NCBI GenBank assembly: GCA_016930235.1
Contig: JAFGHI010000007.1
Span: forward strand, 27,341 to 91,340
DNA: 64,000 nucleotides
From: Candidatus Omnitrophota bacterium
GTDB lineage: Bacteria > Omnitrophota > Omnitrophia > Omnitrophales > Aquincolibacteriaceae
Direction of reading: 5' to 3'
In this document: positions 1 to 64,000 of the stretch, one piece after another
Numbering within the stretch: position 1 is the first letter of the stretch
Layout of the letters: each line of letters starts with the position of its first letter
Notes under the pieces: generated by a model
Told to the model about the DNA's origin: nothing
The model's database searches: none
The model's input: the letters and a program-made list of their open reading frames with translations, nothing else
Position numbers and translations under genes: made by a program

Positions 1-28
1 AATAAGATTAGAGAATGTTAAAAACAGA

Positions 29-229
29 TTGACTTGTCAAAAAGGAGGATTTATGGGAGCCCTTCTCGGATTGGTAGTTCTTGTTTTGGATATCTGGGCT
101 ATTTTGGATTGCCTTAAAAGTTCGCTTGCGACCGGGATGAAAGCCCTTTGGATTGTTTTGATTCTTGTTTTGCCGCTTCTTGGGTTGATCTTGTACTTTT
201 TGATTGGCCGTAAGAAGGCATCGGCGTAA
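29..229 (+). CDS. Small two-TM membrane protein, PLDc_N-like (phospholipase-D/cardiolipin-synthase N-terminal domain family)
   Basis: 66-aa ORF with an ATG start and two hydrophobic helices. The DIWAI...LWI..I..LP..G.ILY...GR pattern is typical of PF13396-like small proteins. A stem-loop follows at ~247-283. Confidence 0.45.
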   Translation: MTCQKGGFMGALLGLVVLVLDIWAILDCLKSSLATGMKALWIVLILVLPLLGLILYFLIGRKKASA

Positions 230-246
230 GAGTCAAGCGTTTTCAG

Positions 247-283
247 GCCCCTCTCTTTTATGCTGGATTTATAAGAGGGGGGC
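247..283 (+). terminator. GC-rich imperfect stem-loop downstream of the PLDc_N-like gene; possible terminator
   Basis: GCCCCTCTCTTTTA...TATAAGAGGGGGGC inverted repeat with no clear U-tract. Confidence 0.3.
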
Positions 284-345
284 CTTTCCGCTTCTGAACG
301 AAGATAGTTCTTTCTTTGAAATTATTTCCGAAAAAGGATGGAGGG

Positions 346-540
346 ATGATGACGCCTGAAACAATTACGGGTTGGTTTGAGCAAATGGGCGGCGGGATTC
401 TAGTGATCGCGGGAGTCTTGGTGGTTGCTTATCTTGGGATTGCCTTCATGCGGTTGACGAAGAAGAGTGAGAAACAGTCCGAGATTAAGCCACAAGCGGA
501 TATGCGAGATCTTCCCGGCGAGGAAGGCCCCGGAGATTAG
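346..540 (+). CDS. Small hypothetical membrane protein
   Basis: The track ORF (316..540) begins at TTG. An in-frame ATGATG at 346/349 sits just after GGAGGG. One predicted TM helix (ILVIAGVLVVAYLGIAF). No family recognised. Confidence 0.3.
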   Translation: MMTPETITGWFEQMGGGILVIAGVLVVAYLGIAFMRLTKKSEKQSEIKPQADMRDLPGEEGPGD

Positions 541-699
541 AAAGCAAAAACAGCATGTGCTGTTTTTGGAGTTCGATCAACCATAACGAGTTTTTAAGGG
601 CCAAGCGAATGCTTGAAACGCGTGATTCTAGGCTTTTTCATTTTTCGATTCTGTGCCATAATAATTTCCGAGAAGAAGGCTCATCAAGGAGAAAACGAG

Positions 700-999
700 A
701 TGAAAGGGCTTGATCTGACAAGAGTTTACGTGGATGCTTATGAACAAACTCCTGCTCAAGACAAGCAAAAGATTTACCGCCTGTACCTTTTTTTATATCT
801 TTTGGGGCTTCCTCTCCTTATTGCTGTAGGCATTTTTTTAGTAATTCTTGCAATCATTATCTATTGGACGATCTCCATCCCCAAATGGCTTCTTGTTTTT
901 ATCGCAGGGTTTAACTTGGCCATTGTGACCGGTGCTGTACTGTTTGAAATTTGTTTGGCTAATGTGATCAACCGAATCAAACAGTATCGTAAAATCTAG
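700..999 (+). CDS. Hypothetical membrane protein (2 TM)
   Basis: The track ORF 613..999 starts at TTG. An in-frame ATG at 700 is preceded by AAGGAG. Two long hydrophobic segments follow. Confidence 0.3.
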   Translation: MKGLDLTRVYVDAYEQTPAQDKQKIYRLYLFLYLLGLPLLIAVGIFLVILAIIIYWTISIPKWLLVFIAGFNLAIVTGAVLFEICLANVINRIKQYRKI

Positions 1000-1104
1000 A
1001 GGCGGCTTCAACGATCGCTTTTAGAATTTTCCCCCAAATCATCGAAAGTGAATTACACTAAAGAAGTGTTTTGAAGCTTTGATGATCGCAAGAGGAGTTT
1101 TTGT

Positions 1105-1623
1105 ATGCTAAGTATTGCTTTAAATGCGCTGCTGATCTTCTTTCTACGGGTGACTGATGTGTCCTTGGGGACTGTCCGCATGGTGATGGTCACCCGAGGA
1201 CATCGTCTGACGGCTGCCGCGATCGGTTTTTTTGAAATTACGATATGGGTTGTTGCTGTCAGTAAGGTGATCAGCCATTTGACCAATTGGTTTTATGTCT
1301 TCGGTTATAGCGGTGGATTTGCTGCCGGGACATTATGCGGAATGTTTTTGGTCGAGAAGCTTGCGATTGGTTATGTGATGATCAAAATCGTTTCCTCCGA
1401 AAAGGGCAAAGAAGTGACGGAGGCGATCCGTCAGGGAGGACATGGGGCAACCATGACCCAAGCTCAAGGGTATGCCGGACACGTATCTCTCATTAATGTT
1501 GTGGTCAGCCGAAAGTATGTTCCGGATGTTATCGAAATTGCGAAGAAAATAGATGAGAATATCTTTCTGATTGTCGAGGATGTTCCGAAGGTTGTCGGCG
1601 GGTATCAGCGGCTTTCGAAATAG
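1105..1623 (+). CDS. UPF0316 family membrane protein (DUF5698/DUF2179)
   Basis: ATG start with an AGAGGAG RBS. The N-terminus LRVTDVSLGTVRMVMVTRGHRLTAAAIGFFEITIWVVA is characteristic of UPF0316/YebE-like proteins. A C-terminal soluble domain is present. Confidence 0.55.
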   Translation: MLSIALNALLIFFLRVTDVSLGTVRMVMVTRGHRLTAAAIGFFEITIWVVAVSKVISHLTNWFYVFGYSGGFAAGTLCGMFLVEKLAIGYVMIKIVSSEKGKEVTEAIRQGGHGATMTQAQGYAGHVSLINVVVSRKYVPDVIEIAKKIDENIFLIVEDVPKVVGGYQRLSK

Positions 1624-1664
1624 GGGAAGATCCCGAAACAATTGTGACATGAGGGAATCACGGG

Positions 1665-1692
1665 TTGCTTGTTTAGGAAATTCTCATATAAT
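1665..1692 (+). promoter_or_regulatory. Sigma70-like promoter candidate (TTGCTT-16nt-TATAAT) upstream of the small basic protein gene
   Basis: TTGCTT at 1665-1670, a 16-nt spacer, TATAAT at 1687-1692. A GAGGAGG RBS at 1714-1720 and ATG at 1730 follow. Confidence 0.4.
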
Positions 1693-1729
1693 GAAATAGT
1701 CACGAATCATATTGAGGAGGAATCTTGTT

Positions 1730-1921
1730 ATGTCAGCACCTGGTAGGCGTAGAAAAAGAACAAAGGAAATTCAGAGAAAGAATAGATTACGCCATAAGAT
1801 TCAAAAGTTAAAAAAGCGTTATCAATCGGCCAATAGCGAAGGGGAGCGAAAAAAAATTCTTCAGAAGCTTTTTAGAATGTCGCCTTTGTATCCGGTTAAG
1901 GAGTTTATAGGCGCAAAATAA
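1730..1921 (+). CDS. Small, highly basic hypothetical protein (63 aa, Arg/Lys-rich)
   Basis: The track ORF starts at TTG 1712. The preferred start is ATG 1730, 9 nt after GAGGAGG. The sequence MSAPGRRRKRTKEIQRKNRLRHKIQKLKKRY... has a strongly basic composition suggesting nucleic-acid or ribosome association. Confidence 0.35.
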   Translation: MSAPGRRRKRTKEIQRKNRLRHKIQKLKKRYQSANSEGERKKILQKLFRMSPLYPVKEFIGAK

Positions 1922-1993
1922 ATGATTTGCTAGTTGGGACAATGAGAGGCCACCGGAATCGGACCGGTGGCTTCTTTGTGAAGGACGCAAGGG

Positions 1994-2677
1994 ATGAACG
2001 ACGAGGAGCAAACGCTCGAAAACGCTTATTTACGCTGGCAGTTTGATCAATTCTCGCCGTTTGTCGGGCAAAGAGTCGCTGAGATTGGTTGTGGGTCCGG
2101 GCATTATCTTCCATTCCTCAAAGATACGAAACGTTACCTCGGTTTGGAGTCTCGCTCCCAAAGAAGAGAAGATCTTCTTAAACTCAAGTGGCCGGAGAAT
2201 GCGAAGCTGGCAAAGAATCCTGATATTTTGACCCATGGAGCGGTACGGGAGTTAAAGAATCACCGGATTCAGACTATTATTTGTGTCAATCATCTAGCCT
2301 CCATGGAAGAAGATTGGCTTGCTATGAAGAATATGATTCGTGCTCTTCCTCCTGAAGGGCACCTTTGCCTTATCGTGCCTGCGATGCCGTGCCTTGATGG
2401 GCCTCTTGACCAAGCAGAAGGTTTTTTGCGCCGCTATAGCCGGCGGTCCCTTTGTCATATAATCCACGAAGACGAACCCATTGAAATTGTACGGTGCCAT
2501 TATTTTGATCTGATGGGTGCCGTGGAGCGTTTCTGCGATGTCAGGGTCTTTCGCCGACGCTCAAAACCGTCTGATTTAAATCATCGAAAGGTCAACAAAA
2601 TTGTGTCGATGATTGAAAGGGTGAGCCGGCCTCCTTTTGGGCTTTCCATCGTTTTGGTCCTCAAGAAGGTGAAATAG
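1994..2677 (+). CDS. Class I SAM-dependent methyltransferase
   Basis: Motif I VAEIGCGSGHY is the glycine-rich SAM-binding loop of class I methyltransferases. 227 aa. Confidence 0.55.
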   Translation: MNDEEQTLENAYLRWQFDQFSPFVGQRVAEIGCGSGHYLPFLKDTKRYLGLESRSQRREDLLKLKWPENAKLAKNPDILTHGAVRELKNHRIQTIICVNHLASMEEDWLAMKNMIRALPPEGHLCLIVPAMPCLDGPLDQAEGFLRRYSRRSLCHIIHEDEPIEIVRCHYFDLMGAVERFCDVRVFRRRSKPSDLNHRKVNKIVSMIERVSRPPFGLSIVLVLKKVK

Positions 2678-2713
2678 TCTTAGAACGGTTTTGTCCGGGA
2701 AGGGAGGAAATCA

Positions 2714-4027
2714 GTGAAGCGGTTTCAAATCATTATGCTTCTCGTTTTGGTATTCACACTTATGATGCTTCCTTTCTTTCGAGGACTTGAGCAATTTCCT
2801 TTGCACGGCGATGAAAATCTGTGGTTGTATTCGGCCAAGTATTTTAAGTTGTTTTTCGTCGATTATGATCTTGAGAATCCTCAATGGTTTGAGGACTGGG
2901 CCTATGATCAACCGCCGGTCGGCAAGTACTTGATAGGAGGGGTCCTCCATCTGGCAGGGTATGCCGATATCCCGAAGGTGCTTGGCGAGACAGAGCAATG
3001 GAATTTTTTGAAAGGGAAAGAGGAAAACATTTCTCGAGGAGCTATGCCTCCAAAAGAAATCCTTCTGCCTGTCCGGAGGTTGATGGCAGGTCTCGGATTT
3101 TCGTCCTGTCTGATTCTTTTCGGTATCGGATATGCGCTGGGAGGAGTCCGTTTGGGAATCCTTGCCGGTCTTTTGCTTGCCTGGAACCCGCTTGTTCAAA
3201 ATACATGCCGGCGTGCAATGCCGGATGCCGCGCTTTTATTTTTTCTGCTGGCCAGTGTGGCTGCTATTTTCCTGTTTTACCGAAGGATGATTGCCGGGAA
3301 ATTCAAAGAAGCCTTTTTGTTTTGTGTTTTACATGGGGTTCTTTCGGCTCTGGCTGCAGGGACAAAATATAGCGGGGGTCTGTCGATGATTGTCTTGGCA
3401 TCTTTCATGGTGTATCTTTGCCTTGTAATAGGACTCCAATCCTTATTTTTTAAAAGGGATGAACGGTTGAATCGCGAGAATGGGAAATTGCTTTTAACGG
3501 TGCTGACCGGATTTTTGCTTTCCGGCTTCTTTGCTTTTGTATGCTTTGTCGGGCTGAATCCTTATCTGTATCATGAGACTTTGGAGAAGTTGCGGTATAT
3601 GATTGGATATCGGCATGACATTATCTGCTTCCAGCAATCGGAAATCGGGCCTGCTCTTTTATCGGTTAGCGAGAGACTGCCTCGAGTTTATTGGAGGATA
3701 TTTTATCCTCCAAACTATGTTGTTATCGGAAATCTCTTTAAATTTCCCGCGGAGCTTTATCTTTTTGTTTTAGGGATTGGCTGTCTTATGTGGAATGAAA
3801 TTAAGATGTTATGGCACCGATGGCTGCCTTCGGAGGGGGCCATTCTACTTCTTTGGGTGATCATTGCTTACGGGGGAATCTCACTTTGGATCCCGCTTGA
3901 TTGGGACCGGTATTATCTTCCGATTATTCCTGGTGTGACTTTGGTGGTGGCCTTTGCGATCGAGGCTTTATTGCGCGGTCTTTCCCGCGCCGCTGAAATG
4001 GTGCTTGAAAGGCGTCAGAATTCGTGA
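2714..4027 (+). CDS. Polytopic membrane glycosyltransferase, GT-C superfamily (GT39/PMT_2/ArnT-like)
   Basis: GTG start after AGGGAGG. There are >10 predicted TM helices. The first extracytoplasmic loop carries an HGDENLW motif of the DE type found in PMT/ArnT GT-C enzymes. Confidence 0.4.
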   Translation: MKRFQIIMLLVLVFTLMMLPFFRGLEQFPLHGDENLWLYSAKYFKLFFVDYDLENPQWFEDWAYDQPPVGKYLIGGVLHLAGYADIPKVLGETEQWNFLKGKEENISRGAMPPKEILLPVRRLMAGLGFSSCLILFGIGYALGGVRLGILAGLLLAWNPLVQNTCRRAMPDAALLFFLLASVAAIFLFYRRMIAGKFKEAFLFCVLHGVLSALAAGTKYSGGLSMIVLASFMVYLCLVIGLQSLFFKRDERLNRENGKLLLTVLTGFLLSGFFAFVCFVGLNPYLYHETLEKLRYMIGYRHDIICFQQSEIGPALLSVSERLPRVYWRIFYPPNYVVIGNLFKFPAELYLFVLGIGCLMWNEIKMLWHRWLPSEGAILLLWVIIAYGGISLWIPLDWDRYYLPIIPGVTLVVAFAIEALLRGLSRAAEMVLERRQNS

Positions 4028-4140
4028 GAGAATCGCCACGTATACGGTAATCCCCCCGAAATAAATCAAGCCAGATCATTCTAACTGACTTTATGTCAAT
4101 AGGTTATGACATTTGATCCTGGAATTATAGGAGGTTTAAG

Positions 4141-4311
4141 ATGCCAGCAATTGTGGATGTTGAGAAATGCAATGGGTGCCAGCAATGTGTCGAGGTTTGT
4201 TCTGTTCAGGCTATTGTCATCGAGAATGACAAAGCAAAGATTACCCCTGAATGCATTGACTGTGCCGCTTGTGTGAGTGTTTGTCCCAACGAAGCCATTT
4301 CGATGGAGTAA
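4141..4311 (+). CDS. 4Fe-4S dicluster ferredoxin (56 aa; absent from the ORF track because it is <60 aa)
   Basis: Translation is MPAIVDVEKCNGCQQCVEVCSVQAIVIENDKAKITPECIDCAACVSVCPNEAISME. It has two CxxCxxCxxxC(P/S) cluster-binding motifs and an AGGAGG RBS at 4129-4134. Confidence 0.7.
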   Translation: MPAIVDVEKCNGCQQCVEVCSVQAIVIENDKAKITPECIDCAACVSVCPNEAISME

Positions 4312-4324
4312 CCTCGTTGAATGA

Positions 4325-4356
4325 GGGGCTTAGAATAAGACGCTATTCTAAGCCCC
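4325..4356 (+). terminator. Perfect 13-bp stem-loop downstream of the ferredoxin gene
   Basis: GGGGCTTAGAATA-N7-TATTCTAAGCCCC. No strong U-tract, so this is a terminator or RNA-stability hairpin. Confidence 0.4.
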
Positions 4357-4507
4357 CGACAATCAAGAGTTATTTCCGGTCCTTCCTTAAAGCAACTGTT
4401 CTCTCAAGTATTGATTTAGATTATTCAAATCCCGCAGATTATAAAAATCATAAATTTAGCCGTTAATTAAGGAATCAAAAAGTTCCTGAAGCGGGGCTGG
4501 TCCATAC

Positions 4508-5947
4508 ATGCTATTCAATACGGTTGAATTCCTAATCTTTTTTGTCATTGTTTATTCTCTTTATCTTCTTCTCTCGTTTCGCTGGCAGAACCGGATGCTT
4601 TTGCTTGCGAGTTATATCTTTTACGGCTGGTGGGACTGGCGTTTCCTGGGTCTTATCCTTATTTCAACGGCGGTGGATTATTATTGCGGGATTAAGATTG
4701 AAGAATCGGCTGAGGAAATCCGGAGAAAAAAATACCTCGCCTTAAGTGTGATCGTCAATCTGGGGCTTCTCGGATTTTTTAAATACTTCAATTTTTTCGC
4801 GGAAAGCTTGCAGGAAGCCGTTTCATTGTTTGGATGGACAATCCATCCCGTCACGCTTCGGATTGTTTTACCGATCGGGATTTCCTTTTATACCTTTCAA
4901 ACGATGAGCTATACGATTGACATTTACCGTCGCGAGATTCAGCCGACGCGCCGGTTTTTCGATTTCGCCCTTTTTGTTGCTTTCTTTCCACAACTTGTAG
5001 CCGGTCCGATCGAAAGGGCCAAGCGGCTTTTGCCTCAAATTCTTGCTCCCCGGACATTGTCACCGGCTAAATTTCAGGAAGGGGCCTATTTGATCTTCTG
5101 GGGACTTTATCAAAAGGTTTTTATTGCGGATAATCTTGCCAGGATGGTTGATCCTGTTTTTGCTTCATCGGGACCCTATCCGGGCCTTCTTGTCCTCTAT
5201 ACGACTTATGCTTTTGCTTTTCAGATCTTCTGCGATTTTGCAGGGTACTCGAATATTGCCCGGGGTCTTGGCAAGATGATGGGATTTGAGATCATGATCA
5301 ATTTTAATCTGCCCTATTTTGCTACAAATCCACGTGAATTCTGGCAGCGGTGGCACATCAGCCTGTCCAGCTGGCTGCGGGATTATCTTTACATTCCGCT
5401 GGGGGGGAATCGTCGCGGGCGATGGCAGACGTACCGGAGTCTTCTTTGTACCATGTTGCTGGGAGGCTTGTGGCATGGCGCGGCGTGGACCTTCGTTTTT
5501 TGGGGAGCTTATCAAGGGCTGCTTTTGATGGGGCATCGTGTCTTAAGACCCTTCTTGGAATTGTTTAAGTTTGCTCGAGGATCTTTGTCGGAGAAGGGTT
5601 GGTTCGTCACCCGTATTTTCGTCTTCTTTCATCTTGTTTGTTTGGGATGGATATTTTTCCGCGCAGAAAATCTGTTACAAGCTTTTGAAATGTTCAGGAG
5701 CCTTTTGGGGATTCGTATGAAAGCCGGGATGGGGGTCTTGACCTACTCTTCTGAGATGCTTCCCACTCTTATTTATTATCTTTGGCTGTTAGTTTTTCTT
5801 CAGATTCTCTGCTACCGCAGGCATGTTCATCTTGCGGTTTGGAGTTTACCTGTTTGGGCGAAATCCCTTATTTTTATAGTTATGTTTTATTCTCTTGTTG
5901 CATTTGGAGCGCCGGGGGGTCATGAGTTTATCTACTTCCAATTTTAA
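4508..5947 (+). CDS. MBOAT family membrane-bound O-acyltransferase (AlgI/DltB/PatA-like)
   Basis: 479 aa and polytopic. It has the canonical MBOAT blocks: WQRWHISLSSWLRDYLYIPLGGNRRG and LLGGLWHGAAWTFVFWG with the conserved His. The N-terminus MLFNTVEFLIFF is typical of AlgI/DltB. Confidence 0.85.
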   Translation: MLFNTVEFLIFFVIVYSLYLLLSFRWQNRMLLLASYIFYGWWDWRFLGLILISTAVDYYCGIKIEESAEEIRRKKYLALSVIVNLGLLGFFKYFNFFAESLQEAVSLFGWTIHPVTLRIVLPIGISFYTFQTMSYTIDIYRREIQPTRRFFDFALFVAFFPQLVAGPIERAKRLLPQILAPRTLSPAKFQEGAYLIFWGLYQKVFIADNLARMVDPVFASSGPYPGLLVLYTTYAFAFQIFCDFAGYSNIARGLGKMMGFEIMINFNLPYFATNPREFWQRWHISLSSWLRDYLYIPLGGNRRGRWQTYRSLLCTMLLGGLWHGAAWTFVFWGAYQGLLLMGHRVLRPFLELFKFARGSLSEKGWFVTRIFVFFHLVCLGWIFFRAENLLQAFEMFRSLLGIRMKAGMGVLTYSSEMLPTLIYYLWLLVFLQILCYRRHVHLAVWSLPVWAKSLIFIVMFYSLVAFGAPGGHEFIYFQF

Positions 5948-6986
5948 ATATATTTCGAAATCTTTCTGGCTGATGATGATGATCTTTTTAGCCATCGAAA
6001 CGACGTCCTATGCCTTTATGCGAATCGTTGAAAAAAGTTGTCAAGGCGCCGACCTTATCCGTTACGATAAGGATTTTTTCTGCCGGAATTTGAAACCTCT
6101 GAGTTTTCCCGAGACTTTTCGCATGCGGCAAAAATATGATCGCCTCGGGAAAAAGTCTTTTCAAGAGATGGGCAAAGATGGCCCCTTTGATGTCATTGTT
6201 TTTGGGGACAGCAGCGGGATCAGCGGGTGGCCGGAAATCCTCAGGGATCAATATGAATTACGTATCGTGAACGTGACTTCGTACCGGCATCAAGATGAAT
6301 ACCCGGATGCTTTTCTCAATGTGATGCGAAATTATTACGAGCTAAATCAGGATCATCCCGCCATCCTTTTATGGACAACGATTACCGAGAGGGGGAAGAA
6401 ATACACTTTGCCTCGGTCATTATGGTCCGTCCTTTATGACAAACCAAAATGGCAGTTTGATTTTTCATTTTTGCCCTCAATTAAATTAATGAATTATCTC
6501 CGTTATAAAATCTATCGCTCGGATTACGTGGAAGTAATCCAATTGGGAAAGCACCGGCAAATGTTTCTAAGTTGGGATATCAAAGGGGTCGCCCAGACAC
6601 CGGCCGGCCAGGATGTCCTTACGGAGCAATTCAAGGAGGCCAAGGCGATAGCCCAAGAAAAGGGTTGCCGCCTGGGTTTTGTTTTCATCCCCACCAAGGT
6701 TCAACTTTATCCATGGCTTTTGAAGGACAAGATCAAAAATTGGGATTATGAGGTTCGAGGGTTACCTTATCTCATGGAAGCCGCTCGAAAAGCGGATATC
6801 CCTGTGTTGGATATCTCAAAGGAATTGCTAGCCACAGCCAAAGAAGTTTATGAGAAGAAAGGGGAGCTTTTGTGGTTCCCCGACGACAGCCATATGAATC
6901 TCGAAGGAGCGTCTTACGTGGCGGAGGCGGTTTATCCTTTCATTCAAGAGATCCGCAGAAAGCCACTGCCCCCTCAAAATGAATAA
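5922..6986 (+). CDS. AlgJ/AlgX/PatB-like SGNH-fold protein (membrane-anchored O-acetyltransferase/esterase partner of MBOAT), paralog 1
   Basis: Sits immediately downstream of the MBOAT gene and overlaps it. The track ORF starts at TTG 5895; ATG 5922 precedes a signal anchor. It has a GDSS block (DVIVFGDSSG) and a C-terminal DDSH block. Confidence 0.5.
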   Translation: MSLSTSNFKYISKSFWLMMMIFLAIETTSYAFMRIVEKSCQGADLIRYDKDFFCRNLKPLSFPETFRMRQKYDRLGKKSFQEMGKDGPFDVIVFGDSSGISGWPEILRDQYELRIVNVTSYRHQDEYPDAFLNVMRNYYELNQDHPAILLWTTITERGKKYTLPRSLWSVLYDKPKWQFDFSFLPSIKLMNYLRYKIYRSDYVEVIQLGKHRQMFLSWDIKGVAQTPAGQDVLTEQFKEAKAIAQEKGCRLGFVFIPTKVQLYPWLLKDKIKNWDYEVRGLPYLMEAARKADIPVLDISKELLATAKEVYEKKGELLWFPDDSHMNLEGASYVAEAVYPFIQEIRRKPLPPQNE

Positions 6987-7213
6987 AAATCATTTCTTAA
7001 CATCTCGCTTTAAGATGATATCGGTTCGGGATACAATCTTTAGGGCGTTGGGCTTATGGAATTCTATGTTTACGGCCTCGAAAGACGGGTTATCCTTAAA
7101 CAAAATTTCGTGTAGGAGCGATGACCCTGGCCGGGGAACGGAAATTGACCGGTATTCATTGACAGACGATTCTTATAAAGGTGACAAAAAGGATCCAACC
7201 TAAGGAGAATCTT

Positions 7214-8029
7214 ATGAAAAAGACATTATTGTTTCTTATCGGGGCTGTCAGTTTATTCAGTTTTATTTCTTGGGCCGCAAAATCGGCGAGTGACGAATTA
7301 CGGGTGGAAGGAATTGTTTATGAAGCGAATTCGCCCCAAGGATCGGTAGCCGTCATCAACGGGCAGTTTCTCCAAGAGGGAAATGTTTTCCAGGGATACC
7401 GTATCGAGAGTATTCAGGAAAGCTGGGTAACGGTCAGTCATGTGGGGACGGGGCAGACTGAAAAACTCGACATTGTGGGAGGAGAACCTTCCCGTGAAGT
7501 CTATAAGAAAGAGGAAAAAAAGGAAGCGGTGCAGCCAAAGCAGAATGCCGGAGTTACTGCGGTGCCTGTGAGGGGGCAGCCTGCGACCGCGGGGCCTATG
7601 GGTGAAATGATGGAACAGTTTCAGGGTGTTTTTGGGAAGGTGTGGGAGATAACGGCGATAACTGAAATGAAGAATATCCAGGCTTCTGCCAATGTTTATG
7701 CGATGGAACAGAACATCAATAGCGGGATCAAGATTTCAGCACTCATCAATCAGGGATTTCTGAGCGGATTCAGTTCTGATGGGGTCAAAGGCCCTTACCA
7801 GTATCGCATCGAGACCAAGAATGGGGTTGCTGTTGGGGCCGCCCCTGTGGATAAAAAATCGGGCCTGCGATCTTTTTATGTCGATTCGGAGGGACGAGTT
7901 CATGTTTCGGATAAAGGGCTTGCCGCCGAAGGGAGCCCGATCTATAAGCCGACGGGGCTTTCGATGCTACCGGTGGCTCCGCCGGGAGGTCCCAATTTTG
8001 AGGATTACGAAAAGTACTTTCAGGAATAA
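7214..8029 (+). CDS. Secreted hypothetical protein with PilP/GspC-like N-terminal beta domain
   Basis: ATG 7214 follows an AAGGAGAA RBS. A signal peptide (LLFLIGAVSLFSFISWAA) is present. The N-terminal segment LRVEGIVYEANSPQGSVAVINGQFLQEGNVFQGYRIESIQESWVTV resembles PilP/GspC HR domains. Confidence 0.35.
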   Translation: MKKTLLFLIGAVSLFSFISWAAKSASDELRVEGIVYEANSPQGSVAVINGQFLQEGNVFQGYRIESIQESWVTVSHVGTGQTEKLDIVGGEPSREVYKKEEKKEAVQPKQNAGVTAVPVRGQPATAGPMGEMMEQFQGVFGKVWEITAITEMKNIQASANVYAMEQNINSGIKISALINQGFLSGFSSDGVKGPYQYRIETKNGVAVGAAPVDKKSGLRSFYVDSEGRVHVSDKGLAAEGSPIYKPTGLSMLPVAPPGGPNFEDYEKYFQE

Positions 8030-8158
8030 ACTGATTTGTTGACGGCGTTTAAAAAGGGTTTTTGTTCTTTTAAGCGGTTGTCTCAGGGCTTATAATCGAA
8101 ACTGATTTTAGGAGTTCGAAGCATTCTGGATTATCTCGTTAATTTGAATTATGACAAG

Positions 8159-9775
8159 ATGAAAAAATACAAGCGGTTTTCCACACTCCTTATTTTATTT
8201 ACCGCCCTTTTTTTGTTCCCTGTTTTATCCCCAAGTGCATCGGAACCCGTAGGTCTTCTCAAAGCGTCTCAAGGGGAAGTGATGATTCTTCGGGAAGGGA
8301 GGATGTTCCCTGCCCGGGCGGGGGATGTGCTTTTTGCGGAAGATATCATCAAGACGGGAGCGGAGGGAAAGGCCAGCATTCATCACAATCTGGGTTTTGA
8401 TTCTGAGATGGGCTCTCAGGCAACCCTTCGCGTGGCGGAAGTTATTCTTGGTATTGCAGGGTTTAGCCTGGCCCGAGGGTGGCTCGAAACGGAGGGAAGC
8501 CTGGAAGACAAAGCAAAACAATATCGAATTGCGACGCCGGTTGCGATTACAGGGGTCCGGGGAACCGGTTTTCTTGTTATCGGTTCGATGGACGGGGCTT
8601 CGCTCGTGTCAGTCAAGAGCGGGACCGTGAGTGTTGGAGTGGGGGAGGAAGTCTTTCTGATGAATTCGGGCGAGCGAACCCGAGGATTTTTAGCGCAAGG
8701 GTATGAAACTCCCGAAAGCGGACAGCTTACAGTTCAGGATGCCGAGGCCTGGCGTTTAGATCAAGAAAAAGATTTAAAGGGCCGCGTGGAGCAAGTTTTG
8801 GATGAACTGATCGATCTTCAAAAAAAAGAGGATGCCGATTGGGAAGCTATCGAGCGGGAGGTAGTGACGGCTTCGCAGAAGATTATGACGGGCCAAGTGA
8901 CTCAAGAGGACCGGTTTTTCTTTCGCAAAGTGTTTGATCTGGAAGACCGGATGAGTGCCAGAAGACTTTTGGCAATCGATTTGCGCGAATGGGCAGGCTT
9001 GACGGATCCGGAAGCGGCCCAAAACGAACGGACTCGACTTCAAAAAGTCTGGCAGGCGAGGGATTGGCAAAGGAAGACGTGGGAAGATGTTTCTCGCGGG
9101 AAAATTCCGTCTTTAACCTCTCAGCCGGATAATCTCAAAAGTTATGACAATCGCGCTCAAAAGGATATGATGCAAAATCAGGACCGCAAACGCAGTGATA
9201 TCCCCATTTTGCCGGATACAAAATCTCTCTTTCCTGAAAATGTCGAGGGGGTTTATTTGGGGATGCCCGTGGGTGAATTCCGCCAAATCCGTCCGATGGC
9301 CCAACTGCCTCCTGTGATGCCGGAAGGGGATATTCCTATTGTTTATACCGAAAAGCAGCTCTCGGGGGGTGATTGGTCACGCCCCGGTTGGTTTACGGGG
9401 ATGTATACCTTTTACCGCGGGAAGATGATCCAGGGGACGTTTCTCGCATTTACGGGTGTCGAGACCTTACGAACCGGACTGGCTCAAAAATTCACAAAAC
9501 TTTACGGCAATCCTGGACGTTCCCGTTTGGAACCGGATTGGGCGCAGCCGGGAGTTTTTAAAGGAAGTACTCTTGAATGGCTGTCCGGTGATGTGGAGGT
9601 GATTTTGATTTCGCGATGGGTCCCCAGCTTACAGGGAAATACCCGGGGGTTGGAATTACGCATACGAATCGCGGGGTTGGAGACTTATTTGGAGAATGCC
9701 GGTCAGTTTGAAGAGAATCAAGAAAAACTTGCCGGGCAACTTGCCATTGATTTTCCCGAATATCGACTTTCTTAA
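8159..9775 (+). CDS. Secreted FecR-domain protein
   Basis: The track ORF starts at TTG 8144; ATG 8159 gives MKKYKRF... plus a signal peptide. A FecR-like segment (QGEVMILREG...AGDVLFAEDIIKTGAEGKASI...ITGVRGTGFLV) follows. The C-terminal ~300 aa are unassigned. Confidence 0.45.
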   Translation: MKKYKRFSTLLILFTALFLFPVLSPSASEPVGLLKASQGEVMILREGRMFPARAGDVLFAEDIIKTGAEGKASIHHNLGFDSEMGSQATLRVAEVILGIAGFSLARGWLETEGSLEDKAKQYRIATPVAITGVRGTGFLVIGSMDGASLVSVKSGTVSVGVGEEVFLMNSGERTRGFLAQGYETPESGQLTVQDAEAWRLDQEKDLKGRVEQVLDELIDLQKKEDADWEAIEREVVTASQKIMTGQVTQEDRFFFRKVFDLEDRMSARRLLAIDLREWAGLTDPEAAQNERTRLQKVWQARDWQRKTWEDVSRGKIPSLTSQPDNLKSYDNRAQKDMMQNQDRKRSDIPILPDTKSLFPENVEGVYLGMPVGEFRQIRPMAQLPPVMPEGDIPIVYTEKQLSGGDWSRPGWFTGMYTFYRGKMIQGTFLAFTGVETLRTGLAQKFTKLYGNPGRSRLEPDWAQPGVFKGSTLEWLSGDVEVILISRWVPSLQGNTRGLELRIRIAGLETYLENAGQFEENQEKLAGQLAIDFPEYRLS

Positions 9776-9790
9776 GTTCTTGAGGAAAAG

Positions 9791-10945
9791 ATGAAAAAGA
9801 AATTGATCAAACCCATGAAAAAAATGTCCTTACGCCAGAAAATATTTTTCTCCGGCCTCAGTTTGATCGTTTTATCTTTAGTTTTGTTTCTGACCGGAGA
9901 GTGGGCGATTCGAGCAAGCGGATGGGGGAGTCCTCGGCACCAGGAACTCTATGAAGACACTTTGCTGAAAGGAAAACCAAACGCACAGTATTGGGAGCTT
10001 GCCGAAGGCCGCAACCGTGTTATTTTGAATAATTGGGGATTTCATGACTGGGATCGAAACCCGCGGAGTGAGAAGTGGCGGACCCTCGTTTTGGGCGATT
10101 CCTTTGTGGCCGGTATGCAGGTGCCTACCTCAGATTTAATGACCACACGGCTTGAAGAGGCTTTCCAAGAGGCCGGGCAGTCTGCGGAAGTGATCAATGC
10201 GGGTGTTCCGGGGGCGAATACGCCCTATGAGTACATGCTTTGGAAGAAATTTTTTGAAGATCGTATTGAGGTCAATCAAATCATTTTGTGCATCTATCTT
10301 GGTAATGACCTGGCCAATAATACGAAGGCACTTCACCAGTTGACAGGGCGTCCTTTACTCAATTACGGTATTTACTTCAATGAAGCGGGTGAAATTGAGA
10401 CTCATCGTCTCATGGTTCATCCGTTTCAGGAGTTTGTGAGAGGGCTGACTCGTTATTCAGCTCTTTTGAATTTTATCTATACACGGCTTTATTTATTGAA
10501 ACAAGCCGGAGAGAAAAGTGCATTGAGTGATTATTTGGAAGGGCGCAAGCAGGATCCTGGATTCAGGGAAGAGCGGGAGGAGGCCTGGGAAGAAAGTAAA
10601 GGCTGGACACTTCGGTTGATTGATCGGTGGGCCGGGGAATTGAAGAGGCAGAAGATTCAGTTTAGGGTTGTGCTCATTTCAGCGCCGCCGAATCAAGACG
10701 AGGGGAAAAATTTACGTGCAGTCCTTAGGTTTGTTTCAGAGCTTGAGGTTTGGGGAGAACGCGCCGGCGTGCCGGTCCTGAATATGAGTTTTCCTGATTA
10801 CCGTCCCGAGGATATTTATACGAAGCGGGGTAAGACCTACGGCCATTTTAACCAGACAGGGCACACCGTGGCTGCCATGAAGATTTATCGGTGGCTCAAA
10901 CAAGATGGAAAGTGGCCGCCTTCCGAAAAAAAAGATCTTGTTTAA
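9791..10945 (+). CDS. Membrane-anchored SGNH/GDSL-like hydrolase or acyltransferase, AlgJ-like paralog 2
   Basis: N-terminal TM anchor. Block I is LVLGDSFVAGMQV. Asn and Gly blocks are present. A C-terminal GHFNQTGH block is also present. Confidence 0.5.
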   Translation: MKKKLIKPMKKMSLRQKIFFSGLSLIVLSLVLFLTGEWAIRASGWGSPRHQELYEDTLLKGKPNAQYWELAEGRNRVILNNWGFHDWDRNPRSEKWRTLVLGDSFVAGMQVPTSDLMTTRLEEAFQEAGQSAEVINAGVPGANTPYEYMLWKKFFEDRIEVNQIILCIYLGNDLANNTKALHQLTGRPLLNYGIYFNEAGEIETHRLMVHPFQEFVRGLTRYSALLNFIYTRLYLLKQAGEKSALSDYLEGRKQDPGFREEREEAWEESKGWTLRLIDRWAGELKRQKIQFRVVLISAPPNQDEGKNLRAVLRFVSELEVWGERAGVPVLNMSFPDYRPEDIYTKRGKTYGHFNQTGHTVAAMKIYRWLKQDGKWPPSEKKDLV

Positions 10946-11018
10946 AAGGCCAATAGTGAGTAGCTGTTAATATGAGTTTTTGACTGAAAGTGAGTCTGCA
11001 GATTAAATTCATAGCGAA

Positions 11019-12833
11019 ATGATAATACCTATCCTGACCTATGCGCTTTACTTCCTCGCGGTATCGATCATGGTCCCCCTTTTTTTAGATCGTGTTTCTT
11101 GGCACCAGCGGTTTGCCCTTGCCGTGAGTATTGGGGGCGTTGTGGCGACAGGGTCGGCCTTCGGGCTTTTCCTCATTTTTGGGCAAGGCTCGATATCCTC
11201 CGCTTTATGGTTTTTCTCGGGGATTTTTATCTTTGCCTTGTTCATCTATTTAGGGGAGAAAGTTAAAAAACCCTTTCATCTCGAGATGGGACAAGCCCAG
11301 AAGTCAAAAAGAATGATGATGGTTTTGGGGATCCTGTGTTGGGTTCTCTTTTGGGGATGGGCCGTTCGGGAAATGGTTTTTGTTAATCAAGAGGGTGTTT
11401 TCACGGGTTTAGTCTCTAATTTCGGAGATCTCAGCGAAAATATTGCGTTTACGTCTTATTTTGCGTGGGGGAATCATGATTTAGCCAATCCTCTTTACTC
11501 CGGGGTCTTGTTGCGCCATCATTTCTTGAGCAATTTCATGGCCTCGCTATTCCTGAGAGCGGGCGGGGATGTCCATCTTGTGTTTCAGATTCAGACCTTC
11601 TTTTTTGGCCTTCTTTCAACCTTCCTTTTCGGTTATTTTGTCAAAAGGATGACGGGAAGCCGTTTTTTGGGATGGCTTGCGCCCCTTCTCTTGTGGTTCG
11701 CCGGAGGGTTGCAGTGGGTTTACTTTCTTTTGGGAAAAGAGATAGATTGTCCGTGGTATAATTTTCTTTTGACCCGCATGTTACCGCAGCGTGCCTTTCT
11801 CCTTGGATTGCCGCTTGCTTGTACCGTCCTCATTTTTTTGTGGGAAGGATTCCTGTATTCCAGGATCAGGGTCTGGGCACTCTTGGGTTTTTTGACGGGA
11901 TTGTTACCGATGGCCAACATTTTTTTGTTTGTCGGGCTTGCATTCGTCGGTTTGTTTCTGGGTCTGTTGAAAGGGGTACGTATTTTTACTGTTTATCTTC
12001 TCATGCTGATTATAGTTGCTGTCCCGCAACTGATGTATCTTGCTGGGTCGTCAACCCATTCTTTTTTGACTTGGACTCAAGGATGGCGCGATATGGGCGA
12101 GAAAGGATTGGGGGCGTGGGTTCTGTTCTGGTTTCAGAATACCGGGTTTGTCTGGCCTTTTGTTCTTCTGGCTCTTTGTTTAAAAGCCCCTCGGCGCGAG
12201 CAGGTCATTTTTTATTTTCCTTTTGCGGGGCTTTTTCTTTTTGGCAATGTCCTTAATTTTACGCCGGATACGAATAATAATTACAACATCCTTTATGTTT
12301 GGATGATGGGCTCGATCCCGGTTATTTTGATGGGGATCAAAAAGGTCCGGGAGCTTCGTCCTTGGGGGGCGTCATGGGTTGCCGGTTTAATGGTCATACT
12401 CTTAATGGGAAGTGGGGCACTGGAATTCTACAAGCTTGTTGAACCGAAGGCATCCAATTATCTTATCGTAAGCAATAAGGATCTCGAATGGAGTCAAAAG
12501 CTTCGGGAAGTCACATCGCCTGATGAAGTCATCCTCATTCGGCCCATCCACAATCATCCTGTTTACTGGTCGGGGCGGAAAGTCCTCATGGGATATCCTG
12601 GTTGGGTTTGGTCCCATGGATGGGGAGCGGTCGAAGAGCGGGAGTCTGCCGCGCGTTCCATTTATCGCGGAAATGAGAAGGCGGAGCAATTCATAAGACG
12701 CTATAAGCTTGATGGAATTCTTGTCAGCCCGCTTGAAGCGAACCATTACGTGATTAATCAACACTTCCTCGATCAGGTTGGCAGGGAAATCTTGAGTGAA
12801 AAGGGTTATGCGTATTACCGCCTTAATGAATAA
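11019..12833 (+). CDS. Large polytopic membrane protein, member A of a three-paralog family in this window (putative GT-C-like glycan-processing protein)
   Basis: 604 aa with ~14 TM helices. Its C-terminal soluble domain (VILIRPIHNHPVYWSGRKVLMGYPGWVWSHGWG...SIYRGNEKAEQFIRRYKLDGILV) is shared with the proteins at 31951..33714 and 35593..37581. Confidence 0.45.
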   Translation: MIIPILTYALYFLAVSIMVPLFLDRVSWHQRFALAVSIGGVVATGSAFGLFLIFGQGSISSALWFFSGIFIFALFIYLGEKVKKPFHLEMGQAQKSKRMMMVLGILCWVLFWGWAVREMVFVNQEGVFTGLVSNFGDLSENIAFTSYFAWGNHDLANPLYSGVLLRHHFLSNFMASLFLRAGGDVHLVFQIQTFFFGLLSTFLFGYFVKRMTGSRFLGWLAPLLLWFAGGLQWVYFLLGKEIDCPWYNFLLTRMLPQRAFLLGLPLACTVLIFLWEGFLYSRIRVWALLGFLTGLLPMANIFLFVGLAFVGLFLGLLKGVRIFTVYLLMLIIVAVPQLMYLAGSSTHSFLTWTQGWRDMGEKGLGAWVLFWFQNTGFVWPFVLLALCLKAPRREQVIFYFPFAGLFLFGNVLNFTPDTNNNYNILYVWMMGSIPVILMGIKKVRELRPWGASWVAGLMVILLMGSGALEFYKLVEPKASNYLIVSNKDLEWSQKLREVTSPDEVILIRPIHNHPVYWSGRKVLMGYPGWVWSHGWGAVEERESAARSIYRGNEKAEQFIRRYKLDGILVSPLEANHYVINQHFLDQVGREILSEKGYAYYRLNE

Positions 12834-12895
12834 TGCCTAGATAGGCCCGGAAAATTGTTCATTTGAAAATGGTCTGTGAAAAAACACCCGCCTTC

Positions 12896-13621
12896 TTAAT
12901 TGATGATCGGATCTTTCCCGCGATTGGGGCGCTGCCAGGCTAAGTAGATGGCAGCTGAGATTCCCGTAGCTCCTAAAAGCATGGCCATCACCACGATTTG
13001 ATATCGGACGGCGATCAGGGGCGAGACCCCTGCCAGGATTTGTCCCGTCATCATGCCGGGCAGTGAGACTAGCCCGACGGCAAAGAAGGAATTGAGTAAG
13101 GGTATCAGGCAGGCCTGATAAGCCTTATTTCTCGCTTGAATATACGGGATGTTCCTTTCTGTTTCAGAATGAAATCGTTCGATGGCCAGGCTGAGGCCGT
13201 TCATGGCGTTTGCAAAGATCATTCCCGCGATGGGGATCAGGTACCGGGGTTCATGCCAGGGGCTGAGACGGATGACTCCGCCAATGACCAGGATAAGAGT
13301 GGAAAGGCATCCGATTGAAAGACTGGCCAATGTTTTCAGGTAAAGATCCGGACTTTTTAAGGTCAAAGGACGGATGGCGATCCAGCTTGCGATCATCAGC
13401 ATAAATGAAAGGATGCCTGTTACAAGCCAGGGTGAATGGCTTTCGAAGATATAGATAAGGACAAATCCAATTAAAATCAGCTGAATAAGCATTCTTGCTG
13501 TGGCATCAAGAAGGGTTTTGTAAGGTAGAGCCCAACGGATGTAAATAATCATGACAATAACGAGCGGGATCATTGCCACCGCAAGAAAAGGGACGGGAAT
13601 ATCATAAATGGAGTTCGTCAT
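12896..13621 (-). CDS. UPF0014/FetB-family ABC-type permease (iron-export FetB-like)
   Basis: 241 aa with 7 TM helices. The sequence has FetB/YbbM family character. No cognate FetA ATPase gene is adjacent. Confidence 0.55.
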   Translation of the reverse strand: MTNSIYDIPVPFLAVAMIPLVIVMIIYIRWALPYKTLLDATARMLIQLILIGFVLIYIFESHSPWLVTGILSFMLMIASWIAIRPLTLKSPDLYLKTLASLSIGCLSTLILVIGGVIRLSPWHEPRYLIPIAGMIFANAMNGLSLAIERFHSETERNIPYIQARNKAYQACLIPLLNSFFAVGLVSLPGMMTGQILAGVSPLIAVRYQIVVMAMLLGATGISAAIYLAWQRPNRGKDPIIN

Positions 13622-13752
13622 TTAAGGGCAAGTCCTTTTCGTCTATAATGCCATAGGGCTAAGAAGGTTAAAAGTCAAAAATGAAAAGTGAAAGGCCAAA
13701 AGCTTGTCTGACAGAACGTCGCGCGGGCGGGTCCTAGGTTAAAAATCAAGAG

Positions 13753-14496
13753 ATGTACCGCATTCAATGTTCGGAAATATGGGGAGGCATCAAGAACCTC
13801 AATACGGAGGTTTCGACTGCCTCGGTTCGTGCAAGTGTCTATGCCCAATCGGCGAAGGGTGAGAAAGGCGGGGATTTTTATTATTTCAGTGTTTGCGGGG
13901 CTGACCGGGTGACTCGTATTGTGATCGGTGATGTTACCGGTCATGGAGAAGAGGTAAGTGCTTTTAGTCAATGGGTTTATGAAATCATGAAGGCGCAAAT
14001 GAGCCAGGTCAAGAGCTGCGGTATCTTAAAGAAACTGAATGAAAGAATCCAGAACGAATGCTTTGCGTCTTTGGCAACGCTTGCTATTGTTTGCTTCTAT
14101 GTTCAAGATAAAAAACTTTATATTTCGTATGCAGGGCATCCTCCTGTTTTGATTGGCCGGAAGAAAGACGCGGATTGGAATCCTCTTCTTTTGGGTGCTA
14201 CGCCTGACGTTGCCAATTTACCGATCGGTGTGACTCGTGATGTTCAGTATGTTGACCGTGAAATTGCGCTTGAGACGGGGGACCGTTTGTTCTTTTATAC
14301 CGATGGCCTTATTGAGGCCCGGAATCAACAGGGAGAAGCTTTTGGGATGGATCGTCTTTTAGCGAGTGTGCGGAAAATAGGGATGGGGGATTCTGCGAAA
14401 GTTAAGGAGCAAGTACTTTGCGATCTGGATGCCTTTGCTTCTTTGTTAAAACTCAGGGATGATTTCACGCTTATTTCCGCAGAAGTTATTGCTTGA
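13753..14496 (+). CDS. PP2C/SpoIIE-family serine phosphatase (stand-alone catalytic domain)
   Basis: GGDFYYF and GDVTGHGEEVSAF motifs (metal-binding Asp-Gly). A C-terminal DGLIEA block is present. 247 aa with no sensor domain. Confidence 0.55.
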   Translation: MYRIQCSEIWGGIKNLNTEVSTASVRASVYAQSAKGEKGGDFYYFSVCGADRVTRIVIGDVTGHGEEVSAFSQWVYEIMKAQMSQVKSCGILKKLNERIQNECFASLATLAIVCFYVQDKKLYISYAGHPPVLIGRKKDADWNPLLLGATPDVANLPIGVTRDVQYVDREIALETGDRLFFYTDGLIEARNQQGEAFGMDRLLASVRKIGMGDSAKVKEQVLCDLDAFASLLKLRDDFTLISAEVIA

Positions 14497-14510
14497 ACAC
14501 TAAGACTTCA

Positions 14511-15965
14511 ATGGCCGGGGGAATAGCCAAAATGGGAAGTCAAAGAATGCACGTGAGGGATTGGGACCGCATCCTACGTGGTTTTAGCCCCTATCTTTTT
14601 TGGGGGACAATTATATTGTGGTTTTTCTACCTTTCCTTCGGAGATTCCATGATCACAGCTCTTTATCATAAGCAAAGCCTGCCGTTTTTAAACGGTATTC
14701 TGAGCGGGCGGAATGTGCATCCGCTCGAACATTATCTTCAGGTCGGGGGTTATACGATGGTGAAGATATCGATTCTAGCGGGATTGCTCATTTTCTTTTG
14801 CTTACTGCCGGTTAACTGGAAACTTTCATGCTTCATTATTTTTCTTTTATTATCATTGTTGGAAATGGGAATAAGGATTCGGGATTGGCGGGAGCGAATC
14901 CAGTATCCCAAGATCGATATCCCCGAAAATATCGGCTGGGAGTATGATTCTCCTTTAGGTTGGAAAATGGAGGAGAATGCAGAATTTACCCTCGTGAGTT
15001 ACGTCAATCATTTTTGGGCGAATATTCGGGTTAATTCGAAAGGACTTCGGGATGAGGAATATGCCTACGAAAAACCGCAGGGAGCTGAACGTATTCTTCT
15101 TCTGGGAGATTCGATGATCGTAGGGATGGAAGTTTCTAAGGAGAATGTCATCGATGCGCAATTAGAAAGAAAACTTGCGCAGCACGGGAATTATCAGGTG
15201 ATCAACGCGGGAGTAAGAGGTTATGCAACGGATCAATCGTATTTATTTTTAAAAGAGGAAGGCATCCGTTATCACCCCGATATTATTGTTTATGCCTTTG
15301 TTGAAAATGATCCTCTGGGAAATGTAACCGTGCATCGCCCCAATAGGAGATTTGGTAAACCTCACTTTATTCTTGATGATGCGGACGAACTTCTTCTCGA
15401 GGGGATGCCGGCCCCGCAAAGATTTAAAAAAGTCAATTTGTGGGAGATGTCGGACCCCCGGATAGAAAATTTATATAATGATGCTTTGATGCGGTATTTG
15501 AATTATCGCAAGAAACCTACTTTAATCGATTCCATCATGGGCGATTTTCTTCGACTCAAAATCTTCGAATGGATTTTAATGAGATTGGGTTATTTTAAGT
15601 ATACCGATTTGGAGATTTATCATAAGGAATTTCCCGAGAATATTCCTGTTTGGGTCACAGATTATGAATGGGAAATTACGGGAGCTATTCTTCAGAAGAT
15701 GAGCGAACTAGCCAATGCGATCGGGGCAAAGTTTTTAGTTTTTGAAGTCCCTTCCGTGTCGGACGAGGAGAGGGACGAAAGTCGCCTTCAAACCATTTGC
15801 AAGAAATGGAAGATACCTTATTTTAATATGAATCAAAAGTTTAAATCTTATCGAAATATATTCAGGCCACTACGGTTTATTTATGACGCGCACTGGACAA
15901 AATGGGGGCACCAGTTTGCGGCCAACGAACTTTATCAGGAACTAAGAAGACGAGGTTGGGTATAA
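14511..15965 (+). CDS. Membrane-anchored SGNH-like protein, AlgJ-like paralog 3
   Basis: The track ORF starts at TTG 14493, overlapping the phosphatase stop; the first in-frame ATG is at 14511. Two or three N-terminal TM helices. Block I is LLLGDSMIVGMEV and a C-terminal DAHWTKWGH block is present. Confidence 0.5.
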   Translation: MAGGIAKMGSQRMHVRDWDRILRGFSPYLFWGTIILWFFYLSFGDSMITALYHKQSLPFLNGILSGRNVHPLEHYLQVGGYTMVKISILAGLLIFFCLLPVNWKLSCFIIFLLLSLLEMGIRIRDWRERIQYPKIDIPENIGWEYDSPLGWKMEENAEFTLVSYVNHFWANIRVNSKGLRDEEYAYEKPQGAERILLLGDSMIVGMEVSKENVIDAQLERKLAQHGNYQVINAGVRGYATDQSYLFLKEEGIRYHPDIIVYAFVENDPLGNVTVHRPNRRFGKPHFILDDADELLLEGMPAPQRFKKVNLWEMSDPRIENLYNDALMRYLNYRKKPTLIDSIMGDFLRLKIFEWILMRLGYFKYTDLEIYHKEFPENIPVWVTDYEWEITGAILQKMSELANAIGAKFLVFEVPSVSDEERDESRLQTICKKWKIPYFNMNQKFKSYRNIFRPLRFIYDAHWTKWGHQFAANELYQELRRRGWV

Positions 15966-15979
15966 AGGGAAGGGAATTT

Positions 15980-17170
15980 ATGTTAAAAAAATTATTTTTC
16001 CGCTTGGCTGCGGTTAGCTTGGGTTTCTTTATGGTTTTCTTGCTGATCGAAGCGGGGCTTCGGTTGTGGGCGCCTTCCTGGCTGGAAACAAGGATGAAAT
16101 CGTTTAATTTCGAAAACGATCTTCGATCTTTTGGAACCGACCTTCACTGGCCTGTCGAAGAGAAGGACGGGTTTTACCTTAAGTTTATTCCGGGAAGCCG
16201 ATTCCGCGTTAATCATTATGAATTTGATCACGAGGTTCATATCAATGCTTGGGGTGGCCGCCGCACGCCTTTTTGCCAAGAAGGAAACGAGTCCTTTGTC
16301 ATTCCCTTTTTGGGGGATTCCTTCACTTTCGGTATTGGCGTTCGTGACGATGAAACCTTCGTTAATCTTTTGAGTGCGGAGATGAAAAAGTGTTTTCTCA
16401 ATCTGGGAATGTCCGGAGCCGCGCTTGATTATCAGATCCAGCTCATTAAAAGACGGCATGACGAACTGGGAAACCCCAGGTTATATGTTTTTAACCTATT
16501 TATGGGTAATGATTTATCCCCAAGTGTCAATGAGAAGCAGGAAAAACCGAGGATCGAAAACTTGGAATTGCTTACTAAAAAAGAACATCGGTCCTGGGAC
16601 AATTTTATTCTCACGGTTAATTATTTCTTTTACCATGTTGATTTTTTGCCGAAGAGCTATGCCTTGCAATATATTCGTGCCAAGTTGATCGCTCTTATCA
16701 ATCAAGCTAGGATGCGGAAAGGTTCAGCTGTTTTTGCAGATTCTATTTATGGTGTCATGGAGCGTTCTCAAGAACCGTCCTTACGGGAGTGGATCCATGG
16801 GAAAATAGCAAGCCTTGCCCGACTGGCAGAGGAAAAGGGGTTTGAGGTCTTCATCCTCATGATTCCGGACGGTCATCAAGTCTCAGACGGTCTTTTTCGT
16901 GAACGTGCTCGTTATTATGGAATACCGGTTGATCAATATGACCGTGAACTGCCCAACCGGGTGTTAGCGGATGAACTCGAGAAAGCAGGGATCCCTTATC
17001 TTGATCTCCTCCCTTGTATGCGTCAGTATGAAAGGGCCGAACTTTTAAAATCTCAAGGAGAGAATCTTTATTATCTTCAGGATAATCACCTGACTCCTCT
17101 TGGGCACCGGGTTGTTGCTGATTGTGCCATCGGCCCCTTAAGAAAATGGTATGAAGAAAAGGGTGTCTAA
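15980..17170 (+). CDS. Membrane-anchored SGNH-like protein, AlgJ-like paralog 4
   Basis: ATG 15980 follows AAAGGGAAGGG. The track N-terminal extension from 15902 lies inside the upstream gene. It has an N-terminal TM anchor. Block I is IPFLGDSFTFGIGV and a C-terminal DNHLTPLGH block is present. Confidence 0.5.
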   Translation: MLKKLFFRLAAVSLGFFMVFLLIEAGLRLWAPSWLETRMKSFNFENDLRSFGTDLHWPVEEKDGFYLKFIPGSRFRVNHYEFDHEVHINAWGGRRTPFCQEGNESFVIPFLGDSFTFGIGVRDDETFVNLLSAEMKKCFLNLGMSGAALDYQIQLIKRRHDELGNPRLYVFNLFMGNDLSPSVNEKQEKPRIENLELLTKKEHRSWDNFILTVNYFFYHVDFLPKSYALQYIRAKLIALINQARMRKGSAVFADSIYGVMERSQEPSLREWIHGKIASLARLAEEKGFEVFILMIPDGHQVSDGLFRERARYYGIPVDQYDRELPNRVLADELEKAGIPYLDLLPCMRQYERAELLKSQGENLYYLQDNHLTPLGHRVVADCAIGPLRKWYEEKGV

Positions 17171-17220
17171 ATGGAGACCCGGGAAAGTTTTGATAAGAAG
17201 TTTGGGAGGAATTAAAATCC

Positions 17221-18276
17221 ATGTCTTCCTTGATTAGCGTCGTCATGTCGGTTTATGACGGTGAGCGATATCTTCGAGAATCGCTTGAGAGTATCTTCAG
17301 CCAGACAATAGCGGATTTTGAATTCATCGTCGTTGACGATGGTTCCGGTGATGCGACATGGGAGATTTTAAACGAGGCACAAAAGAAAGATCGCAGGCTG
17401 ACTTTGGTTCGAAATGGTACCAATATCGGTTTGGCGGAGTCACTTAATAAAGCCCTGGCTTTGGTGAGAGGGAAATATGTTGCCAGGCAGGATGCGGATG
17501 ATGTGTCCCTGCCCCAAAGATTTGAAAGGCAAATCGGTTTTTTGAAGACTCATCCTGATATCGGGGTCTTGGGGACGGCGGTCAAGAAGGTTGATCGGGA
17601 AGATAAGGAGCAGGGTAACTATTACCCCCCCGAAGATCATGAAACGATTTTGGCCCGACTTCTGATCAATAACTGTTTCCGGCATCCGACACTGATGATG
17701 AAGGCATCGTTTTTGCGGCAGGTTCAAGGCTATGATATTCATGCTGCGTGGGCTGAGGATTATGATTTGCTCGTTCGCTTAAGGCGTCTGACGCGATTCG
17801 CGAATTTAAGGGAACCCTTGGTGAGATATCGTACCGGAACGGGTTTTTTTACGGGGCAACATCGACAGCAACAGATGGATACCGCTTTTCGGATTTCTTC
17901 CGAACTGTTGCGCGAATCCATGGAAGGGACCGAGTTCCCCCTGGATATTTACCGCAGGTTTTGGTGGTTGATCCAGCAGTATCATCTTCCGGGGGTCATC
18001 AAGAATACGGATTTCGGCGAACAGGATATCCGTGAGCTCCGAGGTGTGGTCAAAGTGCTGATGCGGACACCGGCCGGTAAAGATGTCTGGGGCGCTTCGT
18101 TATGCGGTCTTTCAGCGGCCTGGGGGCTTCATGGGAAGGGACGAGAAGGGAACGCCCTTTTTTCTTTGGTAATCAGCCGATTGAGGATAAATTTTGGATG
18201 GAAGAGCCTACTCCATTTTTTCCCCTCGCTTTTCTTCAGGTGGATGAAACGAAAATTATTAAGGGATCTGAGATGA
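17221..18276 (+). CDS. Family 2 glycosyltransferase
   Basis: The SVVMSVYDGERYLRESLESIFSQT...FEFIVVDDGSGD block is a GT2 DXD-type N-terminal domain. Its TGA stop overlaps the hemE ATGATG start. Confidence 0.7.
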   Translation: MSSLISVVMSVYDGERYLRESLESIFSQTIADFEFIVVDDGSGDATWEILNEAQKKDRRLTLVRNGTNIGLAESLNKALALVRGKYVARQDADDVSLPQRFERQIGFLKTHPDIGVLGTAVKKVDREDKEQGNYYPPEDHETILARLLINNCFRHPTLMMKASFLRQVQGYDIHAAWAEDYDLLVRLRRLTRFANLREPLVRYRTGTGFFTGQHRQQQMDTAFRISSELLRESMEGTEFPLDIYRRFWWLIQQYHLPGVIKNTDFGEQDIRELRGVVKVLMRTPAGKDVWGASLCGLSAAWGLHGKGREGNALFSLVISRLRINFGWKSLLHFFPSLFFRWMKRKLLRDLR

Positions 18277-19310
18277 TGGCCGAGGAAGAATCTTGCTTCT
18301 TACGGGCTTGCAGGGGAAGACAGGTCCCTTATACGCCCGTTTGGGTCATGCGCCAATCGGGACGTTATCTAGAAGAATATCGAAAGATCCGAAAGCGTGT
18401 TTCATTTTTGGAGCTTTGCAAGACACCTGAACTTGCCACTGAAGTAGCGGTGATGGCACAAGCGAAAATTAAGGCTGATGCGGCCATCGTTTTCTCCGAC
18501 CTTTTACTTATTTTGGAAACATGGGGAATGAAACTTGACTACCCTGAAAAAGGGGGGCCTGTTGTTTCGCCCGGGATTACCTCAACGCGGGATATTGATC
18601 ATTTACCAGAAGATGATCCTGTTTCGTCACTTTCTTTTGTCTTGGATGCGGTTCGGTTAACGCGTTCCGCCTTGCCCCGCGCGATCCCTTTAATCGGTTT
18701 TGCAGGCGCTCCGTTCACGTTAGCGTCTTATCTTCTCGAAGGCGGAAAATCGAAAGGTTTCGAGAAAACAAAAAAATGGATGCATGAAAATCAGGATGCG
18801 TGGGGAAAATTGCTCGAAAAAATTGTTCGTGGGGTAGGTGCCTTTGTCCGCGCGCAAATAAAAGCAGGAGTCGATTGCATTCAAGTTTTTGACAGCTGGG
18901 CAGGATGCCTCCTTCAAGAAGAGTACGAACAATTTGTTTTTCCTTTTTCGAAGAAGCTCTTTGAAAGCATTCCAAAAGGAATACCGGTCATTCACTTTGG
19001 AACGGGGACGGCCCCTTTCCTTGAAATATTTTCAGGGGCGGGCGGGGATGTTGTCGGTATTGATCACGGGTTAAATTTGCATGCTGCCTGGCAGAGGATC
19101 GGGCCTAAAAAAGCCATTCAGGGGAATTTGGATCCTCGGGTACTTTTGGAAGATCCCAAAACGATCCAAAAAGAGGTCGAGAGGATTTTGTTAGAAGCCG
19201 GTGGCCGGCCGGGGCACATTTTTAATTTGGGACATGGTGTTTTACCGGAGACACCGGTGGAGCATGTGATCGCCATGATGGAAGCCGTTCACGAATTGAG
19301 CCGGAGATAA
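18273..19310 (+). CDS. hemE: Uroporphyrinogen decarboxylase
   Basis: Collinear with HemE: PYTPVWVMRQSGRYLEEY, FLELCKTPELATEV, AAIVFSDLL. ATG 18273 is in frame within the longer track ORF. Confidence 0.85.
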   Translation: MMAEEESCFLRACRGRQVPYTPVWVMRQSGRYLEEYRKIRKRVSFLELCKTPELATEVAVMAQAKIKADAAIVFSDLLLILETWGMKLDYPEKGGPVVSPGITSTRDIDHLPEDDPVSSLSFVLDAVRLTRSALPRAIPLIGFAGAPFTLASYLLEGGKSKGFEKTKKWMHENQDAWGKLLEKIVRGVGAFVRAQIKAGVDCIQVFDSWAGCLLQEEYEQFVFPFSKKLFESIPKGIPVIHFGTGTAPFLEIFSGAGGDVVGIDHGLNLHAAWQRIGPKKAIQGNLDPRVLLEDPKTIQKEVERILLEAGGRPGHIFNLGHGVLPETPVEHVIAMMEAVHELSRR

Positions 19311-19314
19311 AGTA

Positions 19315-20814
19315 ATGGAAAAAAGAAGCATCGCAATTATCGGCGGTGGGATATCGGGGTTAGCTACGGCTTATTATCTTGACCGGTTAAGCGAAGAAGA
19401 AAAGCTCCCCCTCGGAATTACGGTTTATGAGAAGAAAAATCAACTGGGCGGCGTTCTTGAGACTTTCTGCGAGGACGATTTTTGTCTGGAAGGAGGCCCG
19501 GATTCGTTTATTTCCGAAAAACCATGGGCTGCTTCCCTTTGCCGGGAGCTCGGGTTGGCCAATGAATTGATGGGGACAAACCCCAATATCCGGCAAAGTT
19601 TTGTTTTATGGAAAGGCCGTCTTCATCCGATTCCGGAGGGGTTCTATCTGATGGCGCCTACTTTAGTCCTTCCCATGATCCGCACGCCGCTTTTGAGCTG
19701 GCAGGGAAAATTTCGGATGGCCATGGAGGCATGGATTCCCCGAAAGAAATTCAGCGGGGATGAGAGCGTTGCTTCTTTTATTCAAAGGCGTTTCGGTCAT
19801 GAAATTCTGGAGCGTTTAGGTCAGCCTTTGATCGGCGGGATTTATTCGGCCGATCCGGAAAATCTCAGTTTAGAGGCAACTTTTCCCCGGTTTCTTGAAA
19901 TGGAAAAAAAGCACGGCAGTGTCACACGGGCCTTGATGAGCATGAAGCAAGACAAGAAAAGCCATTTCGGAAAAGCCAGCGGTGCCCGCTACAGTTTGTT
20001 TATGACTTTGCGGGATGGGATGGTTTCTCTCGTCCAGGCCCTTGAAAAAGCAATGCCGAAAGTCCGCATTTTAAAGAATGCTGAGGTCAGGAAAGTCGAG
20101 TGTTTGCGCTCAGAAACGTGGCGGCTTGAAATCAAGGGGGGATTGTTTGAGGAAGCAGACAGCCTTTGCCTGGCGATGCCGACTCCGGCGGCGGCCAAGG
20201 TCGTTGGATTTTTCGATCCCTCTTTGGCGGATGATTTGAAGGAATTCAAGTATGAATCCGTTGCAACCGTCCATTGCCTGTTTGAAAGGAAGAAAATCCG
20301 TCATCCTCTCAATGGCTTGGGTTATGTGGTGCCTGCTTCTCAAAAGAAAAAGATCATCGGCTGTACCTTCTCAAGTATGAAATTCCCGGGAAAGGCAGAT
20401 AAGAGAGAACGACATGAGTTTGTTCTCCTGCGCGCTTTTGTAGGGGGCGCTTTCGGGCGGGCGAGTTTCGATGCGGAGGATAAAACTTTAAAAGAAATGG
20501 TTGCCAAAGAATTGTGCGAGATATTGGGAATCGAGACTGCACCGCTTTGGACCAGGATTTTCCGGTATCCGGAGTCCATGCCGCAGTATGAAGTCGGACA
20601 TCTTGAGCATGTCCAGAAACTTAAAAGAAGAATAGAAGCTTGTCCGGGTCTTTATTTGACCGGGAATGCTTACCGGGGGATTGGGATCCCCGACTGCATC
20701 CGGCATGCAGAATTGACCGCCGATCGGATATTTGGCGATCTTCTCCCGGGCGGGAAATCGGCGCCGCAGTGTGTTGGTGCGGGTGAGGTGAAAGAGAAAA
20801 GTTTCCGCGGCTAG
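19315..20814 (+). CDS. hemY: Protoporphyrinogen/coproporphyrinogen III oxidase (HemY/CgoX family, FAD-dependent)
   Basis: N-terminal FAD-binding Rossmann motif IAIIGGGISGLATAYYL. The segment LGGVLETF...EGGPDSFI is HemY-like. 499 aa. Confidence 0.7.
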   Translation: MEKRSIAIIGGGISGLATAYYLDRLSEEEKLPLGITVYEKKNQLGGVLETFCEDDFCLEGGPDSFISEKPWAASLCRELGLANELMGTNPNIRQSFVLWKGRLHPIPEGFYLMAPTLVLPMIRTPLLSWQGKFRMAMEAWIPRKKFSGDESVASFIQRRFGHEILERLGQPLIGGIYSADPENLSLEATFPRFLEMEKKHGSVTRALMSMKQDKKSHFGKASGARYSLFMTLRDGMVSLVQALEKAMPKVRILKNAEVRKVECLRSETWRLEIKGGLFEEADSLCLAMPTPAAAKVVGFFDPSLADDLKEFKYESVATVHCLFERKKIRHPLNGLGYVVPASQKKKIIGCTFSSMKFPGKADKRERHEFVLLRAFVGGAFGRASFDAEDKTLKEMVAKELCEILGIETAPLWTRIFRYPESMPQYEVGHLEHVQKLKRRIEACPGLYLTGNAYRGIGIPDCIRHAELTADRIFGDLLPGGKSAPQCVGAGEVKEKSFRG

Positions 20815-20867
20815 ATGTCGAAAAAGATGAGGATGAAAATATCCGCCAAACAATCGAGAAAAAAGAT

Positions 20868-22967
20868 ATGAATGTGAACCCGACATCAACGCCGAACCGA
20901 TGGCTCGAGCTTGCTCAGGTCTTTCTCGGCGCGTGTGTGTTCGGTTTCTTATTCAGCTTGATTGATCTCGGGCTTTTGAGTCAGGCGTCAGACTTTTATC
21001 TTAGGGTGCCGGGCTTGAGTGTCGCAGGCAAGTTCACTTGCTTTATCTTTGATTTCGGAGCCACTTTTTTTCTTGCTTTCCTATTTATTGGATTTTTCCT
21101 CCTGCGCGAAAAATGGTTGTCCTTAGGGGCTATCGTTGTCCTTGCTCAAATCCTTTTTCTTTATGTGACGAGCTGGATTATGTTTTACGGGATGGGAGTC
21201 TTTCTTGACCTGGAAGGGGTGAGGTTCCTTTTTTATAATTACCGCCAAATTGTTCTGCATATCCTGCAGATTAATCCAATTATTTTTTTCATTGCGTTGG
21301 GGGCTGTCTTCCTGACGGCGCTTTTATTTTATGGGATTGTCAAGATCGCCCACGTTCTTTATCGTGCTTTTGTGCCAAAACGGTTAACAGGGATCCTCAG
21401 TTTGTTGATGGTTTGTTGTGTGGTGACGGTTTTTCTGGGTGCTGGCCGTGAACTTGCTTCCTCCCGCGATGAGGATCTTCGCCGGATAATGAGATTTCAG
21501 GTATCCCCCCAACTATCGATTCTATTCAGCTTTTTTGACCGGAGACGGATTCCTGTTGAGGCTGAAAGCCCTTTGGAGTGGGAATGGCATGAACAAGTTT
21601 CTCTGGAAGACTATCAGAAAAGGGAGGACGCCCGCATCAAGAAACACCCTGTGATTATCATTGTGATTGAATCTTTAAGGAGCGATGTTTTGAAGGATGG
21701 TCGCGTGATGCCTTACGTCTATGCGCTGACTCAGGAAAGCGTTTATTTCCCGCATGCTTTTTCAACCAGCTCTCACTCCGATTACGCCGACCCAAGCATC
21801 CTTTCTTCCCATTATCCTTTACGCTCGCTTGAACATCATTATTATCCGCGAAAGATTCCGTACCCCCGGGTGCTTCTTTATGACATCCTTAAAGCGTTCG
21901 GATATAAAACAGCGATCTTCTCCGCTCAAAATGAAAGCTGGGGGAACATGCGCCATTATTTGGAGACCGGTAGCCTTGACGTTTTCTTTGATGCGACTTC
22001 CGCGGTGGAATCCCTTTATGAGCCGACTCAAAACACAGGTTTTTCCGAAATCTTCGGGGGATTTGAGAACGCAGGGAAGGTTGACGACCGGATCGTGATC
22101 CGCGAGGCCAATCACTGGATATCCTCGCTTAAAAAAGAACCTTTCTTCATCTATTTTAATTTTCAGCGTTCCCATTTTCCTTATACCTGGCCCGATTCTT
22201 TCCACCCCACGTTTGAACCTTTTGAGCTGAACACAAAGGTCCAGTTTGGTGATTATCCCGAGGAAATGATCCCGGTCATGAAGAACCGCTATTGGAATGC
22301 CCTTTCCTATATTGACCAGCAGATCGGAGGTTTTTTCGAGTTCCTGAAGAAACGGGGGCTTTATGACGAGGCGGTCCTTATTGTTACAGGCGATACCGGA
22401 CAATCTTTTTATGAACACGAGAAGGACAGCTGCCACGGAGGGCCGCTTTATAATACCGCTGTTTCGATACCGCTTTTGATCAAAACGCCCAACGCTATTG
22501 AAAAAGGCCGCCGGGATGTTTTCGTTCAGCATACGGATGTTGCGCCTTCCGTCAGCCGTCTTCTCAATCTGACGCCTCATCCGTCTTTTCAGGGCGAAAG
22601 TGTTTTTGATCATCAAGACTTGAGCCGGCGGCCCATCTTTATCGTCGCTCAGACCAATCGAGCTGAGCAGGATGCTGTGATTTGGAAAAACTTCAAGTTG
22701 ATCTATGATCACCGAAGCGGTCAGCATGCCCTTTATGACCTCACCCTTGATTTCGAGGAAAAAAATAATCTTTTCCACACGGAACCCGAGCGGGCTGAAA
22801 GACTCAAGAATGTTCTCCTTGAATGGAGAAAAATGCAGCTGTCCTATTATCAAGATGCTTACAAAAGAAAGATCTATTATCCTCCCAAAGTGAAACCTTT
22901 AGAAAATCTTGAGTCCGAGGAGACCCTAAGCCCATATGCGACAATGCCGGCAGATCGTTTTTCTTGA
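20868..22967 (+). CDS. Sulfatase-family membrane protein (LtaS/phosphoethanolamine-transferase-like)
   Basis: An N-terminal 5-TM domain is followed by an alkaline-phosphatase-superfamily domain (HPVIIIVIESLRSDV with a nucleophile-position Ser, plus His/Asp metal ligands). Confidence 0.55.
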   Translation: MNVNPTSTPNRWLELAQVFLGACVFGFLFSLIDLGLLSQASDFYLRVPGLSVAGKFTCFIFDFGATFFLAFLFIGFFLLREKWLSLGAIVVLAQILFLYVTSWIMFYGMGVFLDLEGVRFLFYNYRQIVLHILQINPIIFFIALGAVFLTALLFYGIVKIAHVLYRAFVPKRLTGILSLLMVCCVVTVFLGAGRELASSRDEDLRRIMRFQVSPQLSILFSFFDRRRIPVEAESPLEWEWHEQVSLEDYQKREDARIKKHPVIIIVIESLRSDVLKDGRVMPYVYALTQESVYFPHAFSTSSHSDYADPSILSSHYPLRSLEHHYYPRKIPYPRVLLYDILKAFGYKTAIFSAQNESWGNMRHYLETGSLDVFFDATSAVESLYEPTQNTGFSEIFGGFENAGKVDDRIVIREANHWISSLKKEPFFIYFNFQRSHFPYTWPDSFHPTFEPFELNTKVQFGDYPEEMIPVMKNRYWNALSYIDQQIGGFFEFLKKRGLYDEAVLIVTGDTGQSFYEHEKDSCHGGPLYNTAVSIPLLIKTPNAIEKGRRDVFVQHTDVAPSVSRLLNLTPHPSFQGESVFDHQDLSRRPIFIVAQTNRAEQDAVIWKNFKLIYDHRSGQHALYDLTLDFEEKNNLFHTEPERAERLKNVLLEWRKMQLSYYQDAYKRKIYYPPKVKPLENLESEETLSPYATMPADRFS

Positions 22968-23904
22968 TGCAGCGACTGTGGATTACGGGGATATTTCTTT
23001 CAATTCCCTTGATCAGGTTGGAAACTTCAAAGCCTATCGTCTTACCGGACCCCGGCAAGTGGTCCCTCGATCCGGGCGGGCTGACGTGGTGATTACCAAT
23101 AAATCCGTTTTTAACCGCGAGGTAATCGGGAAACTTAGGCGGACGAAAATGATTTGTGTGGCGGCAACGGGTTATAACAATGTGGATATCCAAGCGGCCA
23201 GAGAAAAGGGGATTGCGGTGACCAATGTCCGGGGTTATTCGACAACTTCAGTGGTCCAAGCCACTTGGACTTTTATCCTGGCTTTGGCCGGGAATCTCCT
23301 CAAGAATCATGAGGCGGCCCATGACGGACGGTGGAGCCGTTCGCCTCATTTTACTTTCGGGAAATATCCTTTACATGAATTGACGGGGAAACAGTTGGGG
23401 GTTTTGGGTTACGGTGAAATCGGGAGACGTGTGGCCAGGATTGCCTCCTCTTTCGGTATGAAGGTGTTGGTCGCTCGAATTCCTGGGCGCTCGTATCAGC
23501 GAAATGTGCATCCCAAGAGGATTTCTTTTCTCGAGGTTATTCGCCGGTCTGATTTCCTGACGATTCACGCCCCTTTGACTCCTTTAACTGAAAACTTGAT
23601 TGATGGAAGGATTCTTCGTAAGATGAAGCCGGGATCGTTCCTTATCAATATGGCAAGAGGCGGCATTGTGAATGAAAACGCCCTGAAGGATTCCCTTGAA
23701 AGGGGGCATCTCTCGGGTGCAGCTTGTGATGTCTTAACGGAGGAACCGCCTAGGACATCGCATCCTTTGATCGGTGCGAAGAATTGTTTGTTGACCCCGC
23801 ATTGTGCGTGGGGAAGCTTGGAATCAAGGCAGCGGTTGATTGAAGAAATCGCTCAAAACATCAAGGCCTTTTATAAAAAAAGGAAACGCAATCGTATTGT
23901 TTAA
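22936..23904 (+). CDS. D-isomer-specific 2-hydroxyacid dehydrogenase (glycerate/hydroxypyruvate reductase-like)
   Basis: NAD-binding GVLGYGEIGRRVA is present. A catalytic His sits in TPHCAWGS. It overlaps the upstream gene by 32 nt. Confidence 0.7.
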   Translation: MRQCRQIVFLDAATVDYGDISFNSLDQVGNFKAYRLTGPRQVVPRSGRADVVITNKSVFNREVIGKLRRTKMICVAATGYNNVDIQAAREKGIAVTNVRGYSTTSVVQATWTFILALAGNLLKNHEAAHDGRWSRSPHFTFGKYPLHELTGKQLGVLGYGEIGRRVARIASSFGMKVLVARIPGRSYQRNVHPKRISFLEVIRRSDFLTIHAPLTPLTENLIDGRILRKMKPGSFLINMARGGIVNENALKDSLERGHLSGAACDVLTEEPPRTSHPLIGAKNCLLTPHCAWGSLESRQRLIEEIAQNIKAFYKKRKRNRIV

Positions 23905-23944
23905 CGGTTAAAACGACGTCGAGGACGAAAGAGGTGAAGGGATT

Positions 23945-25057
23945 ATGGATCCGAACAGTTATTTAAGTCAATGTCTAGGCAAGGTTCTTGAGATGAAAGG
24001 GCAGGACCTTTTTTTGAAGGTGGGGACGGTTCCGCGTACCCGTGTGGCCCGGACGGTTGTGCCGATGCCTTTTGAGCCGGTGAAAGAAGGAGAGACAAAG
24101 AACATTATCGAGTCTCTTCTCAATGAGGCCCAAAAAAAGTCCCTCGAGAAACATAAAAGCGTTGATTTTGCCTTTTCCCTGACCGGCCGCGAGCAGCGTT
24201 TTCGCGCCAATGTCTTCCTCCAGCAGGGGCTCTATTCGATTGTGATTCGAACTTTATGGAAAGGGATTCCGACCTTTGAGGAGCTTCATATCCCGCCCGT
24301 CATGAAAAAGATAGCCCTGGAAAGGTCGGGAATTATCCTTCTCGGGGGGGTGGTCTCTTCGGGGAAAACCACGACCATCACCGCCATGCTTGACATGATG
24401 AACCGGTCGGTGGAGCGGCATATCATCACGGTGGAAGATCCCGTGGAATACCTGCACTACGACAACAAATGTGTGATCAATCAGCGTGAAATCGGACAGG
24501 ACGCCAATGATTTTCAGTCTGCCTTAAAATATGTCGTCCGCCAATCCCCGGATGTCATCGTGATCGGGGAGATGCGGGATGCCGAGACGTTCAATTTTGC
24601 CGTGAGTGCCGCGGAGGTCGGCCGGCTGGTCATTTCCACTGTCCACGGCCGTTCGGTGACCCAGATCTTTGAACGCGTTCTGGGATTTTTTAAGCCCGAA
24701 CAGCGGGACACGGTTCTGAGCTCACTTTATCCCAACATTACCTGTTTTGCGGTCCAGCAGCTCCTTATTCAACCGGACGGAAAATCCCTTGTGCCGGCCT
24801 TTGAGATCATGATCGGCAACTACACCATCCAGCAGTTGGTCAAAGATAAGAAATTCGACAAAATCCCGCAGGCCCTTCGTAACGCCAATAAAGAAGGCAT
24901 GCAGACGATGGATCAATCCCTTTTCCAGCTCTGGAAAGACGGATTGATTACCCAGGAAACCGCCTTGTCCGCAAGCGAGCGGCCGCAGGAACTTGAGAAT
25001 ATCATGAAGGGGATCCGTATTGATGGTGAAACCGGCCGGATCTTGGGCGGTGATTAA
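23945..25057 (+). CDS. pilT: Type IV pilus retraction ATPase PilT/PilU family
   Basis: Walker A GGVVSSGKTTTI. ITVEDPVEYLH. Walker B/Asp box VIVIGEMRDAETF. His box TVHGRS. Collinear with PilT. Confidence 0.8.
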   Translation: MDPNSYLSQCLGKVLEMKGQDLFLKVGTVPRTRVARTVVPMPFEPVKEGETKNIIESLLNEAQKKSLEKHKSVDFAFSLTGREQRFRANVFLQQGLYSIVIRTLWKGIPTFEELHIPPVMKKIALERSGIILLGGVVSSGKTTTITAMLDMMNRSVERHIITVEDPVEYLHYDNKCVINQREIGQDANDFQSALKYVVRQSPDVIVIGEMRDAETFNFAVSAAEVGRLVISTVHGRSVTQIFERVLGFFKPEQRDTVLSSLYPNITCFAVQQLLIQPDGKSLVPAFEIMIGNYTIQQLVKDKKFDKIPQALRNANKEGMQTMDQSLFQLWKDGLITQETALSASERPQELENIMKGIRIDGETGRILGGD

Positions 25058-25080
25058 ACACGGGAACCCGTTCCAAGCCG

Positions 25081-25695
25081 ATGCGTAAACTAAAAGTTCG
25101 CTGGGTCATCACCAACAGCCTTCCCGCCGCATTTTTTCTTTTGCTGGCATTTTCCCGGTTCCAACATTTTTGGCAAGCACATCATGTTTTTCGTATAACT
25201 CACCTTCTCTTGGGGCTTCAACTCGTCACTGTCAGTTTTTTCTTCGTCATCCGCCGCGAAGCCCAAAACGTTTCCTGGAGACCCCTTGATGTTCTATTTG
25301 CGCTGCTGGGAACTTTTGCCCCATCTTTGTTTGCGTTGGAAGTGAGAGGTTCGCTTTGGTGGGGAGGGGTTTTATGCCAGGCTATTGGGGTCGGCCTTGT
25401 GATTTGGGGCGTTTTTTCCTTGAGAAGATCGCTGGGTATTTTGCCTGCAAATCGTGGAATTCAAACCCGGGGATTGTACCGCTTTATTCGCCATCCGATG
25501 TATACCGCTTATCAGATTGCTAATGTTGGGTACTTGATAAATTGTCCTGAATTTTACAACATTCTTGTTTTATTCGTATGTTTCTTATCGCAGGTCATGA
25601 GGATTTTTGCGGAGGAAAGGGTTTTAAGCCGGGATCCCGGCTACGCGGAATATCAACAACGTGTCCGCTGGAAAATGATCCCATTCATCTTTTAA
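25081..25695 (+). CDS. Isoprenylcysteine carboxyl methyltransferase / phospholipid methyltransferase family membrane protein
   Basis: The C-terminal motif RGLYRFIRHPMYTAYQIANVGY...E is the ICMT/PEMT signature. 4-5 TM helices. Confidence 0.5.
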   Translation: MRKLKVRWVITNSLPAAFFLLLAFSRFQHFWQAHHVFRITHLLLGLQLVTVSFFFVIRREAQNVSWRPLDVLFALLGTFAPSLFALEVRGSLWWGGVLCQAIGVGLVIWGVFSLRRSLGILPANRGIQTRGLYRFIRHPMYTAYQIANVGYLINCPEFYNILVLFVCFLSQVMRIFAEERVLSRDPGYAEYQQRVRWKMIPFIF

Positions 25696-26571
25696 ATGGG
25701 GGGAATCACGATGGAATTTTTACTCGTTAGTCTGCTGGTGGCCATGACGGTTCTGCTTGTCTGGATGATGGCGGTTGAGCCGCATCGTTATCAAGTGACA
25801 CGCCAACGTGTTTCGGTCACAAAATGCCGCCAGCATACCTTACGCATTCTCCATCTTTCGGACACCCATTTTGCCCGTAACGATTACTGGATGTCCCGGT
25901 TCTTTGACCGGTTGAGCCAAGAGCCTTATGACTTCGTCTTTCTTACCGGCGATATCTTTGACTGCAGGGCCGGGATTTCTTTTGCGTGCAAGAATTTAAA
26001 TAAGCTGAAATCACGGTACGGGATCTACGCAGTTTTCGGGAATCATGATTATTATAATTTTTTCCTTCAGGACGTTTTATTTCATAATTTTCCGGGGCAG
26101 GGCATGCCTTTCGAAGCCCAGCCGGTGGAACTTTTTACGAAAGCTTTGGAGGAAACAGGTATCCGGGTGCTTTCGAACGAATCGGTGGAATGTTGTCATG
26201 ACGGCCTGCCCATCGTGATCTATGGGTTGGATGATCCTACGACCGAACGCGCCAATCTGCGGCAAACGCTCCAAGGGTTTCGCCCGGTGAAGCTTAATAT
26301 CCTTTTAAGCCATACCGTCGATGTTCTCCTGGATGTGGGGGAAGCGGAGATCGATCTTTCGTTTTCGGGACATTCGCACGGGGGGCAGGTTTGTCTGCCT
26401 TTCCTCGGGCCCGTCGTGCTTCATACCGGTCTTGGACTTCCTTATGTTTCCGGGATCAAAAGATACAAGGGAACGGTATGTTCCATTTCGAGGGGATTAA
26501 GCGCAAGCCGTTTTTTTCCTTTTAGACTTCTATGCCGGCCGGAAGCAGTTATTTTAGAATTGCACAGTTAG
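25696..26571 (+). CDS. Membrane-anchored metallophosphoesterase (calcineurin-like)
   Basis: LHLSDTHF, GDIFD, GNHD and GHSH motifs are present. The alternative start ATG 25711 gives an N-terminal TM helix. Confidence 0.65.
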   Translation: MGGITMEFLLVSLLVAMTVLLVWMMAVEPHRYQVTRQRVSVTKCRQHTLRILHLSDTHFARNDYWMSRFFDRLSQEPYDFVFLTGDIFDCRAGISFACKNLNKLKSRYGIYAVFGNHDYYNFFLQDVLFHNFPGQGMPFEAQPVELFTKALEETGIRVLSNESVECCHDGLPIVIYGLDDPTTERANLRQTLQGFRPVKLNILLSHTVDVLLDVGEAEIDLSFSGHSHGGQVCLPFLGPVVLHTGLGLPYVSGIKRYKGTVCSISRGLSASRFFPFRLLCRPEAVILELHS

Positions 26572-26594
26572 ATAAAGAAATGCTCCAGCCGAAA

Positions 26595-28103
26595 CTATTC
26601 AACGAGAGCGAATGGCGATTCTTCATTCAGGACATTAAAAGACTGTTGCAGCTGAGAGGCATTGGCTGAGCAGAAATATTTACCCCCTGTGATTTCGGCG
26701 ATCCGTGCCATGAGTTCATAGGCTTCGGGTTCAGTAACGTCCCCCGTGTCACAGCCTTCATTAAAATAGATGGTGTGAATTGTGATGTTCTGATTAGCCG
26801 CCTCTTGGGCCATGCGCAGAGCATAATCCGGAGCTAAATTTAATAGCTGCAATTCTCCCGCCGTACATTCATTGTAACTGCCTGGTGGTGCAGTGCGGTC
26901 ACACCAGGCGCAATCATTGACGGTTGGAGGGTCGTTTTCTTTACAAGTTGCCATCCCGTCGGAAAGAAGGATGATCTGGTTAACATGGGCATCCTGTTGG
27001 GATGCTCCCCCCAGAGCAAGCATGTTTATAGAGACTTTAATAGCATGTCCGATATTGGTAAATCCCCAATCTCCCCAGTAGTAATAATCATCAGGTATAT
27101 AATCGTTAGGGTCGTCTTGTCCCAAAGGATCTCCCGGATAGGGCATATCGGGATTCCAAGCCGGATATCCTGTGATTAAGTTGCCCTCTGCATCTTTATA
27201 GTTATTCCAGTTATTCAAAATACTATCAATTTCCGTAATGACATCATTCTTATTTTCATTGGCAGTTACAGTATTGTTGCCGGCGGGTATCCTTTGAGAT
27301 GCGATGGATCCATAAACCACGAGACCGATGCCGTAAAACCGATTAAAAAGGTGATTATTCGGATCTACAATAAAATCATGTGTTGTCTCAAGAACATCCC
27401 ATGCGGGTTGGGGCGGCCCACCCAGACATTCGGCAGCGTCGTACTCGGATTTCGGAGCAAAAATAAAGATACGTTCTGATGGATCGAAAATAGTAGCTCC
27501 CGGGCAGTTTGGAGGTTGCCCCGGATAAGTTTCATTGTCCATCGAATTGGATAAATCTAAAGCGAAAACGATGCGTCGGACAGAGGCCATAGCAATGGCC
27601 GTTCTTTGGAATGTGGCATCACTCGTGAGCCCCAAGACCCTGGCCAGCCGCCAGCTGAAGGGCTCGTTCCTCTGAGCGCCTGACCCTTGCCGGATAGTGA
27701 CTTCGACAGCGTTAACGTTTCCGGGGTCATTCTGGATATTTTTTTCTTGAAAAAAGCCCGGGGTACCATCGTCTAGGTTCGGGGGCGTCCAGAGACCAAA
27801 GCGGACATCCTGTGCGGGGTTCATCTCCACTTCCCCCGAAAAGCGGATGGTATTAAGTTTCATCATATTCTCGATAATCCTGTTGATCTCCTGTTTCTTT
27901 TGTCCCACGGCGTAGTTGTTATTAAATAAAACTTCCGTCATCCGCCTTGCGCCTGAAAGGGCTGCCATGTCCGCGGCGTTTTGAAGCTCAGTGGTAATCA
28001 GATAAGCAAGTCCCAGATCGATGGCAAGTCCGGCCGCTCCGATCAGGACAGGGAGCATGAGCGCGAAAAGGACAATAATGGCGCCTTTTTCTTTCTTCTT
28101 CAT
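26595..28103 (-). CDS. TadG-like Flp-pilus pseudopilin with von Willebrand factor A domain
   Basis: Start chosen at MKKKEKGAIIVLFALMLPVLIGAAGLAIDLG, a TadE/TadG N-terminal prepilin-like helix. A vWA MIDAS motif (VFALDLSNSMD) follows. The track ORF extends to 28154. Confidence 0.6.
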   Translation of the reverse strand: MKKKEKGAIIVLFALMLPVLIGAAGLAIDLGLAYLITTELQNAADMAALSGARRMTEVLFNNNYAVGQKKQEINRIIENMMKLNTIRFSGEVEMNPAQDVRFGLWTPPNLDDGTPGFFQEKNIQNDPGNVNAVEVTIRQGSGAQRNEPFSWRLARVLGLTSDATFQRTAIAMASVRRIVFALDLSNSMDNETYPGQPPNCPGATIFDPSERIFIFAPKSEYDAAECLGGPPQPAWDVLETTHDFIVDPNNHLFNRFYGIGLVVYGSIASQRIPAGNNTVTANENKNDVITEIDSILNNWNNYKDAEGNLITGYPAWNPDMPYPGDPLGQDDPNDYIPDDYYYWGDWGFTNIGHAIKVSINMLALGGASQQDAHVNQIILLSDGMATCKENDPPTVNDCAWCDRTAPPGSYNECTAGELQLLNLAPDYALRMAQEAANQNITIHTIYFNEGCDTGDVTEPEAYELMARIAEITGGKYFCSANASQLQQSFNVLNEESPFALVE

Positions 28104-28150
28104 CCGACCTTGAATGGTTGCATATCCTTTTTTTATCATAACATTGTACC

Positions 28151-29056
28151 TCAAGGCTCTCTTTTTGCGCCGCCTGCTTTGGCGGTATTCCTTGGCACGA
28201 AAGGATTAAGCGTTGCCGTTGCCGTTGCTGTTGCCGATGCCGTTGCCGTTGCTGTTGCTGTCGCTGTTGCTGCTGCTGTAGGCGTTGGTGTCGGGGTTGG
28301 ACTTCCCTCAGTCGTTGGTGTCTCATGCGGTGTTGGTGTTGGCAAATCCGGCAGAGATGGCATTATGCTGGGCCAGAATGACGGCAGCCATAATGTGGCC
28401 GTCGGTGTATAGTGGGGTGTTGCTGTCGGTGTCCACGTTGACGTTGGTGATCCACCCGGTGTGGGTGATCCACCCGGTGTGGGTGTTTCAGTCGATGTAG
28501 TGGTAGCCGTTGGCGATGCCGTCGGCGATGCCGGAGGCACGCTCGCGGCTGCTGACGGCCCCACAGTGGGTATCTTGGGTGGCGCGTCCGGGATATTCGA
28601 TAATTTTGGCGGTCCCAACGTCACGTAATAAGAAGAAGCACTTGCTTCTAGATCAAGATTGCCAGATAGCCCGGGCAAGAATCCCGCTACCGGGGATTGA
28701 AAGGTCGTATGAACCGTAACGGTAATCGGGTCTTTTCTCAAATCGGTTGGGATCTCCACATCCGCCAAAGGAGTAAAGGTGAGCGGAAACGTGTAAGGTG
28801 CGGAGGTCCCCGCATATTTGACGCTTGCGGCCTGACGAATAGACGTATCCGTCGGCTCCGGAGCTATAGCGGCTTCACGAACCGTTTCCCGGGCAATGCG
28901 GTATGCCGACACCCATTGATAGAATGCCCGTCCGAATTCGATGATCCCAAAAATAAGCATGAGAAAAAGGGCAAGAAGAAGTGCCGTTTCTACGATTGTC
29001 TGGCCTCGATTTCTACTGAGCCATCGTTCCGTTTTTTTTGAAAATATTTTTTCCAT
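28151..29056 (-). CDS. TadE-like pseudopilin with long C-terminal Pro/Thr/Ala-rich low-complexity tract
   Basis: The TadE signature RGQTIVETALLLALFLMLIFGIIEFGRAF follows the start chosen at MEKIFSKK (29056). The C-terminal ~150 aa are PT-rich (PTPGGSPTPGGSPT, PTPTPTAAATATATATATASATATATAT). Confidence 0.6.
   Translation of the reverse strand: MEKIFSKKTERWLSRNRGQTIVETALLLALFLMLIFGIIEFGRAFYQWVSAYRIARETVREAAIAPEPTDTSIRQAASVKYAGTSAPYTFPLTFTPLADVEIPTDLRKDPITVTVHTTFQSPVAGFLPGLSGNLDLEASASSYYVTLGPPKLSNIPDAPPKIPTVGPSAAASVPPASPTASPTATTTSTETPTPGGSPTPGGSPTSTWTPTATPHYTPTATLWLPSFWPSIMPSLPDLPTPTPHETPTTEGSPTPTPTPTAAATATATATATASATATATATLNPFVPRNTAKAGGAKREP
28190..28520. repeat. Low-complexity/short tandem repeat DNA encoding the Pro/Thr/Ala-rich tract of the pseudopilin
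   Basis: GTTGCCGTTGCYGTTGCC-type 6-nt periodic repeats lie at 28200-28300. A 20-nt direct repeat GTGATCCACCCGGTGTGGGT occurs twice at ~28448-28490. These produce spurious ORFs in other frames. Confidence 0.7.
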
Positions 29057-29075
29057 TTTTACCCTCTTTTTTTCT

Positions 29076-29615
29076 TTAGGTTCGTCCGCACGTCCATACT
29101 CCGCTTTCATTCCATTGGCAGCGCTGACTGTAAGCATAGGTTGTTACCGATACATATAATGTCGGGTCAATCCCCAGTAAGTTTTCCAATAACCCGCCGA
29201 GAAAATATTCGGGCTTGTGACGGATTCTTGTCATGAAAATAATAGCACCTTGAATATTCGGCGGATCGTCATTCAAGTTAATATGAAAATCATTCATATC
29301 GAGAAAATAGTGCGATAGGATGAAAGGTAGCGGAGATTCCGCCCAGTGCGGGATCCCTGAATCGGCAAGGACACGTCGGGCCCGATTTGCTCCCATTTGG
29401 GGCATCTCCGCAGTCGGGAGTGTTGATTCTGCGCCAATTCGCGTTCCTTCTCTTGCGGCTGCAACCATACGGTGATAAGTATAAATCATATTGCTAATGT
29501 CAATTGCGCCAAGGACCAATAATAACAGGATAGGCAGAATAAGCGCAAACTCAACGAGTGCTTGTCCGCGACTGTCCATTTTCGGCTTTAATTTCATTCT
29601 AGCGTCCTTCATCAT
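29076..29615 (-). CDS. TadE-like pseudopilin (first gene of the minus-strand pseudopilin operon)
   Basis: It contains RGQALVEFALILPILLLLVLGAIDISNMIYTYHRM. In-frame alternative starts lie at 29597 and 29579. It lies divergent from the GT39/PA14 gene across a 336-bp AT-rich region. Confidence 0.6.
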   Translation of the reverse strand: MMKDARMKLKPKMDSRGQALVEFALILPILLLLVLGAIDISNMIYTYHRMVAAAREGTRIGAESTLPTAEMPQMGANRARRVLADSGIPHWAESPLPFILSHYFLDMNDFHINLNDDPPNIQGAIIFMTRIRHKPEYFLGGLLENLLGIDPTLYVSVTTYAYSQRCQWNESGVWTCGRT

Positions 29616-29951
29616 TGGCGATTAAAACGACATATTTTCCTACTATTAGAAAGATACCATAAATATCTATCGAAAAGAAGACTTTGTATCATCATTTTCG
29701 TTGCATAATCTAATAAGATAGAGCATGATTGATCAAAACTATCAAAGATTTCATTGAAAAAGGGCGATCTTTTGTGGTATTTTCAAAAAGTCATGTACGT
29801 AATAATAGAAGATGGCCATTATTTTAAGTCCGCCGCCTCTGAGTATAAAAGCCTTGGCAATCGCAGGTTTTTTGAATATGTGCCGATAGAATTCAGCAGT
29901 GAATGATTGGGAACAAGGAACATCGCAGTCCTATCGTTTTTATAAAATAGC

Positions 29952-31943
29952 TTGGAGACTATGAACCTTTCCATGTCTTTTCGCAAGATTAATGAAACTC
30001 TCCAAAGAGCCTTTTCCCGCATCAATTGGCCGATGGTGATTATTCTATCACTCGGGGCCCTGTTGCGCCTTCTTTTTTTGGACTTGAAGCCGCCCCATTC
30101 GGATGAGGGGGTGGACGGGTCTTTTGCCAATCAAATTGCCTCCGCCGGCTTCTTTGAATATGACCCCAAGAATTTTCACGGGCCTTTGCATTATTACCTG
30201 CTTTTTTTCTTCCGTCTTTTCCTGGGGGAATCTCTCGGGTCTTTAAGAATGTCTTCAGCCCTCTTTGGGGTCGCCTCGATTTTTATTGTTCTGCGTTTGG
30301 CTCCCTTTATTGGAAGGCGTGCGGCCTACCTGGGCGGTCTTCTTTTTGCCGTTTCACCGGGCCTTGTCTTTTTCTCAAGGAGCGGTATTCACGAATCGGG
30401 ATTTTTATTTTTCTCTCTCCTGGCTTTTTACGGGTATTTCCGGTTGCGTCAATTAAAAGATAAACCGGCCTTATGGGGGGTGGGCTTGGGAGCTGCCGGA
30501 ATGATTCTAATGAAAGAAGTGTACATCATCCATCTCTTCTGTTTTTTCTGTGCTTTTCTCGCAATGTTTTTTTGGGGGAAAATATCGCCTACAAAGCAAA
30601 ACGTTCGGGCCGGTTTAAAATTCAACGGACGGGATATCCTTGTCGTGAGTCTCACTTCTTTTTTTCTGATCGTACTTTTTTACTCCGCTTTTTTCCTTCA
30701 CTGGAAAGGAATTATCGGCATTTTTCAGAGTTTCTTCGAATGGACAAAGACCGGAGTTGAGGGAAAAGGCCATGGGAAGCCGTTTGTTTATTTTTTCCGG
30801 CTTTTTTGGGAATACGAATGGCTGAGTCTGATCGGGCTCGTGCTCGTTTTCCGTGTCTTCTGGCCGGTCCCAAGACCCGTTCGTTTCCTGGGTTTTTATG
30901 GCCTATTTATTTTTTTAGCCTATAGCCTGATCCCTTACAAGACCCCTTGGTGTATCATGCAAATGATTTGGCCCCCGCTTGTCATTTTAGCCTATGTTGT
31001 TTCCGAGATCTCTCACCATTACCGAAAGATTGGCTGGTTTGCAGTGCTGTCAGTGTTCTTGATCGGCTCCCTGGAAACGGCGAAAGCGGTCCAGCTGAAC
31101 TTTGTTGATCCGTCAAACCCGAAAGAACCCTACAACTATGTTCAGACGATGCGGCCGATTATGGATGTGCATGCCCGGATACGGGACATGATTCAAAAGG
31201 ATCCAAGAATCAAATACGTCCCGGTTGTTGTCATGATGGAAAACAGCTGGCCTGTCCCTTGGCTTTTCTCCTTTTTTACGAATGCTGGTTACTATGGATC
31301 AGCGATGAAAGGGAGGCGTGATGCCGCCATCCTCTTTTGTGACTCTGCGGAACGCGGGCCTTTGGAAGTGGTACTTAAGGAAAAGTATTTTTACGAACAA
31401 ATATTATTTCGGGAATTTTACGGCGGCGAGCTTCGCATCTATTACCAATATGATTTATTCAAGGATTTCCTGGAAGATGAACTGCCGGTTTTTGAGCCCC
31501 TTGAAATCCCGCTGCCCGGGCCGGGAGAAGGATATATCCAGAGGATTTATGATAATGCCGAGTGGCAGGGGAAGCCGGTATTTGAGCGGAATGTCTTACG
31601 CATCCAGCAATCCTGGGATAACCGGGACCGTCCCTGGCCTGCGCCTTTCGGGATGATTTTTGAAAGCGAAATTTATGTCCCCGAAGAAGGGGAGTATGAG
31701 TTTTTCCTGGCGAGTGATGACGGGAGCGATCTGGAAATAGCGAAGGAGAAAGTCGTTGATAATTTGGGTGCGCATCCTGAGCGGATTGTCTCCGGGGAAA
31801 AGTTTCTGAAGAAGGGATGGCATCCGCTTAAGATCCGTTACAATGATATCGGCGGTGGCGGTATGATCCGCTATTGGTGGAAACCGCCCGGAAAAAAGGA
31901 AGAAGATCTCCCGGTCGAGTATACCCGGGTTCGAGAGGTCTAA
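29952..31943 (+). CDS. GT-C membrane glycosyltransferase (GT39/PMT_2-like) fused to a C-terminal PA14 domain
   Basis: N-terminal polytopic domain with an extracytoplasmic HSDEGVDG (DE) motif. The C-terminus (FESEIYVPEEGEYEFFLASDDGSDLEIAKEKVVDN...GWHPLKIRYNDIGGGGMIRYWWKPPG) matches the PA14 beta-sandwich pattern. Confidence 0.55.
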   Translation: METMNLSMSFRKINETLQRAFSRINWPMVIILSLGALLRLLFLDLKPPHSDEGVDGSFANQIASAGFFEYDPKNFHGPLHYYLLFFFRLFLGESLGSLRMSSALFGVASIFIVLRLAPFIGRRAAYLGGLLFAVSPGLVFFSRSGIHESGFLFFSLLAFYGYFRLRQLKDKPALWGVGLGAAGMILMKEVYIIHLFCFFCAFLAMFFWGKISPTKQNVRAGLKFNGRDILVVSLTSFFLIVLFYSAFFLHWKGIIGIFQSFFEWTKTGVEGKGHGKPFVYFFRLFWEYEWLSLIGLVLVFRVFWPVPRPVRFLGFYGLFIFLAYSLIPYKTPWCIMQMIWPPLVILAYVVSEISHHYRKIGWFAVLSVFLIGSLETAKAVQLNFVDPSNPKEPYNYVQTMRPIMDVHARIRDMIQKDPRIKYVPVVVMMENSWPVPWLFSFFTNAGYYGSAMKGRRDAAILFCDSAERGPLEVVLKEKYFYEQILFREFYGGELRIYYQYDLFKDFLEDELPVFEPLEIPLPGPGEGYIQRIYDNAEWQGKPVFERNVLRIQQSWDNRDRPWPAPFGMIFESEIYVPEEGEYEFFLASDDGSDLEIAKEKVVDNLGAHPERIVSGEKFLKKGWHPLKIRYNDIGGGGMIRYWWKPPGKKEEDLPVEYTRVREV

Positions 31944-31950
31944 AAATCTT

Positions 31951-33714
31951 ATGGGCATTGTTGTTTTCTTTTTAGTGTTTACGGCGGTTTCAACGACTCT
32001 GGCTGTCCTCCTTGCTTCGGTCATGGGTTATCTGGCTGTTTGGATTGTTTGGGTTTCTTTCTTGGCCGGAATGGCGGTCGGATTTTACGGTTATTCGTCA
32101 TCAAAATCGTTATCTTTATCGCTTCGGCCGGTTTCCTTTTTCGATGGGTTCATGCTTGTTGCCTTTACCGTTTTTTGCCTGCGCCATTTCCTCTGGGTTT
32201 ACTATTACCGTGACGGAGGGATGCGGATTTTAGATCAATATAATTTTAGTGATATGCCTTTGCATCTGACCAATGTTGCTTATTTTGTCCGGGGGACCGA
32301 ATTTTGGCCGGACAATCCTATCTTTGCAAGCCTTAAGATGCATTATCCTTTCGGTGTCGATTTCTTTACGGCCATGTGGGTCAAGATCGGGGTGCCGGTC
32401 GACAGGGCGATGCAGCTTGTCGGTTTGGGCGGAGGCCTTCTTGTCGGGATTGCACTTTTTATTTGGGGCCGGGCATTTGCGTTGGCCGCCTTCCTTTTTT
32501 CAGGCGCTCTTCATGGGTTTCAGATCTTTTTGAATATACCTCTGACTGATTATGTGACCGAGCTGCCGTGGAAAAATTTGGCCCTGACGCTCTTGATTCC
32601 TCAGAGGGGTTTCCTTTTCGGGTTCTCGGCGGGACTTTTATTGTTATGGAGCTGGCGGCGGCGTTTTTTGACTCAAGACAAACCACTTCCAGGATTTGTC
32701 GAAATCTGTCTCTGGGGGCTGATGCCCCTATTTCATTTTCATACTTTTCTTTTTCTGACCTACATATATTTGATTTGGTTTTTAGTTTCCGGAAAATGGA
32801 CCCGTGAAAACTTGGGGATTGCCTTGGGGGTATCCATCCCGGCCTTGATCGAATCTTTTGTCTTAACGGACGGCTTTCGTTTAGCGTCCCTCGTGTGGTG
32901 GAAGCCCGGGTGGTTGATCGAAGGCCGGCCCCTTTATTTTTTTATCGCTAATTTTGGTTTGTGGATGCCTCTTCTTTTTCTGGCCCTTGTTTTTGCGTAC
33001 AGAAAAAGACGGTCCCCAAAACCTGAAAGTGACGGAAAATTACCCGCCTCTTGTTTCTGGCATCATCTCTGGCCGGCCCTTTTGTTATGGGCTGCGCTCT
33101 TTTTTGTCATGTTGATGCCGTGGGATTGGGATAATATGAAGCTGATGGTCTGGTGTTATTTACTGATCTTGCCGGCGGTCGACAGTTTAGTGATTCAAAA
33201 AATTCCGAAAGGCTGGCGCTTTCTCGTTTTCTTTTTCCTTTTCTTTTCCGGTTTTGCGGTCGTGGTGAGTTCCGTCGGCCGGGAACAGAAAGGTTCTGAA
33301 GTTATTCGTCTGGAGGAACTGGACGAAGTTTGCACCATCGCACGGAAAATGAATCCTGGAGATACAGTGTTGATTTACCCAACCTTTAATCATCCGATCT
33401 TGCTTTGCGGGTATAAAGTGGTTGCAGGTTACGGCGGTCATACTTGGAGTCATGGGCTTCCCTCCGCAGAGATCGAAAATAAGATCCGCCGGATTTACCT
33501 TGGAGAAAAGGATTGGAAGGGAATTCTTCGGGAATTTGGACCACGCTATCTTTTCTGGGGACCCTATGAGCGCTGGGCCTATTCTGAGTCTACGCGCCCC
33601 TGGGAGGATGAGGCGACGGCGACGCTCATCGCCCGAGGCAAGTGGGGGACAATTTATGATTTGTCGAAGGCGTATACATTGCAGGATGACCAGGAAAATC
33701 TTACACCCCGTTAA
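31951..33714 (+). CDS. Large polytopic membrane protein, paralog family member B
   Basis: 587 aa with ~14 TM helices. Its C-terminal domain (VLIYPTFNHPILLCGYKVVAGYGGHTWSHGLPSAE...RRIYLGEKDWKGILREFGPRYLF) is homologous to the C-termini of the 11019 and 35593 proteins. Confidence 0.4.
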   Translation: MGIVVFFLVFTAVSTTLAVLLASVMGYLAVWIVWVSFLAGMAVGFYGYSSSKSLSLSLRPVSFFDGFMLVAFTVFCLRHFLWVYYYRDGGMRILDQYNFSDMPLHLTNVAYFVRGTEFWPDNPIFASLKMHYPFGVDFFTAMWVKIGVPVDRAMQLVGLGGGLLVGIALFIWGRAFALAAFLFSGALHGFQIFLNIPLTDYVTELPWKNLALTLLIPQRGFLFGFSAGLLLLWSWRRRFLTQDKPLPGFVEICLWGLMPLFHFHTFLFLTYIYLIWFLVSGKWTRENLGIALGVSIPALIESFVLTDGFRLASLVWWKPGWLIEGRPLYFFIANFGLWMPLLFLALVFAYRKRRSPKPESDGKLPASCFWHHLWPALLLWAALFFVMLMPWDWDNMKLMVWCYLLILPAVDSLVIQKIPKGWRFLVFFFLFFSGFAVVVSSVGREQKGSEVIRLEELDEVCTIARKMNPGDTVLIYPTFNHPILLCGYKVVAGYGGHTWSHGLPSAEIENKIRRIYLGEKDWKGILREFGPRYLFWGPYERWAYSESTRPWEDEATATLIARGKWGTIYDLSKAYTLQDDQENLTPR

Positions 33715-33717
33715 TTC

Positions 33718-34836
33718 TTAAAAAGCCCACTGGCCTGTCACGAATCTCAATAGGAAAAATCCATAGAGCATCCCCGACAGCATCACAAGAAGAGTGTGGA
33801 GCATGCGGTTGCGGACGAGGACCGCCAACGCGATGAAGATCGGGAAGATTGACAGACTGTAACGCGGGATACTGAGCCAATAAGAAGTGGATGTGATGAC
33901 GAGCCATGAAGTTATTGCGAAGAATCCGTAGGAGATCCGCAGCCGAAGAAGTGCCCATAAACATAAAAGAAGTGAACCAAGGGCAAAGATCAATTCTGTG
34001 ATTGAGACGGTCACGAGTTCGCTGGGAGACCGCCATTGAAGCGATTCGATGGCGTGAACCAATCCTTTCCAAGGGAAATAGATAGTTTTTCCCCATTGCG
34101 CTTTCGAGATTTCAAGGAAGGCAAAAGGGGATTGAAAGTAGTAATAATTGATCCAGAGATAACTTAGCACTCCCAAAGGAATGAGGAAGAGAAGAAATAT
34201 TTTTTTATCGATTTTTTTCCACTGCCAGTTTCTTTGGGTAAAATATTCGATCAGGATGGCAATCGCAAGACAGAACCCCGTGATCCTTGTCGCCGTGGCG
34301 AGGACTCCGAAGAGTACGCAAACTGCCCATTCATTCCTCCGGGCGTGGTAGAAACACCCCAGGGTAAACAGGATAAAGAGGCTTTCGGTATAACCGGCGT
34401 GAAGAAAATAAGCGCTCGGAAAGACCGAGAGATAAAGAACGGTCCTTAAGGATATTTCTTCCGGATAATCCATCCTTGCGAGGCGGTAAAAATAGATGAC
34501 AACTCCAACGTACGCGGCATTCGAAATAAGAAGCGAGGAGAAAAGATGATGATGGGTGAAGAAGGCCGCGAAATTGATCAGGATAGGATAAAGCGGAAAA
34601 AAGACAATCGGGATTTTACTGCCTTCGGTCGAATAACCCTCGCGGGCGATCTTTAAATAATGAACTGTGTCCCAACGGTTCCAGATCTCCAGCCACGATG
34701 ACGGGAAATGGTTTTTTGTCGCGATGTAGGCGGCGGCAGCAAAAAGGAAAGTGCCTAGGGTCATGATGACGGCCAGCAGGGCAAGCTGCACCGAAGGTTT
34801 TTCCCACGAGATGATGGTTTTCTTAGAGTTTTTCAT
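33718..34836 (-). CDS. PIG-V-like (GT76-type) polyprenol-phosphate-mannose-dependent mannosyltransferase, membrane protein
   Basis: WNRWDTVHYLKIAREGYSTEG...IVFFPLYPILI matches the conserved WDxxHYLxIAxxGY...FFPLYP signature of the PIG-V/Gpi18 family. ~9 TM helices. It overlaps the upstream GT2 by 4 nt. Confidence 0.5.
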   Translation of the reverse strand: MKNSKKTIISWEKPSVQLALLAVIMTLGTFLFAAAAYIATKNHFPSSWLEIWNRWDTVHYLKIAREGYSTEGSKIPIVFFPLYPILINFAAFFTHHHLFSSLLISNAAYVGVVIYFYRLARMDYPEEISLRTVLYLSVFPSAYFLHAGYTESLFILFTLGCFYHARRNEWAVCVLFGVLATATRITGFCLAIAILIEYFTQRNWQWKKIDKKIFLLFLIPLGVLSYLWINYYYFQSPFAFLEISKAQWGKTIYFPWKGLVHAIESLQWRSPSELVTVSITELIFALGSLLLCLWALLRLRISYGFFAITSWLVITSTSYWLSIPRYSLSIFPIFIALAVLVRNRMLHTLLVMLSGMLYGFFLLRFVTGQWAF

Positions 34837-35555
34837 TCGTAATAACCTAATACGTCATAAAGGCGAATCCTAAAAAGATCCAGGAACATCCCCAATGCAT
34901 GCTTCATGACCTGGACCGTCGACTCGCGTTCGTTATCGCGCCATTTTACCGGAGCTTCGCGAACTCGCAAACCCCATTTTTGGGCGAGAAATAAAATCTC
35001 GGTATCGAAGCTGAACCCTTGAAGTTTTTGTTTTTCGAAAATCTTGGCAGCGGCCTCCTTGCGGAAAAACTTAAAGCCGCATTGGGTGTCCCGGTAAGGG
35101 AGGTTGAGGATCAAACGGCCGAGGAGATTGAAGATCCTGCCGGCCAATCTCCGAAGGAAACCCTGCCGCATCCTGCTTTTGGAGCCGGGAAGCCATTTGG
35201 AGGCGATGACAAGATCAAAACCATTTTGGAGGTCTTGGATAAATGTTTGGATATGCTGAATAGAAACCGGCATGTCGGCATCCGTAAAAAGGAGATATTC
35301 ACCCCGGGCTTTCAGCATGCCCTTTCGGACGGAATAACCTTTTCCGTAATTGTCATCGTTTTGTAAAACCTGGAGTGAAGGATCTCTTTGAGCAAACGCG
35401 AAGGCCTTTTCATACGTGTCATCAGGGCTGGCGTCGTCGATGACCAGGATTTCATAAGTGAGGGTCTCTTTTCGGCAGTAATGGCTGATTCGCTTTAAAG
35501 TTTTTAAGATACGCCTTCCGGCCAGATAAGCGGGGATAACAATGGATAAGTTCAT
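34833..35555 (-). CDS. Polyprenol-phosphate sugar synthase-type GT2 (Dpm1/GtrB/ArnC-like)
   Basis: MNLSIVIPAYLAGRRILKTLKRI...YEILVIDDASPDDT and later DADMP/QCGFK blocks are typical of dolichyl/undecaprenyl-phosphate mannose/glucose synthases. Start chosen at the MNLS ATG (35555) to avoid overlap with the upstream gene. Confidence 0.65.
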   Translation of the reverse strand: MNLSIVIPAYLAGRRILKTLKRISHYCRKETLTYEILVIDDASPDDTYEKAFAFAQRDPSLQVLQNDDNYGKGYSVRKGMLKARGEYLLFTDADMPVSIQHIQTFIQDLQNGFDLVIASKWLPGSKSRMRQGFLRRLAGRIFNLLGRLILNLPYRDTQCGFKFFRKEAAAKIFEKQKLQGFSFDTEILFLAQKWGLRVREAPVKWRDNERESTVQVMKHALGMFLDLFRIRLYDVLGYYE

Positions 35556-35592
35556 CGGTTTCCCGCGAAGAGAATTCGTTGAATCTGTCATT

Positions 35593-37581
35593 CTAATCCT
35601 TGATTCCCTGGCAGATATCTTCTCGCGAAAAATATCTTGCCTGATAAGGGCTTTTATTTTCTTCAAAAACCGGTTTCAATTCATTTTGAAAGAGTCCATC
35701 GTGGGTTTCGACTTGGTGTTCCTTCATATCAGAGTGCTCAAGCTGGATATAATCGATTCCGTTTTGCCTTAAATAACTGCAGAGTTCTCCGCGATTTTCT
35801 GAGGCGTAAATTTTCTGGGTTAGGGCAACCCGTTTATCCACGGGATGTTCCAGGCTATCATTAAAATAGGGCCACCCTTGGAAGGTTGTGCGGCCCGCAA
35901 GAGAGACTGGATTGTAAATCCGATAATTGGTCAAGAAGACAGCATCTGTGGAAGTATTCTTCCGGATCCATCGGCTTGAAGGATCCTGCGCAATATCCGC
36001 AAAGTTGTAGAGAAAACTGTTTTTAACGGGGGTGGCATCGACAATGCCCGATGCGGTAAGCAAAATGAACAGCAGGCCTGCCCAGACGGGCCCGCCCCAT
36101 CGATTACGGAAGATCCGGCTCAAGAGGAAGGCAATATAACAGTTTCCGATGATAAGGGCCAGATTGAGAAATTTGTGATTGGTCCCGATGTCGCCGCTGA
36201 AACGAAAGAGATGGGCGATCAAAAAGAGCGCAAGAGGAATGAGAAGGATCCTGCGTCTTCGGGAATCGACGAAAAGGAAAGACAGGGGGATGAGGAGAAA
36301 GCTTAGGCCCCAATTATAGAACCAGAACCGGAAAAACGACAAAATGCCGTTTAAGAATTGGTTGATGAGGGCTGAACTTGAAAAACGGATTCCTGTACCG
36401 AAAGTCGGGACAAGAAATCCAAAATACCACCCGCTGTGCTGGACCTGATCCTGGTTGGCCAGTTGGAGCCACAAAAATTGCGGGGCCCCGATCAGAATCG
36501 CAGCCAAAAGGATCCATCCGCATTGTTTCTTGATCGGGAAGGTGAGGAAAAGGATCCCCAGAATCATGAGAAGGCAAACGTAAGAGGGGGTATGCCAGAA
36601 GGGAAGGATCCCGGCAAGGAATCCCAAAAAAACGGATTGTTTGACGGATAACGTTTCACTCCCGTCTTTTTTGAGAAGGGTTGAGATAATCGGAATCAGA
36701 ACCAAAAGGATGACCGCGTAACCCAGAAGGAGTTGCCGTTGGTTGAGGTAAATATTCCAGTGCCAGTAAGCACAGACAAGGTTCCCGTCATACGGTCCGA
36801 AGCTGACATAATTTTCGAGGTTCCACCAGGATTTAAGGATAGAAAAAAAGGACTCCCCCTTCTGTTGATTGAGGAATAAAACAAAGGAGAGGGAACTGTT
36901 AAAAAGAAAGAGTAAAACAGAGACCCAGCCAACGAATGATTGCCCATCAAAGAGAGTTTTACCGAAGAAGTAAAGGAGGATTAGAAACGCGCACCAGAAA
37001 AGGGTGCTCGGGAGCGCTACGGCAAAACCGATAGGCAGCCCAAGCTTCTCGAAGGTGCCGGCCATAAAATCAAAAAGAAAGTGATAGCGAAGAAAATCAT
37101 GAGCAAAAATGGGGTTGAGGAAATCGAGGTTATTCCCAATGCTAAACGAACGGATTAAGGGGATATGAAAGGCGAAATCGCTTACCACGAGACTGGATAT
37201 CCTGAGTGTTTGAAAGGGGCCGGTTGACCAGAAGACATGAGAAAAGATGATCCAGGAGGAGGCAAGTAAAATTCCCAGTAGGATAGACTCCCCGGTGGAC
37301 AAGCGGAATTGGAATCTCAGATGCTTCCTGAAGAGAATAAGGAGAGATGTCTCGATGATAAGCACCGTCAGAAATGACGGGAGGACCGTCTTGGCCCCTA
37401 AGGGTTTTAATAAGAGTGTGATGATAAAGACACCCCAAAAGGAGACGAGAACTCCTAGCAGAAAAGAAGAGGTTAAAGCAAGCAGCCCCGAAAACCTTGG
37501 CAGGAATTTCGCGGTCAAAAGATAACCCAGCCCCACGCTGAGCATTCCGAATAACGCGGTTGTGAGAAAGGCCTGCATCAT
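35593..37581 (-). CDS. Large polytopic membrane protein, paralog family member C
   Basis: 662 aa with >14 TM helices. Its C-terminal domain (VFLTNYRIYNPVSLAGRTTFQGWPY...KIYASENRGELCSYLRQNGIDYI) is related to paralogs A and B. Confidence 0.4.
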   Translation of the reverse strand: MMQAFLTTALFGMLSVGLGYLLTAKFLPRFSGLLALTSSFLLGVLVSFWGVFIITLLLKPLGAKTVLPSFLTVLIIETSLLILFRKHLRFQFRLSTGESILLGILLASSWIIFSHVFWSTGPFQTLRISSLVVSDFAFHIPLIRSFSIGNNLDFLNPIFAHDFLRYHFLFDFMAGTFEKLGLPIGFAVALPSTLFWCAFLILLYFFGKTLFDGQSFVGWVSVLLFLFNSSLSFVLFLNQQKGESFFSILKSWWNLENYVSFGPYDGNLVCAYWHWNIYLNQRQLLLGYAVILLVLIPIISTLLKKDGSETLSVKQSVFLGFLAGILPFWHTPSYVCLLMILGILFLTFPIKKQCGWILLAAILIGAPQFLWLQLANQDQVQHSGWYFGFLVPTFGTGIRFSSSALINQFLNGILSFFRFWFYNWGLSFLLIPLSFLFVDSRRRRILLIPLALFLIAHLFRFSGDIGTNHKFLNLALIIGNCYIAFLLSRIFRNRWGGPVWAGLLFILLTASGIVDATPVKNSFLYNFADIAQDPSSRWIRKNTSTDAVFLTNYRIYNPVSLAGRTTFQGWPYFNDSLEHPVDKRVALTQKIYASENRGELCSYLRQNGIDYIQLEHSDMKEHQVETHDGLFQNELKPVFEENKSPYQARYFSREDICQGIKD

Positions 37582-37666
37582 GAATTCAAGAAATCTCCCA
37601 ATGGTAAGGGTATTGTATGATCAATGGCGCGAAAATCCAATGAAGATGTCTTGGGCAGTCAAAAGA

Positions 37667-38722
37667 TTAGTTGGCGTATTTTTCCTGATAGATCTTAATG
37701 AGGGCGAAGAAAAGCGACAAGACGACCGGTGCCAGGAAAATCCCGGTAAATCCGTAAAGCTTCATGCCGCCCAAGATCCCGAAGAATAGAAGAAAATAGG
37801 GAAGCTTTGTCTTTTCACCGATCAGGGCGGGTTTGACGATGTTATCAATCAAGCTGATGACTAGGACCCCGAAGACAGTCAAAATGATTCCCTTGACGTA
37901 GGATTGAATTACAAGGAGATAGATGGCTAAGGGGACCCAGATTCCGGCTGCGCCGATGACCGGGATTAAGGTGGTAATAAAGGTAGCAGCCGCAAAGAAA
38001 ATGGGGGCCGGGATACCGCATAACCAGAAGAGAACCCCTGCTGTGGCTGCCTGGATCAGGCTTGTCGTCAACTGTCCTCGGATCACGGCTGAAAAGGTTT
38101 CGTTGATCTGGTGGAAGATGGATTTCTTGGTCGCTTTCTCAAGCGGGGCAATATCATAAATGAACTGATAGATTTTGGCGCCGTCTTTAAGGAAGACGAA
38201 GACCAGAAAGGTGATGATCAGGATATTCAGGATAACGAAAAAGATATTCTTGGTAATGGTCCCGACCTGGCTGACGGCAAAGTTGGCAATCGCTTTGGAG
38301 GAATTGAGAAACCAGGCGGTCATGTTTTCTTTAAGGGGTTCCCACTGGAAGAGGTTGGCCTCAATCCTCTGGATAAGAGAAAGCGACCGGACATAATCAA
38401 TCGTCTTCTCCAGCCGGCCGGAACGGATGTAATCCGAAACCGCCTGGTAAAGGTCAATGGCCTGGGCCGTGATGTTGGCGACTAAAAAAGCCAACGGCGG
38501 GACGACACAAAGGAAAACCAAAGCGGTAACGATTAAGGCTGCTGTCGAATCGTGATTTCGGAGTGATTTACGGATCCTTTCGTAGACTGGATAGAAGGCG
38601 AAGGAAAGGATGGCTGCCCAAAAGAGGGGTTCAAAGAAGGGGGCAAAGATCCTGAAAATTTCCCAGACCACGAAAATCAATAAACCGATAAAAAATATGG
38701 ATATAAGCTGATCTCTTGTCAT
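37667..38722 (-). CDS. AI-2E family transporter (UPF0118/PerM-like)
   Basis: The 8-TM topology and sequence pattern (FAPFFEPLFWAAILSFAFYPVYERI...) are typical of the AI-2E/YhhT family. Confidence 0.65.
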   Translation of the reverse strand: MTRDQLISIFFIGLLIFVVWEIFRIFAPFFEPLFWAAILSFAFYPVYERIRKSLRNHDSTAALIVTALVFLCVVPPLAFLVANITAQAIDLYQAVSDYIRSGRLEKTIDYVRSLSLIQRIEANLFQWEPLKENMTAWFLNSSKAIANFAVSQVGTITKNIFFVILNILIITFLVFVFLKDGAKIYQFIYDIAPLEKATKKSIFHQINETFSAVIRGQLTTSLIQAATAGVLFWLCGIPAPIFFAAATFITTLIPVIGAAGIWVPLAIYLLVIQSYVKGIILTVFGVLVISLIDNIVKPALIGEKTKLPYFLLFFGILGGMKLYGFTGIFLAPVVLSLFFALIKIYQEKYAN

Positions 38723-39101
38723 GATTTCCTAACCCCGCTTGCTAGAATCGTCTGCGGCTTATTCAGGTCATTCTGAGAAGTCCTGTAAGGACGGCGAAGA
38801 TTCTAAAGAAAACCTTCGCTATGCTCAGGATGACGCCAAGTTGCACACAAAATGAAGTGCTAGCAGTATAGCTTCTCTTGTCTAGATATCAAATTAAAGA
38901 CCTGAAGAGAAGTCTTCTTACTATCAATACAACCTTTAAAAACCCTCTTCGCCGTCCCAGGAATTATCAAGGTTTAAAGGCATTTCTTCATCTAAAGAAT
39001 ACTAGCACTTTACCGATAATTGTATCAATCAGTCACGAAGATCGCAATAAGTGTTTCATTTGCGGGTAGTTAGGGACATTGTGAATCTTTCGAGGGCAAA
39101 T

Positions 39102-39130
39102 TTGACAAACAACTAACTTCAGGTTATCTT
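39102..39130 (+). promoter_or_regulatory. Candidate promoter upstream of flp (TTGACA with a weak -10)
   Basis: TTGACA at 39102-39107. A TATCTT lies 17 nt downstream. Two direct repeats AGTAAGTCGGAAnTAAG at 39134-39150 and 39170-39186 follow, before the AAGGAGGG RBS. Confidence 0.3.
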
Positions 39131-39234
39131 TTTAGTAAGTCGGAAGTAACCGAGTTTTTTGAAAACGAAAGTAAGTCGGAATAAGTATTCATGGAATCAA
39201 AGATACGTGAATTCCGAATGAAGGAGGGAAAACC

Positions 39235-39402
39235 ATGGCGAAACTATTAGCGGCGCTCCAGGTATGGAAAAGCCAAAAGGGTCAGGGGATGGTGGAATAT
39301 GCGTTGATCCTTTCTCTTATAGCAGTCGTAGTGATATTGATTTTGACTACTATGGGGAAACAGGTCACCGCGATCTTTACGACGATTTCCGCTGCGTTAT
39401 AA
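39235..39402 (+). CDS. flp: Flp/Fap family type IVb pilin (55 aa; missed by the ORF track)
   Basis: Translation is MAKLLAALQVWKSQKGQGMVEYALILSLIAVVVILILTTMGKQVTAIFTTISAAL. It has the canonical Flp G/xxxxEY processing motif and a hydrophobic helix. An AAGGAGGG RBS lies 6 nt upstream. It sits at the head of the cpaB-tadC operon. Track ORF 39264..39554 is the wrong frame. Confidence 0.8.
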   Translation: MAKLLAALQVWKSQKGQGMVEYALILSLIAVVVILILTTMGKQVTAIFTTISAAL

Positions 39403-39456
39403 CGGCAGCTTCAAAAACCCTGATGAAACCTTTCAGGGCGAGTAGATTTACACAAA

Positions 39457-39502
39457 GAGATGGGAAGATTGCAGTTTGTGGAATCTTCCCATCTCTTTTT
39501 TT
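39457..39502 (+). terminator. Rho-independent terminator after flp
   Basis: GAGATGGGAAGATT-loop-AATCTTCCCATCTC (a 14-bp perfect stem) is followed by TTTTTTT. Confidence 0.8.
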
Positions 39503-39770
39503 AATATTCATTCTTGACCTAACGAATAATCCTTACCGGCTCCTATTTCCATGAGAGACTTTTTTCAAATCCGCTTCTTGCTAGGGCATTCCAATTCGGG
39601 TCATCAGGGTAGGATTATCCAGGACCTGGTGATTTTTGAGGCTGGAGATGCCCCCAACACCTTTAAAAGGTTCACTGTAACTTATTTGATGAAAGGGGCT
39701 TCAGATATTTAGGTCTTGGACGATACTTTATTAAGGCAAAAATACTTGAATCAATCATGATGAGATAACT

Positions 39771-40574
39771 ATGGCGCGAATCAAAAACTCATTTGTTCTT
39801 ATGCTGGCCATCGTAACGGGGGTGGCCGCGTTTATCATCAGCATCAATTTTATCAAGCCTCAAAAAGAAGCGGTCGTGACCGATACGGGTACGATGGTTG
39901 TGACGGCAGCCAATGATATCCGGATCGGGACAAAGATTTTGAAAAAGGATATTGATCTACTCCCGGCCCCATCGGGAGTCAATGCGAAAATTCTTTTTAC
40001 GGAAATGAATCAGGTGATAGGCAAACTGAGCCGCTCGAATATTTCGAAAGGGACCGCCATCCGCACGCTGGATCTTTATGAAGAAGGAGAAAGTCTAGCC
40101 AGCCTTATTCCGCCGGGATATCGCGCCATGAGTATTCCCGTGACGATGTCCGGAAGCTTGAGTAAGCTGGTTTATGCCGGTAACCGTGTGGATGTGCTTC
40201 TCACTTACCGGCGCGGGATGGGGGACTTCCAAACCATCACACTGGTTAAGAATGCGAAAGTTATTGATGTGACCCAATCCGGGCAAAGCAGCGGAGGGGA
40301 AGTCCAGATGTCGATCACGCTGGCGGTAACACCCGAAGGGGCGAAGACCCTGGCGTTTGCGATGGAAAAGGGGACTTTAAAAGTTGCCGTTTATTCAATG
40401 GAAGATGTCGAAAGGGAAGAGCAGGAAAGGTTTTTTACCTTGAAGGAACTCTTCTTTCAGGAAGAGGAAAAAACCTATCGGGAACTGATCCCTACGCAGG
40501 ATGGTGTTGAGACGATCCGCGGGCTGAGAAAAGAAAAGCAAAAGTTCGATAGCGAAAGAATGGGTACGTCATAA
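39771..40574 (+). CDS. cpaB: Flp pilus assembly protein CpaB/RcpC
   Basis: N-terminal TM anchor, then SAF/RcpC-like domains. It lies between flp and the secretin gene. Confidence 0.7.
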   Translation: MARIKNSFVLMLAIVTGVAAFIISINFIKPQKEAVVTDTGTMVVTAANDIRIGTKILKKDIDLLPAPSGVNAKILFTEMNQVIGKLSRSNISKGTAIRTLDLYEEGESLASLIPPGYRAMSIPVTMSGSLSKLVYAGNRVDVLLTYRRGMGDFQTITLVKNAKVIDVTQSGQSSGGEVQMSITLAVTPEGAKTLAFAMEKGTLKVAVYSMEDVEREEQERFFTLKELFFQEEEKTYRELIPTQDGVETIRGLRKEKQKFDSERMGTS

Positions 40575-40590
40575 GAAGGAGGCGGTGGTT

Positions 40591-42453
40591 ATGTCGGATT
40601 CAAGAATCCTAAGCTTGAGAAGAACGTTCTTGAATCGTTTTTTTGTTTTCAGCCTAGCGGTTGTTTTTGGGATGGGGATGATGCCGGGAGTCGTGGTTGA
40701 TAATGGCCTTTCCTCCGCTTATGCAGCGGGGGCCTCTTCGGGTTCATCGACGCTCCGTGCGCCTCAATCCGTTACGGTCATAGAATCCAGGCAGGATGCA
40801 GCAGGTCCATCGGGGTTATCGCAACATAACATTCTTCCCGAGACATGGGTTGAGGAAATTAAAATGGATGAAGGCCAGCTTGTTGTTGTTGTCGGGCGGT
40901 CCCATCTTTTACGGTTCAAAAAAAGTATCGGACGGGTCTCGGTTTCCGAGCCTGAAATCCTGGATTTCCTGATGCTTTCGCCGACGGAACTATTATTGAA
41001 CGCAAGGGCCCAAGGGGCCGTGAATTTGATTGTCTGGGATACCGAGAACCGCGTCTCCAACATTGATGTTAATGTGATTAATGACCCGACCTTGCTCAAG
41101 AGGCTTCTCCAGAAGATAGACCCCAAGGGGGATTTTGAGGTCTATCCTTCGCGCGATGTCTTTGTCGTGGAGGGGGAAACATCCAGCGTCTTAAAATCCA
41201 AAGAGATTGAAGATGCCGCCAATGCCTTTGCCGAGGGGAGTATCAGTCTAGTCCGCGTGAAAGAGACCAAGCAAATCCTTCTACAAATCCGATTCATTCA
41301 GGTAGACCAGTCCCAAGATTTTGATTTCGGACTTGATTTCGAACACGCCGATCTCTTCCATGATTATATTGTAACTCAGCGTTTTCTCCCGGGCGGAACG
41401 CATGCTCAAACGGGCGGTGATTCCAATTTTACCTTTACCAATCCTCGAACGACTTCGCAGCGTGATCAGTTTGATGTGAATGATGATGATGTGTATTCAT
41501 TTCATTTGTTTGATAACAATACCCTTATGAATGGCTTCATTAAAGCGATTGAGGAAAAGGGGATTGGGAAGACCATTGCGCGTCCTAATCTGGTCGTCAA
41601 AGACGGTGAAGAGGCCAGTTTTCTTGTCGGGGGTGAGGCCGCCGTTGTCGTTTCAACAAATAATGATATCAGTGTCGAGTTTAAGGAATATGGGACACGG
41701 CTGACCTTTAAAGCCGAGGTCCTCTATGATGACCGGATCCGCCTGGTGGTCGAGCCGGAAGTGAGCGCGCTTGATTTTACAAATGGTGTGACGGTCAACG
41801 ATATCGTCATTCCGTCTTTTACGAGCACCAAGGTCAAAACGATGGTTGAACTGGGAGAAAACCAGACCTTTATGATCGGCGGGCTTCTCCGTCAGGAGAT
41901 GCAGGAAACAGAGACCGGTGTTCCCTTTTTACGGCGAATTCCATTTTTTGGAAGGCTTTTTGAGAGTACGGACAAAACTTTTTCGGATACAGAACTCCTT
42001 GTCTTAGTGACGCCGAGATTTATCAACCCTGAGGCGAAGTCTGTGGAAACAAGTGATGATGAGTATGATATGCTTTCGCTGGCGACAAAATTACAGGCTC
42101 ATCCGGTCAAGGATGAACAGGCGGAGGCGATTGAAAGATATATCCAGGAGAACAAGCGTTATCTTGAAAAACCAATCAAGATAGAGACCGAAGTCAAGTC
42201 CAAGAAGGAACTTAAGAAAGCGAAGAAAGATCAAATAACGAAAGAGAAAAAGGAAAAAGAAGAAGTCGTCACGAAGTCGAGCAGCTTGAAGGAATTAGAG
42301 GCGGCTTTGAACTCGATATCGAGGCCGGTTGATGTTAAGAAAGAACCGAAAACGATCGCTAGGAAGCCTGCTCAGGCCGAAACCGCTAAAAAGGACCAAG
42401 CCAGCGAGCAGAGAAACAAAGGGTATTTATATCGTTCGAGAATGGAACCATAA
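40591..42453 (+). CDS. cpaC: Flp pilus secretin CpaC/RcpA with Lys/Glu-rich C-terminal extension
   Basis: The secretin domain (IGGLLRQEMQETETGVPFLRRIPFFGRLFES...LLVLVTPRFI) is preceded by BON/N-domains. The C-terminal ~120 aa are low-complexity KKEKKEKEE-rich. ATG 40591 lies 8 nt after AAGGAGG; the track starts at GTG 40585. Confidence 0.75.
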   Translation: MSDSRILSLRRTFLNRFFVFSLAVVFGMGMMPGVVVDNGLSSAYAAGASSGSSTLRAPQSVTVIESRQDAAGPSGLSQHNILPETWVEEIKMDEGQLVVVVGRSHLLRFKKSIGRVSVSEPEILDFLMLSPTELLLNARAQGAVNLIVWDTENRVSNIDVNVINDPTLLKRLLQKIDPKGDFEVYPSRDVFVVEGETSSVLKSKEIEDAANAFAEGSISLVRVKETKQILLQIRFIQVDQSQDFDFGLDFEHADLFHDYIVTQRFLPGGTHAQTGGDSNFTFTNPRTTSQRDQFDVNDDDVYSFHLFDNNTLMNGFIKAIEEKGIGKTIARPNLVVKDGEEASFLVGGEAAVVVSTNNDISVEFKEYGTRLTFKAEVLYDDRIRLVVEPEVSALDFTNGVTVNDIVIPSFTSTKVKTMVELGENQTFMIGGLLRQEMQETETGVPFLRRIPFFGRLFESTDKTFSDTELLVLVTPRFINPEAKSVETSDDEYDMLSLATKLQAHPVKDEQAEAIERYIQENKRYLEKPIKIETEVKSKKELKKAKKDQITKEKKEKEEVVTKSSSLKELEAALNSISRPVDVKKEPKTIARKPAQAETAKKDQASEQRNKGYLYRSRMEP

Positions 42454-42475
42454 TTATTACAAGGGCTAAAATCCT

Positions 42476-43771
42476 ATGAGTCATGAAAACCGGATAGTTT
42501 TTATCTCCAGCGAAGATACGACAATCGAGAGTTTTAAAAAGATAATCGCGGGGAAATTGTCTCAGTATCGCGGCAGAAAAATTGGTGTCCACACCTTTAG
42601 ATTTATCCCCAGCCTCGATGAAGTGGTGACCAACTATGCGCCCTCGCTTATTGTCGTCAATATCGAACCGGATCAGATGGAAGCGAAAATGGAATTCATC
42701 AGTCAGTTGGGCCGCTTGGCCAATCGCATCCCCGTGGTTGTTTCTGCGCCGGCTTTTGATACCGAACTGATGATGACCTGTGTCAAACGCGGGGTGAAGG
42801 ATTTCCTCAATACCCCCTTTAAAGAAGATGAGATCAAAGAAATGTTCCTGAGGATTCTGGAGGATGCCGGTGCTGTTTCAGCGAAAGGGGTCGGGCTGGC
42901 GGAGACGTTCACTTTTTTCAGCTATAAAGGCGGTATTGGCAATACTTTCTTGGCTTGTAATACAGCGGTCGCGTTGAGCCGTATCACTGGCAAGCGGGTC
43001 CTTCTGTGGGACCTGGTTCTTCAGAATGGGGACGTCCCCTTTTTCTTTGATGTTGAGCCGAATGTGAATTTGTCGGATCTGATGGAAAATCTTCCCGATA
43101 TCGATGAATCCTACTTGAGGGGGACCCTTCCGATCCATTCAAGCGGCGTGGCGATTTTATCGGGTCCCAAAAGGCCGGAAGAAGCCGAGGGGATCCGTTA
43201 TGACCAGATTCAAGGGCTCCGGCAGGTTTTGAATCAGTATTACGATTATATTGTCATTGACGGCGGACATGTCCTGACCGATCAGATTATCGGCGCCCTG
43301 GATATTTCCAAGCACATCCTGCTGACAACCGATTTGCATCTGCCGGTCTTGAAAAATACTCTGCGCTGTGTTGAAGTGTTTGAGCGTCTGGGATATGTGG
43401 AAGGAAAGTTCAAGATTATCCTTAACCGGTATAATTCCAAATATGAAACGTTCGATCTCGATCGCGCCCGGGAGATTCTCCGCTATCCCATCGCGTTTGC
43501 TTTTACCAATGATTATGTGACGGTCTCCCGGTCCTTGAATACCGGGATCCCCATCGCCGAATTGGAAGAAAACAGCCAGCTCGCAAAACAATTTGAATCC
43601 CTGGCAAATCTTCTGATCACTGATTTTAAAGCCGATGTTGAAAAATCATTCTCCATTTTGGACCGCTTTAAGAGCCTTTTCCCGTCCAGCAAGAAGGCTA
43701 AAAAACGAGAGGATGAGAAAGTAGCCCTTTCCAAGGCGGCGGAAAGAGTCAAACACGATGGCGCTGAGTGA
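42476..43771 (+). CDS. cpaE: Flp pilus assembly ATPase-like protein CpaE/TadZ
   Basis: An N-terminal receiver-like domain is followed by a MinD/ParA-type domain with the deviant Walker [19 protein letters not shown]. Confidence 0.65.
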
Positions 43772-45080
43772 TCGTTTAAGAAAGCGGCGGGGGGAAGACG
43801 GATTACCCGAAGAGAAGTTCTCGCCTCATGAGGCCAAACGCCAGGAATACCTCCAGGAAGTCAAGATCAAGATGCACCGGAGTTTGATCGACAGGCTTGA
43901 CCTTGATGCCTTGATGAGTTTGGATCCCAAGGAAGCCCGCAAGCAGGTCAGCAGCCTTGTCCGTGTCCTTTTTGATGAGGAAAAGGTTGCCGTCACTTCC
44001 CGGGAACGCGACGATGTCATCCAGGAGGTCGTGGATGAAACCTTCGGGCTGGGGCCGCTGGAACCTCTTTTAGCGGACGGGACCATTGATGAAATCCTGG
44101 TCAATAACGCTCACCAAGTGTACGTTGAGAGGTTCGGAAAATTGTCGGTCACCAATACCCGTTTTAAGGATGATGACCATTTAAGGCATGTGATTAACCG
44201 GATTGTTGCACGGATCGGGCGGCGGATAGATGAATCAAGTCCGATGGTGGACGCCCGCTTGGCTGACGGATCACGTGTGAACGCCATCATCCCGCCTCTT
44301 GCGATTGACGGCCCGGTTGTCTCGATTCGCCGGTTCCGGAGAATTCCCTTTAGGCCTGAAGACCTTGTAGCAAGAAAATCGACAACGCTTGAGATTGTCA
44401 AGCTGCTTGATATGGCGGTGAAGTCAAAATTAAATATCCTGATCTCCGGCGGGACAGGATCCGGTAAGACAACGCTCCTCAACATCCTATCGTCTTTCAT
44501 TCCCTCGGATGAACGCATTATTACGATCGAAGATGCCGCGGAATTGCAGCTTCAGCAAGGGCATGTCGTTCGGTTGGAGACCCGTCCTCCCAATATTGAA
44601 GGGAAGGGTGAAATCACTCAACGGGATTTGGTCAGGAATTCGCTTCGTATGAGACCCGATCGCATTATCGTTGGGGAAGTTCGTGGCCAAGAGGCCCTGG
44701 ACATGCTCCAAGCGATGAATACAGGCCATGAAGGATCCATTACCACCATCCATTCCAATAGCGCGCGTGATGCTATCAGCCGTCTTGAGACCATGGTGTT
44801 GATGGCCAATTCCAATTTGACAAGTCATGCCATTACCCGTCAAATCGGCGCAGCCTTTCACCTAATTATTCAAATTGCCCGTTACCCGGACGGCGTCCGT
44901 CGAATGGAATCTTTATCTGAAGTGACCGGGATGGAAGGGAATGTCATCAGCTTACAGGATGTCTTTTCGTTTGAGCAGAAAGGACTTGATTCGGACGGCA
45001 AAGTGATCGGCGAGTTTAAATTTCATAATATCCGTCCGAAGTTCCTGGATTCCGCGATCAAAAAAATTCGCATGAGTTGA
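43758..45080 (+). CDS. cpaF: Flp pilus assembly ATPase CpaF/TadA (VirB11-family secretion ATPase)
   Basis: Walker [27 protein letters not shown]. Asp/His boxes [12 protein letters not shown] and TTIHSNSA. Confidence 0.85.
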
Positions 45081-45119
45081 TTTTGAGAAACGCCAAATTG
45101 GACAAAGGTAAAAAATTCC

Positions 45120-46079
45120 ATGCAGATTGTCATAGGGATCTTAGTTGCGGCCGCGGCCGCGTGTTTTGTTTACCTTCTACTCGATCTTTTAGGGGGCGGG
45201 GGTTTCCAAGAGAGTCAAACCATTGAAAAACGCCTGAATAGGCTTCTTCTGCCGACATCACCCTCCATTACACGAAATATCCAGTTCAGCGCTATCTTTA
45301 CCATTGATAAAGTGATCCGAAGGCAGAGATTTGCCAGGAAGTTGTATGATCTTTTAATCTTGACGGGTTGGTCGATGCCTTTAAGTGTTTTTGTGCTGGT
45401 TGATCTCTTGTGGGCCTTTCTGGTTTATTTCTTTGTCCAGCTGGTGACGCATAATCCCTTGGTGGCATTGATTTCGGCTTTAGCGGCCGGTTTTCTGCCC
45501 TATTGGGGCTTGGTGGTGAACAGGGGGCGTTATATCGAAAAGTTTTCTGTTCTTTTCCCGGATGCCCTCTTAATGATGAAAAATTCGCTGAAAGCCGGGC
45601 AGGGTATCCAAGCAGCCCTGCAAATGGTCGCGCAGGAAGGACCTAGGCCGATTTCGGATGAATTTGCCCGGGTGATTCGCGAGATCGAATTGGGAAGTCA
45701 TCTGACGGAAGCCCTGACTTCTCTTTCAGATAGAATCCCGACGCGTGATGTCCGTATGTTTGTTTTGGGGATCTTTATTCAGCAGGAAATCGGAGGGAAT
45801 CTCGCGGAACTGTTTCAAAATCTGGAAAAGACAATACGGGACCGCATTTCCTTATCCCGGGAATTAAGGGGGCTAACGGCCCAAGGAAAGGTTTCAGGAT
45901 TGGTTCTTATTTTATTGCCGATTGCGGTCGGAGCAATGCTTTGGTTGATAAACCCTGAATATTTCAAACCTCTTTTTGAAACGGAGATGGGAAAGAAGAT
46001 GTTTTACGGAACAGTTGGGATGCAAATTCTTGGGAGTCTTATCATTAGGAAGATGACGACGGTTTCGATCAGTACGTAA
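45120..46079 (+). CDS. tadB: Flp pilus assembly inner-membrane protein TadB (T2SS F-domain)
   Basis: T2SSF-type domain topology. It sits directly after cpaF. Confidence 0.7.
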   Translation: MQIVIGILVAAAAACFVYLLLDLLGGGGFQESQTIEKRLNRLLLPTSPSITRNIQFSAIFTIDKVIRRQRFARKLYDLLILTGWSMPLSVFVLVDLLWAFLVYFFVQLVTHNPLVALISALAAGFLPYWGLVVNRGRYIEKFSVLFPDALLMMKNSLKAGQGIQAALQMVAQEGPRPISDEFARVIREIELGSHLTEALTSLSDRIPTRDVRMFVLGIFIQQEIGGNLAELFQNLEKTIRDRISLSRELRGLTAQGKVSGLVLILLPIAVGAMLWLINPEYFKPLFETEMGKKMFYGTVGMQILGSLIIRKMTTVSIST

Positions 46080-46118
46080 TCAGATTCTAAAAACTATTTT
46101 TTGAGGAGTGTCGATAGA

Positions 46119-46955
46119 ATGTTTGCGGCGGCTTTATTGTTTTCCCTTTCTATGGGGCTTTTAGTCTGGTATTTTGCGACCTCTCAGGTGGAAAACAAAA
46201 TTATTAAACGGCGGACTGAAAAATTTTCGACCGGGGAGACGCCGGAAGAAATCAGGAATGCCGAACTCCTTAAGGATGAGTTTGCGTATCGCAAAGGCCA
46301 TTTCCGCCGGTATTTCGAATTTTCGGTCCATCCTTCGTTTAAGCAACTCGTGATGTTTTCTATCATCTGGGTGGGCTTGGCGGTGTTTGTCTTTGTCAAA
46401 CTTGAGATTGCGGTGTTAGCTAAAATCGTTTTACTTCTATTTGCAGGGATGATCTTGATGCGCGTGTTATCGAAGGCTGCCGTCAAGGCAAGAAGTGAGG
46501 AGCTCAAAAAGGAACTGCCGGGGGCCTTAGAGCTTGTGGTGATTTGTATGGAGTCCGGATTGAGTATCAATGCGGCCTTCCTGAGGGTTTCCAATGAACT
46601 GCACAATTCCCCTTTGGGGTTGGAATTACGTCAGACATTTAATGAGATTGAAGCGGGGGCGACTTTAGAGGATGCTTTGCGGGATTTTGCAAAGAGGACG
46701 GGAATGGCGGAGGTGAATGCTATTGCTGTTTCGATTGTTCAGGCCCAGAAGATGGGGACTCCGATCAGCGGAACGTTGAGGGTCCAGGTTGATTCCTTAA
46801 GGGAGAAGATGAAGATGCAATTGAAGGAACAAATTATGAAAATTCCGATTAAGATCCTTTTCCCCCTCATTTTCTTCATTTTTCCAGTTCTTTTTATCTT
46901 AATTCTTGGCCCCGCCGTTATTTCTGTCTTTGAACGTTTTGTCGGAAAAGTGTGA
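46119..46955 (+). CDS. tadC: Flp pilus assembly inner-membrane protein TadC (T2SS F-domain)
   Basis: Second T2SSF-domain protein. ATG 46119 lies 9 nt after GAGGAG; the track starts at TTG 46101. Confidence 0.65.
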   Translation: MFAAALLFSLSMGLLVWYFATSQVENKIIKRRTEKFSTGETPEEIRNAELLKDEFAYRKGHFRRYFEFSVHPSFKQLVMFSIIWVGLAVFVFVKLEIAVLAKIVLLLFAGMILMRVLSKAAVKARSEELKKELPGALELVVICMESGLSINAAFLRVSNELHNSPLGLELRQTFNEIEAGATLEDALRDFAKRTGMAEVNAIAVSIVQAQKMGTPISGTLRVQVDSLREKMKMQLKEQIMKIPIKILFPLIFFIFPVLFILILGPAVISVFERFVGKV

Positions 46956-46986
46956 GGCAGTCAATCGTTAGGGGTTACCGTCGCAG

Positions 46987-47337
46987 ATGACCAAAAGATT
47001 CGTTCTCTATAATACATCGAACAATCAAGAGGTGGCGGAAGTCGAAAGCGCTTCGACTTTTTCAAGGAGGCTTTTCGGACTGCTATTTGAAAAATCAAAG
47101 GAGAGCGCTCCCGCCCTTTGGCTTGTGCCCTGTAAGGCCGTCCATACTTGCGGCATGCGGTGGCCGATCGATCTTATCTTTTTGAGCAAGACATTTCAGG
47201 TTGTCGAGATCTGTAAAGGTGTGAAACCTTTTTCATGGCCGGTTGTCTGCTGGAGGGCTCATTCAGTCGTTGAGATATCGAGGGATCATTGGGACAAGGA
47301 TGCTGTCCGGGTAGGGGATCAGCTCGTTTTCCGATGA
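46987..47337 (+). CDS. DUF192 (UPF0127/COG1430) domain protein
   Basis: FSRRLFGLLF...LWLVPCKAVHTCGMRWPIDLIFL...VV matches the DUF192 pattern. It lies immediately downstream of tadC. Confidence 0.45.
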   Translation: MTKRFVLYNTSNNQEVAEVESASTFSRRLFGLLFEKSKESAPALWLVPCKAVHTCGMRWPIDLIFLSKTFQVVEICKGVKPFSWPVVCWRAHSVVEISRDHWDKDAVRVGDQLVFR

Positions 47338-47478
47338 TGAAGTTCCGGGAAGGAAGTTGCTTGAAATTCTCGCAGAAAAGCTATAGCATGATGCGTGAAT
47401 TGCCGATAGAAAAGGGGGTTTGACGGTCTTAAGGAATTCAAGCCCGAACCGGATGGTTTCGCTAGAGAAAGGGTGACT

Positions 47479-47856
47479 ATGTCGCAGGGGAAAATATTAC
47501 TGGTGGATGATGACCAGGACTTTTCACAGTTGCTGGAGTTCGATCTCAAAAAGCAAGGGTACGAGGTCGTAACGGCCTGCAATGGTGAAGAAGGCCTGGA
47601 GAAGGTCAGTCAAGCCAAACCAGAACTTATCGTTTTGGATATCAAGATGCCGAAGATGGATGGTTATACCTTTGTCCGAAGGCTGAAGAAGGACCCGGAA
47701 ACAAAGGATATCCCGTTGATTGTCCTCACTTCCTATGAGCCGATGAAGGATATGTTCCAGATGGAAGGTGTGAATGACTACTTCGTCAAATCGGTGAATA
47801 TGGACGGGTTGATTAAAACGATTGAGAAGAATCTTAAAGGCAAACGAGCGTCATAA
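47479..47856 (+). CDS. Single-domain response regulator (CheY-like receiver, no output domain)
   Basis: KILLVDDDQDF. The phospho-acceptor Asp is in LDIKMPKMDGY. Conserved T and K positions are present. Confidence 0.75.
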   Translation: MSQGKILLVDDDQDFSQLLEFDLKKQGYEVVTACNGEEGLEKVSQAKPELIVLDIKMPKMDGYTFVRRLKKDPETKDIPLIVLTSYEPMKDMFQMEGVNDYFVKSVNMDGLIKTIEKNLKGKRAS

Positions 47857-47899
47857 TTTTTCAAAGCATTCCTAAGGTTCCGAGATTACCCGAATTTCC

Positions 47900-50458
47900 A
47901 TGAAACACGACGAAACACCTTATTCCGCGCTGATTAAGGCCCTGTCCTTTACACTCAAGCAGTTCCGTCTCTATTCAGAGAATCATCCGATCGCCAAGCA
48001 GGCCCTTGAGAGTTTCCAGAAGGAAATCAACGAGTTTCTCAAAAAGAAAGACAAGGTTGTGTTTGGGGCTATGCGCAAACGTCTTGTTGTGGATGGGACC
48101 CTTGTGGGGGAACGGGATATTGCGGCTAATGACTTAGCTAAGGATCTTGACCGCGTCGGGATCGAAGGTTTGATTTTCGAAAAAGGTTTGGACCCTAAAG
48201 AAATCATCGAGTTCATGAAGCTGATGGCGATGCGTGCGAAATCATTGCAGGACAAAGGGGGGTTCCAGAAGTTTTTTGAGAGCAAACAATTTAGCCACAT
48301 TAAGTTATCTCACGGTAAATTCCAGCTGATTGAAGACGGGCAAGTGGTCTTGGACGAATCCCAAGTCGGCGAAGGCACAGGTGGAGAAAGTGGTCCTGGA
48401 GAAGGCGGAGGTCCTGGAGAAGGCGGAGGTTCTGGAGAAGGCACAGGTCCTGGAGAAGGCACAGGTCCTGGAGAAGGCGAAGGTCCTGGAGAAGGCGGAG
48501 GTCTTGGAGAAGGCGAAGGTCCTGGAGAAGGCGGAGGTCTTGGAGAAGGCGAAGGTCCTGGAGAAGGCGGAGGTTCTGGAGAAGGCGGTCAGGGAACCGG
48601 AATTGCCGACGCAGGTCCTGTAACGAGTATTGCGGATATTATTTACCGTCTCCGTGAAGAAAAGGGTGGCGAAACACAGCCTGTCGAAGCGCATTCGGTT
48701 CCGATGGACTATAAAAAGATCGTTGTTCAATTGGAGAAACATCCCCAGGAAGTGGCCCAAGCCGCTTTGGAAAAGGTCGAGGATCCGGTCTTGCTCGAGT
48801 CGATGATTCGCAGGATCATTAATTTTCTTGTCGATGGACTGCTGGCTTATTTAGTGGAGCAGGGTAAGGACATCACAAAGGCCCTTGAACGGCTTGCCAA
48901 GGAGCTTGAAAAGGCCCTTGCCCGTATCGGCGGGGGGAAAGAATTAGAAGACCTCAAACAGCGGATTCCTAAGATCTTTGAGGAGTCGACTGATGAGCTC
49001 CGCATTCGAATGATGGTCAGGACCTACCAATCGAACCCTGACGATAAAAATCGTAATGCCTTAAAGAAGATGGGGCGTAAGCTTTTTAAGGAAGATAAAT
49101 TACGGGATCGGTTGGGGCCCTCGGTTCGTGAGGAACTTGTCCAGGCAGGGATGCCTTCGGAGGATTTCGAGGGTGTTTTTGCGGATATTGAGAAGCGGGC
49201 GGCGAAGAAAAAAAGCCGGGTCATGATTGACGCAGCTGAGCTTGCCGATCTGAAGAAAAAAGCGGCCGCCTTTGAAGCCGGCGGCGGGGACGTTGCGGAA
49301 GGGGACCTTCAATTGCAGGTTAAAAAGCTGCAGCGGGAAAAGAAGATGATCCTGGATCAAAAAGAGCGCGTTGATAATGTGATCCGCAACTTGGCGGAGG
49401 GTGTTCTCGTCGTCGATAAGAACGGCAAGGTTGTGATCATGAATCCTGCGGCGGAAAGGATGCTGGGGGTCAAAGGGGTGGATAAGATCGGTAAACCGGT
49501 GACGGAGGGCCTTAGCGATGAGCATATGGTCGCAATGACGGGGGGCGAGGACCTTCATGACTCCGAAGAACATGTCTCGAAGAAGGTTGAAGTTTTCAGT
49601 CTGAACGACGAGACCCAGAAGGTGTTGAAGGCCAGCACGGCCGTGATCGAGAACGAAGACGGTAAAACCGTCGGTATGGTCTCGGTCCTAAGCGACGTGA
49701 CCCGGCAAAAAGAACTGGAAGAGATGAAAAGTAAGTTTGTCTCCAATGTCTCCCATGAATTGCGGACACCCCTTGTCGCGATTCAAAAATCCCTGTCGGT
49801 GATCTTGAAAAACGAAGTCGGAGATGTCAGCGATGATCAAAAACGGTTTTTGGAAATTGCCGATAGGAATATTGACCGTCTGGGGCGGTTGATTAATGAT
49901 CTCCTGGATGTGTCGAAGCTGGAGGCCGGGAGATTTTCTCTTAATCCCAAAAAGGTTTATGTGCGTGAGCTCGTGATGCATGTGCTCTCAACGATGGAAA
50001 TATGGGCGAAGAATAAAGGGATTGAGCTTAAGAAGGATATTCAGGACGAACACCTTGAAATTGAAGTGGATACCGACCGTTTGACGCAGGTGCTGACCAA
50101 TCTTGTCGGGAATGCGATGAAGTTTACTCCTGAAAAGGGTTCGGTGACCGTAGAGATTAAGAAGGATATTCAGGACCCGGAAGTGTCTCAAGAGCCTTGT
50201 GTGGAAATCGGTGTTCGTGATACCGGGATCGGTATCGCCAAGGAAGATCAAGCCAAGATCTTCGATAAGTTTACCCAGGTGAGTCTTGCCCAGCCTGCCG
50301 GAACGCCCAGTACGGGATTAGGACTGACCATTGCCAAAGAAATTATTGAACTTCACAGCGGGAAAATATGGGTTGAGAGCCAACCCGATCAAGGCAGCCG
50401 TTTTGTTTTTCGCCTTCCCATCCAGTTTAAGCTGCGGGATAAAGAACAAACCTCGTAG
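47900..50458 (+). CDS. Cytoplasmic sensor histidine kinase with PAS domain and an internal (GEGxGP)n repeat linker
   Basis: HisKA H-box SHELRTPL. HATPase_c N/G1/G2 boxes (NLVGNAMKFT, DTGIGI, GTGLGLTI). A PAS-like segment precedes the H-box. No TM helices. Confidence 0.8.
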   Translation: MKHDETPYSALIKALSFTLKQFRLYSENHPIAKQALESFQKEINEFLKKKDKVVFGAMRKRLVVDGTLVGERDIAANDLAKDLDRVGIEGLIFEKGLDPKEIIEFMKLMAMRAKSLQDKGGFQKFFESKQFSHIKLSHGKFQLIEDGQVVLDESQVGEGTGGESGPGEGGGPGEGGGSGEGTGPGEGTGPGEGEGPGEGGGLGEGEGPGEGGGLGEGEGPGEGGGSGEGGQGTGIADAGPVTSIADIIYRLREEKGGETQPVEAHSVPMDYKKIVVQLEKHPQEVAQAALEKVEDPVLLESMIRRIINFLVDGLLAYLVEQGKDITKALERLAKELEKALARIGGGKELEDLKQRIPKIFEESTDELRIRMMVRTYQSNPDDKNRNALKKMGRKLFKEDKLRDRLGPSVREELVQAGMPSEDFEGVFADIEKRAAKKKSRVMIDAAELADLKKKAAAFEAGGGDVAEGDLQLQVKKLQREKKMILDQKERVDNVIRNLAEGVLVVDKNGKVVIMNPAAERMLGVKGVDKIGKPVTEGLSDEHMVAMTGGEDLHDSEEHVSKKVEVFSLNDETQKVLKASTAVIENEDGKTVGMVSVLSDVTRQKELEEMKSKFVSNVSHELRTPLVAIQKSLSVILKNEVGDVSDDQKRFLEIADRNIDRLGRLINDLLDVSKLEAGRFSLNPKKVYVRELVMHVLSTMEIWAKNKGIELKKDIQDEHLEIEVDTDRLTQVLTNLVGNAMKFTPEKGSVTVEIKKDIQDPEVSQEPCVEIGVRDTGIGIAKEDQAKIFDKFTQVSLAQPAGTPSTGLGLTIAKEIIELHSGKIWVESQPDQGSRFVFRLPIQFKLRDKEQTS
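48368..48597 (+). repeat. Tandem 18-nt repeat (GGTCCTGGAGAAGGCGGA-like, ~12.5 copies) encoding (GEGxGP)n inside the histidine kinase gene
   Basis: Direct reading shows the period-18 units varying at 2-3 positions (GGA/ACA/GAA, CCT/CTT/TCT). Confidence 0.85.
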
Positions 50459-50683
50459 GGTCCTTTTTGTAAAGTTTGCTTTTCAAGGGCGTTGTTAACT
50501 ATCCCAAAGTATCGTTTCAACGCTCATAAAATCCGAAATCCGAAACTCGTAGCAAATTCAAATATTTAAATGTCTACAAAAAGGCGAAAAATGCTTTATC
50601 GCTTGTTTTAACGAACATTCGGCTCATTGGAGCATTCGAGTTTTGGAATTGCTTCGAATTCCGGGGTTCCGATTTATGAATAT

Positions 50684-51625
50684 CTAAGAACAGCAGGGAT
50701 TCTTTTTGTCCTGCGTAAGAAGATATTGGCGGACGTAATCGAGGATGCCTTCGCGGGTGGAATATCGGTTTGAAAATCCAATCGTCTTTTTGGTGTGTGT
50801 CATGTCTGCTTGCGTGAAGTTCTGATAGAAATCATAAGGATTATCAAAATAATCCGGTTCGAGATGGGTTCCGAGGGCTTCGTTTAAAGCCTCAATCACT
50901 TCGTTAAAAGAGGTCGGGGTCCCTGTTCCGATGTTCAGAACGGTGTTTTCTTTTGATTCACGCGCCTGGATAGTTGCCTGGACGACGTCTTTGACGTAAA
51001 TAAAGTCTCGTTTTTGTTCCCCGAATTTGAAGACCCGCGGGCGCTTGCCTTGTTTCATCTGACAATAGAGTTGATAAATCATGCTGGCTGCGGGGCCTTT
51101 ATAAAATTCGCCCGGTCCAAAAACATTAAAATACCGAAGTCCGACAACTTTGATTTCATCCTTATATTGGCGGGCCAAGTTATCCATGATCCATTTGGAA
51201 AAACCGTAGATGTTATTGGGCTGGCCGGCATCGGATTCCTTCATGGGTGTGTCCTGAGTCCCGTAGACGGCTGCCGAGGAGGCGTAAATGACGTCGGCTT
51301 TCTTATCACAGGCAAGTTGGAGGATATTGCGGAAACCTTCCACGTTGTCATACATCATCTTTCGCTCGTCCAAGACCGTGGTATCGGTGATCGAAGCGAG
51401 ATGAAAAATAACATCGAGGGGCTTTGCTTCGAATGTCTTAAGCCAGTCTTGATCGGCGACATTACTGGCAAGGACGTCGCCCTTGAAGCCCAGCAGATTC
51501 TTGAAACTGGAGCCTCGGAAATCATCCATAACTGTAATGTTGGTATTGGGATAGCGCTTCTCTAGTTCGAATGCGAGATTCGATCCGATAAAGCCAGAAC
51601 CGCCTGTGACAAGGATGTTTTTCAT
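50684..51625 (-). CDS. hldD: ADP-L-glycero-D-manno-heptose-6-epimerase
   Basis: ILVTGGSGFIGSN, YASSAAVYG, GLRYFNVFGP, KRDFIYVKD, NIGTG and FTQAD are collinear with HldD/RfaD. Start chosen at MKNILVTGG (51625). Confidence 0.75.
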   Translation of the reverse strand: MKNILVTGGSGFIGSNLAFELEKRYPNTNITVMDDFRGSSFKNLLGFKGDVLASNVADQDWLKTFEAKPLDVIFHLASITDTTVLDERKMMYDNVEGFRNILQLACDKKADVIYASSAAVYGTQDTPMKESDAGQPNNIYGFSKWIMDNLARQYKDEIKVVGLRYFNVFGPGEFYKGPAASMIYQLYCQMKQGKRPRVFKFGEQKRDFIYVKDVVQATIQARESKENTVLNIGTGTPTSFNEVIEALNEALGTHLEPDYFDNPYDFYQNFTQADMTHTKKTIGFSNRYSTREGILDYVRQYLLTQDKKNPCCS

Positions 51626-51755
51626 AGGGGCATATGGTATCGGAATTTCTGAAAAAGGCAACTTAAAAAGTTGATAAGACAGAATTTGGGTACCCAAATC
51701 CGGCGGCTCTTAAGGGTTTTGATGAAGAAGAAAGCGGGATAGATTTTCTCCGGCT

Positions 51756-52073
51756 TTGCCGATAAAAAGATTAATGAAAAAGAAAGCCGTTATCCTTCTC
51801 TTCCTATTCGTTTTTCTCCTGGGGGCACCCATGACGAAGTCTGTTTATGCCGATAATGGGCTGATCGTGAGAGGCGTTGCGCGCACCCTTCTTTCAGTCG
51901 TGGAGATTCCAAAGGCAATAATCTCCCACTCGCAACGGGTTATTTTCCCGGTGGGGATTGTAACGGGTGCTCTGGAAGGTACTTTCCGTACGGTCATGGG
52001 GACCTTGGCGGGGACTTTGGACATTGCGCAGGGGGCTGCCCCTTACGCGAAATATATGCTGTTTTTTATCTAG
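51756..52073 (+). CDS. Small secreted protein, possibly an exosortase-system-associated TIGR04073-like family member
   Basis: Signal peptide. LIVRGVARTLLSVVEIPKAI resembles the RG..N...G..EIPK motif of that family. This is a weak call. Confidence 0.3.
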   Translation: MPIKRLMKKKAVILLFLFVFLLGAPMTKSVYADNGLIVRGVARTLLSVVEIPKAIISHSQRVIFPVGIVTGALEGTFRTVMGTLAGTLDIAQGAAPYAKYMLFFI

Positions 52074-52518
52074 CCGGGCCGACCTTCTTTAGATTTTTCC
52101 GATCACTTTTTAAAGCTTGAGCAAGTGTCTTGTAAGTCTTTCCGGTTTCGGGGTCTTTCTCTTCGGGGGCTATTTCTTCAAGCGGGATCATGATGAAGGC
52201 CTGTTGCTGATATCCGGTTTGCGGGAGCAAATCGATGTCAATCGGGCGGGGGGCATATTTATCCTGCGGGTTATGTTCCCGTCCGAGTTCTTTTTCAATT
52301 TCCTTGAGTCCTTGGCGGATTTCGTTTTGGGGCAAATCGGATTGAATCAGGATGGCGAGATTCCAGAAGACAGGTTGATCCGGCGGGCCGATGGGGTTGG
52401 CCTCATAGATCGAGGATTGTTTAAGGATATCAAATTTTCGGCCCAAAAGTTTGAGGGCTTGGGGGATGTTATTCCCGGGCGAAATATTGGAGCCGAGGCT
52501 CAAATAGAATCGGGTCAT
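52066..52518 (-). CDS. folK: 2-amino-4-hydroxy-6-hydroxymethyldihydropteridine pyrophosphokinase (HPPK)
   Basis: MTRFYLSLGSNI...PQALKLL...IYEANPIGPPDQP.FWN...RPIDIDLL is the HPPK pattern. Its start overlaps the folB stop (ATGA). Confidence 0.7.
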   Translation of the reverse strand: MTRFYLSLGSNISPGNNIPQALKLLGRKFDILKQSSIYEANPIGPPDQPVFWNLAILIQSDLPQNEIRQGLKEIEKELGREHNPQDKYAPRPIDIDLLPQTGYQQQAFIMIPLEEIAPEEKDPETGKTYKTLAQALKSDRKNLKKVGPAR

Positions 52519-52871
52519 TTCAAGTGCCGGGTTATTTGAACTCCGACCGTTTTTGAATTTCGCAGGGCCCCGGGTTTTGAAACGCGCAAGGTGATCTCCG
52601 GGAGTTTGAACTTCTTCAAGATCGAGGCGGCCAATTTTTCGGCCAATGTCTCGATCAGGAAGAACTCGCTTTTGGAAGTGAAATCCAGGATATGTTTCGC
52701 AATGCTTTTGTAATCGGTGGCATCTTGAATCCGGTCGCGTTTGGCCGCCTTTCTGATATTCGCCGGGAACTCGAGGTCCAGGACAATTTTCTGCAGAATT
52801 TTCCGTTCCCATTGAAAAATACCGATGCGGCATTGCGTTGTCAGTTCACGGATGAAGATCTTATCGTTCAT
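52515..52871 (-). CDS. folB: Dihydroneopterin aldolase
   Basis: IFIRELTTQCRIGIFQWERKILQKIVLDLEF is the FolB N-terminal pattern. 118 aa, upstream of folK. Confidence 0.65.
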   Translation of the reverse strand: MNDKIFIRELTTQCRIGIFQWERKILQKIVLDLEFPANIRKAAKRDRIQDATDYKSIAKHILDFTSKSEFFLIETLAEKLAASILKKFKLPEITLRVSKPGALRNSKTVGVQITRHLK

Positions 52872-53003
52872 GGCATAAGTCTATCATTTTTCAGGATTTA
52901 TTGTCTATTGGGACATCTCGGGTGGAAACACTTGTTTTCTTTTCGGGGTTCTTTTCGTAGAATGTCCGTTCCTGCATAATCCTAAAATCGAAAAGGCCCA
53001 TTA

Positions 53004-54113
53004 ATGTCAGAAGAGACACTTCTAAAAACAGAAAGAATGGCTCGCAGGATTGAGCCTTTGTGCCCCGCTTATGGGATTTGCGGGGGCTGTGCTTATCAAG
53101 AGATCCCATATCCTGAAGAGCTTGGGGCCAAGGAAAACCGTGTCCATAAGCTTTTTCGGGACGGGTTGGGTGTTGGGGCGGAAGTTCTTAAGCCGATACA
53201 GGCTTCCCCCAAGCCTTATTATTACCGGAATCGAGTTGATCTGACTTTGAGGCGTCTGAAATCCGGTGAAATCATTATGGGTTTTCAACATGAGAATTCT
53301 CATCAGGTCGTCAGAGTGGATTCCTGCGATCTTGCTATGCCGGTGATTTCAGATGCCTTCCCCGGGATCCAAGAAGAGGCTTCCAGGAAACTTCCCGGTG
53401 ATTACCGGACGGCCAATCTTGTCATTAAAAGCGGGGATGACGGACGTGTCCTTTGGGGCGGGATCGGGAGACATTCCTGCCGGCTGGAAGAAAAAGATTA
53501 CCTGTGGGCGGAGATCAAAGGCAAGAGGTTCTTTTACTCGCTCGATACGTTTTTTCAGGCGAATTTGACGATCCTTCCCAAATTAATGGAGGTCCTTGAA
53601 GAATACCTGCCCGGCGGCGACAATGCCCTTCTATATGATCTTTATGCGGGGGTTGGATTTTTTGGTCTTTATTTCGCGTCCCGGTTTCGTCGTGTCTTTT
53701 TGATCGAAGAAAGTGATACGTCTTGTGATTTGATGAAGTTCAATCTCAGATATCACGGGTTGCCTCATGTTGAGGCGATCAGGGGAAAGGTTGAGCATCT
53801 CTTCCCTGGTTTGCTTTCGCAATCCCAGGGTCGGCATGTGGCGATGATTGATCCCCCCAGAAGGGGACTAAGTGATGAGACCCGAGCGATGCTGGCCAAG
53901 GAAAAGCGGCTGGAGGCACTCGTTTACTTGTCCTGTAATCCGGAAACATTGGTTCGGGACCTTAAAGATTTTCTTGAAGAGGGGTGGAGCCTGAAAGTTG
54001 TCATTCCCTTTGATTTTTTCCCCAGGACAAAACATATTGAAACCTTGACCCTTTTGCACCAGGAGCCCACCGCTGGCGCCCACCGCGTAGGTGGCCTTTT
54101 CAATCATTCCTAA
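53004..54113 (+). CDS. RumA/RlmD-like 23S rRNA (uracil-5)-methyltransferase with Fe-S cysteines; 3' end fused to a REP element
   Basis: CPAYGICGGCAYQ cluster. SAM motif DLYAGVGFFGL. C-terminal FPRTKHIETLTLLHQ. The last 16 codons (EPTAGAHRVGGLFNHS) are encoded by the REP inverted repeat. Confidence 0.6.
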   Translation: MSEETLLKTERMARRIEPLCPAYGICGGCAYQEIPYPEELGAKENRVHKLFRDGLGVGAEVLKPIQASPKPYYYRNRVDLTLRRLKSGEIIMGFQHENSHQVVRVDSCDLAMPVISDAFPGIQEEASRKLPGDYRTANLVIKSGDDGRVLWGGIGRHSCRLEEKDYLWAEIKGKRFFYSLDTFFQANLTILPKLMEVLEEYLPGGDNALLYDLYAGVGFFGLYFASRFRRVFLIEESDTSCDLMKFNLRYHGLPHVEAIRGKVEHLFPGLLSQSQGRHVAMIDPPRRGLSDETRAMLAKEKRLEALVYLSCNPETLVRDLKDFLEEGWSLKVVIPFDFFPRTKHIETLTLLHQEPTAGAHRVGGLFNHS

Positions 54114-54152
54114 CGTTCGGTTTGGTCGAAAAGGCCACCTACGCGGTGGGCG
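54065..54152. repeat. REP doublet with a 25-bp perfect inverted repeat (CGCCCACCGCGTAGGTGGCCTTTTC / GAAAAGGCCACCTACGCGGTGGGCG) and a 26-nt loop
   Basis: Both arms read directly from the sequence. The left arm is preceded by GCCCACCGCTGGCGCCCACCGCG, which recurs at 61926-61949 and inverted at 63128-63150. Confidence 0.8.
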
Positions 54153-54167
54153 AAGCGGTTCGAAGTG

Positions 54168-54782
54168 ATGAGAAATGATATTTCGGCGTTATTTAACGCT
54201 TATGAGTGGTTCATCCAAAGCGAAGGACCGTTATCCTTTGAGCAGTTATTTGGGAACAATCATCCTGTGGAGGTCGAGATCGGCTGCGGCAAGGGGAGGT
54301 TCTTAAGTGCTTACGCCGGCGAAGCGTGCGAGATCAATTTCCTGGGTATCGACCGCGTAGGGAAATGGATGAAAAGGGCCCAGGCCAGGATTGAAAAGGG
54401 GAAAGTTGAAAACCTGAAATTCCTGCGTGCGGATGCGCGTGTTTTCTTGGAGAAGGTTCCGCACGGGAGCGTCAGTGTTTTCCATATTTATTTTCCGGAC
54501 CCCTGGCCCAAGAAGCGGCATCATAAAAGGCGCTTGGTGACGAAGGAATTTCTGGCAGTACTTCATGACCGATTGGTCAGTGAGGGAAAGATTAGGATCG
54601 CCACCGATAACAAGCCCTATTATGAAAGTATGCGGGAGGCGGTTGCTTGGACTCCATCTTGCTGGAGCCAGATCCGGGAAGATGAAAACAAGAGGCCGTT
54701 CTGTGAAGCCTTCAAAACGAGTTATGAACTTAAATATGAGGGTGAAGGAAAACCGCTTTATTACCTGGAGCTTCAAAAATGA
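54168..54782 (+). CDS. trmB: tRNA (guanine46-N7)-methyltransferase
   Basis: VEIGCGKGRFL SAM motif. FPDPWPKKRHHKRR is the TrmB signature. Confidence 0.8.
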   Translation: MRNDISALFNAYEWFIQSEGPLSFEQLFGNNHPVEVEIGCGKGRFLSAYAGEACEINFLGIDRVGKWMKRAQARIEKGKVENLKFLRADARVFLEKVPHGSVSVFHIYFPDPWPKKRHHKRRLVTKEFLAVLHDRLVSEGKIRIATDNKPYYESMREAVAWTPSCWSQIREDENKRPFCEAFKTSYELKYEGEGKPLYYLELQK

Positions 54783-55528
54783 GGATTGCGAAAGCGTTAG
54801 CGCTGGCGGGCATTGATTCAAGAAGAAAATGCGAGAGGCATATTACGAACGGGGCCGTGGTCGTCAATGGCGAAGTGGTCAGGGATCTGGGCCGCCAGGT
54901 GAATCCCGAAGAGGATTCGATTGCCTTTCGCGGGAGGATTCTGTATTTTGAAAAACCTGTTTATTATGTCCTTTTTAAACCCGCCGGATATACTACCACC
55001 GCTCATGATATTCATGCGGATAAGACGGTTTATGAATTGCTTCCAAGGCGGTTGATCAAAGGGTCCCGGCAACCGAAACCGTCGAGGACCCGCGTTTTTC
55101 CCGTGGGACGACTCGATAAATATTCCACGGGACTTCTCCTTTTCACCAATGATGGTGAGACGGCCAATCGCCTGATGCATCCCCGCTACGGGATTTCAAA
55201 ATGGTATCAAGTCAAGTTAGACCGCCCTTTCGATCCCCGCGACGGGAAAAGGCTTCTCCAGGGAGTTTCCTTGAAAGAAGGTTTGGCGAAGATTGAGAAA
55301 TTCCATCCCTTATCGAAACGCGTGATGCGTGTCCTTCTTCGAGAGGGGAAGAACAGGGAAATACGGCGTATATTCGGAAGACTCAATTACGAAGTGCTTG
55401 ACCTTTGCCGGATGAGCTTTGGCCCTTTAACGCTCGGAGGCCTTTCTCTGGGGCAGGGGCGTTTCCTTAACTCGAATGAAATCAAAGAGTTAAGGAAAGT
55501 GAGCGTTCCCAAGACACCCGCCGGATAA
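54779..55528 (+). CDS. RsuA/RluB-family pseudouridine synthase (S4 domain + catalytic domain)
   Basis: N-terminal S4-like MRIAKALALAGIDSRRKCERHITNGAVVVNGEVV. The catalytic Asp is in VGRLDKYSTGLLLFTNDGE. Confidence 0.7.
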   Translation: MRIAKALALAGIDSRRKCERHITNGAVVVNGEVVRDLGRQVNPEEDSIAFRGRILYFEKPVYYVLFKPAGYTTTAHDIHADKTVYELLPRRLIKGSRQPKPSRTRVFPVGRLDKYSTGLLLFTNDGETANRLMHPRYGISKWYQVKLDRPFDPRDGKRLLQGVSLKEGLAKIEKFHPLSKRVMRVLLREGKNREIRRIFGRLNYEVLDLCRMSFGPLTLGGLSLGQGRFLNSNEIKELRKVSVPKTPAG

Positions 55529-55571
55529 ATTCAAATTTTAGCCCTTGCTTTATTAATTCCACCACTGTATT

Positions 55572-55603
55572 ATTCATAATATGAATAGTTAAGCAAATTA
55601 ACT
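55572..55603 (+). promoter_or_regulatory. Two adjacent palindromes upstream of the marR-like gene (candidate MarR operator)
   Basis: ATTCATAaTATGAAT (7-1-7) at 55572-55586 and AGTTAAgcaaaTTAACT (6-5-6) at 55587-55603. They lie 20-50 nt upstream of ATG 55622. Confidence 0.5.
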
Positions 55604-55621
55604 ATTAGGTTTCTTAACTTA

Positions 55622-56092
55622 ATGGGGGTCCCCATGAAGGAAAAAGAAAAGCTCATCCAGTCTTTCCGGGAAATGCATTTGGTGATGTCCCGTCTCTTCA
55701 ACCAATTGCTCGGAGAAGTTGATCTGACCTTTCCTCAATACGTTCTGCTCGGTCATTTGTCAACCGCCGGAAGTATGACGATGACAGAGGCAAGTGAAAA
55801 ACTTTATATCTCAAAACCCGCTGTGACGAGTCTGGTCGATAAGCTGGCGGAAGAAAAATACCTGGCGAGGAAACCGCACCCGGAAGACAGGCGTGCCTAC
55901 CACCTCACAATCCTGCAAAAGGGTCAAGAGACAGTTAAAAAGTTTCAGGAGACTTTTATCCATAATCTTATGCTCAAAACATTGGAAGCGTTCAAAACGG
56001 AAGAACGGGAAAGCCTTCAGCGGTTCATGGATTCCGTTTTGCAGAATGCCGATGAAATCTTGGCAAACCCGATTAGAAATAGGAGGCGATGA
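55622..56092 (+). CDS. MarR-family transcriptional regulator
   Basis: The winged-helix region LTFPQYVLLGHLSTAGSMTMTEASEKLYISKPAVTSLVDKLAEEKYLARKPHPEDRRAYHLTILQKG is typical MarR. Its stop overlaps the tolC-like start (ATGA). Confidence 0.7.
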   Translation: MGVPMKEKEKLIQSFREMHLVMSRLFNQLLGEVDLTFPQYVLLGHLSTAGSMTMTEASEKLYISKPAVTSLVDKLAEEKYLARKPHPEDRRAYHLTILQKGQETVKKFQETFIHNLMLKTLEAFKTEERESLQRFMDSVLQNADEILANPIRNRRR

Positions 56093-57630
56093 TGAAACGA
56101 TTAGCCCTCGGATTCATCTTTTTTATCTTGTTAACTATTCATTCGTCCGGGAATATTTTGGAAGCGAAAAGGGAGGTTCCGCTTCCCCAAGACCTCACCG
56201 TCCCGGCCGATCTTTTGAAACGCGGGGAGATGCTCTCCATCGATGAAGCGACGCGCTTGGCCGTTGCTGATAATCTGGATATCCAAATGGTCCGTCTCGA
56301 AAGAGAAGGCACCCAAAAAGATACCCAGATTGCCGACGGTGTTTACGACACGCAAATGGAGCTTGCCGGGACCTATTCTCAGGACAAGGCTGAGCGGGCA
56401 AGCCTTGTGTCGGGCTCCCGGGAACTTGAGGGGATTGTCCAGGTGGGTTTCCAGAAGAAGATTCCCTTGGGGACCGACGTGGGCGTTTCCGTGGGGACGA
56501 TTCGAAGATCCAGTTCAAGCAGTTTTACGACGCTTGACCGGAATTATTCCAGTTTTATGGAAGTGTCCGTGACCCAGCCGCTTTTAAGGAATTTCTTTGG
56601 GTACATTGACCGTAAACAAATCGAACAGGTGAAGATCAATGTGAAAAAGTTCGATTATGAAACCCTTGATCGCATTGAGAGTTCCGTCATCGGGATTAGG
56701 AATCAATATTGGGATTTGGTGTTTGCGTACGAAGATTTGAAAGCGAAACTCGATGCGCTGGGCAAAGCACAGGATTTTTTCCGGATCACCAAAGAAAAAC
56801 TTGATATCGGAACGGCTGAAGAGCCCGATGTCTATGCCGCGGAGGCGAATGTCCGTAACCGTGTGGTCCAGGCTTTGGAAGCGGAAACCCAATTGAACAC
56901 GCATTCTTATTCGTTAAAGGTTCTCCTGGGGGGGATCCAAGTGGATCTTATCCTTCCCTCTGACCGGCCGGAATTTAAAGTGATTGAAGTCCAGTATGAA
57001 GCGGCTTTGAGTGAAGCGATGGAGCAAAGGCGCGATCTTAAACAAATGGAGCTTTCCATTGAAGACCAGGTCATCGAAAGAAAGATCAAGTGGAATGAAA
57101 GGCTTCCCGAGCTTGAATTTGCCGGGACCTGGGCGTCCACGAGTCTTGACCGTGAAATGGCCTCCAGCCAGGGTGAGGTTTTCAGCGGCAATCACCCTCA
57201 GTATTTCGGAGGCGTGACGATGACATCCAACCTTGAACTTCGCGCCGAACGGGGAAGTTACAGCCAGGCGGAGTATGAACTCGCACGGCTTCGCCGTGAG
57301 CTTGAAAAATTGAAGCTCGTGATCGGTCAGGAACTCGACAAGAGCTACCGGACATTAAAATTGGCAGAAGAGCGGGTTAGGCAGACACGCGAGATCGAGA
57401 ATCTTCAGAGGAAGAAACTGACCGAAGAAGAAAAGGACTTTAATGTCGGACGCTCGGATTCCAAAACGATTATTGATTTTCAAGATGATGTGATTAAGGC
57501 CGAAACCGAAGCGATCCTGGCTTTAGTGGATTACGTCAAGGCTGTGGATGGTTTTTACCGGTCCAAACACACCCTGCTGGAGTGGGTCGGCGTGACCGAT
57601 CGGCAAGCGGTGGAAGGGGAAAAGAAGTAA
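56089..57630 (+). CDS. TolC-family outer-membrane efflux protein
   Basis: Signal peptide plus the two-repeat OEP architecture. 513 aa. TAATG overlap with the RND gene. Confidence 0.65.
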   Translation: MMKRLALGFIFFILLTIHSSGNILEAKREVPLPQDLTVPADLLKRGEMLSIDEATRLAVADNLDIQMVRLEREGTQKDTQIADGVYDTQMELAGTYSQDKAERASLVSGSRELEGIVQVGFQKKIPLGTDVGVSVGTIRRSSSSSFTTLDRNYSSFMEVSVTQPLLRNFFGYIDRKQIEQVKINVKKFDYETLDRIESSVIGIRNQYWDLVFAYEDLKAKLDALGKAQDFFRITKEKLDIGTAEEPDVYAAEANVRNRVVQALEAETQLNTHSYSLKVLLGGIQVDLILPSDRPEFKVIEVQYEAALSEAMEQRRDLKQMELSIEDQVIERKIKWNERLPELEFAGTWASTSLDREMASSQGEVFSGNHPQYFGGVTMTSNLELRAERGSYSQAEYELARLRRELEKLKLVIGQELDKSYRTLKLAEERVRQTREIENLQRKKLTEEEKDFNVGRSDSKTIIDFQDDVIKAETEAILALVDYVKAVDGFYRSKHTLLEWVGVTDRQAVEGEKK

Positions 57631-60600
57631 TGAGAAAACTGATTCAATATTGCGTCAACCATTCACTCTTTGTGAATCTGCTTTCGGTCTTTCTTTTTGT
57701 TGCCGGAATTATCTGTTTGATTGCTCTCAGACGCGAGGCCTTTCCCAATATCAGCTGGGATATCGTGGTGGTACAAACCGTCTATTTCGGTGCGCCTCCG
57801 GAAGAAATCGAAAAGTTGATCACCATTGAGCTTGAAGAAGAACTCAAAGAGGTGAACGGGATTGACGAGATGATCTCGGTTTCTTCGGAGAACCGTTCCG
57901 TGATTACTTTGAAGTTGGATCCTGACGAGAAGAACAAACCCAAGATTGTGAATGATATCCAGCGGGCGGTGGACCGGGTCAAAGACCTCCCCGAAGATGC
58001 CGAGGACCCCGTCGTCGAAGAAGTCGAAAGCAAGGACATGCCGGTGATTAATGTCTCGCTTTCCGGGAAAATGTCGGAACACGAACTTCAGAAGATCGCC
58101 AGAAAACTCGAGCTTGAGTTGTTGGACCTTCCGGATGTGGCGCGCATTGACCGCACCGGCTGGCGGGACCGGGAAATATGGGTCGAAGTCGATCCGAAAA
58201 AAGTTGAAGATTATTACCTGTCCTTGTCGGACATTATCCTCTCTTTAAGCAATAAGAATCTCAATATCCCCGGAGGAACTCTGGACACGCCGAAGGGCGA
58301 ATATTTGATCCGCACGATCGGTGAATTTGGTACTGCCGCAGAGATCGAAAAAGTGATTATCCGTGCTAATGACCAGGGCAATTGGATTCAAGTGCAAGAT
58401 GTCGCGCAGGTTCAAGATACCTTTGAAGACGATGATTTGATTGAAAAGACCCATGGGGAGCTTGCGATTACCCTCACGGTGGTTAAAAAAGAAAAAGGGG
58501 ATATCATCCGTCTTGTGGAGGATATCAAGACGAAAGTCGAGGACTTCAAAAAAGATGCGCCGGAAGGACTTCGTGTCAGTTACTTTGATGATTTTTCGTA
58601 TTACGTTAAACGCCGTTTAAATGTGCTCACCAATAATGGATTTATTGGTGTGACCTTGGTCGTGGTTGCCTTATTTATCTTCCTGACGCGGACCGTCGCG
58701 ATCATGACGGCGATCGGCATCCCCATCGCGATTTTGACGGCCTTTTTTGTGATGTATATTTCCGGTTTTACCATCAACCTGATCACGATGTTTGCGCTCA
58801 TTATGGTCTTGGGAATGGTGGTGGATGATGCCATCATTATTTCCGAAAATGTTTACCGGCACATGGAAAAAGGCAAGGCGCCGCGGGAGGCTGCGGTGAT
58901 CGGGACAAGTGAAGTTGCCGTCCCGGTGATTTCGACAGTCCTTACGACCATCGTTGCTTTTGTCCCGCTTTTTTTCATGAGCGGTATTATGGGGAAATTT
59001 ATTTGGGCGATGCCGATGGTGGTCATTATTGCCTTAAGCGCTTCGCTCTTTGAGGCGCTCTTCATCCTTCCCAGCCACTTGGCGGATTTCGGACGGGTCT
59101 CGACCTCTGAGCACAAGAAGAAAGTCGAGGTCTGGATGCAGCAATTTCAGGAGTTTTACCTTTCAGGCCTGAGGTGGGTGATCAAACAACGTTATCTCTT
59201 TATCGGGAGTGCGTTCAGTTTGTTTTTTCTGGTCGTCATTTTTAATCTTTTAGGGTTGCATTTTGTCCTTTTCCCCCAGGGGTTGATCGAGGAGTTTTTT
59301 ATCCGCTTGAAGGCCCCGATCGAAACCTCGATTCAGGAAATGGAAAAGAAAATGAACCAGGTCGATCAACTGGTGGCCAAGCTTCCTGACAATGAATTGG
59401 ATAATTTCGTCACGCGGGTCGGGATGCAGATGACCGACCATAGCGGACTTGATAATGTCCGGGGGTCGCATCTGGGTCAAATTCACATCTTTTTGACACC
59501 TGAAACGACGCACGGAAGGCGTAAGGCCGATGAGATTATTGCTTGGCTGCGAAAAGAGATGAAAGGGATGGAGAATTTATTCGAAGAGATTACCTTTGAG
59601 AAGGTTCGGGCCGGGCCGCCGGTAGGAAAGCCCGTTGAAATCCGGATCCGAGGGGATGAGTTTTCCGTTCTCGAAGAGGTCGCTGAGAAGGTGAAGGCAC
59701 GATTACATAAAATTGAGGGGGTCGAGGACATTGAAGATGACTATAGTGTCGGGAAGCCTGAGATCCGGATCAATGTCGATGAGGAAGCGGCGACCAAGGC
59801 TTATCTCAGTATTCGGGATATTTCGACAGCGGTCCGGAATGCGATGGATGGCGGGATTGCAACCAAGATCCGCAAAACGGATGAAGAAATCGATGTGATT
59901 GTCCGCTACCCTGCGTCGGAGACCAATGGCGAAGAGGTCTTGGAATCGATACGGATCCCCAACCGGTACGGGAATCTGGTGGCCCTCAACAAGGTTGCGA
60001 ACTTGGAAAAAAAGCAGGGGATCAATACGATCAAACATTTTGACCGTAAGCGCCTGGTGAATGTGACCGCGAGCGTGAATGAGGAGAAGGTGACCCCGGT
60101 TGAGATTGAAAAGATCATGACCCGTTACATCAAGGAAGATATCATGCCCCATTATTCAGGCGTGAACGTTAGTTTCGGGGGTGAGCAGGAGGAAACCCGA
60201 AAATCCCAGGCGGATTTTATTCGCGCGATCATCTTGGCGGTCTTCCTTATCTTCATCATTTTGGCGGCCAATTTTAATTCCGTCATTCAGCCGATTGTGG
60301 TGATGATGGCGATCCCTTTTGGGATTACCGGAGTTTTTCTGGCCTTTTTTCTTCACGGGATGGCGCTCAGTTTTATGGCGCGCCTTGGAATGATCGGGTT
60401 AAGCGGAGTGGTGGTGAATGATGCGATTGTTCTGGTGAGTTTTATCAATCAATTGCGACGCGAAGGGATGAGTTCGATTGATGCCGTTTTTGAGGCGGGT
60501 CGCTTAAGGCTGCGGCCGGTCCTTTTAACGACGGTTACAACGATAGCAGGATTGCTTCCCGTGGCTTACGGGATCGGCGGCAATGATCCCTTTATCCGTC

Positions 60601-60800
60601 CGATGGCGCTGGCGGTAGGCTGGGGACTTTTCTTTGGGACGGTTCTCACGCTTCTTGTGATCCCTTGTATTTATGTTGTGATGGCCGATGATTTTTCGGG
60701 GTGGTGCCGGCATTGCGGGGAATATGTGGCGAAGACGCTCTGGCCGCGGTTGAAGCATTTCATCTCGGCCGGTTTTTTGTCGATAATGAAAAAATCATGA
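57630..60800 (+). CDS. RND-superfamily efflux permease (AcrB/CzcA family)
   Basis: 1057 aa. 12 TM helices with two large periplasmic loops. The segment LITMFALIMVLGMVVDDAIIISENVYRH is a conserved RND TM4 block. Confidence 0.8.
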   Translation: MRKLIQYCVNHSLFVNLLSVFLFVAGIICLIALRREAFPNISWDIVVVQTVYFGAPPEEIEKLITIELEEELKEVNGIDEMISVSSENRSVITLKLDPDEKNKPKIVNDIQRAVDRVKDLPEDAEDPVVEEVESKDMPVINVSLSGKMSEHELQKIARKLELELLDLPDVARIDRTGWRDREIWVEVDPKKVEDYYLSLSDIILSLSNKNLNIPGGTLDTPKGEYLIRTIGEFGTAAEIEKVIIRANDQGNWIQVQDVAQVQDTFEDDDLIEKTHGELAITLTVVKKEKGDIIRLVEDIKTKVEDFKKDAPEGLRVSYFDDFSYYVKRRLNVLTNNGFIGVTLVVVALFIFLTRTVAIMTAIGIPIAILTAFFVMYISGFTINLITMFALIMVLGMVVDDAIIISENVYRHMEKGKAPREAAVIGTSEVAVPVISTVLTTIVAFVPLFFMSGIMGKFIWAMPMVVIIALSASLFEALFILPSHLADFGRVSTSEHKKKVEVWMQQFQEFYLSGLRWVIKQRYLFIGSAFSLFFLVVIFNLLGLHFVLFPQGLIEEFFIRLKAPIETSIQEMEKKMNQVDQLVAKLPDNELDNFVTRVGMQMTDHSGLDNVRGSHLGQIHIFLTPETTHGRRKADEIIAWLRKEMKGMENLFEEITFEKVRAGPPVGKPVEIRIRGDEFSVLEEVAEKVKARLHKIEGVEDIEDDYSVGKPEIRINVDEEAATKAYLSIRDISTAVRNAMDGGIATKIRKTDEEIDVIVRYPASETNGEEVLESIRIPNRYGNLVALNKVANLEKKQGINTIKHFDRKRLVNVTASVNEEKVTPVEIEKIMTRYIKEDIMPHYSGVNVSFGGEQEETRKSQADFIRAIILAVFLIFIILAANFNSVIQPIVVMMAIPFGITGVFLAFFLHGMALSFMARLGMIGLSGVVVNDAIVLVSFINQLRREGMSSIDAVFEAGRLRLRPVLLTTVTTIAGLLPVAYGIGGNDPFIRPMALAVGWGLFFGTVLTLLVIPCIYVVMADDFSGWCRHCGEYVAKTLWPRLKHFISAGFLSIMKKS

Positions 60801-61906
60801 GAAAAATTTTCATCGGGACGATTATTCTTGCTTCAACGCTTGTGAGCGTTCCTTCAGGATGGGCTGCGGCCAAGAAACCGGAGATTCCGAAGGCCCCCAA
60901 TTTTTATTGGGGTGGCATTTGGCTCAATACGCCCGCTTTGACACGCCGGTTTTTTGAAGGGAAGGTCACGCTGGTTTATTTTTGGGATTATGCGTCGATC
61001 AATGCCATCCGGGATATCGGGACACTCCAAAAATGGCTTGAGGCTTACCGTTCTTTTGGTTTTGAAATCTTATGGGTGCATGCGCCCTCTTATGAATTCG
61101 GCAAGCAAAGGGAAAACGTGGAGGAGGTTCTCAAGCGGTTTGGCATTACGGGGCCCGTACTTTTGGACAATGATTTTAAGTTATGGGATGCCTATAAGGT
61201 CCGTTCCTGGCCGACCAAGGTGCTTGTGAATCCGCAGACGGCCATCATTCATACACAGGTCGGAGAAGGGAATTATATGGATATTGAGACAAGGATCCGC
61301 GAAGAATTGCGGGATAAGCAAGTGAGTGTGATGCTGCCGACGCCTGTTTTTGCGCGGGAGCCCATCCGGTACAGTTTGGATGAGTGCGGTGCGATTATGA
61401 CGGAGACCCCGATCGGGTATGACCGGTTTAAATGGTGGGGCGGGCAGATTGCCAATAAAAGGTGGGTCGATCCCGACGGGACCTTGCTTTTCAAGGACCG
61501 GGGAGATCGGGTGGAGCGCGGGTTTTTCGCCGAAGGGCTTTGGACCAATGGTGCTGAAGGGTTCATCCACGCGCGCGAAACGGAGCATCTGACGGATTAT
61601 TTGGGGCTCCTTTACCAATCCTTTGAAGTCTATACGGTGGTTCATCATACCCGGGCCGGTGAGACCGCGCGTATCTATGTCACCCGCGACGGCGAACCTG
61701 TCCCCGAGGAGATGCGGGGGAGTGACCTGAAGGAAGATGCCCGCGGCAGCACCTATTTTCTAATGCAGGAACCTCGTCTTTACTACTTAATCACCCAAGA
61801 GGATGAAGAGTGGCATGAGATCAAATTGTGGACCCGTTCGGAAGGTGTTTCGGTGAATGCTTTCTCATTTTCAAACCGCTGCTTGAGCGACTTCGCCCAC
61901 CTTTGA
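60797..61906 (+). CDS. Secreted thioredoxin-fold (TlpA/redoxin-like) protein lacking the CxxC active site, with C-terminal unknown domain
   Basis: Signal peptide. VTLVYFWDYASINAIRDI aligns with the redoxin active-site region, but the cysteines are replaced. ATGA overlap with the RND stop. Confidence 0.4.
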   Translation: MRKIFIGTIILASTLVSVPSGWAAAKKPEIPKAPNFYWGGIWLNTPALTRRFFEGKVTLVYFWDYASINAIRDIGTLQKWLEAYRSFGFEILWVHAPSYEFGKQRENVEEVLKRFGITGPVLLDNDFKLWDAYKVRSWPTKVLVNPQTAIIHTQVGEGNYMDIETRIREELRDKQVSVMLPTPVFAREPIRYSLDECGAIMTETPIGYDRFKWWGGQIANKRWVDPDGTLLFKDRGDRVERGFFAEGLWTNGAEGFIHARETEHLTDYLGLLYQSFEVYTVVHHTRAGETARIYVTRDGEPVPEEMRGSDLKEDARGSTYFLMQEPRLYYLITQEDEEWHEIKLWTRSEGVSVNAFSFSNRCLSDFAHL

Positions 61907-62648
61907 GCCCGTCGGCCTCCGGCCTCGCCCACCGCTGGCGCCCACCGCGGCGGTGTCCTTTTTTTTCAGCAAAGATGACCTTTTTTATCTTGGCAAGTTC
62001 CCGCTGGGCCGAAATTCGGTTTTCGACAAAGGATTGGTATCGTTTGGGCTCGATCTTAAGGACATCCTTGAATTCACAAATTGCGTCTTCAACCGGGATG
62101 TTTTCGTGATAAAGATATTCCAGATAAGATGAAGCGGGCCAATCCCCGGGATGATTAACAAGACGTGCGGTCACAGGGTTAAGATGCAGATAGCGCGTGA
62201 GGTGGAGTAGCTGTTCGTCCTTTGTCACATGGACCCATTTGTAACGGCTTTGCCAGAGAGGTCCTTTGCGATTGTGAACGAGATTAAAATATCGGGTATA
62301 GCTGTTAAGGATATCGTTCATAAATTTCGCGATAGCTCGGTTGGAATGTGGGCTCAAAATCAAATGAAGATGAGTCGGCATGAGACAATAGGCGATTATT
62401 TGAATATTCTTTTTATGGTCAGCAAAGTGATGCGAGAAGACTTTGTGGAAGCCGAACGTTTGGACCTCTTTAAGTTCGAGGTATTTTGAGAAGCGATAAG
62501 CGTGATGATTGTATTGGAAAAACCGTATGAGCTGAAGCATCCTTAGATAATCGCTGTTGTGTTGGAAGATTTCAAATCCCGCGATGGATTTAGTATACAC
62601 ATGGTAATTTTCTCCCGCGGTCAGGGGATGGATAGGTTCTTGAATCAT
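61821..62648 (-). mobile_element. REP-associated tyrosine transposase (RAYT; IS200/IS605 TnpA-like Y1 HuH transposase)
   Basis: HuH motif IIAYCLMPTHLHLIL. Catalytic Tyr region GPLWQSRYKWVHV. It is flanked by inverted REP copies. The track ORF tail (GHRRGGRQRWARPEADG...) reads through the REP, so the true stop may be earlier. Confidence 0.65.
61905..61968. repeat. REP element copy (GCCCACCGCTGGCGCCCACCGCGGCGGTGTCCTTTTTTTT) at the 3' side of the RAYT gene
   Basis: Shares a 23-nt identical core with the copy at 54066-54088. It is preceded by a GGCCTCCGGCC palindrome. Confidence 0.75.
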
Positions 62649-62950
62649 AGCTTTTGAAGTTCCTTTCCGGCGCTTCGATCGATTTTATATTTTGCGACTC
62701 TGAGCGCATCCGGGAAGTAAACCCAGCATTCTTGAATGCCGGGATCTTTGCAGACCACCACGAGTTTTTTCTCTAACGAGAAACTTTGATGATCCTGCAA
62801 ATGCTCGGCCCGGATATCCCGGTGGCGGAGTTTCCGTATCAGGAAATGCCTTTCTCTTTCTAAAAGCTGGCAAGCGATTTCGAGAAAATCGTTGACGATG
62901 TCCTCCCAAACGTGATGGGTTGGGGCCTGGCTTTGGATACTTGTTGTCAT
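62645..62950 (-). CDS. Hypothetical 101-aa protein encoded immediately upstream of, and overlapping by 4 nt, the RAYT gene
   Basis: ORF only; no family recognised. A palindromic site lies ~100 bp upstream. Confidence 0.3.
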   Translation of the reverse strand: MTTSIQSQAPTHHVWEDIVNDFLEIACQLLERERHFLIRKLRHRDIRAEHLQDHQSFSLEKKLVVVCKDPGIQECWVYFPDALRVAKYKIDRSAGKELQKL

Positions 62951-63048
62951 TTTCTTTCTCCTTTTGAAGAAGTGTCAGAAGCTTACCGGGTAAAATAAAA
63001 AAAGGGAAGGACAGAACAGAAAAAAGTTTCGGGGTATCTACTAATAAT

Positions 63049-63077
63049 GGATATGAATCTACTAATAGTAGATATCC
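63049..63077. promoter_or_regulatory. Palindrome GGATATgaATCTACTAaTAGTAGATATCC with an adjacent direct half-site repeat
   Basis: Perfect 8-1-8 core ATCTACTAaTAGTAGAT at 63057-63073 with flanking GGATAT/ATATCC. An extra ATCTACTAATAAT lies at 63036-63048. Confidence 0.45.
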
Positions 63078-63116
63078 TGAGCGGAAATAAGAAGTTTACA
63101 AATGTAAGGAAAGTAA

Positions 63117-63172
63117 GAAAAGGCCACCGCCGCGGTGGGCGCTAGCGGTGGTCGGGCCTGCCGGAGGCAGGC
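63117..63172. repeat. REP element copy in inverted orientation relative to 61926-61966, followed by a GCCTGCCggagGCAGGC hairpin
   Basis: GAAAAGGCCACCGCCGCGGTGGGCGCTAGCGGTGGTCG is ~95% identical to the reverse complement of the 61926-61966 copy. Confidence 0.75.
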
Positions 63173-63214
63173 GGCGCGGTGCGGAAGCGGTTTCGTGAGC
63201 GGGAGGGGTCGTGA

Positions 63215-63220
63215 TATAAT
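63215..63220 (+). promoter_or_regulatory. TATAAT -10 hexamer 8 nt upstream of the queF ATG
   Basis: gtgaTATAATcctccgcATG. This implies a leaderless or very short-leader transcript, or an incidental match. Confidence 0.25.
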
Positions 63221-63227
63221 CCTCCGC

Positions 63228-63629
63228 ATGCCGAGCCGACCGTCGAAAAAATTAGAAGTGTTCGCCAATCCGTGTCCCGGGCGGGATTATGAGATCCGCA
63301 TGGAGTGTCCGGAGTTTACGTGTGTCTGTCCCCAAACAGGCCAGCCCGACTTCGCTACGATGCGGCTGTTTTATATTCCCGACCAGTGGTGTGTGGAACT
63401 CAAAAGCCTGAAGCTTTATTTTTGGAGTTACCGCGACGAAGGGCATTTTCACGAGAAGGTGACGAATCAGATCCTGGAGGACCTGGTCAAGGTGACCCAG
63501 CCCCGCTATCTCAGGCTTACGGCCGATTTTAATGTCCGGGGAGGGATTCACACGGTGATCCAAGTGGACCACACAAAGAAGGGCTACAAAATTCCGGAAT
63601 TGATCAAAGAGAAAATCCTTCAAGAATGA
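63228..63629 (+). CDS. queF: NADPH-dependent 7-cyano-7-deazaguanine reductase (preQ0 reductase), unimodular type
   Basis: The catalytic Cys is in [15 protein letters not shown]. The QueF signature is [20 protein letters not shown]. The track N-terminal extension from 63135 is translated REP DNA. Confidence 0.8.
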
Positions 63630-64000
63630 ACTTTCCCCGAGACCGCCAAAAAACATTTTTAAGATCGCTTTTATCCGGCCATCGTCTTTATTTCCTGACA
63701 TTCCTTTTTTTATTCTTATCGGGCCCTGTCTTATCCGCCCGGGAAGACACCTATCGCTATATCATTCGTAACGCCTACGTCTTTGACGGAAAATCACCCG
63801 AAGGGTTCCTCGGGGATGTCGCCATCAGCGAAGACAAGATTGCGGCGGTCGGCAATCTCAAAGACGCCAAGGCCCTTGAGGAGATCGAAGGCAAAGACTT
63901 GGTTTTGGCCCCCGGGTTTATTGATGTCCACACGCATTCGGACTTTAACCCTCTTGTTTACCCGGAACTTCCGAACAAACTCATGCAGGGCGTCACGACC
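63626..64000 (+). CDS. Secreted amidohydrolase-family protein (D-aminoacylase/N-acyl-D-amino-acid deacylase-like), 5' partial at window end
   Basis: Signal peptide. YVFDG...[14 protein letters not shown]...[14 protein letters not shown] is the metal-binding HxH of the amidohydrolase fold. It is truncated by the window edge. Confidence 0.5.

What the first reader, a model, noticed from the sequence alone, without database searches (positions are those of the whole stretch)
4508..17170. MBOAT acyltransferase plus four diverged paralogs of membrane-anchored SGNH (AlgJ/PatB-like) proteins within 13 kb
One MBOAT (AlgI/PatA/DltB-like) is immediately followed by an SGNH partner. Three further paralogs (9791, 14511, 15980) share the same architecture: N-terminal TM anchor, GDS block I and a C-terminal DxxH block. 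They are interleaved with a FecR-domain protein, a PilP-like protein, a FetB-like permease and a PP2C phosphatase. A one-MBOAT/four-SGNH expansion suggests O-acylation of several different glycan or peptidoglycan substrates, or esterases that tune it.
Basis: partly seen in the sequence, partly recalled or inferred. Interest (0 to 1): 0.6.

Follow-up and report, generated by a model that had tools for sequence, protein, structure and literature searches.

The report
One MBOAT–SGNH acyltransferase pair, three extra SGNHs
An uncultured Omnitrophota bacterium carries an ordinary two-gene machine for adding acyl groups to a surface sugar polymer, and three further membrane-anchored esterase-type genes nearby belong to a different family and probably work on their own.

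Summary
All five genes exist at the stated coordinates, and the MBOAT and SGNH assignments hold.

**MBOAT–S1 pair.** The MBOAT (4508-5947) has the catalytic His and ends in FIYFQF, the FxYxxF acyl-tyrosine shuttle motif of PatA/AlgI-type enzymes. Its partner S1 (5922-6986) starts inside those last MBOAT codons. The overlapping pair recurs in two other genomes, inside polysaccharide gene clusters. This is a standard MBOAT–SGNH O-acyltransferase module.

**"Four paralogs" is only partly right.**
- S2 (9791), S3 (14511) and S4 (15980) belong to one widespread family of membrane-anchored, canonical-order SGNH proteins.
- S1 belongs to a separate, rare family that shares only its C-terminal half with them.
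- Block V is DxH, not DxxH, in S1, S3 and S4. S2 has no Asp there.
- None of the four is a true AlgJ/AlgX (circularly permuted), PatB or DltD family member.

**S2-S4.** They lie in two other gene strings, cut off from the pair by an opposite-strand gene. They are absent near the pair in both related genomes. S4's nearest relatives have no adjacent MBOAT. However, other members of their family do sit beside FIYFQF-type MBOATs, so one MBOAT serving several SGNH proteins is not excluded (about 12%).

Verdict: new members of a known kind, modest interest.

The parts
4508..5947 (+). MBOAT acyltransferase, 479 aa. Conserved His283 (5348-5368, RWHISLS) and His323 (5465-5488, GLWHGAAW). C-terminal acyl-shuttle hexapeptide FIYFQF at 5927-5944, with Tyr476.
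   Evidence: Pfam MBOAT 1.3e-24. DltB structures 8jem and 6bug at 2.4e-27. H283, H323 and F474-F479 are invariant in a four-sequence alignment. 71 of 76 related MBOATs end in F[IVL]YFQF. The motif's function is taken from PMC12148441.
5922..6986 (+). S1, the dedicated SGNH partner of the MBOAT, 354 aa. One N-terminal anchor (residues 15-33). Block I GDS (Ser97, 6201-6218). Non-canonical block II (VNVTS) and block III (TITER). PTK motif at 6687-6710. Block V DDSHMN (Asp322/His324, 6882-6899). Its ATG lies inside the MBOAT codons for HEFIYFQF, in the +1 frame.
   Evidence: Pfam ALGX 1e-8, covering only profile positions 2-132 of 268. In the family alignment G95, S97, P257, T258, Y263 and H324 are invariant. 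AF2 model pLDDT 88.9, best fold matches SGNH esterases. The pair is conserved in L002 and L003. Overlap shown.
7181..8029 (+). 282-aa protein with one N-terminal hydrophobic segment. Function unknown; only sub-threshold T2SSB/GspC-like similarity.
8144..9775 (+). 543-aa FecR-domain (LipL45-like) protein with an N-terminal signal or anchor. It ends 16 nt before S2.
   Evidence: FecR 23.8 bits (cutoff 24); LipL45 2.4e-7. N-terminal hydrophobic segment.
9791..10945 (+). S2, a membrane-anchored canonical SGNH protein, 384 aa. GDS 10091-10108, block II NAGVPGA 10196-10216, block III GND 10298-10315, His in YGHFNQTGH 10838-10864. No Asp precedes the His.
   Evidence: Lipase_GDSL_2 9.8e-8. S4-family profile 2.6e-44 over the full length. 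Motifs. Anchor.
11019..12833 (+). 604-aa polytopic membrane protein, about 10 hydrophobic segments plus a C-terminal soluble part. Probably a GT-C-type glycosyltransferase. It has two paralogs in the window (31951-33714 + and 35593-37581 -).
   Evidence: No Pfam hit. phmmer to the paralogs gives 6e-11 and 8.5e-14; the second paralog has a weak Dpy19 hit. Hydrophobic segments.
12896..13621 (-). FetB-like UPF0014 permease on the opposite strand. It breaks the same-strand gene string.
   Evidence: UPF0014 5.8e-56.
13753..14496 (+). Stand-alone PP2C/SpoIIE-type phosphatase. It abuts S3.
   Evidence: SpoIIE 4.7e-32.
14511..15965 (+). S3, an SGNH protein of 484 aa with three N-terminal hydrophobic segments. 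GDS 15102-15119, block II NAGVRGY 15204-15224, block III END 15300-15317 (Gly replaced by Glu, Asn kept), block V YDAHW 15882-15911.
   Evidence: Lipase_GDSL_2 1e-6. S4-family profile 6.9e-54. Motifs. Hydrophobic segments.
15980..17170 (+). S4, a membrane-anchored canonical SGNH protein, 396 aa. GDS 16310-16327, block II NLGMSGA 16400-16420, block III GND 16502-16519, block V QDNHL 17078-17107.
   Evidence: Lipase_GDSL_2 3e-9. 174 homologs; GDS invariant across 73 aligned sequences. AF2 pLDDT 90.5. Best fold match is CgnD, then generic GDSL esterases.
17221..18276 (+). GT2 glycosyltransferase directly after S4. Context only.
   Evidence: Glycos_transf_2 2.4e-32.
2714..4027 (+). PMT/GT-C-like membrane glycosyltransferase upstream of the MBOAT. 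Context only.
   Evidence: PMT 1.2e-4, about 8 hydrophobic segments.

Best explanation
The region contains two different things.

**(1) MBOAT–S1 (4508-6986): one complete, translationally coupled, two-component O-acyltransferase.**
- By analogy with PatA/PatB, the MBOAT takes an acyl group (most likely acetyl) from cytoplasmic acyl-CoA.
- His323 catalyses its transfer to Tyr476 in the C-terminal FIYFQF tail on the outer face of the membrane.
- The membrane-anchored partner S1 picks it up on Ser97 (His324/Asp322 acting as base and acid) and passes it to a hydroxyl of a surface or periplasmic glycan.
- In relatives the pair sits in polysaccharide clusters (Wzx, GT2, GT4, sugar methyltransferases). 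The target is therefore more likely an O-antigen- or EPS-type glycan than peptidoglycan.

**(2) S2, S3 and S4: three members of a separate, widespread family.**
- These are N-terminally anchored SGNH proteins facing outward, in canonical S-G-N-H order. Their C-terminal half is homologous to the N-terminal half of AlgJ/AlgX.
- They sit in two other gene strings: FecR-domain protein–S2–GT-C-like protein, and PP2C–S3–S4–GT2.
- They most likely act independently of the MBOAT, as esterases or transferases on envelope glycans or lipids. The surrounding genes are rich in periplasmic-face glycosyltransferases.

**Shown:** gene identities, motifs, folds, the gene overlap, and conservation of the pair.
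**Inferred:** the acyl donor, the acceptor, the direction of the reaction, and the independence of S2-S4.
For: **The pair**
- Pfam and DltB-structure hits for the MBOAT.
- H283, H323 and FIYFQF are invariant.
- The acyl-Tyr shuttle mechanism is published for this motif (PMC12148441).
- S1's ATG lies inside the MBOAT's last codons. The same +1-frame overlap is open in 29 related loci.
- The MBOAT–S1 pair is conserved in L002 and L003, inside sugar-modification clusters.
- Ser97 and His324 are invariant in 19 family members and stay near-invariant (GxS) or invariant (His) across 45 very diverse MBOAT-downstream partners.
- The S1 model is an SGNH fold.

**S2-S4 as a separate family**
- Profile scores are 3e-44 (S2), 7e-54 (S3) and 2e-110 (S4) over the full length, against 2e-17 over the C-terminal part only for S1.

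**Independence of S2-S4**
- No S2-S4 homologs lie within 10 kb of the orthologous pairs.
- S4's nearest homologs (31-40% identity) have no MBOAT on the DNA recovered. One follows a Bac_transf gene and one lies in an FkbM/carbamoyltransferase cluster.
- The opposite-strand FetB gene and intergenic gaps of 195, 115 and 74 nt split the region into at least three strings.
- Only about 3 of 26 long related MBOAT loci carry any SGNH beyond the adjacent partner.
- No second MBOAT or AT3 gene was found among the Pfam-scanned larger ORFs of the 64 kb, and phmmer found no second MBOAT among all ORFs of at least 80 aa.
Against: - S2-S4 belong to a family whose members do sit directly upstream of FIYFQF-type MBOATs in 12 of 80 metagenome loci and in L011. 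One locus appears to encode an MBOAT–SGNH fusion (L082). They could therefore be competent MBOAT partners.
- S2 lacks the Asp before the His, exactly as the MBOAT-adjacent clade does.
- Four SGNH genes within 13 kb of a single MBOAT is unusual among the 80 loci sampled.
- No biochemical data exist. The acyl group and the acceptor are unknown.
- Only 64 kb of the genome was seen, so other MBOAT or AT3 genes may exist elsewhere.
Confidence: 0.62

Rival explanations
1. Hub model. The single MBOAT loads its C-terminal acyl-tyrosine tail, and all four SGNH proteins draw on it. Each would acylate a different glycan or peptidoglycan acceptor.
For: - The S4 family includes genuine MBOAT neighbours (12 of 80 loci upstream of the MBOAT, plus L011) and a possible fusion in L082.
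- S2 shares the Asp-less block V of that MBOAT-adjacent clade.
- All four proteins keep Ser and His and are anchored at the same membrane face.
- No other MBOAT or AT3 gene was found in the 64 kb.
- There is precedent: AlgI works with both AlgJ and AlgX (PMC9487903).
Against: - S2-S4 are absent around the orthologous MBOAT–S1 pairs.
- S4 orthologs lack a neighbouring MBOAT.
- The genes lie in separate strings broken by an opposite-strand gene.
- S2-S4 keep the canonical block II Gly and block III Asn typical of hydrolases. The MBOAT-adjacent clade keeps them too, so this point is weak.
Confidence: 0.12
2. Write/erase model. MBOAT–S1 installs O-acyl groups. One or more of S2-S4 are O-acyl esterases that remove or trim them, as Ape1 does next to PatA/PatB.
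For: - S2-S4 have the full canonical S-G-N-H signature.
- Their N-terminal halves match GDSL esterases and thioesterases at 1e-5 to 1e-9.
- S4's fold matches are hydrolases: CgnD, acetyl xylan esterases and TesA.
- The patA–patB–ape1 cluster is a precedent (PMC12148441).
Against: - No CBM or other substrate-targeting domain was detected.
- The same motifs occur in the MBOAT-adjacent, presumed transferase clade of the family, so the motifs do not separate esterase from transferase.
- There is no conserved linkage of S2-S4 to the pair.
Confidence: 0.16
3. S2-S4 have nothing to do with glycan acylation. They are membrane-anchored periplasmic lipases, lysophospholipases or peptidases acting on envelope lipids, lipoproteins or prey material.
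For: - JGI names for family members are "lysophospholipase L1-like esterase".
- There are weak NCBIfam hits to thioesterase I/lysophospholipase L1.
- The best structural match, CgnD, acts as a slow peptidase.
Against: Family members whose context is known mostly sit in glycan-biosynthesis clusters with GT2, GT4, Wzy, Bac_transf, epimerases and carbamoyltransferase. In the window they adjoin GT-C-like and GT2 genes.
Confidence: 0.1

Closest known systems
PatA/PatB peptidoglycan O-acetyltransferase (with Ape1 esterase) of Gram-negative bacteria
   Same: - A separate MBOAT plus an N-terminally anchored periplasmic SGNH protein in canonical S…H order.
- The MBOAT carries a C-terminal FxYxxF acyl-tyrosine shuttle (FIYANF in N. 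gonorrhoeae PatA, FIYFQF here) and a catalytic His.
- A cluster that also holds a further SGNH protein has precedent (Ape1).
   Different: - There is no significant sequence match of S1-S4 to PatB. CjPatB is only rank 40 among the generic SGNH fold hits for S4.
- Block V is DxH (or lacks Asp), not DxxH.
- The genomic context in relatives is polysaccharide synthesis, not a peptidoglycan locus.
- No CBM-bearing Ape1 homolog is present.
AlgI/AlgJ/AlgX (alginate) and WssH/WssI (cellulose) acetylation systems; Pfam ALGX PF16822
   Same: - An MBOAT with the same type of C-terminal tail.
- One MBOAT can work with more than one SGNH-like protein.
- S1, S3 and S4 share the AlgJ/AlgX-type "P-x-K … D-x-H-(W)" half-domain. 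The S4-family profile hits AlgJ at 9e-13 and AlgX at 2e-11.
   Different: - AlgJ/AlgX are circularly permuted (H-S-G-N), with a GTSYS block I and a block III Tyr (PMC9487903).
- The proteins here have canonical order, with GDS near the N-terminus and the His at the C-terminus.
- They match only positions 2-132 of the 268-position ALGX profile.
- No AlgF/WssF-type or polymer-synthase genes are nearby.
DltB/DltD/DltX/DltC teichoic acid D-alanylation
   Same: - The closest solved MBOAT structures are DltB (2.4e-27).
- DltD is likewise an N-terminally anchored, canonical-order SGNH-like partner.
- The FxYxxF shuttle is the same chemistry.
   Different: - Here the shuttle motif is fused to the MBOAT, not carried on a DltX microprotein.
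- No DltC, DltA or DltX genes were found.
- There is no Pfam DltD hit for S1-S4.
- The NCBIfam DltB score of 169 is far below the equivalog cutoff of 375.
Uncharacterised membrane-anchored SGNH family (Pfam Lipase_GDSL_2 plus the N-terminal half of ALGX; NCBIfam "LA_2490 family SGNH/GDSL-type esterase" of Leptospira is a distant relative)
   Same: S2, S3 and S4 match a profile of this family over their full length. They share its GDS, N-x-G-x-x-G, GND and (D)xH motifs and the Glu…Arg motif at the end of the membrane anchor.
   Different: - No member has a tested function.
- Scores to the Leptospira models are far below their cutoffs (32.9 against 325).
- Three members placed close together near one MBOAT is uncommon.

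Membership tests
MBOAT (PF03062), bacterial polymer-acylating type | Profile match above the curated threshold | tested here: met
   87.6 bits against a cutoff of 27. DltB structures hit at 2.4e-27.
MBOAT (PF03062), bacterial polymer-acylating type | Invariant catalytic His | tested here: met
   H323 (GLWHGAAW) and H283 (RWHISLS) are invariant in alignment A4 and align with the DltB His region.
MBOAT (PF03062), bacterial polymer-acylating type | C-terminal FxYxxF acyl-shuttle hexapeptide fused to the MBOAT (PatA/AlgI type, not DltB type) | tested here: met
   The protein ends …HEFIYFQF*. 71 of 76 related MBOATs end in F[IVL]YFQF. The motif is defined in PMC12148441.
Two-component MBOAT–SGNH acyltransferase (PatAB-like mechanism) | SGNH partner encoded next to the MBOAT, membrane-anchored, with its catalytic domain outside the cytoplasm | tested here: met
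   S1 overlaps the MBOAT 3' end by 26 nt. It has an N-terminal hydrophobic helix with upstream Lys residues. The pair is conserved in L002 and L003.
Two-component MBOAT–SGNH acyltransferase (PatAB-like mechanism) | Conserved Ser nucleophile and His base in the partner | tested here: met
   S97 and H324 are invariant in 19 family members, and D322 is mostly kept. His is invariant and GxS is at least 90% conserved across 45 diverse partners.
Two-component MBOAT–SGNH acyltransferase (PatAB-like mechanism) | Acyl transfer from acyl-CoA via Tyr and Ser to a polymer | not testable with these tools
   Needs biochemistry, for example autoacylation of Tyr476 and transfer from an acetyl-FIYFQF peptide.
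AlgX/AlgJ family (PF16822) | Circularly permuted block order H-S-G-N (PMC9487903) | tested here: not met
   In S1-S4 the GDS Ser lies 200-260 residues before the His. Only profile positions 2-132 of 268 are matched. The profile hits AlgJ residues 32-145 and AlgX residues 65-169 only. Foldseek top hits are canonical SGNH folds.
AlgX/AlgJ family (PF16822) | Block V D-x-H motif | tested here: met
   Present in S1 (DSH), S3 (DAH) and S4 (DNH). S2 lacks the Asp.
PatB family | Block V DxxH and an atypical block II (Ser in place of Gly) | tested here: not met
   Block V is DxH or lacks Asp. S2-S4 have the canonical N-x-G-x-x-G block II. S1 has N-V-T with no Gly, which is non-canonical but shows no detectable PatB similarity.
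PatB family | Two "wing" beta-hairpins over the active site | not tested
   Model coordinates could not be inspected. CjPatB (8tlb) is only rank 40, E 6e-5, among generic SGNH hits for S4 and is absent from S1's top 50.
DltD family (PF04914) | Profile match, with DltX/DltC/DltA partners | tested here: not met
   No DltD hit for S1-S4 at E<=0.1. No Dlt genes were found in the window.
SGNH/GDSL hydrolase superfamily (Lipase_GDSL_2, PF13472) | Blocks I (GDS), II (G), III (GxND) and V (His) in canonical order | tested here: met
   S2 and S4 have all four blocks. S3 has END in block III, with the Asn kept. Scores are 33.1, 29.8 and 38.1 for S2, S3 and S4 against a cutoff of 32.9, so S3 is below it. 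S1 has blocks I and V only.
SGNH/GDSL hydrolase superfamily (Lipase_GDSL_2, PF13472) | Alpha/beta/alpha SGNH fold | tested here: met
   AF2 models: S4 pLDDT 90.5 and S1 88.9. Foldseek hits to GDSL esterases are at probability 1.00 for S4 and 0.89-1.00 for S1. S2 and S3 were not modelled.

The most novel reading that the evidence does not exclude
The FIYFQF acyl-tyrosine tail of a single MBOAT acts as a shared donor for several structurally different, membrane-anchored SGNH transferases: S1 plus one or more of S2-S4. One acyl-translocating enzyme would then decorate several envelope polymers. This would be a hub-and-spoke version of the one-to-one MBOAT–SGNH pairs described so far.
Probability: 0.12. 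Interest if true: 0.65.

Novelty: new member of a known kind. Interest (0 to 1): 0.3.

Why it matters
**If the plain reading is right**
- This adds an Omnitrophota example to the known MBOAT–SGNH envelope-acylation systems.
- The partner protein evolves very fast. The S1 family has only about two dozen full-length representatives among 1.84 billion cluster representatives, and partners of closely related MBOATs fall into at least six Pfam families or none.
- There is a large, uncharacterised family of canonical-order SGNH proteins whose C-terminal half is homologous to the first half of the circularly permuted AlgJ/AlgX. This is useful for understanding how that permutation arose and for annotating these genes correctly. 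They are now labelled "AlgX", "lysophospholipase" or "hypothetical".

**If the hub reading were right**
- It would change how MBOAT–SGNH specificity is understood, and it would be testable with acetyl-FIYFQF peptides.

Tried and rejected
- **Exact-sequence look-up of the MBOAT:** not on record.
- **Word-indexed homolog searches for S1,** alone and as a 19-sequence profile: these returned only itself plus two proteins. The exhaustive HMMER search was needed to find the family.
- **Genome scan with the 19-sequence alignment:** failed for lack of a conserved stretch. A six-sequence alignment worked but found only two loci.
- **Promoter and terminator scan of 4000-18500:** counts not above the shuffled controls, so uninformative for operon boundaries.
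- **Rfam and tRNA scans:** nothing in the window.
- **Nearest-neighbour scores to place S2 and S3 with MBOAT-adjacent or orphan family members:** inconclusive, about equidistant from both.
- **Block II Gly/Ser criterion for transferase versus hydrolase (PMC12148441):** it does not discriminate here, because the MBOAT-adjacent clade of the family also keeps the canonical Gly and Asn.
- **The 604-aa membrane protein next to S2 as a hidden acyltransferase:** rejected as unsupported. It has no Pfam or PDB hit, and its two paralogs look GT-C/Dpy19-like.
- **Literature search for Leptospira MBOAT/GDSL clusters:** found nothing.

Full report
**Source and layout**

The window comes from an uncultured Candidatus Omnitrophica (Omnitrophota) genome. 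S4 is identical to an NCBI protein named [quoted passage not shown], and identical contigs occur in Logan run SRR13394437.

The genes in 2714-22967, all on the + strand unless marked, are:

| Coordinates | Gene |
|---|---|
| 2714-4027 | PMT/GT-C-like glycosyltransferase |
| 4508-5947 | MBOAT |
| 5922-6986 | S1 |
| 7181-8029 | 282-aa protein, unknown function |
| 8144-9775 | FecR-domain protein |
| 9791-10945 | S2 |
| 11019-12833 | 604-aa polytopic membrane protein |
| 12896-13621 (−) | FetB-like permease |
| 13753-14496 | PP2C/SpoIIE phosphatase |
| 14511-15965 | S3 |
| 15980-17170 | S4 |
| 17221-18276 | GT2 |
| 18270-20814 | hemE, then hemY |
| 20868-22967 | sulfatase/LtaS-like protein |

The observed genes are real and lie at the stated coordinates.

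**The MBOAT and its partner**

The MBOAT scores 87.6 bits on Pfam MBOAT. It matches the solved DltB structures at 2.4e-27. It is not a DltB equivalog: it scores 169 bits against a cutoff of 375.

It ends in …HEFIYFQF. This is the FxYxxF "acyl shuttle" hexapeptide. PatA auto-acetylates its Tyr from acetyl-CoA, and PatB uses that acetyl-Tyr as donor (PMC12148441). H283, H323 and the six C-terminal residues are invariant among four related MBOATs. Of 76 complete related MBOATs from metagenomes, 71 end in F[IVL]YFQF.

S1's ATG (5922) lies inside the codons for that tail, in the +1 frame. The genes therefore overlap by 26 nt. The same frame is open across the MBOAT stop in 29 related loci examined.

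In the one genome-collection scan, only two loci encoded an S1 relative: one Omnitrophota MAG and one MAG labelled Actinomycetes. In both, the S1 relative overlaps the 3' end of a 59-65% identical MBOAT. There the pair sits among Wzx flippase, GT2, GT4 and FkbM/CmcI methyltransferase genes, or among WbqC, PIG-L and CmcI genes. This points to a surface polysaccharide as the acceptor rather than peptidoglycan.

**What S1 is**

S1 is rare. An exhaustive HMMER search of 1.84 billion representatives gave 190 hits at E<=1e-3. Only about two dozen of these covered the full length. In 19 aligned members, G95, S97 (block I G-x-S), P257-T258 (PTK), Y263 and H324 are invariant. Asp322, two residues before the His, is usually kept. 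Canonical block II Gly and block III Asn are absent; S1 has N-V-T and T-E-R instead.

The AF2 model (pLDDT 88.9) finds canonical SGNH esterases as its best solved-structure matches: rhamnogalacturonan acetylesterase, acetyl xylan esterase and TesA.

The Pfam ALGX hit (35.6 bits) covers only profile positions 2-132 of 268. It aligns S1's C-terminal "PTK…DxH" half with the first half of AlgJ/AlgX. AlgJ/AlgX are defined by a circular permutation (H-S-G-N) (PMC9487903). S1 has its Ser N-terminal to its His, so it is not an AlgX-family member in the strict sense. It is not PatB (DxxH) or DltD either; neither gave a profile hit.

Partners of this MBOAT clade are extremely diverse. Among 45 downstream partner ORFs the mean column identity is 11%. 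Only the His (invariant) and G-x-S (at least 90%) are conserved. Pfam assigns 10 to Lipase_GDSL_2, 7 to DUF1574, 3 to Lipase_GDSL, 2 to ALGX, 2 to NonGDSL, 1 to DltD, and the rest to nothing. S1 is one lineage of this fast-evolving partner set.

**What S2-S4 are**

Pairwise BLASTP shows weak links among S2, S3 and S4 (2e-9 to 2e-4). S1 links only to the C-terminal half of S4.

A profile of 73 S4 homologs has GDS invariant and the N-x-G, N-D and His positions at least 90% conserved. Against it the scores are:

| Protein | E-value | Extent |
|---|---|---|
| S4 | 2e-110 | full length |
| S3 | 7e-54 | full length |
| S2 | 3e-44 | full length |
| S1 | 2e-17 | C-terminal third only |

. S2-S4 are therefore three diverged members of one widespread family, and S1 is a different family.

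The family profile matches ordinary GDSL esterases with its N-terminal half (blocks I-III). Its C-terminal half matches AlgJ (9e-13) and AlgX (2e-11). The family thus looks like the unpermuted relative of AlgJ/AlgX.

S4's AF2 model (pLDDT 90.5) best matches the SGNH hydrolase CgnD and then generic GDSL esterases. CjPatB appears only at rank 40.

Motifs:

| Protein | Block I | Block II | Block III | Block V |
|---|---|---|---|---|
| S2 | GDS | NAGVPG | GND | YGH (no Asp) |
| S3 | GDS | NAGVRG | END | DAH |
| S4 | GDS | NLGMSG | GND | DNH |

S2 and S4 have one N-terminal anchor each. S3 has three hydrophobic segments, the last of which is homologous to the anchor of the others. Positive charges lie upstream of the anchors, so the catalytic domains should face outward.

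**Do S2-S4 work with the MBOAT?**

Against:
- No S2-S4 homolog lies within 10 kb of the orthologous MBOAT–S1 pairs.
- S4's closest homologs have no MBOAT on the DNA recovered. P0158 (34% identity) sits in a cluster with FkbM, SxtJ, DUF5989 and carbamoyltransferase genes. P0165 (31%) follows a Bac_transf gene.
- More distant members in L008 and L010 also lack an MBOAT within the 6 kb of flank fetched.
- The cluster is split by the opposite-strand FetB gene and by intergenic gaps.
- Among roughly 26 long related MBOAT loci, extra SGNH genes beyond the partner occur in about three (L016, L053, L057).

For:
- 12 of 80 metagenome loci, and L011, have an S4-family SGNH immediately upstream of a FIYFQF MBOAT.
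- One ORF (L082) appears to fuse an MBOAT to such an SGNH.
- That MBOAT-adjacent clade lacks the Asp before the His, as S2 does.
- No other MBOAT or AT3 gene was found among the ORFs examined in the 64-kb window.

S2 and S3 are about equidistant from MBOAT-adjacent and orphan family members. The published transferase signature, a non-Gly block II, does not discriminate here, because the MBOAT-adjacent clade also keeps the canonical Gly and Asn.

**Conclusion**

The best-supported reading has two parts. First, there is a complete, translationally coupled MBOAT–S1 O-acyltransferase module that works as PatA/PatB does. The relay runs acyl-CoA → His-catalysed loading of Tyr476 → Ser97 of S1 → glycan hydroxyl. 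Confidence in this part is about 0.85. Second, there are three neighbouring but probably independent membrane-anchored SGNH enzymes. They sit in a region rich in periplasmic-face glycosylation genes: several GT-C-like proteins, GT2 genes and an LtaS-like sulfatase. Confidence in their independence is about 0.55.

The rivals are a one-MBOAT hub, Ape1-like erasers, and lipases. All remain open and are listed with tests. Nothing here lies outside known kinds of system, so interest is modest.

Noticed in passing
L005 2562-6671; L010 5579-7137; L057 13593-17425 (not in the window): S4-family SGNH genes recur beside the SxtJ / DUF5989 / carbamoyltransferase gene set, in three of the contexts examined. 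This hints that some members of the family serve an O-carbamoylation or related pathway rather than an MBOAT.
   Followed up: partly
window 5922-5947, and MBOAT 3' ends in L002, L003, L014-L092: The apparently conserved N-terminal motif of the S1 family (LSTFNFKK) is simply the +1-frame reading of the MBOAT codons for FIYFQF plus the stop. Five of 29 loci have an ATG at exactly the same offset. The conservation reflects gene overlap, not protein function. The automatic gene call (337 aa, P0001) starts too late.
   Followed up: yes
window S2 ~9890-9910, S3 ~14850-14880, S4 ~16040-16065; S1 residue E26 (~5997): A Glu followed about four residues later by Arg ("ExxxR") sits at the outer end of the membrane anchor. 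It occurs in S2, S3, S4 and nearly all S4-family members, whether or not they are MBOAT-adjacent. S1-family members also keep a Glu in the anchor. Its function is unknown.
   Followed up: partly
L082 7-2559: One metagenome ORF matches both the MBOAT profile (512 bits) and the S4-family SGNH profile (130 bits). It is either a natural MBOAT–SGNH fusion or a frameshifted or misassembled pair.
   Followed up: no
window 2714-4027, 11019-12833, 29952-31943, 31951-33714, 33718-34836 (-), 35593-37581 (-); GT2 at 17221-18276 and 34833-35666 (-): The window is unusually rich in GT-C/PMT-like polytopic glycosyltransferases, one of which carries a PA14 domain. It also holds a three-member paralog family with no Pfam assignment and two GT2 genes. 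This suggests extensive periplasmic-face glycosylation in this organism.
   Followed up: partly
L002 (JAJCYG010000045.1): A MAG labelled "Actinomycetes bacterium" has 37.5% GC in this locus and carries an MBOAT–S1 pair whose MBOAT is 65% identical to the Omnitrophota one. The taxonomic label looks doubtful.
   Followed up: no
window 18270-20814: The haem biosynthesis genes hemE and hemY follow directly, on the same strand and with overlapping or short gaps, after the PP2C–S3–S4–GT2 string. This is an odd functional mix for one gene string.
   Followed up: no
window 1-64000: GC skew is positive in every 2-kb bin and most genes are on the + strand. This fits a window lying wholly on one replichore. 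There are no tRNA or Rfam hits anywhere in the 64 kb.
   Followed up: no
window 23945-29615 and 39771-46955: Tad/Flp-type pilus genes (TadE/G-like, RcpC, secretin, two T2SSE ATPases, two T2SSF) flank the glycosyltransferase region.
   Followed up: no

Follow-up and report, generated by a model that had tools for sequence, protein, structure and literature searches.

A Tad/Flp pilus gene set encoded in two opposite-strand arms in an Omnitrophota bacterium

Does a Tad/Flp pilus locus that is divided in two, has no prepilin peptidase gene nearby, and lies close to pilT encode an unconventional machine, or do these features have ordinary explanations? The question is raised by a 64-kb stretch of DNA (the window) out of a 99,931-bp NCBI contig from the MAG of an uncultured Candidatus Omnitrophica/Omnitrophota bacterium, which a first-pass annotation had described as functionally unconventional. 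Pfam and NCBIfam profile searches of the window ORFs located all of the genes named in that annotation where it had placed them. The Tad/Flp adhesion-pilus gene set is genuine and lies in two arms on opposite strands, and the profile matches agree with the annotation in placing the minor-pilin genes on the minus strand. The two arms contain the following features:

26595-28154, minus strand: tadG-like gene with a C-terminal vWA-like domain (PF13400, E 7.6e-10; weak VWA and Tad_C matches)
28151-29137, minus strand: tadE2, modular TadE-like minor pilin (PF07811, E 4.7e-12)
29076-29615, minus strand: tadE1, TadE minor pilin (PF07811, E 8.9e-17)
39235-39402, plus strand: flp, major pilin of 55 aa (PF04964, E 2.7e-11)
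39454-39502, plus strand: hairpin followed by a U-run, directly 3' of flp (folding energy compared with shuffles)
39771-40574, plus strand: cpaB/rcpC (PF16976, E 5e-20, and SAF; TIGR03177, 146 bits, cutoff 71)
40585-42453, plus strand: cpaC/rcpA secretin (PF00263, E 2.4e-39; PF13629, E 3.6e-17)
42476-43771, plus strand: cpaE/tadZ-like ParA/MinD ATPase with an N-terminal receiver-like domain (AAA_31, CbiA, and Response_reg, each under its curated cutoff)
43758-45080, plus strand: cpaF/tadA motor ATPase (PF00437, E 1.1e-64)
45120-46079, plus strand: tadB platform protein (T2SSF, PF00482, E 1.3e-17)
46101-46955, plus strand: tadC platform protein (T2SSF, PF00482, E 6e-19)
46987-47337, plus strand: DUF192 protein, directly 3' of tadC (PF02643, E 2.7e-12)

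The range previously assigned to the Tad system (26595-47337) does hold the Tad components, but its last gene, encoding the DUF192 protein, is not a classical Tad component.

In the minus-strand arm, tadG probably starts at 28103, giving a protein of 502 aa, which is also the length of NCBI protein P0121. Inspection of its C-terminal region revealed a DLSNS MIDAS-type motif and an SDG motif, and orthologs with 24-34% identity are syntenic in the related contigs L007, L008, L009, L018, and L024. The most likely start of tadE2 is at 29056, and the resulting 301-aa protein consists of an N-terminal TadE domain and a Pro/Thr/Ala-rich low-complexity tail with a PT/TA-rich C-terminus. The tail of this TadE-like minor pilin is hypervariable across relatives, being Pro/Thr-rich or Ser-rich: it is PT-rich in L007 and a Ser-rich stretch of ~500 aa in L008 and L009. 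The window holds exactly three real prepilin motifs (arrows mark the processing site), in TadE1 (RG↓QALVEF), TadE2 (RG↓QTIVE), and Flp (KG↓QGMVEY, with Glu at +5 and Tyr at +6).

In the plus-strand arm, the hairpin trailing flp has a minimum free energy of -29.4 kcal/mol (z -7.5 versus shuffles), is followed by UUUUUUU, and matched no Rfam family. It is probably an intrinsic terminator or an attenuator and would uncouple expression of the pilin from that of the machinery. Promoter and terminator consensus scans of the window performed no better than on shuffled sequence. The CpaE/TadZ-like protein has MinD-type matches and a KGGVGR-type P-loop, and its syntenic orthologs are 52% identical. The CpaF of the window is 100% identical to a 'CpaF family protein' of Candidatus Omnitrophica bacterium.

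Six genes occupy the gap of ~9.6 kb between the arms (29615 to 39235), pilT lies beyond tadG, and two signaling genes lie 3' of tadC:

23945-25057, plus strand: pilT/pilU-family ATPase (TIGR01420, 369 bits, cutoff 319)
29952-31943, plus strand: GT-C glycosyltransferase, TIGR03663 (Agl23-like), with a C-terminal PA14 domain (PMT_2, E 8e-10; PA14, E 6e-11; TIGR03663, 136 bits, cutoff 126)
31951-33714, plus strand: 587-aa membrane protein with ~11 predicted transmembrane segments (ORF without a family match)
33718-34836, minus strand: PIG-V/PMT_2-like GT-C (Pfam)
34833-35666, minus strand: GT2 (Pfam)
35593-37581, minus strand: 662-aa GT-C-like multi-pass membrane protein (paralog of the 587-aa protein)
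37667-38722, minus strand: AI-2E family transporter (PF01594, E 5e-55)
47473-47856, plus strand: single-domain response regulator (Pfam)
47900-50458, plus strand: PAS histidine kinase (Pfam)

The gap had been described as a set of glycosylation genes; this holds for most of it, with the AI-2E transporter gene as an exception. The TIGR03663 gene forms the conserved core of the island; it is divergent to tadE1 and has orthologs (36-42% identity) at the same site in relatives. It is always directly followed by the gene for the 587-aa protein, which has orthologs in all relatives and is a paralog of the products of 35593-37581 and 11019-12833. Neither the 587-aa nor the 662-aa protein gave a match above Pfam/NCBIfam family thresholds, and a PDB profile search with the 587-aa protein found no relative. 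The three-gene block at 33718-37581 occurs only in the window and is missing from L003, L005, L007, L008, and L009; its homologs (41-46% identity) are grouped in a Desulfobacterota glycan cluster without Tad genes (L002).

Downstream of tadC, the DUF192 gene recurs in the same position in three compact Omnitrophota Tad loci (L010, L011, and L012) and is missing in the closest split-type relatives; an association of DUF192 with Tad genes has also been reported in Firmicutes (PMC12786226). Judging from its gene neighborhoods, it is a recurrent Tad-associated gene. The response regulator and histidine kinase genes are conserved in L003 and L005 and are also present in L016, a contig without Tad genes at this site; they are backbone genes and candidate regulators.

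The same layout was found in at least six related contigs, indicating that the split is a feature of the clade. The shared order is pilT, minus-strand tadG-tadE-tadE, the glycosyltransferase island, the AI-2E gene, flp-cpaBCEF-tadBC, the response regulator gene, and the histidine kinase gene. The two-arm layout was seen in L003/L024, L005/L007, L008, L009, and L018, and partially in L017. Split-type relatives share 75-78% identity with the window in CpaF and 67-72% in PilT, and the gap between their arms spans 6.8-11 kb, with variable island content. L016, a single 8-kb metagenome contig for which misassembly is possible, retains pilT and the genes for the metallophosphoesterase, AI-2E transporter (in the same position, divergent to flp in the window), response regulator, and histidine kinase, without both arms and the island. 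This content is what would be expected if pilT, AI-2E, and the two-component genes belong to the backbone, and the joint absence of both arms fits the arms forming one functional unit. By its position, the AI-2E transporter gene is a backbone gene outside the Tad system.

We confirmed the reported absence of a prepilin peptidase gene from the window by several searches. No ORF of at least 80 aa in the 64 kb matched Peptidase_A24, the six frames contained no GxGD[VI]K-type motif, and tblastn and phmmer --max searches of all six-frame window segments with the TadV of a relative gave no match (best E 0.13). No peptidase was found in any split-type relative locus either. The genome GCA_030698625.1, to which L005/L007 belong, has the same peptidase-less split locus and encodes TadV (169 aa, PF01478, GGGDVKL motif) on a different contig, within a second Tad locus of the compact type. 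The Tad genes of Bdellovibrio are dispersed and lack TadV, and there the T4aP peptidase PilD was shown experimentally to process Flp (bioRxiv 10.64898/2026.07.08.737194). By analogy with this precedent and with the one relative, the enzyme that cleaves the pilins is probably encoded elsewhere in the genome. The missing tadV had been presented as an anomaly that a tadV outside the window would make conventional; such a gene was found, but in the relative GCA_030698625.1 rather than in this genome.

We consider it likely that the window encodes one type IVc (Tad/Flp) system in two arms, with the island and the AI-2E gene as neighbors, a peptidase acting in trans, and an unrelated pilT. The minus-strand arm would supply the minor and tip pilins (TadE1, TadE2, and the vWA-like TadG). 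The plus-strand arm would supply Flp and, beyond the hairpin terminator or attenuator, CpaB, CpaC, CpaE/TadZ, CpaF, TadB, TadC, and the DUF192 protein; we infer the operon structure of both. Flp, TadE1, and TadE2 carry G↓xxxxE(Y/F/T) leader motifs and would therefore require cleavage by an A24 aspartyl prepilin peptidase, most likely either a TadV encoded at a second Tad locus (the situation in GCA_030698625.1) or an enzyme of the PilD type (the situation in Bdellovibrio). CpaF alone may drive extension and any retraction, as is reported for Caulobacter CpaF, which powers both (PMC11300603). PilT would be unrelated to the Tad system and probably serves T4aP. Thus, the three oddities can probably all be explained in ordinary ways: the split is clade-wide, the peptidase is probably elsewhere, and pilT is apparently unrelated. 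The view that the arrangement is functionally unconventional was not supported.

Could pilT instead have been recruited as a dedicated retraction ATPase, giving a hybrid Tad machine with separate motors for extension and retraction? Its end lies 1.54 kb from the 3' end of tadG, as annotated (~1.5 kb), and the distance to tadG is 13 bp to 2.6 kb in the window and at least six related contigs. The product is a genuine PilT/PilU-family protein, in which Walker A, Asp box, Walker B, and GMQT motifs were all found, but a search for the AIRNLIRE motif did not find it. Moreover, pilT is convergent to tadG and packed into a same-strand housekeeping run with genes for a 2-hydroxyacid dehydrogenase, a PEMT-like methyltransferase, and a metallophosphoesterase (gaps of 40, 23, and 0 bp). 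It is kept at 72% identity in L016, and no pilT lies within 10 kb of CpaF in the three compact Omnitrophota loci. In relatives, an N_methyl prepilin gene of the T4P type lies ~2 kb upstream of pilT, and T4aP systems are common among Omnitrophota (PMC10066038); the bifunctional Caulobacter CpaF also weighs against a second motor. We judge from this context that pilT is a syntenic backbone gene rather than part of the Tad module or a Tad-linked oddity, and its recruitment is very improbable. It is scarcely credible that the locus is decaying, with insertions having broken it, the peptidase lost, and function gone. The lack of a peptidase within 64 kb, the three-gene insertion specific to the window, and at least one relative without Tad genes at the site would fit decay, but the eleven Tad ORFs are all intact with correct motifs, the insertions lie between operons and interrupt no gene, at least six diverged genomes keep the two-arm layout with intact orthologs, and a peptidase in trans has the precedents described above.

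The island admits a reading that we regard as unlikely, in which the GT-C/PA14 genes O-glycosylate the Pro/Thr- or Ser-rich TadE2 tail, or Flp, in the periplasm with polyprenyl-phosphate sugars; arms and island would then together make up a single super-locus encoding a glycosylated adhesin of the Tad tip. Protein O-mannosyltransferases that act on Ser/Thr-rich regions are among the PMT_2-type GT-C enzymes, and TadE2 and its orthologs have mucin-like PT-rich or Ser-rich tails. All split-type relatives keep the GT-C/PA14 gene and its 587-aa partner directly divergent from tadE1, although identity is only 36-42%; L016 lacks the island as well as the Tad arms; and in the compact L011 and L012 the tails are Cys-rich instead, with no GT-C gene adjoining. 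However, the pair is also found where Tad genes are lacking, in the glycan clusters of L013 and L014, and many other envelope-glycan genes lie upstream in the window. The conserved adjacency is unspecific because the whole ~40 kb is syntenic in the clade, housekeeping genes included, and a single deletion of the minus-strand arm would remove the island too, whatever its function. Given the conserved position of the GT-C island between the arms and beside a minor pilin whose tail is mucin-like, a functional link with the Tad system is still conceivable. In the single two-arm system that we favor as likely, the island is a neighbor fixed at this site within the clade and not a dedicated Tad component.

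Compared with the canonical type IVc systems of Caulobacter crescentus (pilA-cpaA-K) and Aggregatibacter (flp-rcp-tad), the window shares a Flp-type pilin with G↓xxxxEY, CpaB/RcpC, CpaC/RcpA, CpaE/TadZ, CpaF/TadA, TadB, TadC, TadE-type minor pilins, TadG, and a single motor ATPase. Those loci are contiguous, with CpaA/TadV adjoining the pilin gene, whereas in the window the predicted minor-pilin operon is encoded on the other strand at a distance of 9.6 kb, and there is no peptidase nearby. The window alone has DUF192 after tadC and a long low-complexity tail on one TadE, and no TadD/CpaD-type pilotin was recognized here. The Tad system of Bdellovibrio bacteriovorus (bioRxiv 10.64898/2026.07.08.737194) likewise has dispersed genes, no TadV in its tad loci, and signaling genes adjoining tad genes. 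Processing in trans is experimental there (PilD), whereas we infer it here, and Bdellovibrio has several far-apart loci, a TadZ-TadA fusion, and duplicated rcpA-tadA, whereas in the window there are only two arms, within 10 kb of each other, and cpaE and cpaF are separate. Seymour et al. (2023; PMC10066038), in the text available, reported Tad and T4aP across the same phylum (e.g., the Velamenicoccus archaeovorus LiM Tad locus), scored presence/absence and phylogeny of TadB, TadC, and RcpA, found that Omnitrophota TadB and TadC cluster with those of Bdellovibrionales, and proposed attachment to host or prey cells; that text makes no mention of the two-arm layout, GT-C island, modular TadE tails, or DUF192 association. 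Closer at hand, the compact Omnitrophota loci L010, L011, and L012, with CpaF 60-63% identical to that of the window, also have flp, tadE, a large TadE, cpaB, cpaE, cpaF, tadB, and tadC, then DUF192, but in a single block on one strand. L010 has TadV and no secretin; L011 and L012 have a secretin and no peptidase within 10 kb. The large TadE tails of these compact loci are Cys-rich, in contrast to the PT-rich or Ser-rich tails of the split type.

All non-overlapping open reading frames of at least 80 aa across the 64-kb window were scanned against Pfam and NCBIfam. The Tad genes named in the first-pass annotation (tadG, two tadE genes, flp, cpaBCEF, and tadBC) were all located by these scans.

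Tad/Flp genes and the nearby pilT in the window (positions, strand, product, and supporting match)
23945-25057, plus strand, pilT; TIGR01420 369 bits vs cutoff 319
26595-28154, minus strand, tadG-like with a vWA-like C-terminus; PF13400 39 bits vs cutoff 22.3
28151-29137, minus strand, tadE2; PF07811 46 bits vs cutoff 22.9
29076-29615, minus strand, tadE1; PF07811 61 bits vs cutoff 22.9
39235-39402, plus strand, flp; PF04964 43.5 bits vs cutoff 32.2, with KG|QGMVEY
39771-40574, plus strand, cpaB/RcpC; TIGR03177 146 bits vs cutoff 71
40585-42453, plus strand, cpaC/RcpA secretin; PF00263 135 bits plus PF13629
42476-43771, plus strand, cpaE/tadZ; position and syntenic orthologues
43758-45080, plus strand, cpaF/TadA motor ATPase; PF00437 E 1e-64
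45120-46079, plus strand, tadB, T2SSF-type; PF00482 64 bits vs cutoff 25
46101-46955, plus strand, tadC, T2SSF-type; PF00482 69 bits vs cutoff 25

Most of the components by which a Tad system is recognized were found: a Flp pilin, the CpaF motor, TadB and TadC, a secretin with CpaB, and TadE minor pilins with TadG. A prepilin motif of the form G|xxxxE(Y/F/T), with a hydrophobic helix behind it, is present in Flp, TadE1, and TadE2, and these were the only genuine motifs of this kind in the six frames of the 64 kb. A database protein 100% identical to CpaF bears the name CpaF family protein (Candidatus Omnitrophica bacterium MAG), and nearly all of the nearest CpaF relatives, at 60-80% identity, belong to Omnitrophota. 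CpaF scored 335 bits with TIGR03819, under the cutoff of 373 for this model, which describes a different, conjugal transfer-associated subfamily. CpaE/TadZ fell below the curated cutoffs (AAA_31, 25.9 vs 27; CbiA, 24.9 vs 25.4; Response_reg, 18.4 vs 30.2), and its probable assignment is supported by its place after the secretin gene and before cpaF, as well as by syntenic orthologues with 52% identity. The vWA-like region of TadG likewise scored under the PF00092 cutoff (17.9 vs 23.8 bits), with DLSNS and a downstream SDG visible in the sequence.

Related contigs were compared using CpaF, the TIGR03663 GT-C glycosyltransferase, and PilT as synteny anchors. The split layout described in the first-pass annotation was borne out, with the two arms lying 9.6 kb apart in the window and in the same order in relatives. 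The region was recovered from L003/L024 (one 296-kb contig), L005/L007 (GCA_030698625.1), L008 (GCA_964434115.1), L009, and L018, and partially from L017. The shared order starts with a 2-hydroxyacid dehydrogenase gene (joined in some contigs by genes for BolA and glutaredoxin), pilT, and zero to three variable genes. It continues with tadG-tadE2-tadE1 on the minus strand, a GT-C/PA14 gene and a gene of the 587-aa family on the plus strand, variable genes, and an AI-2E transporter gene on the minus strand, and ends with flp, cpaB, cpaC, cpaE, cpaF, tadB, tadC, a response regulator gene, and a PAS histidine kinase gene. Downstream, the shared order also takes in an epimerase gene, HPPK, tRNA methyltransferase genes, and an OEP gene. 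Among these split-type loci the arms lie 6.8 to 11 kb apart, and orthologue identity ranges from 24-34% for TadG up to 75-78% for CpaF; a similarity search with TadG returned only six matches because this protein is too divergent for a word-based search. Since gene order is kept across diverged relatives, the split is an old, stable feature of the clade and no accident of the window's genome.

One contig, L016 (Ga0209515_10015010), resembles an empty site. Its positions 292-7455 encode PilT, a metallophosphoesterase, the AI-2E transporter, a response regulator, a histidine kinase, and the epimerase; neither Tad arm is there, nor any of the glycosylation island. This comparison indicates that Tad genes were probably gained or lost to the left and to the right of the AI-2E gene, and the AI-2E transporter itself is best regarded as a backbone neighbour. 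The response regulator and histidine kinase genes, kept beside tadC in relatives, are retained in Tad-less L016 too, so it is at most possible that this pair regulates the Tad system.

The first-pass annotation had drawn attention to a stand-alone pilT close to the pseudopilin genes. Its product is a genuine member of the PilT/PilU family, but a tie to the Tad system is disfavoured by its convergent orientation relative to tadG and its retention in L016, which holds the closest PilT (72% identity) at its Tad-less site. The ATPase motifs GVVSSGKT (Walker A), EDPVE (Asp box), VIVIGEMRD (Walker B), and GMQT (His box) were found. A pattern search of the protein gave no AIRNLIRE-type motif; by eye, TIQQLVKD seems to occupy the equivalent position. 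Lacking AIRNLIRE, the protein is therefore classed as a PilT/PilU-family paralogue, not demonstrably a canonical PilT. The gene is packed on the same strand with dehydrogenase, PEMT-like methyltransferase, and metallophosphoesterase genes (gaps of 40, 23, and 0 bp), and no pilT occurs within 10 kb of the compact Omnitrophota Tad loci L010, L011, and L012. In relatives, a gene for an N_methyl prepilin of the T4P type lies ~2 kb upstream of pilT, and none was found in the window. T4aP are described as common in Omnitrophota in one survey (PMC10066038), and in Caulobacter CpaF alone drives both extension and retraction, according to another report (PMC11300603). The recurring adjacency of pilT and Tad genes is best explained by general backbone synteny, and we argue that pilT is probably a backbone neighbour outside the Tad system.

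The reported absence of a prepilin peptidase from the window was confirmed by every approach used. No open reading frame of at least 80 aa in the 64 kb matched PF01478, no A24 catalytic motif occurred in any of the six frames, and a relative's TadV used as a query in tblastn and phmmer found no similarity anywhere in the 64 kb; on these searches, the idea that the window conceals such an enzyme in an atypical form was rejected. A PEMT/ICMT-like membrane methyltransferase beside pilT (25081-25695) was considered as a PilD-like N-methylase and dropped, as it matches generic PEMT/ICMT only; its gene is also missing from the relatives' loci. None of the split-type relative loci contains an A24 peptidase either. 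The genome GCA_030698625.1, however, carries on a contig (JAUYMS010000035.1) other than that of its split locus a second, compact Tad locus, L010, with the order tadE, tadG, flp, TadV, cpaB, cpaE, cpaF, tadB, tadC, and DUF192. This TadV (169 aa, PF01478) has a GGGDVKL motif, and the L010 CpaF is 63% identical to that of the window. L005/L007 belong to this genome as well, so one or more genomes with the split architecture encode the peptidase elsewhere. For the window's genome, we infer that a peptidase encoded elsewhere most likely acts in trans, and such an enzyme would cleave the window's prepilins.

The L010 Tad locus has no secretin. In GCA_030698625.1, L010 thus has TadV without a secretin and the split locus has a secretin without a peptidase, so that each may supply what the other lacks. 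The L010 positions concerned are 5986-13592 and 17938-21353. A giant ORF of 4617 aa also lies ~4 kb from this second Tad locus, echoing reports of pilus genes flanking the giant proteins of Omnitrophota.

The first-pass annotation described the gap between the arms as glycosylation genes. This is mostly correct (GT-C and GT2 types), but the six genes of the 9.6-kb gap also include the AI-2E transporter; the others encode the TIGR03663 GT-C with PA14, a 587-aa protein, a PIG-V/PMT_2-like GT-C, a GT2, and a 662-aa protein. The TIGR03663 (Agl23-like) GT-C scored 136.4 bits vs a cutoff of 126.25, and it also matched PMT_2 (39.6 bits vs cutoff 26.1) and PA14. Together with the 587-aa gene it forms a conserved core adjoining tadE1 among split-type loci. 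The 587-aa protein (31951-33714), the 662-aa protein (35593-37581), and a 604-aa protein (11019-12833) are three paralogues with 22-25% identity; each is predicted to span the membrane ~11-12 times and ends in a soluble domain. No member of this family passed a Pfam or NCBIfam threshold, and profile searches against PDB sequences gave chance matches only; a weak similarity to Dpy19 (E 1.5e-4) is the sole hint. One family member always follows the TIGR03663 GT-C, non-Tad loci included. The minus-strand block at 33718-37581, three glycosyltransferase-type genes, is present in the window and in no syntenic relative. Its best homologues (41-46% identity) lie side by side in L002, a Desulfobacterota glycan cluster without Tad genes, and a scan of the genome collection found one relative of the 662-aa protein (42%) in a Desulfobacterota MAG. 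The block looks like an acquired cassette, and its GC content is not distinctive.

TadE2 and its orthologues are modular: the TadE domain at the N-terminus is conserved, the low-complexity tail behind it is hypervariable, and the large TadE proteins of compact loci (525-1171 aa in total) have Cys-rich tails.

Tails of TadE2 and large TadE proteins
Window 28151-29056, minus strand, TadE2, PT/TA-rich (Pro/Thr-rich) tail
L007 8524-9285, TadE2, PT/TA-rich (Pro/Thr-rich) tail
L008 7412-9418, TadE2, Ser-rich tail of ~500 aa
L009 7138-9297, TadE2, Ser-rich tail of ~500 aa
L011 1079-4594, large TadE, Cys-rich tail
L012 3036-4613, large TadE, Cys-rich tail

The Ser-rich TadE2 versions were missed by gene callers, which called short opposite-strand ORFs in their place. 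Mucin-like tails are typical substrates of O-glycosylation, and protein O-mannosyltransferases are among the GT-C enzymes of the PMT_2 type. The split could accordingly be functional, with the GT-C/PA14 and its 587-aa partner glycosylating the mucin-like TadE2 tail to yield a glycosylated Tad tip adhesin, which would serve attachment of ultra-small Omnitrophota to host or prey cells. To our knowledge, a dedicated Tad minor-pilin glycosylation module has not been described so far. Both the mucin-like, hypervariable character of the tails (Pro/Thr-rich or Ser-rich) and the invariably divergent placement of the core pair relative to the minor-pilin operon in this clade speak for such a link. However, the core pair also occurs at 33-34% identity inside the glycan-synthesis clusters L013 and L014, which contain no Tad genes. 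A dedicated role of the island genes in pilin glycosylation therefore seems unlikely to us. Because the core pair is found without Tad genes in L013 and L014 and further GT-C, MBOAT, AlgX/GDSL, and GT2 genes lie upstream, we take the island to be a module for envelope glycans whose place between the arms is incidental. The region 2714-17170 is a large envelope-polysaccharide set with a PMT-like GT-C, an MBOAT, and several AlgX/GDSL SGNH-type proteins, the last resembling an alginate-type O-acetylation system. The modular TadE tail beside GT-C genes is nevertheless the main lead left by this analysis.

Another lead is DUF192 (PF02643) as a recurrent Tad-linked gene. Directly after tadC, this gene is absent from the closest split-type relatives and present in three more distant Tad loci.

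DUF192 genes directly after tadC
Window 46987-47337, plus strand
L010 13212-13592
L011 13145-13492
L012 13099-13440

The same association was noted in Firmicutes tad operons (PMC12786226). A phmmer search found no PDB relative of the DUF192 protein by sequence. Directly after flp, a strong hairpin with a U-run behind it (39454-39502, -29.4 kcal/mol, z -7.5) is consistent with the common arrangement of a pilin gene transcribed more heavily than those of the machinery. No Rfam match to a known RNA element (e.g., a c-di-GMP riboswitch) was found upstream of or after flp, and a scan of 23.8-40 kb for consensus promoters and terminators performed no better than on shuffled sequence. An IS200-like Y1 transposase ORF (61821-62648, minus strand; PF01797, E 6.5e-10) lies near the window's right end.

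Omnitrophota are uncultured, mostly ultra-small bacteria suspected of living as predators or parasites, and among the main genomic arguments for their attachment to hosts are Tad pili. Both Tad pili and T4aP are reported to be widespread in the phylum, where they have been discussed as a means of attaching to hosts (PMC10066038). Judged from its genes, the window encodes a real Tad/Flp (type IVc) system whose gene order is somewhat unusual but whose kind is already known in the phylum; it is no new kind of machine. What characterizes this one Omnitrophota clade is a stable two-arm Tad layout without a linked peptidase, and models that demand co-localization or a linked TadV when scoring Tad completeness in MAGs would under-call such systems. 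An unlinked tadV has reportedly been described in Bifidobacterium breve. In Bdellovibrio bacteriovorus, the Tad genes are dispersed and do not include TadV; there, PilD, the peptidase of the T4aP system, processes Flp1 (bioRxiv 10.64898/2026.07.08.737194).

Follow-up and report, generated by a model that had tools for sequence, protein, structure and literature searches.

A PA14 domain fused to a TIGR03663/Agl23-family GT-C-fold membrane protein within a Tad pilus locus of Omnitrophota

Introduction

PMT is one of the GT-C enzymes that carry a lectin module outside the cytoplasm. In EmbC, the corresponding element is an extracytoplasmic C-terminal carbohydrate-binding module (CBM), a beta-sandwich whose ligand is the glycan acceptor or product (PMC3044687), and for PA14 lectins the signature of the ligand site has been defined (PMC6852018, PMC8092209). 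The only studied member of the TIGR03663 family is Agl23 of Haloarcula hispanica, which is presented as a putative hexose-phosphate-dolichol flippase, with translocation of lipid-linked oligosaccharide in vitro, in liposomes (PMC11182771).

Here we analyse a member of this family that ends in a PA14 domain and is encoded in a 64-kb stretch of Omnitrophota DNA, referred to as the window. Omnitrophota are uncultured, ultra-small bacteria with a presumed predatory or parasitic lifestyle involving Tad pili. Public databases already contain proteins with the PA14 fusion, labelled 'TIGR03663 family protein'. No earlier description of the fusion was found in the literature on PA14 together with GT-C or other glycosyltransferases, or in that on TIGR03663; the Omnitrophota genome papers searched make no mention of PA14, and in them glycosyltransferases are absent or appear only as LPS/capsule genes among mobile cargo.

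Results

Architecture of the fusion protein

The target gene is an unbroken open reading frame at exactly 29952..31943 on the forward strand of the window, encoding a 663-residue GT-C-fold membrane protein of the TIGR03663/Agl23 family that ends in a PA14 domain. The start is ambiguous (TTG at 29952, or ATG at 29961 or 29973), without material effect, and the deposited annotation covers only the C-terminal part, as a 264-residue protein starting at M400. Three regions can be distinguished, all confidently predicted in the AlphaFold2 (AF2) model (pLDDT 91.5, pTM 0.83). The membrane domain (aa 1-385, 29952..31106, +) has 11 predicted transmembrane (TM) helices and a cytoplasmic N-terminus, as indicated by the AF2 helices, the positive-inside rule and fold matches to ArnT, ALG12 and STT3. 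It is followed by a periplasmic alpha/beta domain (aa 386-519, 31107..31508, +) that is common to the whole TIGR03663 family, including PA14-less relatives, whose match to the target ends at about residue 515. The PA14 beta-sandwich (aa ~520-655) and a short tail complete the protein (31509..31940, +), as identified by Pfam, a family profile and fold search.

The membrane part scores 39.6 bits for Pfam PMT_2 (cut-off 26.1), and aa 28-439 score 136.4 bits for NCBIfam TIGR03663 (cut-off 126.25). Foldseek searches with the AF2 model return the GT-C proteins ALG12, ArnT, AglB, STT3, ALG9, PglB and EmbC, with TM-scores of 0.62 for ALG12 (normalised to the target) and 0.54 for ArnT (normalised to ArnT), and the solved ArnT structure 5ezm is matched by the family profile at E 7e-4. 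This profile was built from 55 sequences, and residue conservation was scored over the same 55 members. The term glycosyltransferase is used for the target as a fold-level call for a putative activity.

The initial annotation had placed a PA14 domain in the last ~120 residues, quoting peptides (EGEYEFFLASDDGSDLEIAKEKVVDN ... GWHPLKIRYNDIGGGGMIRYWWKPPG) that correspond to aa ~578-648. The domain is indeed there, and its extent is slightly longer. Pfam PA14 (PF07691) covers aa 563-654 with E=6.1e-11 and 42.8 bits (curated cut-off 24), and the 55-sequence profile matches the solved RsgI3 PA14 dyad 6qe7 with E=1.7e-26 over profile positions ~507-646, from which we place the whole domain at aa ~520-655. 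The predicted structure likewise has a PA14 fold: Foldseek matches include 6qe7 (E 8e-9), the Marinomonas PA14 lectin 6x7z, Flo1, Epa1 and anthrax PA, with a probability of 1.00 to 6qe7, 6qdi, 6x7z, 5j6y, 4lhk, 4af9 and 3tew, and pLDDT is mostly 81-97 per 10-residue block in this region. With a continuous reading frame and Pfam, profile and Foldseek signals far above chance, the proposed joining of PA14 to a GT-C protein is borne out. Moreover, 14 orthologous clusters bearing PA14 align with the target from end to end at 31-42% identity and share its architecture, showing that the fusion is real and no assembly artefact. These data confirm an inner-membrane protein in which a GT-C-fold domain is followed by an alpha/beta domain, predicted to be periplasmic, and by PA14 at the C-terminus.

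Membrane topology and conserved periplasmic residues

Since a plain Kyte-Doolittle scan left the number of helices ambiguous, the topology was derived from AF2 helix boundaries together with family-wide counts of Lys and Arg over the 55 sequences. In the resulting N-in, 11-TM, C-out arrangement, the cytoplasmic loops contain a family mean of 14.9 Lys/Arg versus 3.1 for the short periplasmic loops, and EL1 (aa 46-94) and EL4 (aa 245-289) form long periplasmic loops. A 12-TM reading, with helix 78-91 counted as a TM segment, was rejected on inspection of the loop table, as it would place all Lys/Arg-rich loops outside.

Just past TM1, the acidic pair D51-E52 (codons 30102..30107, +) represents a putative catalytic or donor site. 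It is invariant (55/55) and aligns with 'GPDEG' of periplasmic loop 1 of ArnT, while 'YKTPW' of the target aligns with ArnT 'SKLPGY'. Further invariant residues on the periplasmic face are H76-G77-P78, R99, E148, K188-E189, H274, K276, Y329-K330-T331 and W333, with P332 kept in 54/55. The hallmarks of TIGR03663, which we take to be an invariant DE dipeptide, an HGP tripeptide and two arginines, are thus found in the family as D51-E52, H76-G77-P78 and R99 in all 55 sequences and R143 in 52 of them. In the 11-TM topology, D51-E52 is located on the same side of the membrane as the C-terminal domain. The positive-inside counts and the position of the ArnT-aligned acidic pair strongly predict a periplasmic C-terminus, in agreement with the localisation initially suggested.

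The predicted ligand site of the PA14 domain

Alignment to 6qdi, with residues mapped via PMC6852018, identifies D589-D590 (codons 31716..31721, +) as a DcisD-type Ca2+/sugar-binding pair and D632 (codon 31845-31847, +), which precedes the Gly-rich CBL2 (G634-G637), as the partner Ca2+ ligand; they align with D240-D241 and N285 of Clostridium clariflavum PA14B, respectively. D589, D590 and D632 are conserved in 14/15, 15/15 and 15/15 of the PA14-bearing orthologues, and G634-G635 are invariant. Characterised PA14 lectins have a Tyr that stabilises their cis-peptide; the equivalent residue in the 15 orthologues is Tyr (7), Phe (6) or His (2). The DcisD pair and a polar CBL2 ligand are hence both present at the sequence level, predicting a Ca2+/sugar site, and the retention of D589-D590, D632 and G634-G635 among orthologues otherwise only 31-42% identical argues for ligand binding. 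The glycan recognition proposed in the initial annotation fits this intact and conserved signature, and with moderate confidence we predict that the PA14 domain of the target binds sugar.

Occurrence of the fusion and its operon partner

The PA14 fusion is present in about 14 of the 120 best protein clusters and in 7 of the 80 best GTDB loci, i.e. it characterises a small minority of the family and recurs in a clade. The architecture is therefore unusual, as noted at the outset, in the sense of being rare; however, it recurs within a clade, and the combination of GT-C enzymes with carbohydrate-binding modules on the periplasmic or lumenal side is an established theme. When the PA14 domain by itself was the query, a word-indexed homology search gave no match, and an exhaustive HMMER search was used instead, in which the closest relatives of the domain are PA14 domains on TIGR03663 proteins and on members of a second family, that of the operon partner.

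This partner (31951..33714, +, 587 aa) starts 7 bp downstream of the target. It matches no family in Pfam or NCBIfam, and its model and fold search indicate a GT-C fold of DPY19/STT3/PglB/AftA-like type. The partner gene lies directly downstream of the TIGR03663 gene in most of 87 loci, and a GT2 gene adjoins in about 20 of them. In some other genomes, partner-family orthologues carry a PA14 domain of their own at the periplasmic C-terminus, and it keeps the Ca2+/sugar signature. As the closest relatives of the target PA14 are just these two architectures, the domain appears to be tied to the module instead of to one protein. In L003, a third PA14-bearing gene (721 aa) was considered as a counterpart of the 662-residue protein described below; no significant similarity was found, and the gene seems to be a further partner-family copy.

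Three more genes, all on the reverse strand, complete the cluster. A 372-residue PIG-V/PMT_2-like GT-C protein (33718..34836, -) scores 35.6 bits for Mannosyl_trans2 (cut-off 22.4) and shows a weak match to a 'cell surface glycopolymer formation' family. The GT2 glycosyltransferase (34833..35666, -) has its best matches among polyprenyl-phosphate sugar synthases (PgfS, ArnC, AglJ, PpgS and Dol-P-hexose transferase) and therefore probably synthesises the lipid-linked donor. In another assembly the GT2 is called as 240 aa. Finally, a 662-residue membrane protein (35593..37581, -), distantly paralogous to the operon partner and weakly matching Dpy19, is probably the fourth GT-C-fold protein of the cluster.

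The surrounding Tad pilus locus

The island of four GT-C-fold proteins and GT2 splits a complete Tad locus. On one side, three pseudopilin genes are found on the reverse strand: a TadG-like pseudopilin with a Tad/TadE N-terminus and a weak VWA match (26595..28154, -), a TadE-like pseudopilin with a ~150-residue Pro/Thr/Ser-rich, low-complexity C-terminal tail (28151..29137, -), which is the candidate O-glycosylation acceptor, and a TadE pseudopilin (29076..29615, -) that is transcribed away from the target gene, with 336 bp of intergenic sequence between the two. On the other side, an AI-2E family transporter (37667..38722, -), found at the same position in all syntenic Tad loci at 56-63% identity, precedes the rest of the pilus genes (39235..46955, +), comprising Flp pilin (39235-39402, +), RcpC/CpaB (39771-40574, +), secretin (40585-42453, +), TadZ-like (42476-43771, +), TadA ATPase (43758-45080, +), TadB (45120-46079, +) and TadC (46101-46955, +).

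The position of the island, with the pseudopilin triad on one side and AI-2E-Flp-RcpC-secretin on the other, is kept in five assemblies, that of the target and four others at 37-44% identity. All four syntenic Tad loci with enough flanking sequence have a Ser/Thr/Pro-rich pseudopilin tail, the sequence of which is not conserved. PA14-bearing orthologues are also found outside Tad loci, with no Ser/Thr/Pro-rich gene nearby (L005, L006, L009, L010 and L012). The link to the pilus is hence specific to this lineage and PA14 is independent of it; on the same grounds, the idea that a mucin-like acceptor always accompanies PA14 was dropped.

Discussion

Based on the architecture of the target and its genomic setting, we propose that the PA14-bearing GT-C protein operates in a periplasmic sugar-transfer module for which the pseudopilin tail is the most likely acceptor, a best explanation to which we give an even chance. 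The cytoplasmic GT2 would place a sugar on polyprenyl phosphate, and the lipid-linked sugar would then reach the periplasmic face, where GT-C-fold proteins, i.e. the target, its operon partner and two more in this genome, would pass sugars on to an extracytoplasmic acceptor. The PA14 domain may hold the glycan through Ca2+ at D589-D590 and D632 and, being tethered by the active site, would grip the growing or already glycosylated acceptor, thereby providing targeting or processivity in a manner comparable to the CBM at the C-terminus of EmbC and to lectin domains found on other glycosyltransferases. For the Omnitrophota lineage studied here, such an acceptor would most likely be the Ser/Thr/Pro-rich tail of the adjoining TadE-like pseudopilin, which we name as a tentative candidate. 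The presence of four GT-C proteins in a Tad locus, beside a mucin-like minor pilin, suggests lectin-guided glycosylation of the pilus. Carried further, the module may constitute a dedicated periplasmic machine for O-glycosylation of the Tad pilus in host-dependent Omnitrophota, in which four GT-C proteins and one GT2 would densely glycosylate the minor-pilin tail, with PA14 'readers' of attached sugars driving processive follow-up, as a bacterial counterpart of the lectin-assisted mucin-type glycosylation by eukaryotic ppGalNAc-transferases, and yielding a glycan-coated pilus tip for attachment to prey or host. We regard this extended scheme as doubtful.

The family name itself raises another role for the target, that of a flippase or scramblase mainly for polyprenyl-phosphate-linked sugars, with transfer left to the partner GT-C proteins and PA14 capturing the flipped head-group or the product of the partners, or docking the complex, instead of aiding catalysis by the target. 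NCBIfam lists TIGR03663 as 'flippase activity-associated protein Agl23', with a cut-off that the target exceeds. Purified HhAgl23 moves M5GN2-PP-lipid in proteoliposomes and rescues a yeast rft1 deletion (PMC11182771), TfpW has been proposed to both flip and transfer, and transferase activity has been shown for no TIGR03663 protein. Moreover, three other GT-C-type proteins of the cluster could be the transferases, and there is no GtrA/Wzx-type flippase among the Pfam-scanned cluster genes. However, about 20 residues of the periplasmic face are invariant in 55/55 sequences, including the acidic pair at the ArnT/PMT catalytic-loop motif and an ArnT-like K-x-P, which is the pattern of an active site and not of a scramblase groove, and the genetic phenotype of archaeal Agl23, as far as it is summarised in PMC11182771, fits flipping and transfer alike. 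We therefore favour transferase over flippase activity with moderate confidence, and judge it unlikely that the target serves mainly in flipping. A different product, a non-protein envelope glycopolymer (LPS/lipid A as for ArnT, capsule/EPS or a periplasmic glycan), would make the Tad locus a shared address or regulon and the polysaccharide the ligand of PA14. In most members, from Verrucomicrobiota, Acidobacteriota and Melainabacteria-like organisms, the core of TIGR03663, partner and GT2 has no pilus genes nearby, and L005 and L007 additionally encode GT1/GT4, methyltransferases and a mannose-phosphate-isomerase-like cupin, typical of polysaccharide clusters; the weak glycopolymer-family match of the PIG-V-like protein and the modification of lipid A by ArnT, the closest structural relative, point in the same direction. 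Yet an identical position of the island in five assemblies at only 37-44% identity is hard to account for without functional coupling to the pilus, and the co-conserved mucin-like pseudopilin tail is an obvious protein acceptor, so that we consider a glycopolymer product rather unlikely.

It would also be conceivable that PA14 is no lectin here but a structural spacer or a module for protein-protein interaction, e.g. one that docks the target to the Tad machinery or to the cell wall, considering that the PA14 domains of some proteases and toxins lack demonstrated sugar binding, that anthrax protective antigen is among the fold matches and that the stabilising Tyr is not strictly conserved (7/15). 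Clostridium thermocellum PA14B alone indeed binds no ligand, and that domain lacks the DD pair (PMC6852018), which is, however, present in the target. As D589-D590, D632 and G634-G635 are also maintained across the divergent orthologues and in the partner-fused PA14, a non-lectin role appears very improbable. Finally, the short deposited gene model and the ambiguity of the naive hydropathy scan could hint at a misassembled or frameshift-merged reading frame, or at a cytoplasmic C-terminus. The continuous reading frame, the shared end-to-end architecture in 14 independent orthologous clusters from different assemblies, the model confident throughout, and the C-out orientation derived from positive-inside counts and GT-C homology effectively refute both, leaving a negligible likelihood.

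If the proposed module holds, PA14 would join MIR, ricin-type and CBM domains as extracytoplasmic lectin domains recruited by membrane GT-C enzymes, and the fusion would offer a handle on acceptor recognition in TIGR03663/Agl23, for which the roles of flippase and transferase are unsettled. In Omnitrophota, a glycosylated mucin-like minor pilin would be a possible attachment determinant. With its operon partner, which accompanies TIGR03663 almost universally in several phyla, a large and completely unannotated GT-C-fold family comes to light, which should bear on the reading of the archaeal Agl23 results. Should nothing beyond the architecture hold, a modest note on a domain fusion is left.

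In comparison with known systems, the target shares with Agl23 the TIGR03663 match over aa 28-439 and the DE, HGP and Arg residues, and the adjoining GT2 mirrors the pairing of Agl22 with Agl23. Agl23, an archaeal protein that works with dolichol phosphate, is described as a flippase, whereas the target is bacterial, located in a Tad locus and equipped with PA14, which most TIGR03663 members are seen without. ArnT (5ezm/5f15) is the best sequence-detectable solved relative, agreeing in fold, in the acidic motif of loop 1, in K-x-P and in having a periplasmic C-terminal domain, but with ~13% identity and no lectin module. ArnT is said, after Petrou et al. 2016, to have 13 helices; the target model has 11. 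EmbC, which is among the fold matches, EmbA and EmbB likewise are GT-C membrane enzymes with a C-terminal carbohydrate-binding beta-sandwich, but their CBM is not PA14, they are ~1,050-1,100 aa long, act on arabinan and belong to another GT-C family. Going by its description, Pseudomonas aeruginosa TfpW is similar in being a GT-C protein of a pilus locus, and its periplasmic parts include loop 1 and a large C-terminal domain. This arabinosyltransferase, encoded beside the pilin gene, glycosylates pilin Ser/Thr from a polyprenyl-phosphate sugar; it acts, however, on the major pilin of type IVa pili and has no reported PA14, whereas the target is found in a Tad (type IVc) locus with a minor pseudopilin tail as candidate acceptor. 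The PA14 lectins RsgI3/RsgI4, Marinomonas MpIBP and yeast Flo/Epa share with the target the fold, the signature of a Ca2+ site of DcisD and polar ligand, and the Gly-rich CBL2, the ligand in CBL2 being Asp in the target versus Asn/Gln in characterised lectins. The characterised modules occur in adhesins, anti-sigma factors and glycosidases as soluble, surface-exposed or sensor domains, in contrast to the predicted periplasmic PA14 of the target, which is carried by a polytopic GT-C-fold protein.

Results

A PA14 domain follows the membrane domain of a TIGR03663 protein

The 663-aa protein is encoded by a continuous open reading frame in the ORF listing of the window (29952..31943, + strand), which may start at TTG 29952, ATG 29961 or ATG 29973, with GGAG at 29954-29957; the uncertainty over the start codon is immaterial. 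The initial annotation described a GT-C glycosyltransferase with its periplasmic C-terminus fused to PA14, an architecture regarded as unusual, based on peptides that we locate at aa ~578-648. The PA14 assignment is borne out far beyond chance. Pfam places PA14 (PF07691) at aa 563-654 with 42.8 bits (E 6.1e-11; gathering cut-off 24), phmmer against PDB sequences recovers the Clostridium clariflavum RsgI PA14 dyad 6qdi (E 1.6e-6), and a 55-member family profile matches the RsgI3 PA14 dyad at E 1.7e-26 over profile positions ~507-646, so that the domain is complete at about aa 520-655, slightly exceeding the Pfam envelope. AlphaFold2 gave a confident model from the 55-member alignment (mean pLDDT 91.5, pTM 0.83), and this model yields two independent sets of Foldseek matches in the PDB, namely PA14 modules (RsgI 6qe7/6qdi, the sugar-bound Marinomonas adhesin PA14, Flo1, Epa1, anthrax protective antigen and yeast beta-glucosidase) and GT-C enzymes (ALG12, ArnT, AglB, STT3, ALG9, PglB and EmbC). 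The membrane half likewise holds at the fold and family level, through PMT_2 (PF13231 in Pfam; aa 76-204, 39.6 bits, cut-off 26.1), TIGR03663 'flippase activity-associated protein Agl23' (NCBIfam; aa 28-439, 136.4 bits, cut-off 126.25) and a match of the family profile to ArnT (5ezm, E 7e-4). By all features testable here, the protein belongs to TIGR03663 and to the GT-C fold class.

The window derives from a Candidatus Omnitrophica MAG (locus tags JW893_), in whose deposited record the annotation is limited to a 264-aa 'hypothetical protein' (MBN1687700.1, JW893_01220) beginning at M400 (31149-31943), leaving the 399-aa N-terminal part with the GT-C domain unannotated despite the continuous ORF, and hence fusion and GT-C domain are invisible in the public annotation of this genome. 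Within the window the ORF is unbroken, and its orthologues are full-length; the exact 663-aa sequence is absent from a 15-billion-protein collection.

Topology and conserved periplasmic-face residues

With helix boundaries taken from the AlphaFold2 model, the best predicted topology comprises an inside N-terminus, 11 transmembrane helices (aa 26-45, 95-114, 124-142, 148-164, 173-187, 191-208, 227-244, 290-303, 312-326, 332-353 and 361-385) and an outside C-terminus. EL1 (aa 46-94) and EL4 (aa 245-289) form long periplasmic loops with juxtamembrane helices, and the last helix is followed by an alpha/beta domain common to the whole TIGR03663 family (aa 386-519) and then by PA14 (aa 520-655). Counted across the 55-sequence alignment, the family mean of Lys plus Arg is 14.9 for cytoplasmic segments versus 3.1 for short periplasmic loops. 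Treating helix 78-91 as an extra transmembrane segment would turn the C-terminus inward and place all K/R-rich loops outside, and was rejected from the loop table.

In a membrane-domain-only profile, the family motif 'PPHxDEG', which directly follows TM1, pairs with 'GPDEG' of ArnT periplasmic loop 1, and the invariant 'YKTPW' with ArnT 'SKLPGY'. Petrou et al. (2016) reportedly place a proposed catalytic Asp55 and a phosphate-binding Tyr345 in these ArnT segments, with which a chain numbering offset of +3 agrees. Every one of the 55 members has D51, E52, H76-G77-P78, R99, E148, K188, E189, H274, K276, Y329-K330-T331 and W333, and 54/55 have P332; all these residues are predicted to lie on the periplasmic face. 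Three concordant lines of inference support the predicted periplasmic C-terminus, and an artefactual or cytoplasmic one appears scarcely credible.

The fusion is rare within the family yet recurrent

PF07691 occurs with PF13231 in 14 of the best 120 clusters from a 5.8-billion-protein collection, one of which (P0010) has only PF07691 called. The fused clusters measure 650-665 aa, except for one of 843 aa with two tandem PA14 domains, and several entries bear the name 'TIGR03663 family protein [Candidatus Omnitrophica/Omnitrophota]'; the others among the best 120 measure 490-590 aa, lack PA14 and are mostly from Verrucomicrobiota. GTDB species genomes contain at least 588 relatives; the match runs through residue ~660 in only 7 of the best-scoring 80 loci, and tblastn of the fetched loci confirmed the PA14 segment only in loci L001-L014. 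The architecture is therefore unusual in that a minority of the family carries it, but it is recurrent and already in public data. A literature search found no published description of a GT-C/TIGR03663-PA14 fusion.

The domain itself is abundant, as 7,662 representative clusters match it at E<=0.001 in an exhaustive HMMER search. Its closest single-domain relatives there, 41-51% identical, form two size classes: in proteins of ~650-662 aa, PA14 spans ~520-660, and in those of ~704-723 aa it spans ~570-712. Among 30 of these proteins scanned with Pfam, PMT_2 was found in four, including P0140 (661 aa), and no other membrane-protein family was among the matched families. The 843-aa relative (P0024; L006, 10001-12532) adjoins a GT2, IS elements and giant proteins (>1,874 aa with NHL repeats; >2,711 aa). 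The relatives in L007 and proteins P0013-P0019 and P0021 (~650 aa) have no Pfam PA14 call, yet match the PA14 segment at 28-30% identity by tblastn and may carry a degenerate PA14-like C-terminal domain.

PA14 as a candidate lectin

Sugar-binding PA14 domains share a DcisD signature (two consecutive Asp with a cis peptide in strand beta5), a polar Asn/Gln Ca2+ ligand in calcium-binding loop 2, two residues past a stabilising Tyr, and main-chain carbonyls of that Gly/Ala-rich loop; the DD pair is missing from C. thermocellum PA14B, a module that does not bind Ca2+ or ligand (PMC6852018, PMC8092209). Through the alignment with 6qdi (chain numbering +19 gives the numbering of the paper), D589-D590, Y630, D632, G634 and G636 correspond to D240-D241, Y283, N285, G287 and A289 of its PA14B. 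Across 15 PA14-bearing orthologues, only 31-42% identical overall, position 589 is Asp in 14 and Glu in one, D590, D632, G634 and G635 are invariant together with S588, G591, H608 and W643, and the stabilising Tyr position holds Y (7/15), F (6/15) or H (2/15). Near-invariance at such divergence indicates strong purifying selection on the Ca2+/diol site, which argues for glycan binding, with the caveats that Asp stands where Asn/Gln is usual and that the Tyr is imperfectly kept. As judged from sequence, this PA14 retains a complete lectin signature, and a non-lectin role is very improbable.

An operon partner with the same fold

Seven bases downstream, 31951..33714 (+) encodes a 587-aa membrane protein, here termed the partner, with no match in Pfam or NCBIfam. 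Its AlphaFold2 model (pLDDT 89.8, pTM 0.92) has a GT-C fold with C-mannosyltransferase DPY19, STT3, PglB, AftA and AglB as best Foldseek matches, and its C-terminal domain is likewise predicted to be periplasmic. By tblastn, most of 87 fetched loci have an orthologue directly after the TIGR03663 gene, the pair spanning Verrucomicrobiota, Omnitrophota, Melainabacteria-like and other genomes, and the 120 homologues listed are all 'hypothetical protein' or unnamed. The partner and its paralogue (35593-37581, -) represent a large GT-C-fold family without a Pfam or NCBIfam model, a near-universal operon partner of TIGR03663 in several phyla. Its invariant residues include D101, H105, P123, Y132, W393-D394-N395 and K397.

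Five top partner homologues (713-718 aa) also end in a PA14 domain and share the 'ASDDGS...D-x-GG' signature, and this ~717-aa class is among the closest HMMER relatives of the PA14 studied here. In L003, PA14 is present on the TIGR03663 protein (665 aa), the partner orthologue (717 aa) and the next gene product (721 aa). PA14 hence moves between two partner proteins of one operon, which ties its role to the whole module and implies that both C-termini work in one compartment. In that Tad locus of another Omnitrophota-like MAG, the three consecutive PA14-ending membrane proteins (11998-17464) are followed by a GDSL-lipase-like protein.

A putative glycosylation island within a Tad pilus locus

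The two genes open an island that encodes four proteins of GT-C type and a probable synthase of the lipid-linked donor, completed by a PIG-V/PMT_2-like GT-C (33718..34836, -), a GT2 (34833..35666, -) and a 662-aa membrane protein (35593..37581, -), which matches Dpy19 weakly and is distantly paralogous to the partner (26% over 215 aa, E 3e-6). The best NCBIfam matches of the GT2 are polyprenyl-phosphate sugar synthases (PgfS, ArnC, AglJ, PpgS and Dol-P-hexose transferase), all under equivalog cut-offs. About 20 other loci also have a GT2 immediately adjacent to the TIGR03663 gene.

The island lies within a complete Tad pilus locus, dividing it in two. To its left lie a T2SSE ATPase and the TadG-like, TadE-like and TadE pseudopilins (26595..29615, -, divergent from the TIGR03663 gene), and to its right an AI-2E family transporter, the Flp pilin (39235..39402), RcpC/CpaB, secretin, TadZ-like, TadA, TadB and TadC. 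The same arrangement occurs in L001/L002, L003/L004/L014, L008 (partial) and L011, with proteins 32-71% identical, while the PA14-bearing orthologues of L005/L013, L006, L009, L010 and L012 and the PA14-less majority lie outside Tad loci. The core glycosylation module is accordingly ancient and general, and only one Omnitrophota lineage has it inserted in a Tad locus.

The AI-2E family transporter (PF01594; 37667-38722, -) sits between the island and the Flp gene in every syntenic Tad locus and is 56-63% identical across them, above its neighbours; a role as substrate exporter or flipper is only a guess. The region left of the pseudopilin triad (23945-26571, +) encodes a second T2SSE-type ATPase of 370 aa, which shares 68-71% identity across the syntenic loci, along with a PEMT/ICMT-like membrane methyltransferase and a calcineurin-like metallophosphatase. 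Synteny with L001 covers the ATPase and the metallophosphatase. A PAS-domain histidine kinase (47900-50458, +; 852 aa) just downstream of TadC may regulate the locus. All 2-kb bins of 1-64000 show positive GC skew, cumulative skew rises monotonically and most long ORFs are on the + strand, indicating that the window contains no replication origin or terminus.

A hypervariable pseudopilin tail as candidate acceptor

In every Tad-embedded locus with enough flank, the middle pseudopilin carries a long low-complexity tail rich in hydroxy amino acids. The window protein (28151-29137, -; 328 aa) has a ~150-aa Pro/Thr/Ser-rich tail followed by (Thr-Ala)n, L001 (8524-9285; 253 aa) has (PTPTPxP)n, and L003 (7412-9418; 668 aa) and L011 (6969-9191; 740 aa) have Ser-rich tails of ~500 and ~570 aa. 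Composition is conserved while sequence and length (~110 to ~570 aa) are hypervariable, a pattern resembling densely O-glycosylated linkers and mucin-like regions. With the TadE transmembrane segment ahead of it at the N-terminus, the tail would be periplasmic or external, within reach of the GT-C active sites. No S/T/P-rich ORF was found near PA14-bearing genes outside Tad loci, and 5/73 PA14-less loci have one; the association is with Tad embedding and not with PA14 as such. The tail is hypothesized to be an acceptor. Gene callers break the L003 pseudopilin gene up into three spurious opposite-strand ORFs of 80 aa, and the (Thr-Ala)n repeat of the window generates spurious overlapping ORFs (27981-28412, +; 27988-28326, -).

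Discussion

We propose, at about an even chance, the following mechanism. The GT2 would synthesize a polyprenyl-phosphate sugar, which would arrive at the periplasmic leaflet and be transferred by the GT-C-fold proteins to an extracytoplasmic acceptor. The periplasm-tethered PA14 may bind the acceptor or product glycan via its Ca2+ site, conferring targeting or processivity, and the pseudopilin tail would be the most likely acceptor in the Tad-embedded Omnitrophota lineage.

The main alternative, that the TIGR03663 domain is chiefly a flippase, is unlikely, although HhAgl23, as relayed in PMC11182771, was proposed as a hexose-P-dolichol flippase, rescues a yeast rft1 deletion and translocates M5GN2-PP-lipid in liposomes (PMC11182771), and no classical flippase was seen among the scanned cluster genes. 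About twenty periplasmic-face residues of active-site-like invariance, aligned with ArnT motifs, speak against this alternative, and a dual flip and transfer role, by analogy to that proposed for TfpW, would reconcile both readings. Doubtful, too, is that a non-protein envelope glycan is the acceptor with Tad adjacency incidental: most family members reside in a non-pilus context, but the position of the island in the Tad locus is precisely conserved at about 40% identity.

In the Omnitrophota literature, the Tad complex is regarded as a predation/parasitism trait, expressed by Velamenicoccus archaeovorus. Neither of two Omnitrophota genome papers mentions PA14; glycosyltransferases are absent from one, and the other mentions them only as mobile-cargo LPS/capsule genes. 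The PA14/GT-C architecture alone is a modest finding, to which the Tad-glycosylation hypothesis and the flippase-versus-transferase question for Agl23 would add value. New are PA14 as a lectin module on a GT-C protein, its exchange between the GT-C families of two partner proteins, the partner family, so far without annotation, and the multi-GT-C island in a Tad locus beside a mucin-like pseudopilin.

The GT2-TIGR03663 adjacency in bacterial loci mirrors the archaeal Agl22-Agl23 pair. Further analogies are the MIR domains of PMTs and the ricin-type lectin domains of ppGalNAc-T. The nearest functional precedents are TfpW, a pilin-locus GT-C that O-glycosylates pilin, and EmbC, the extracytoplasmic C-terminus of which is a lectin-like CBM (PMC3044687).
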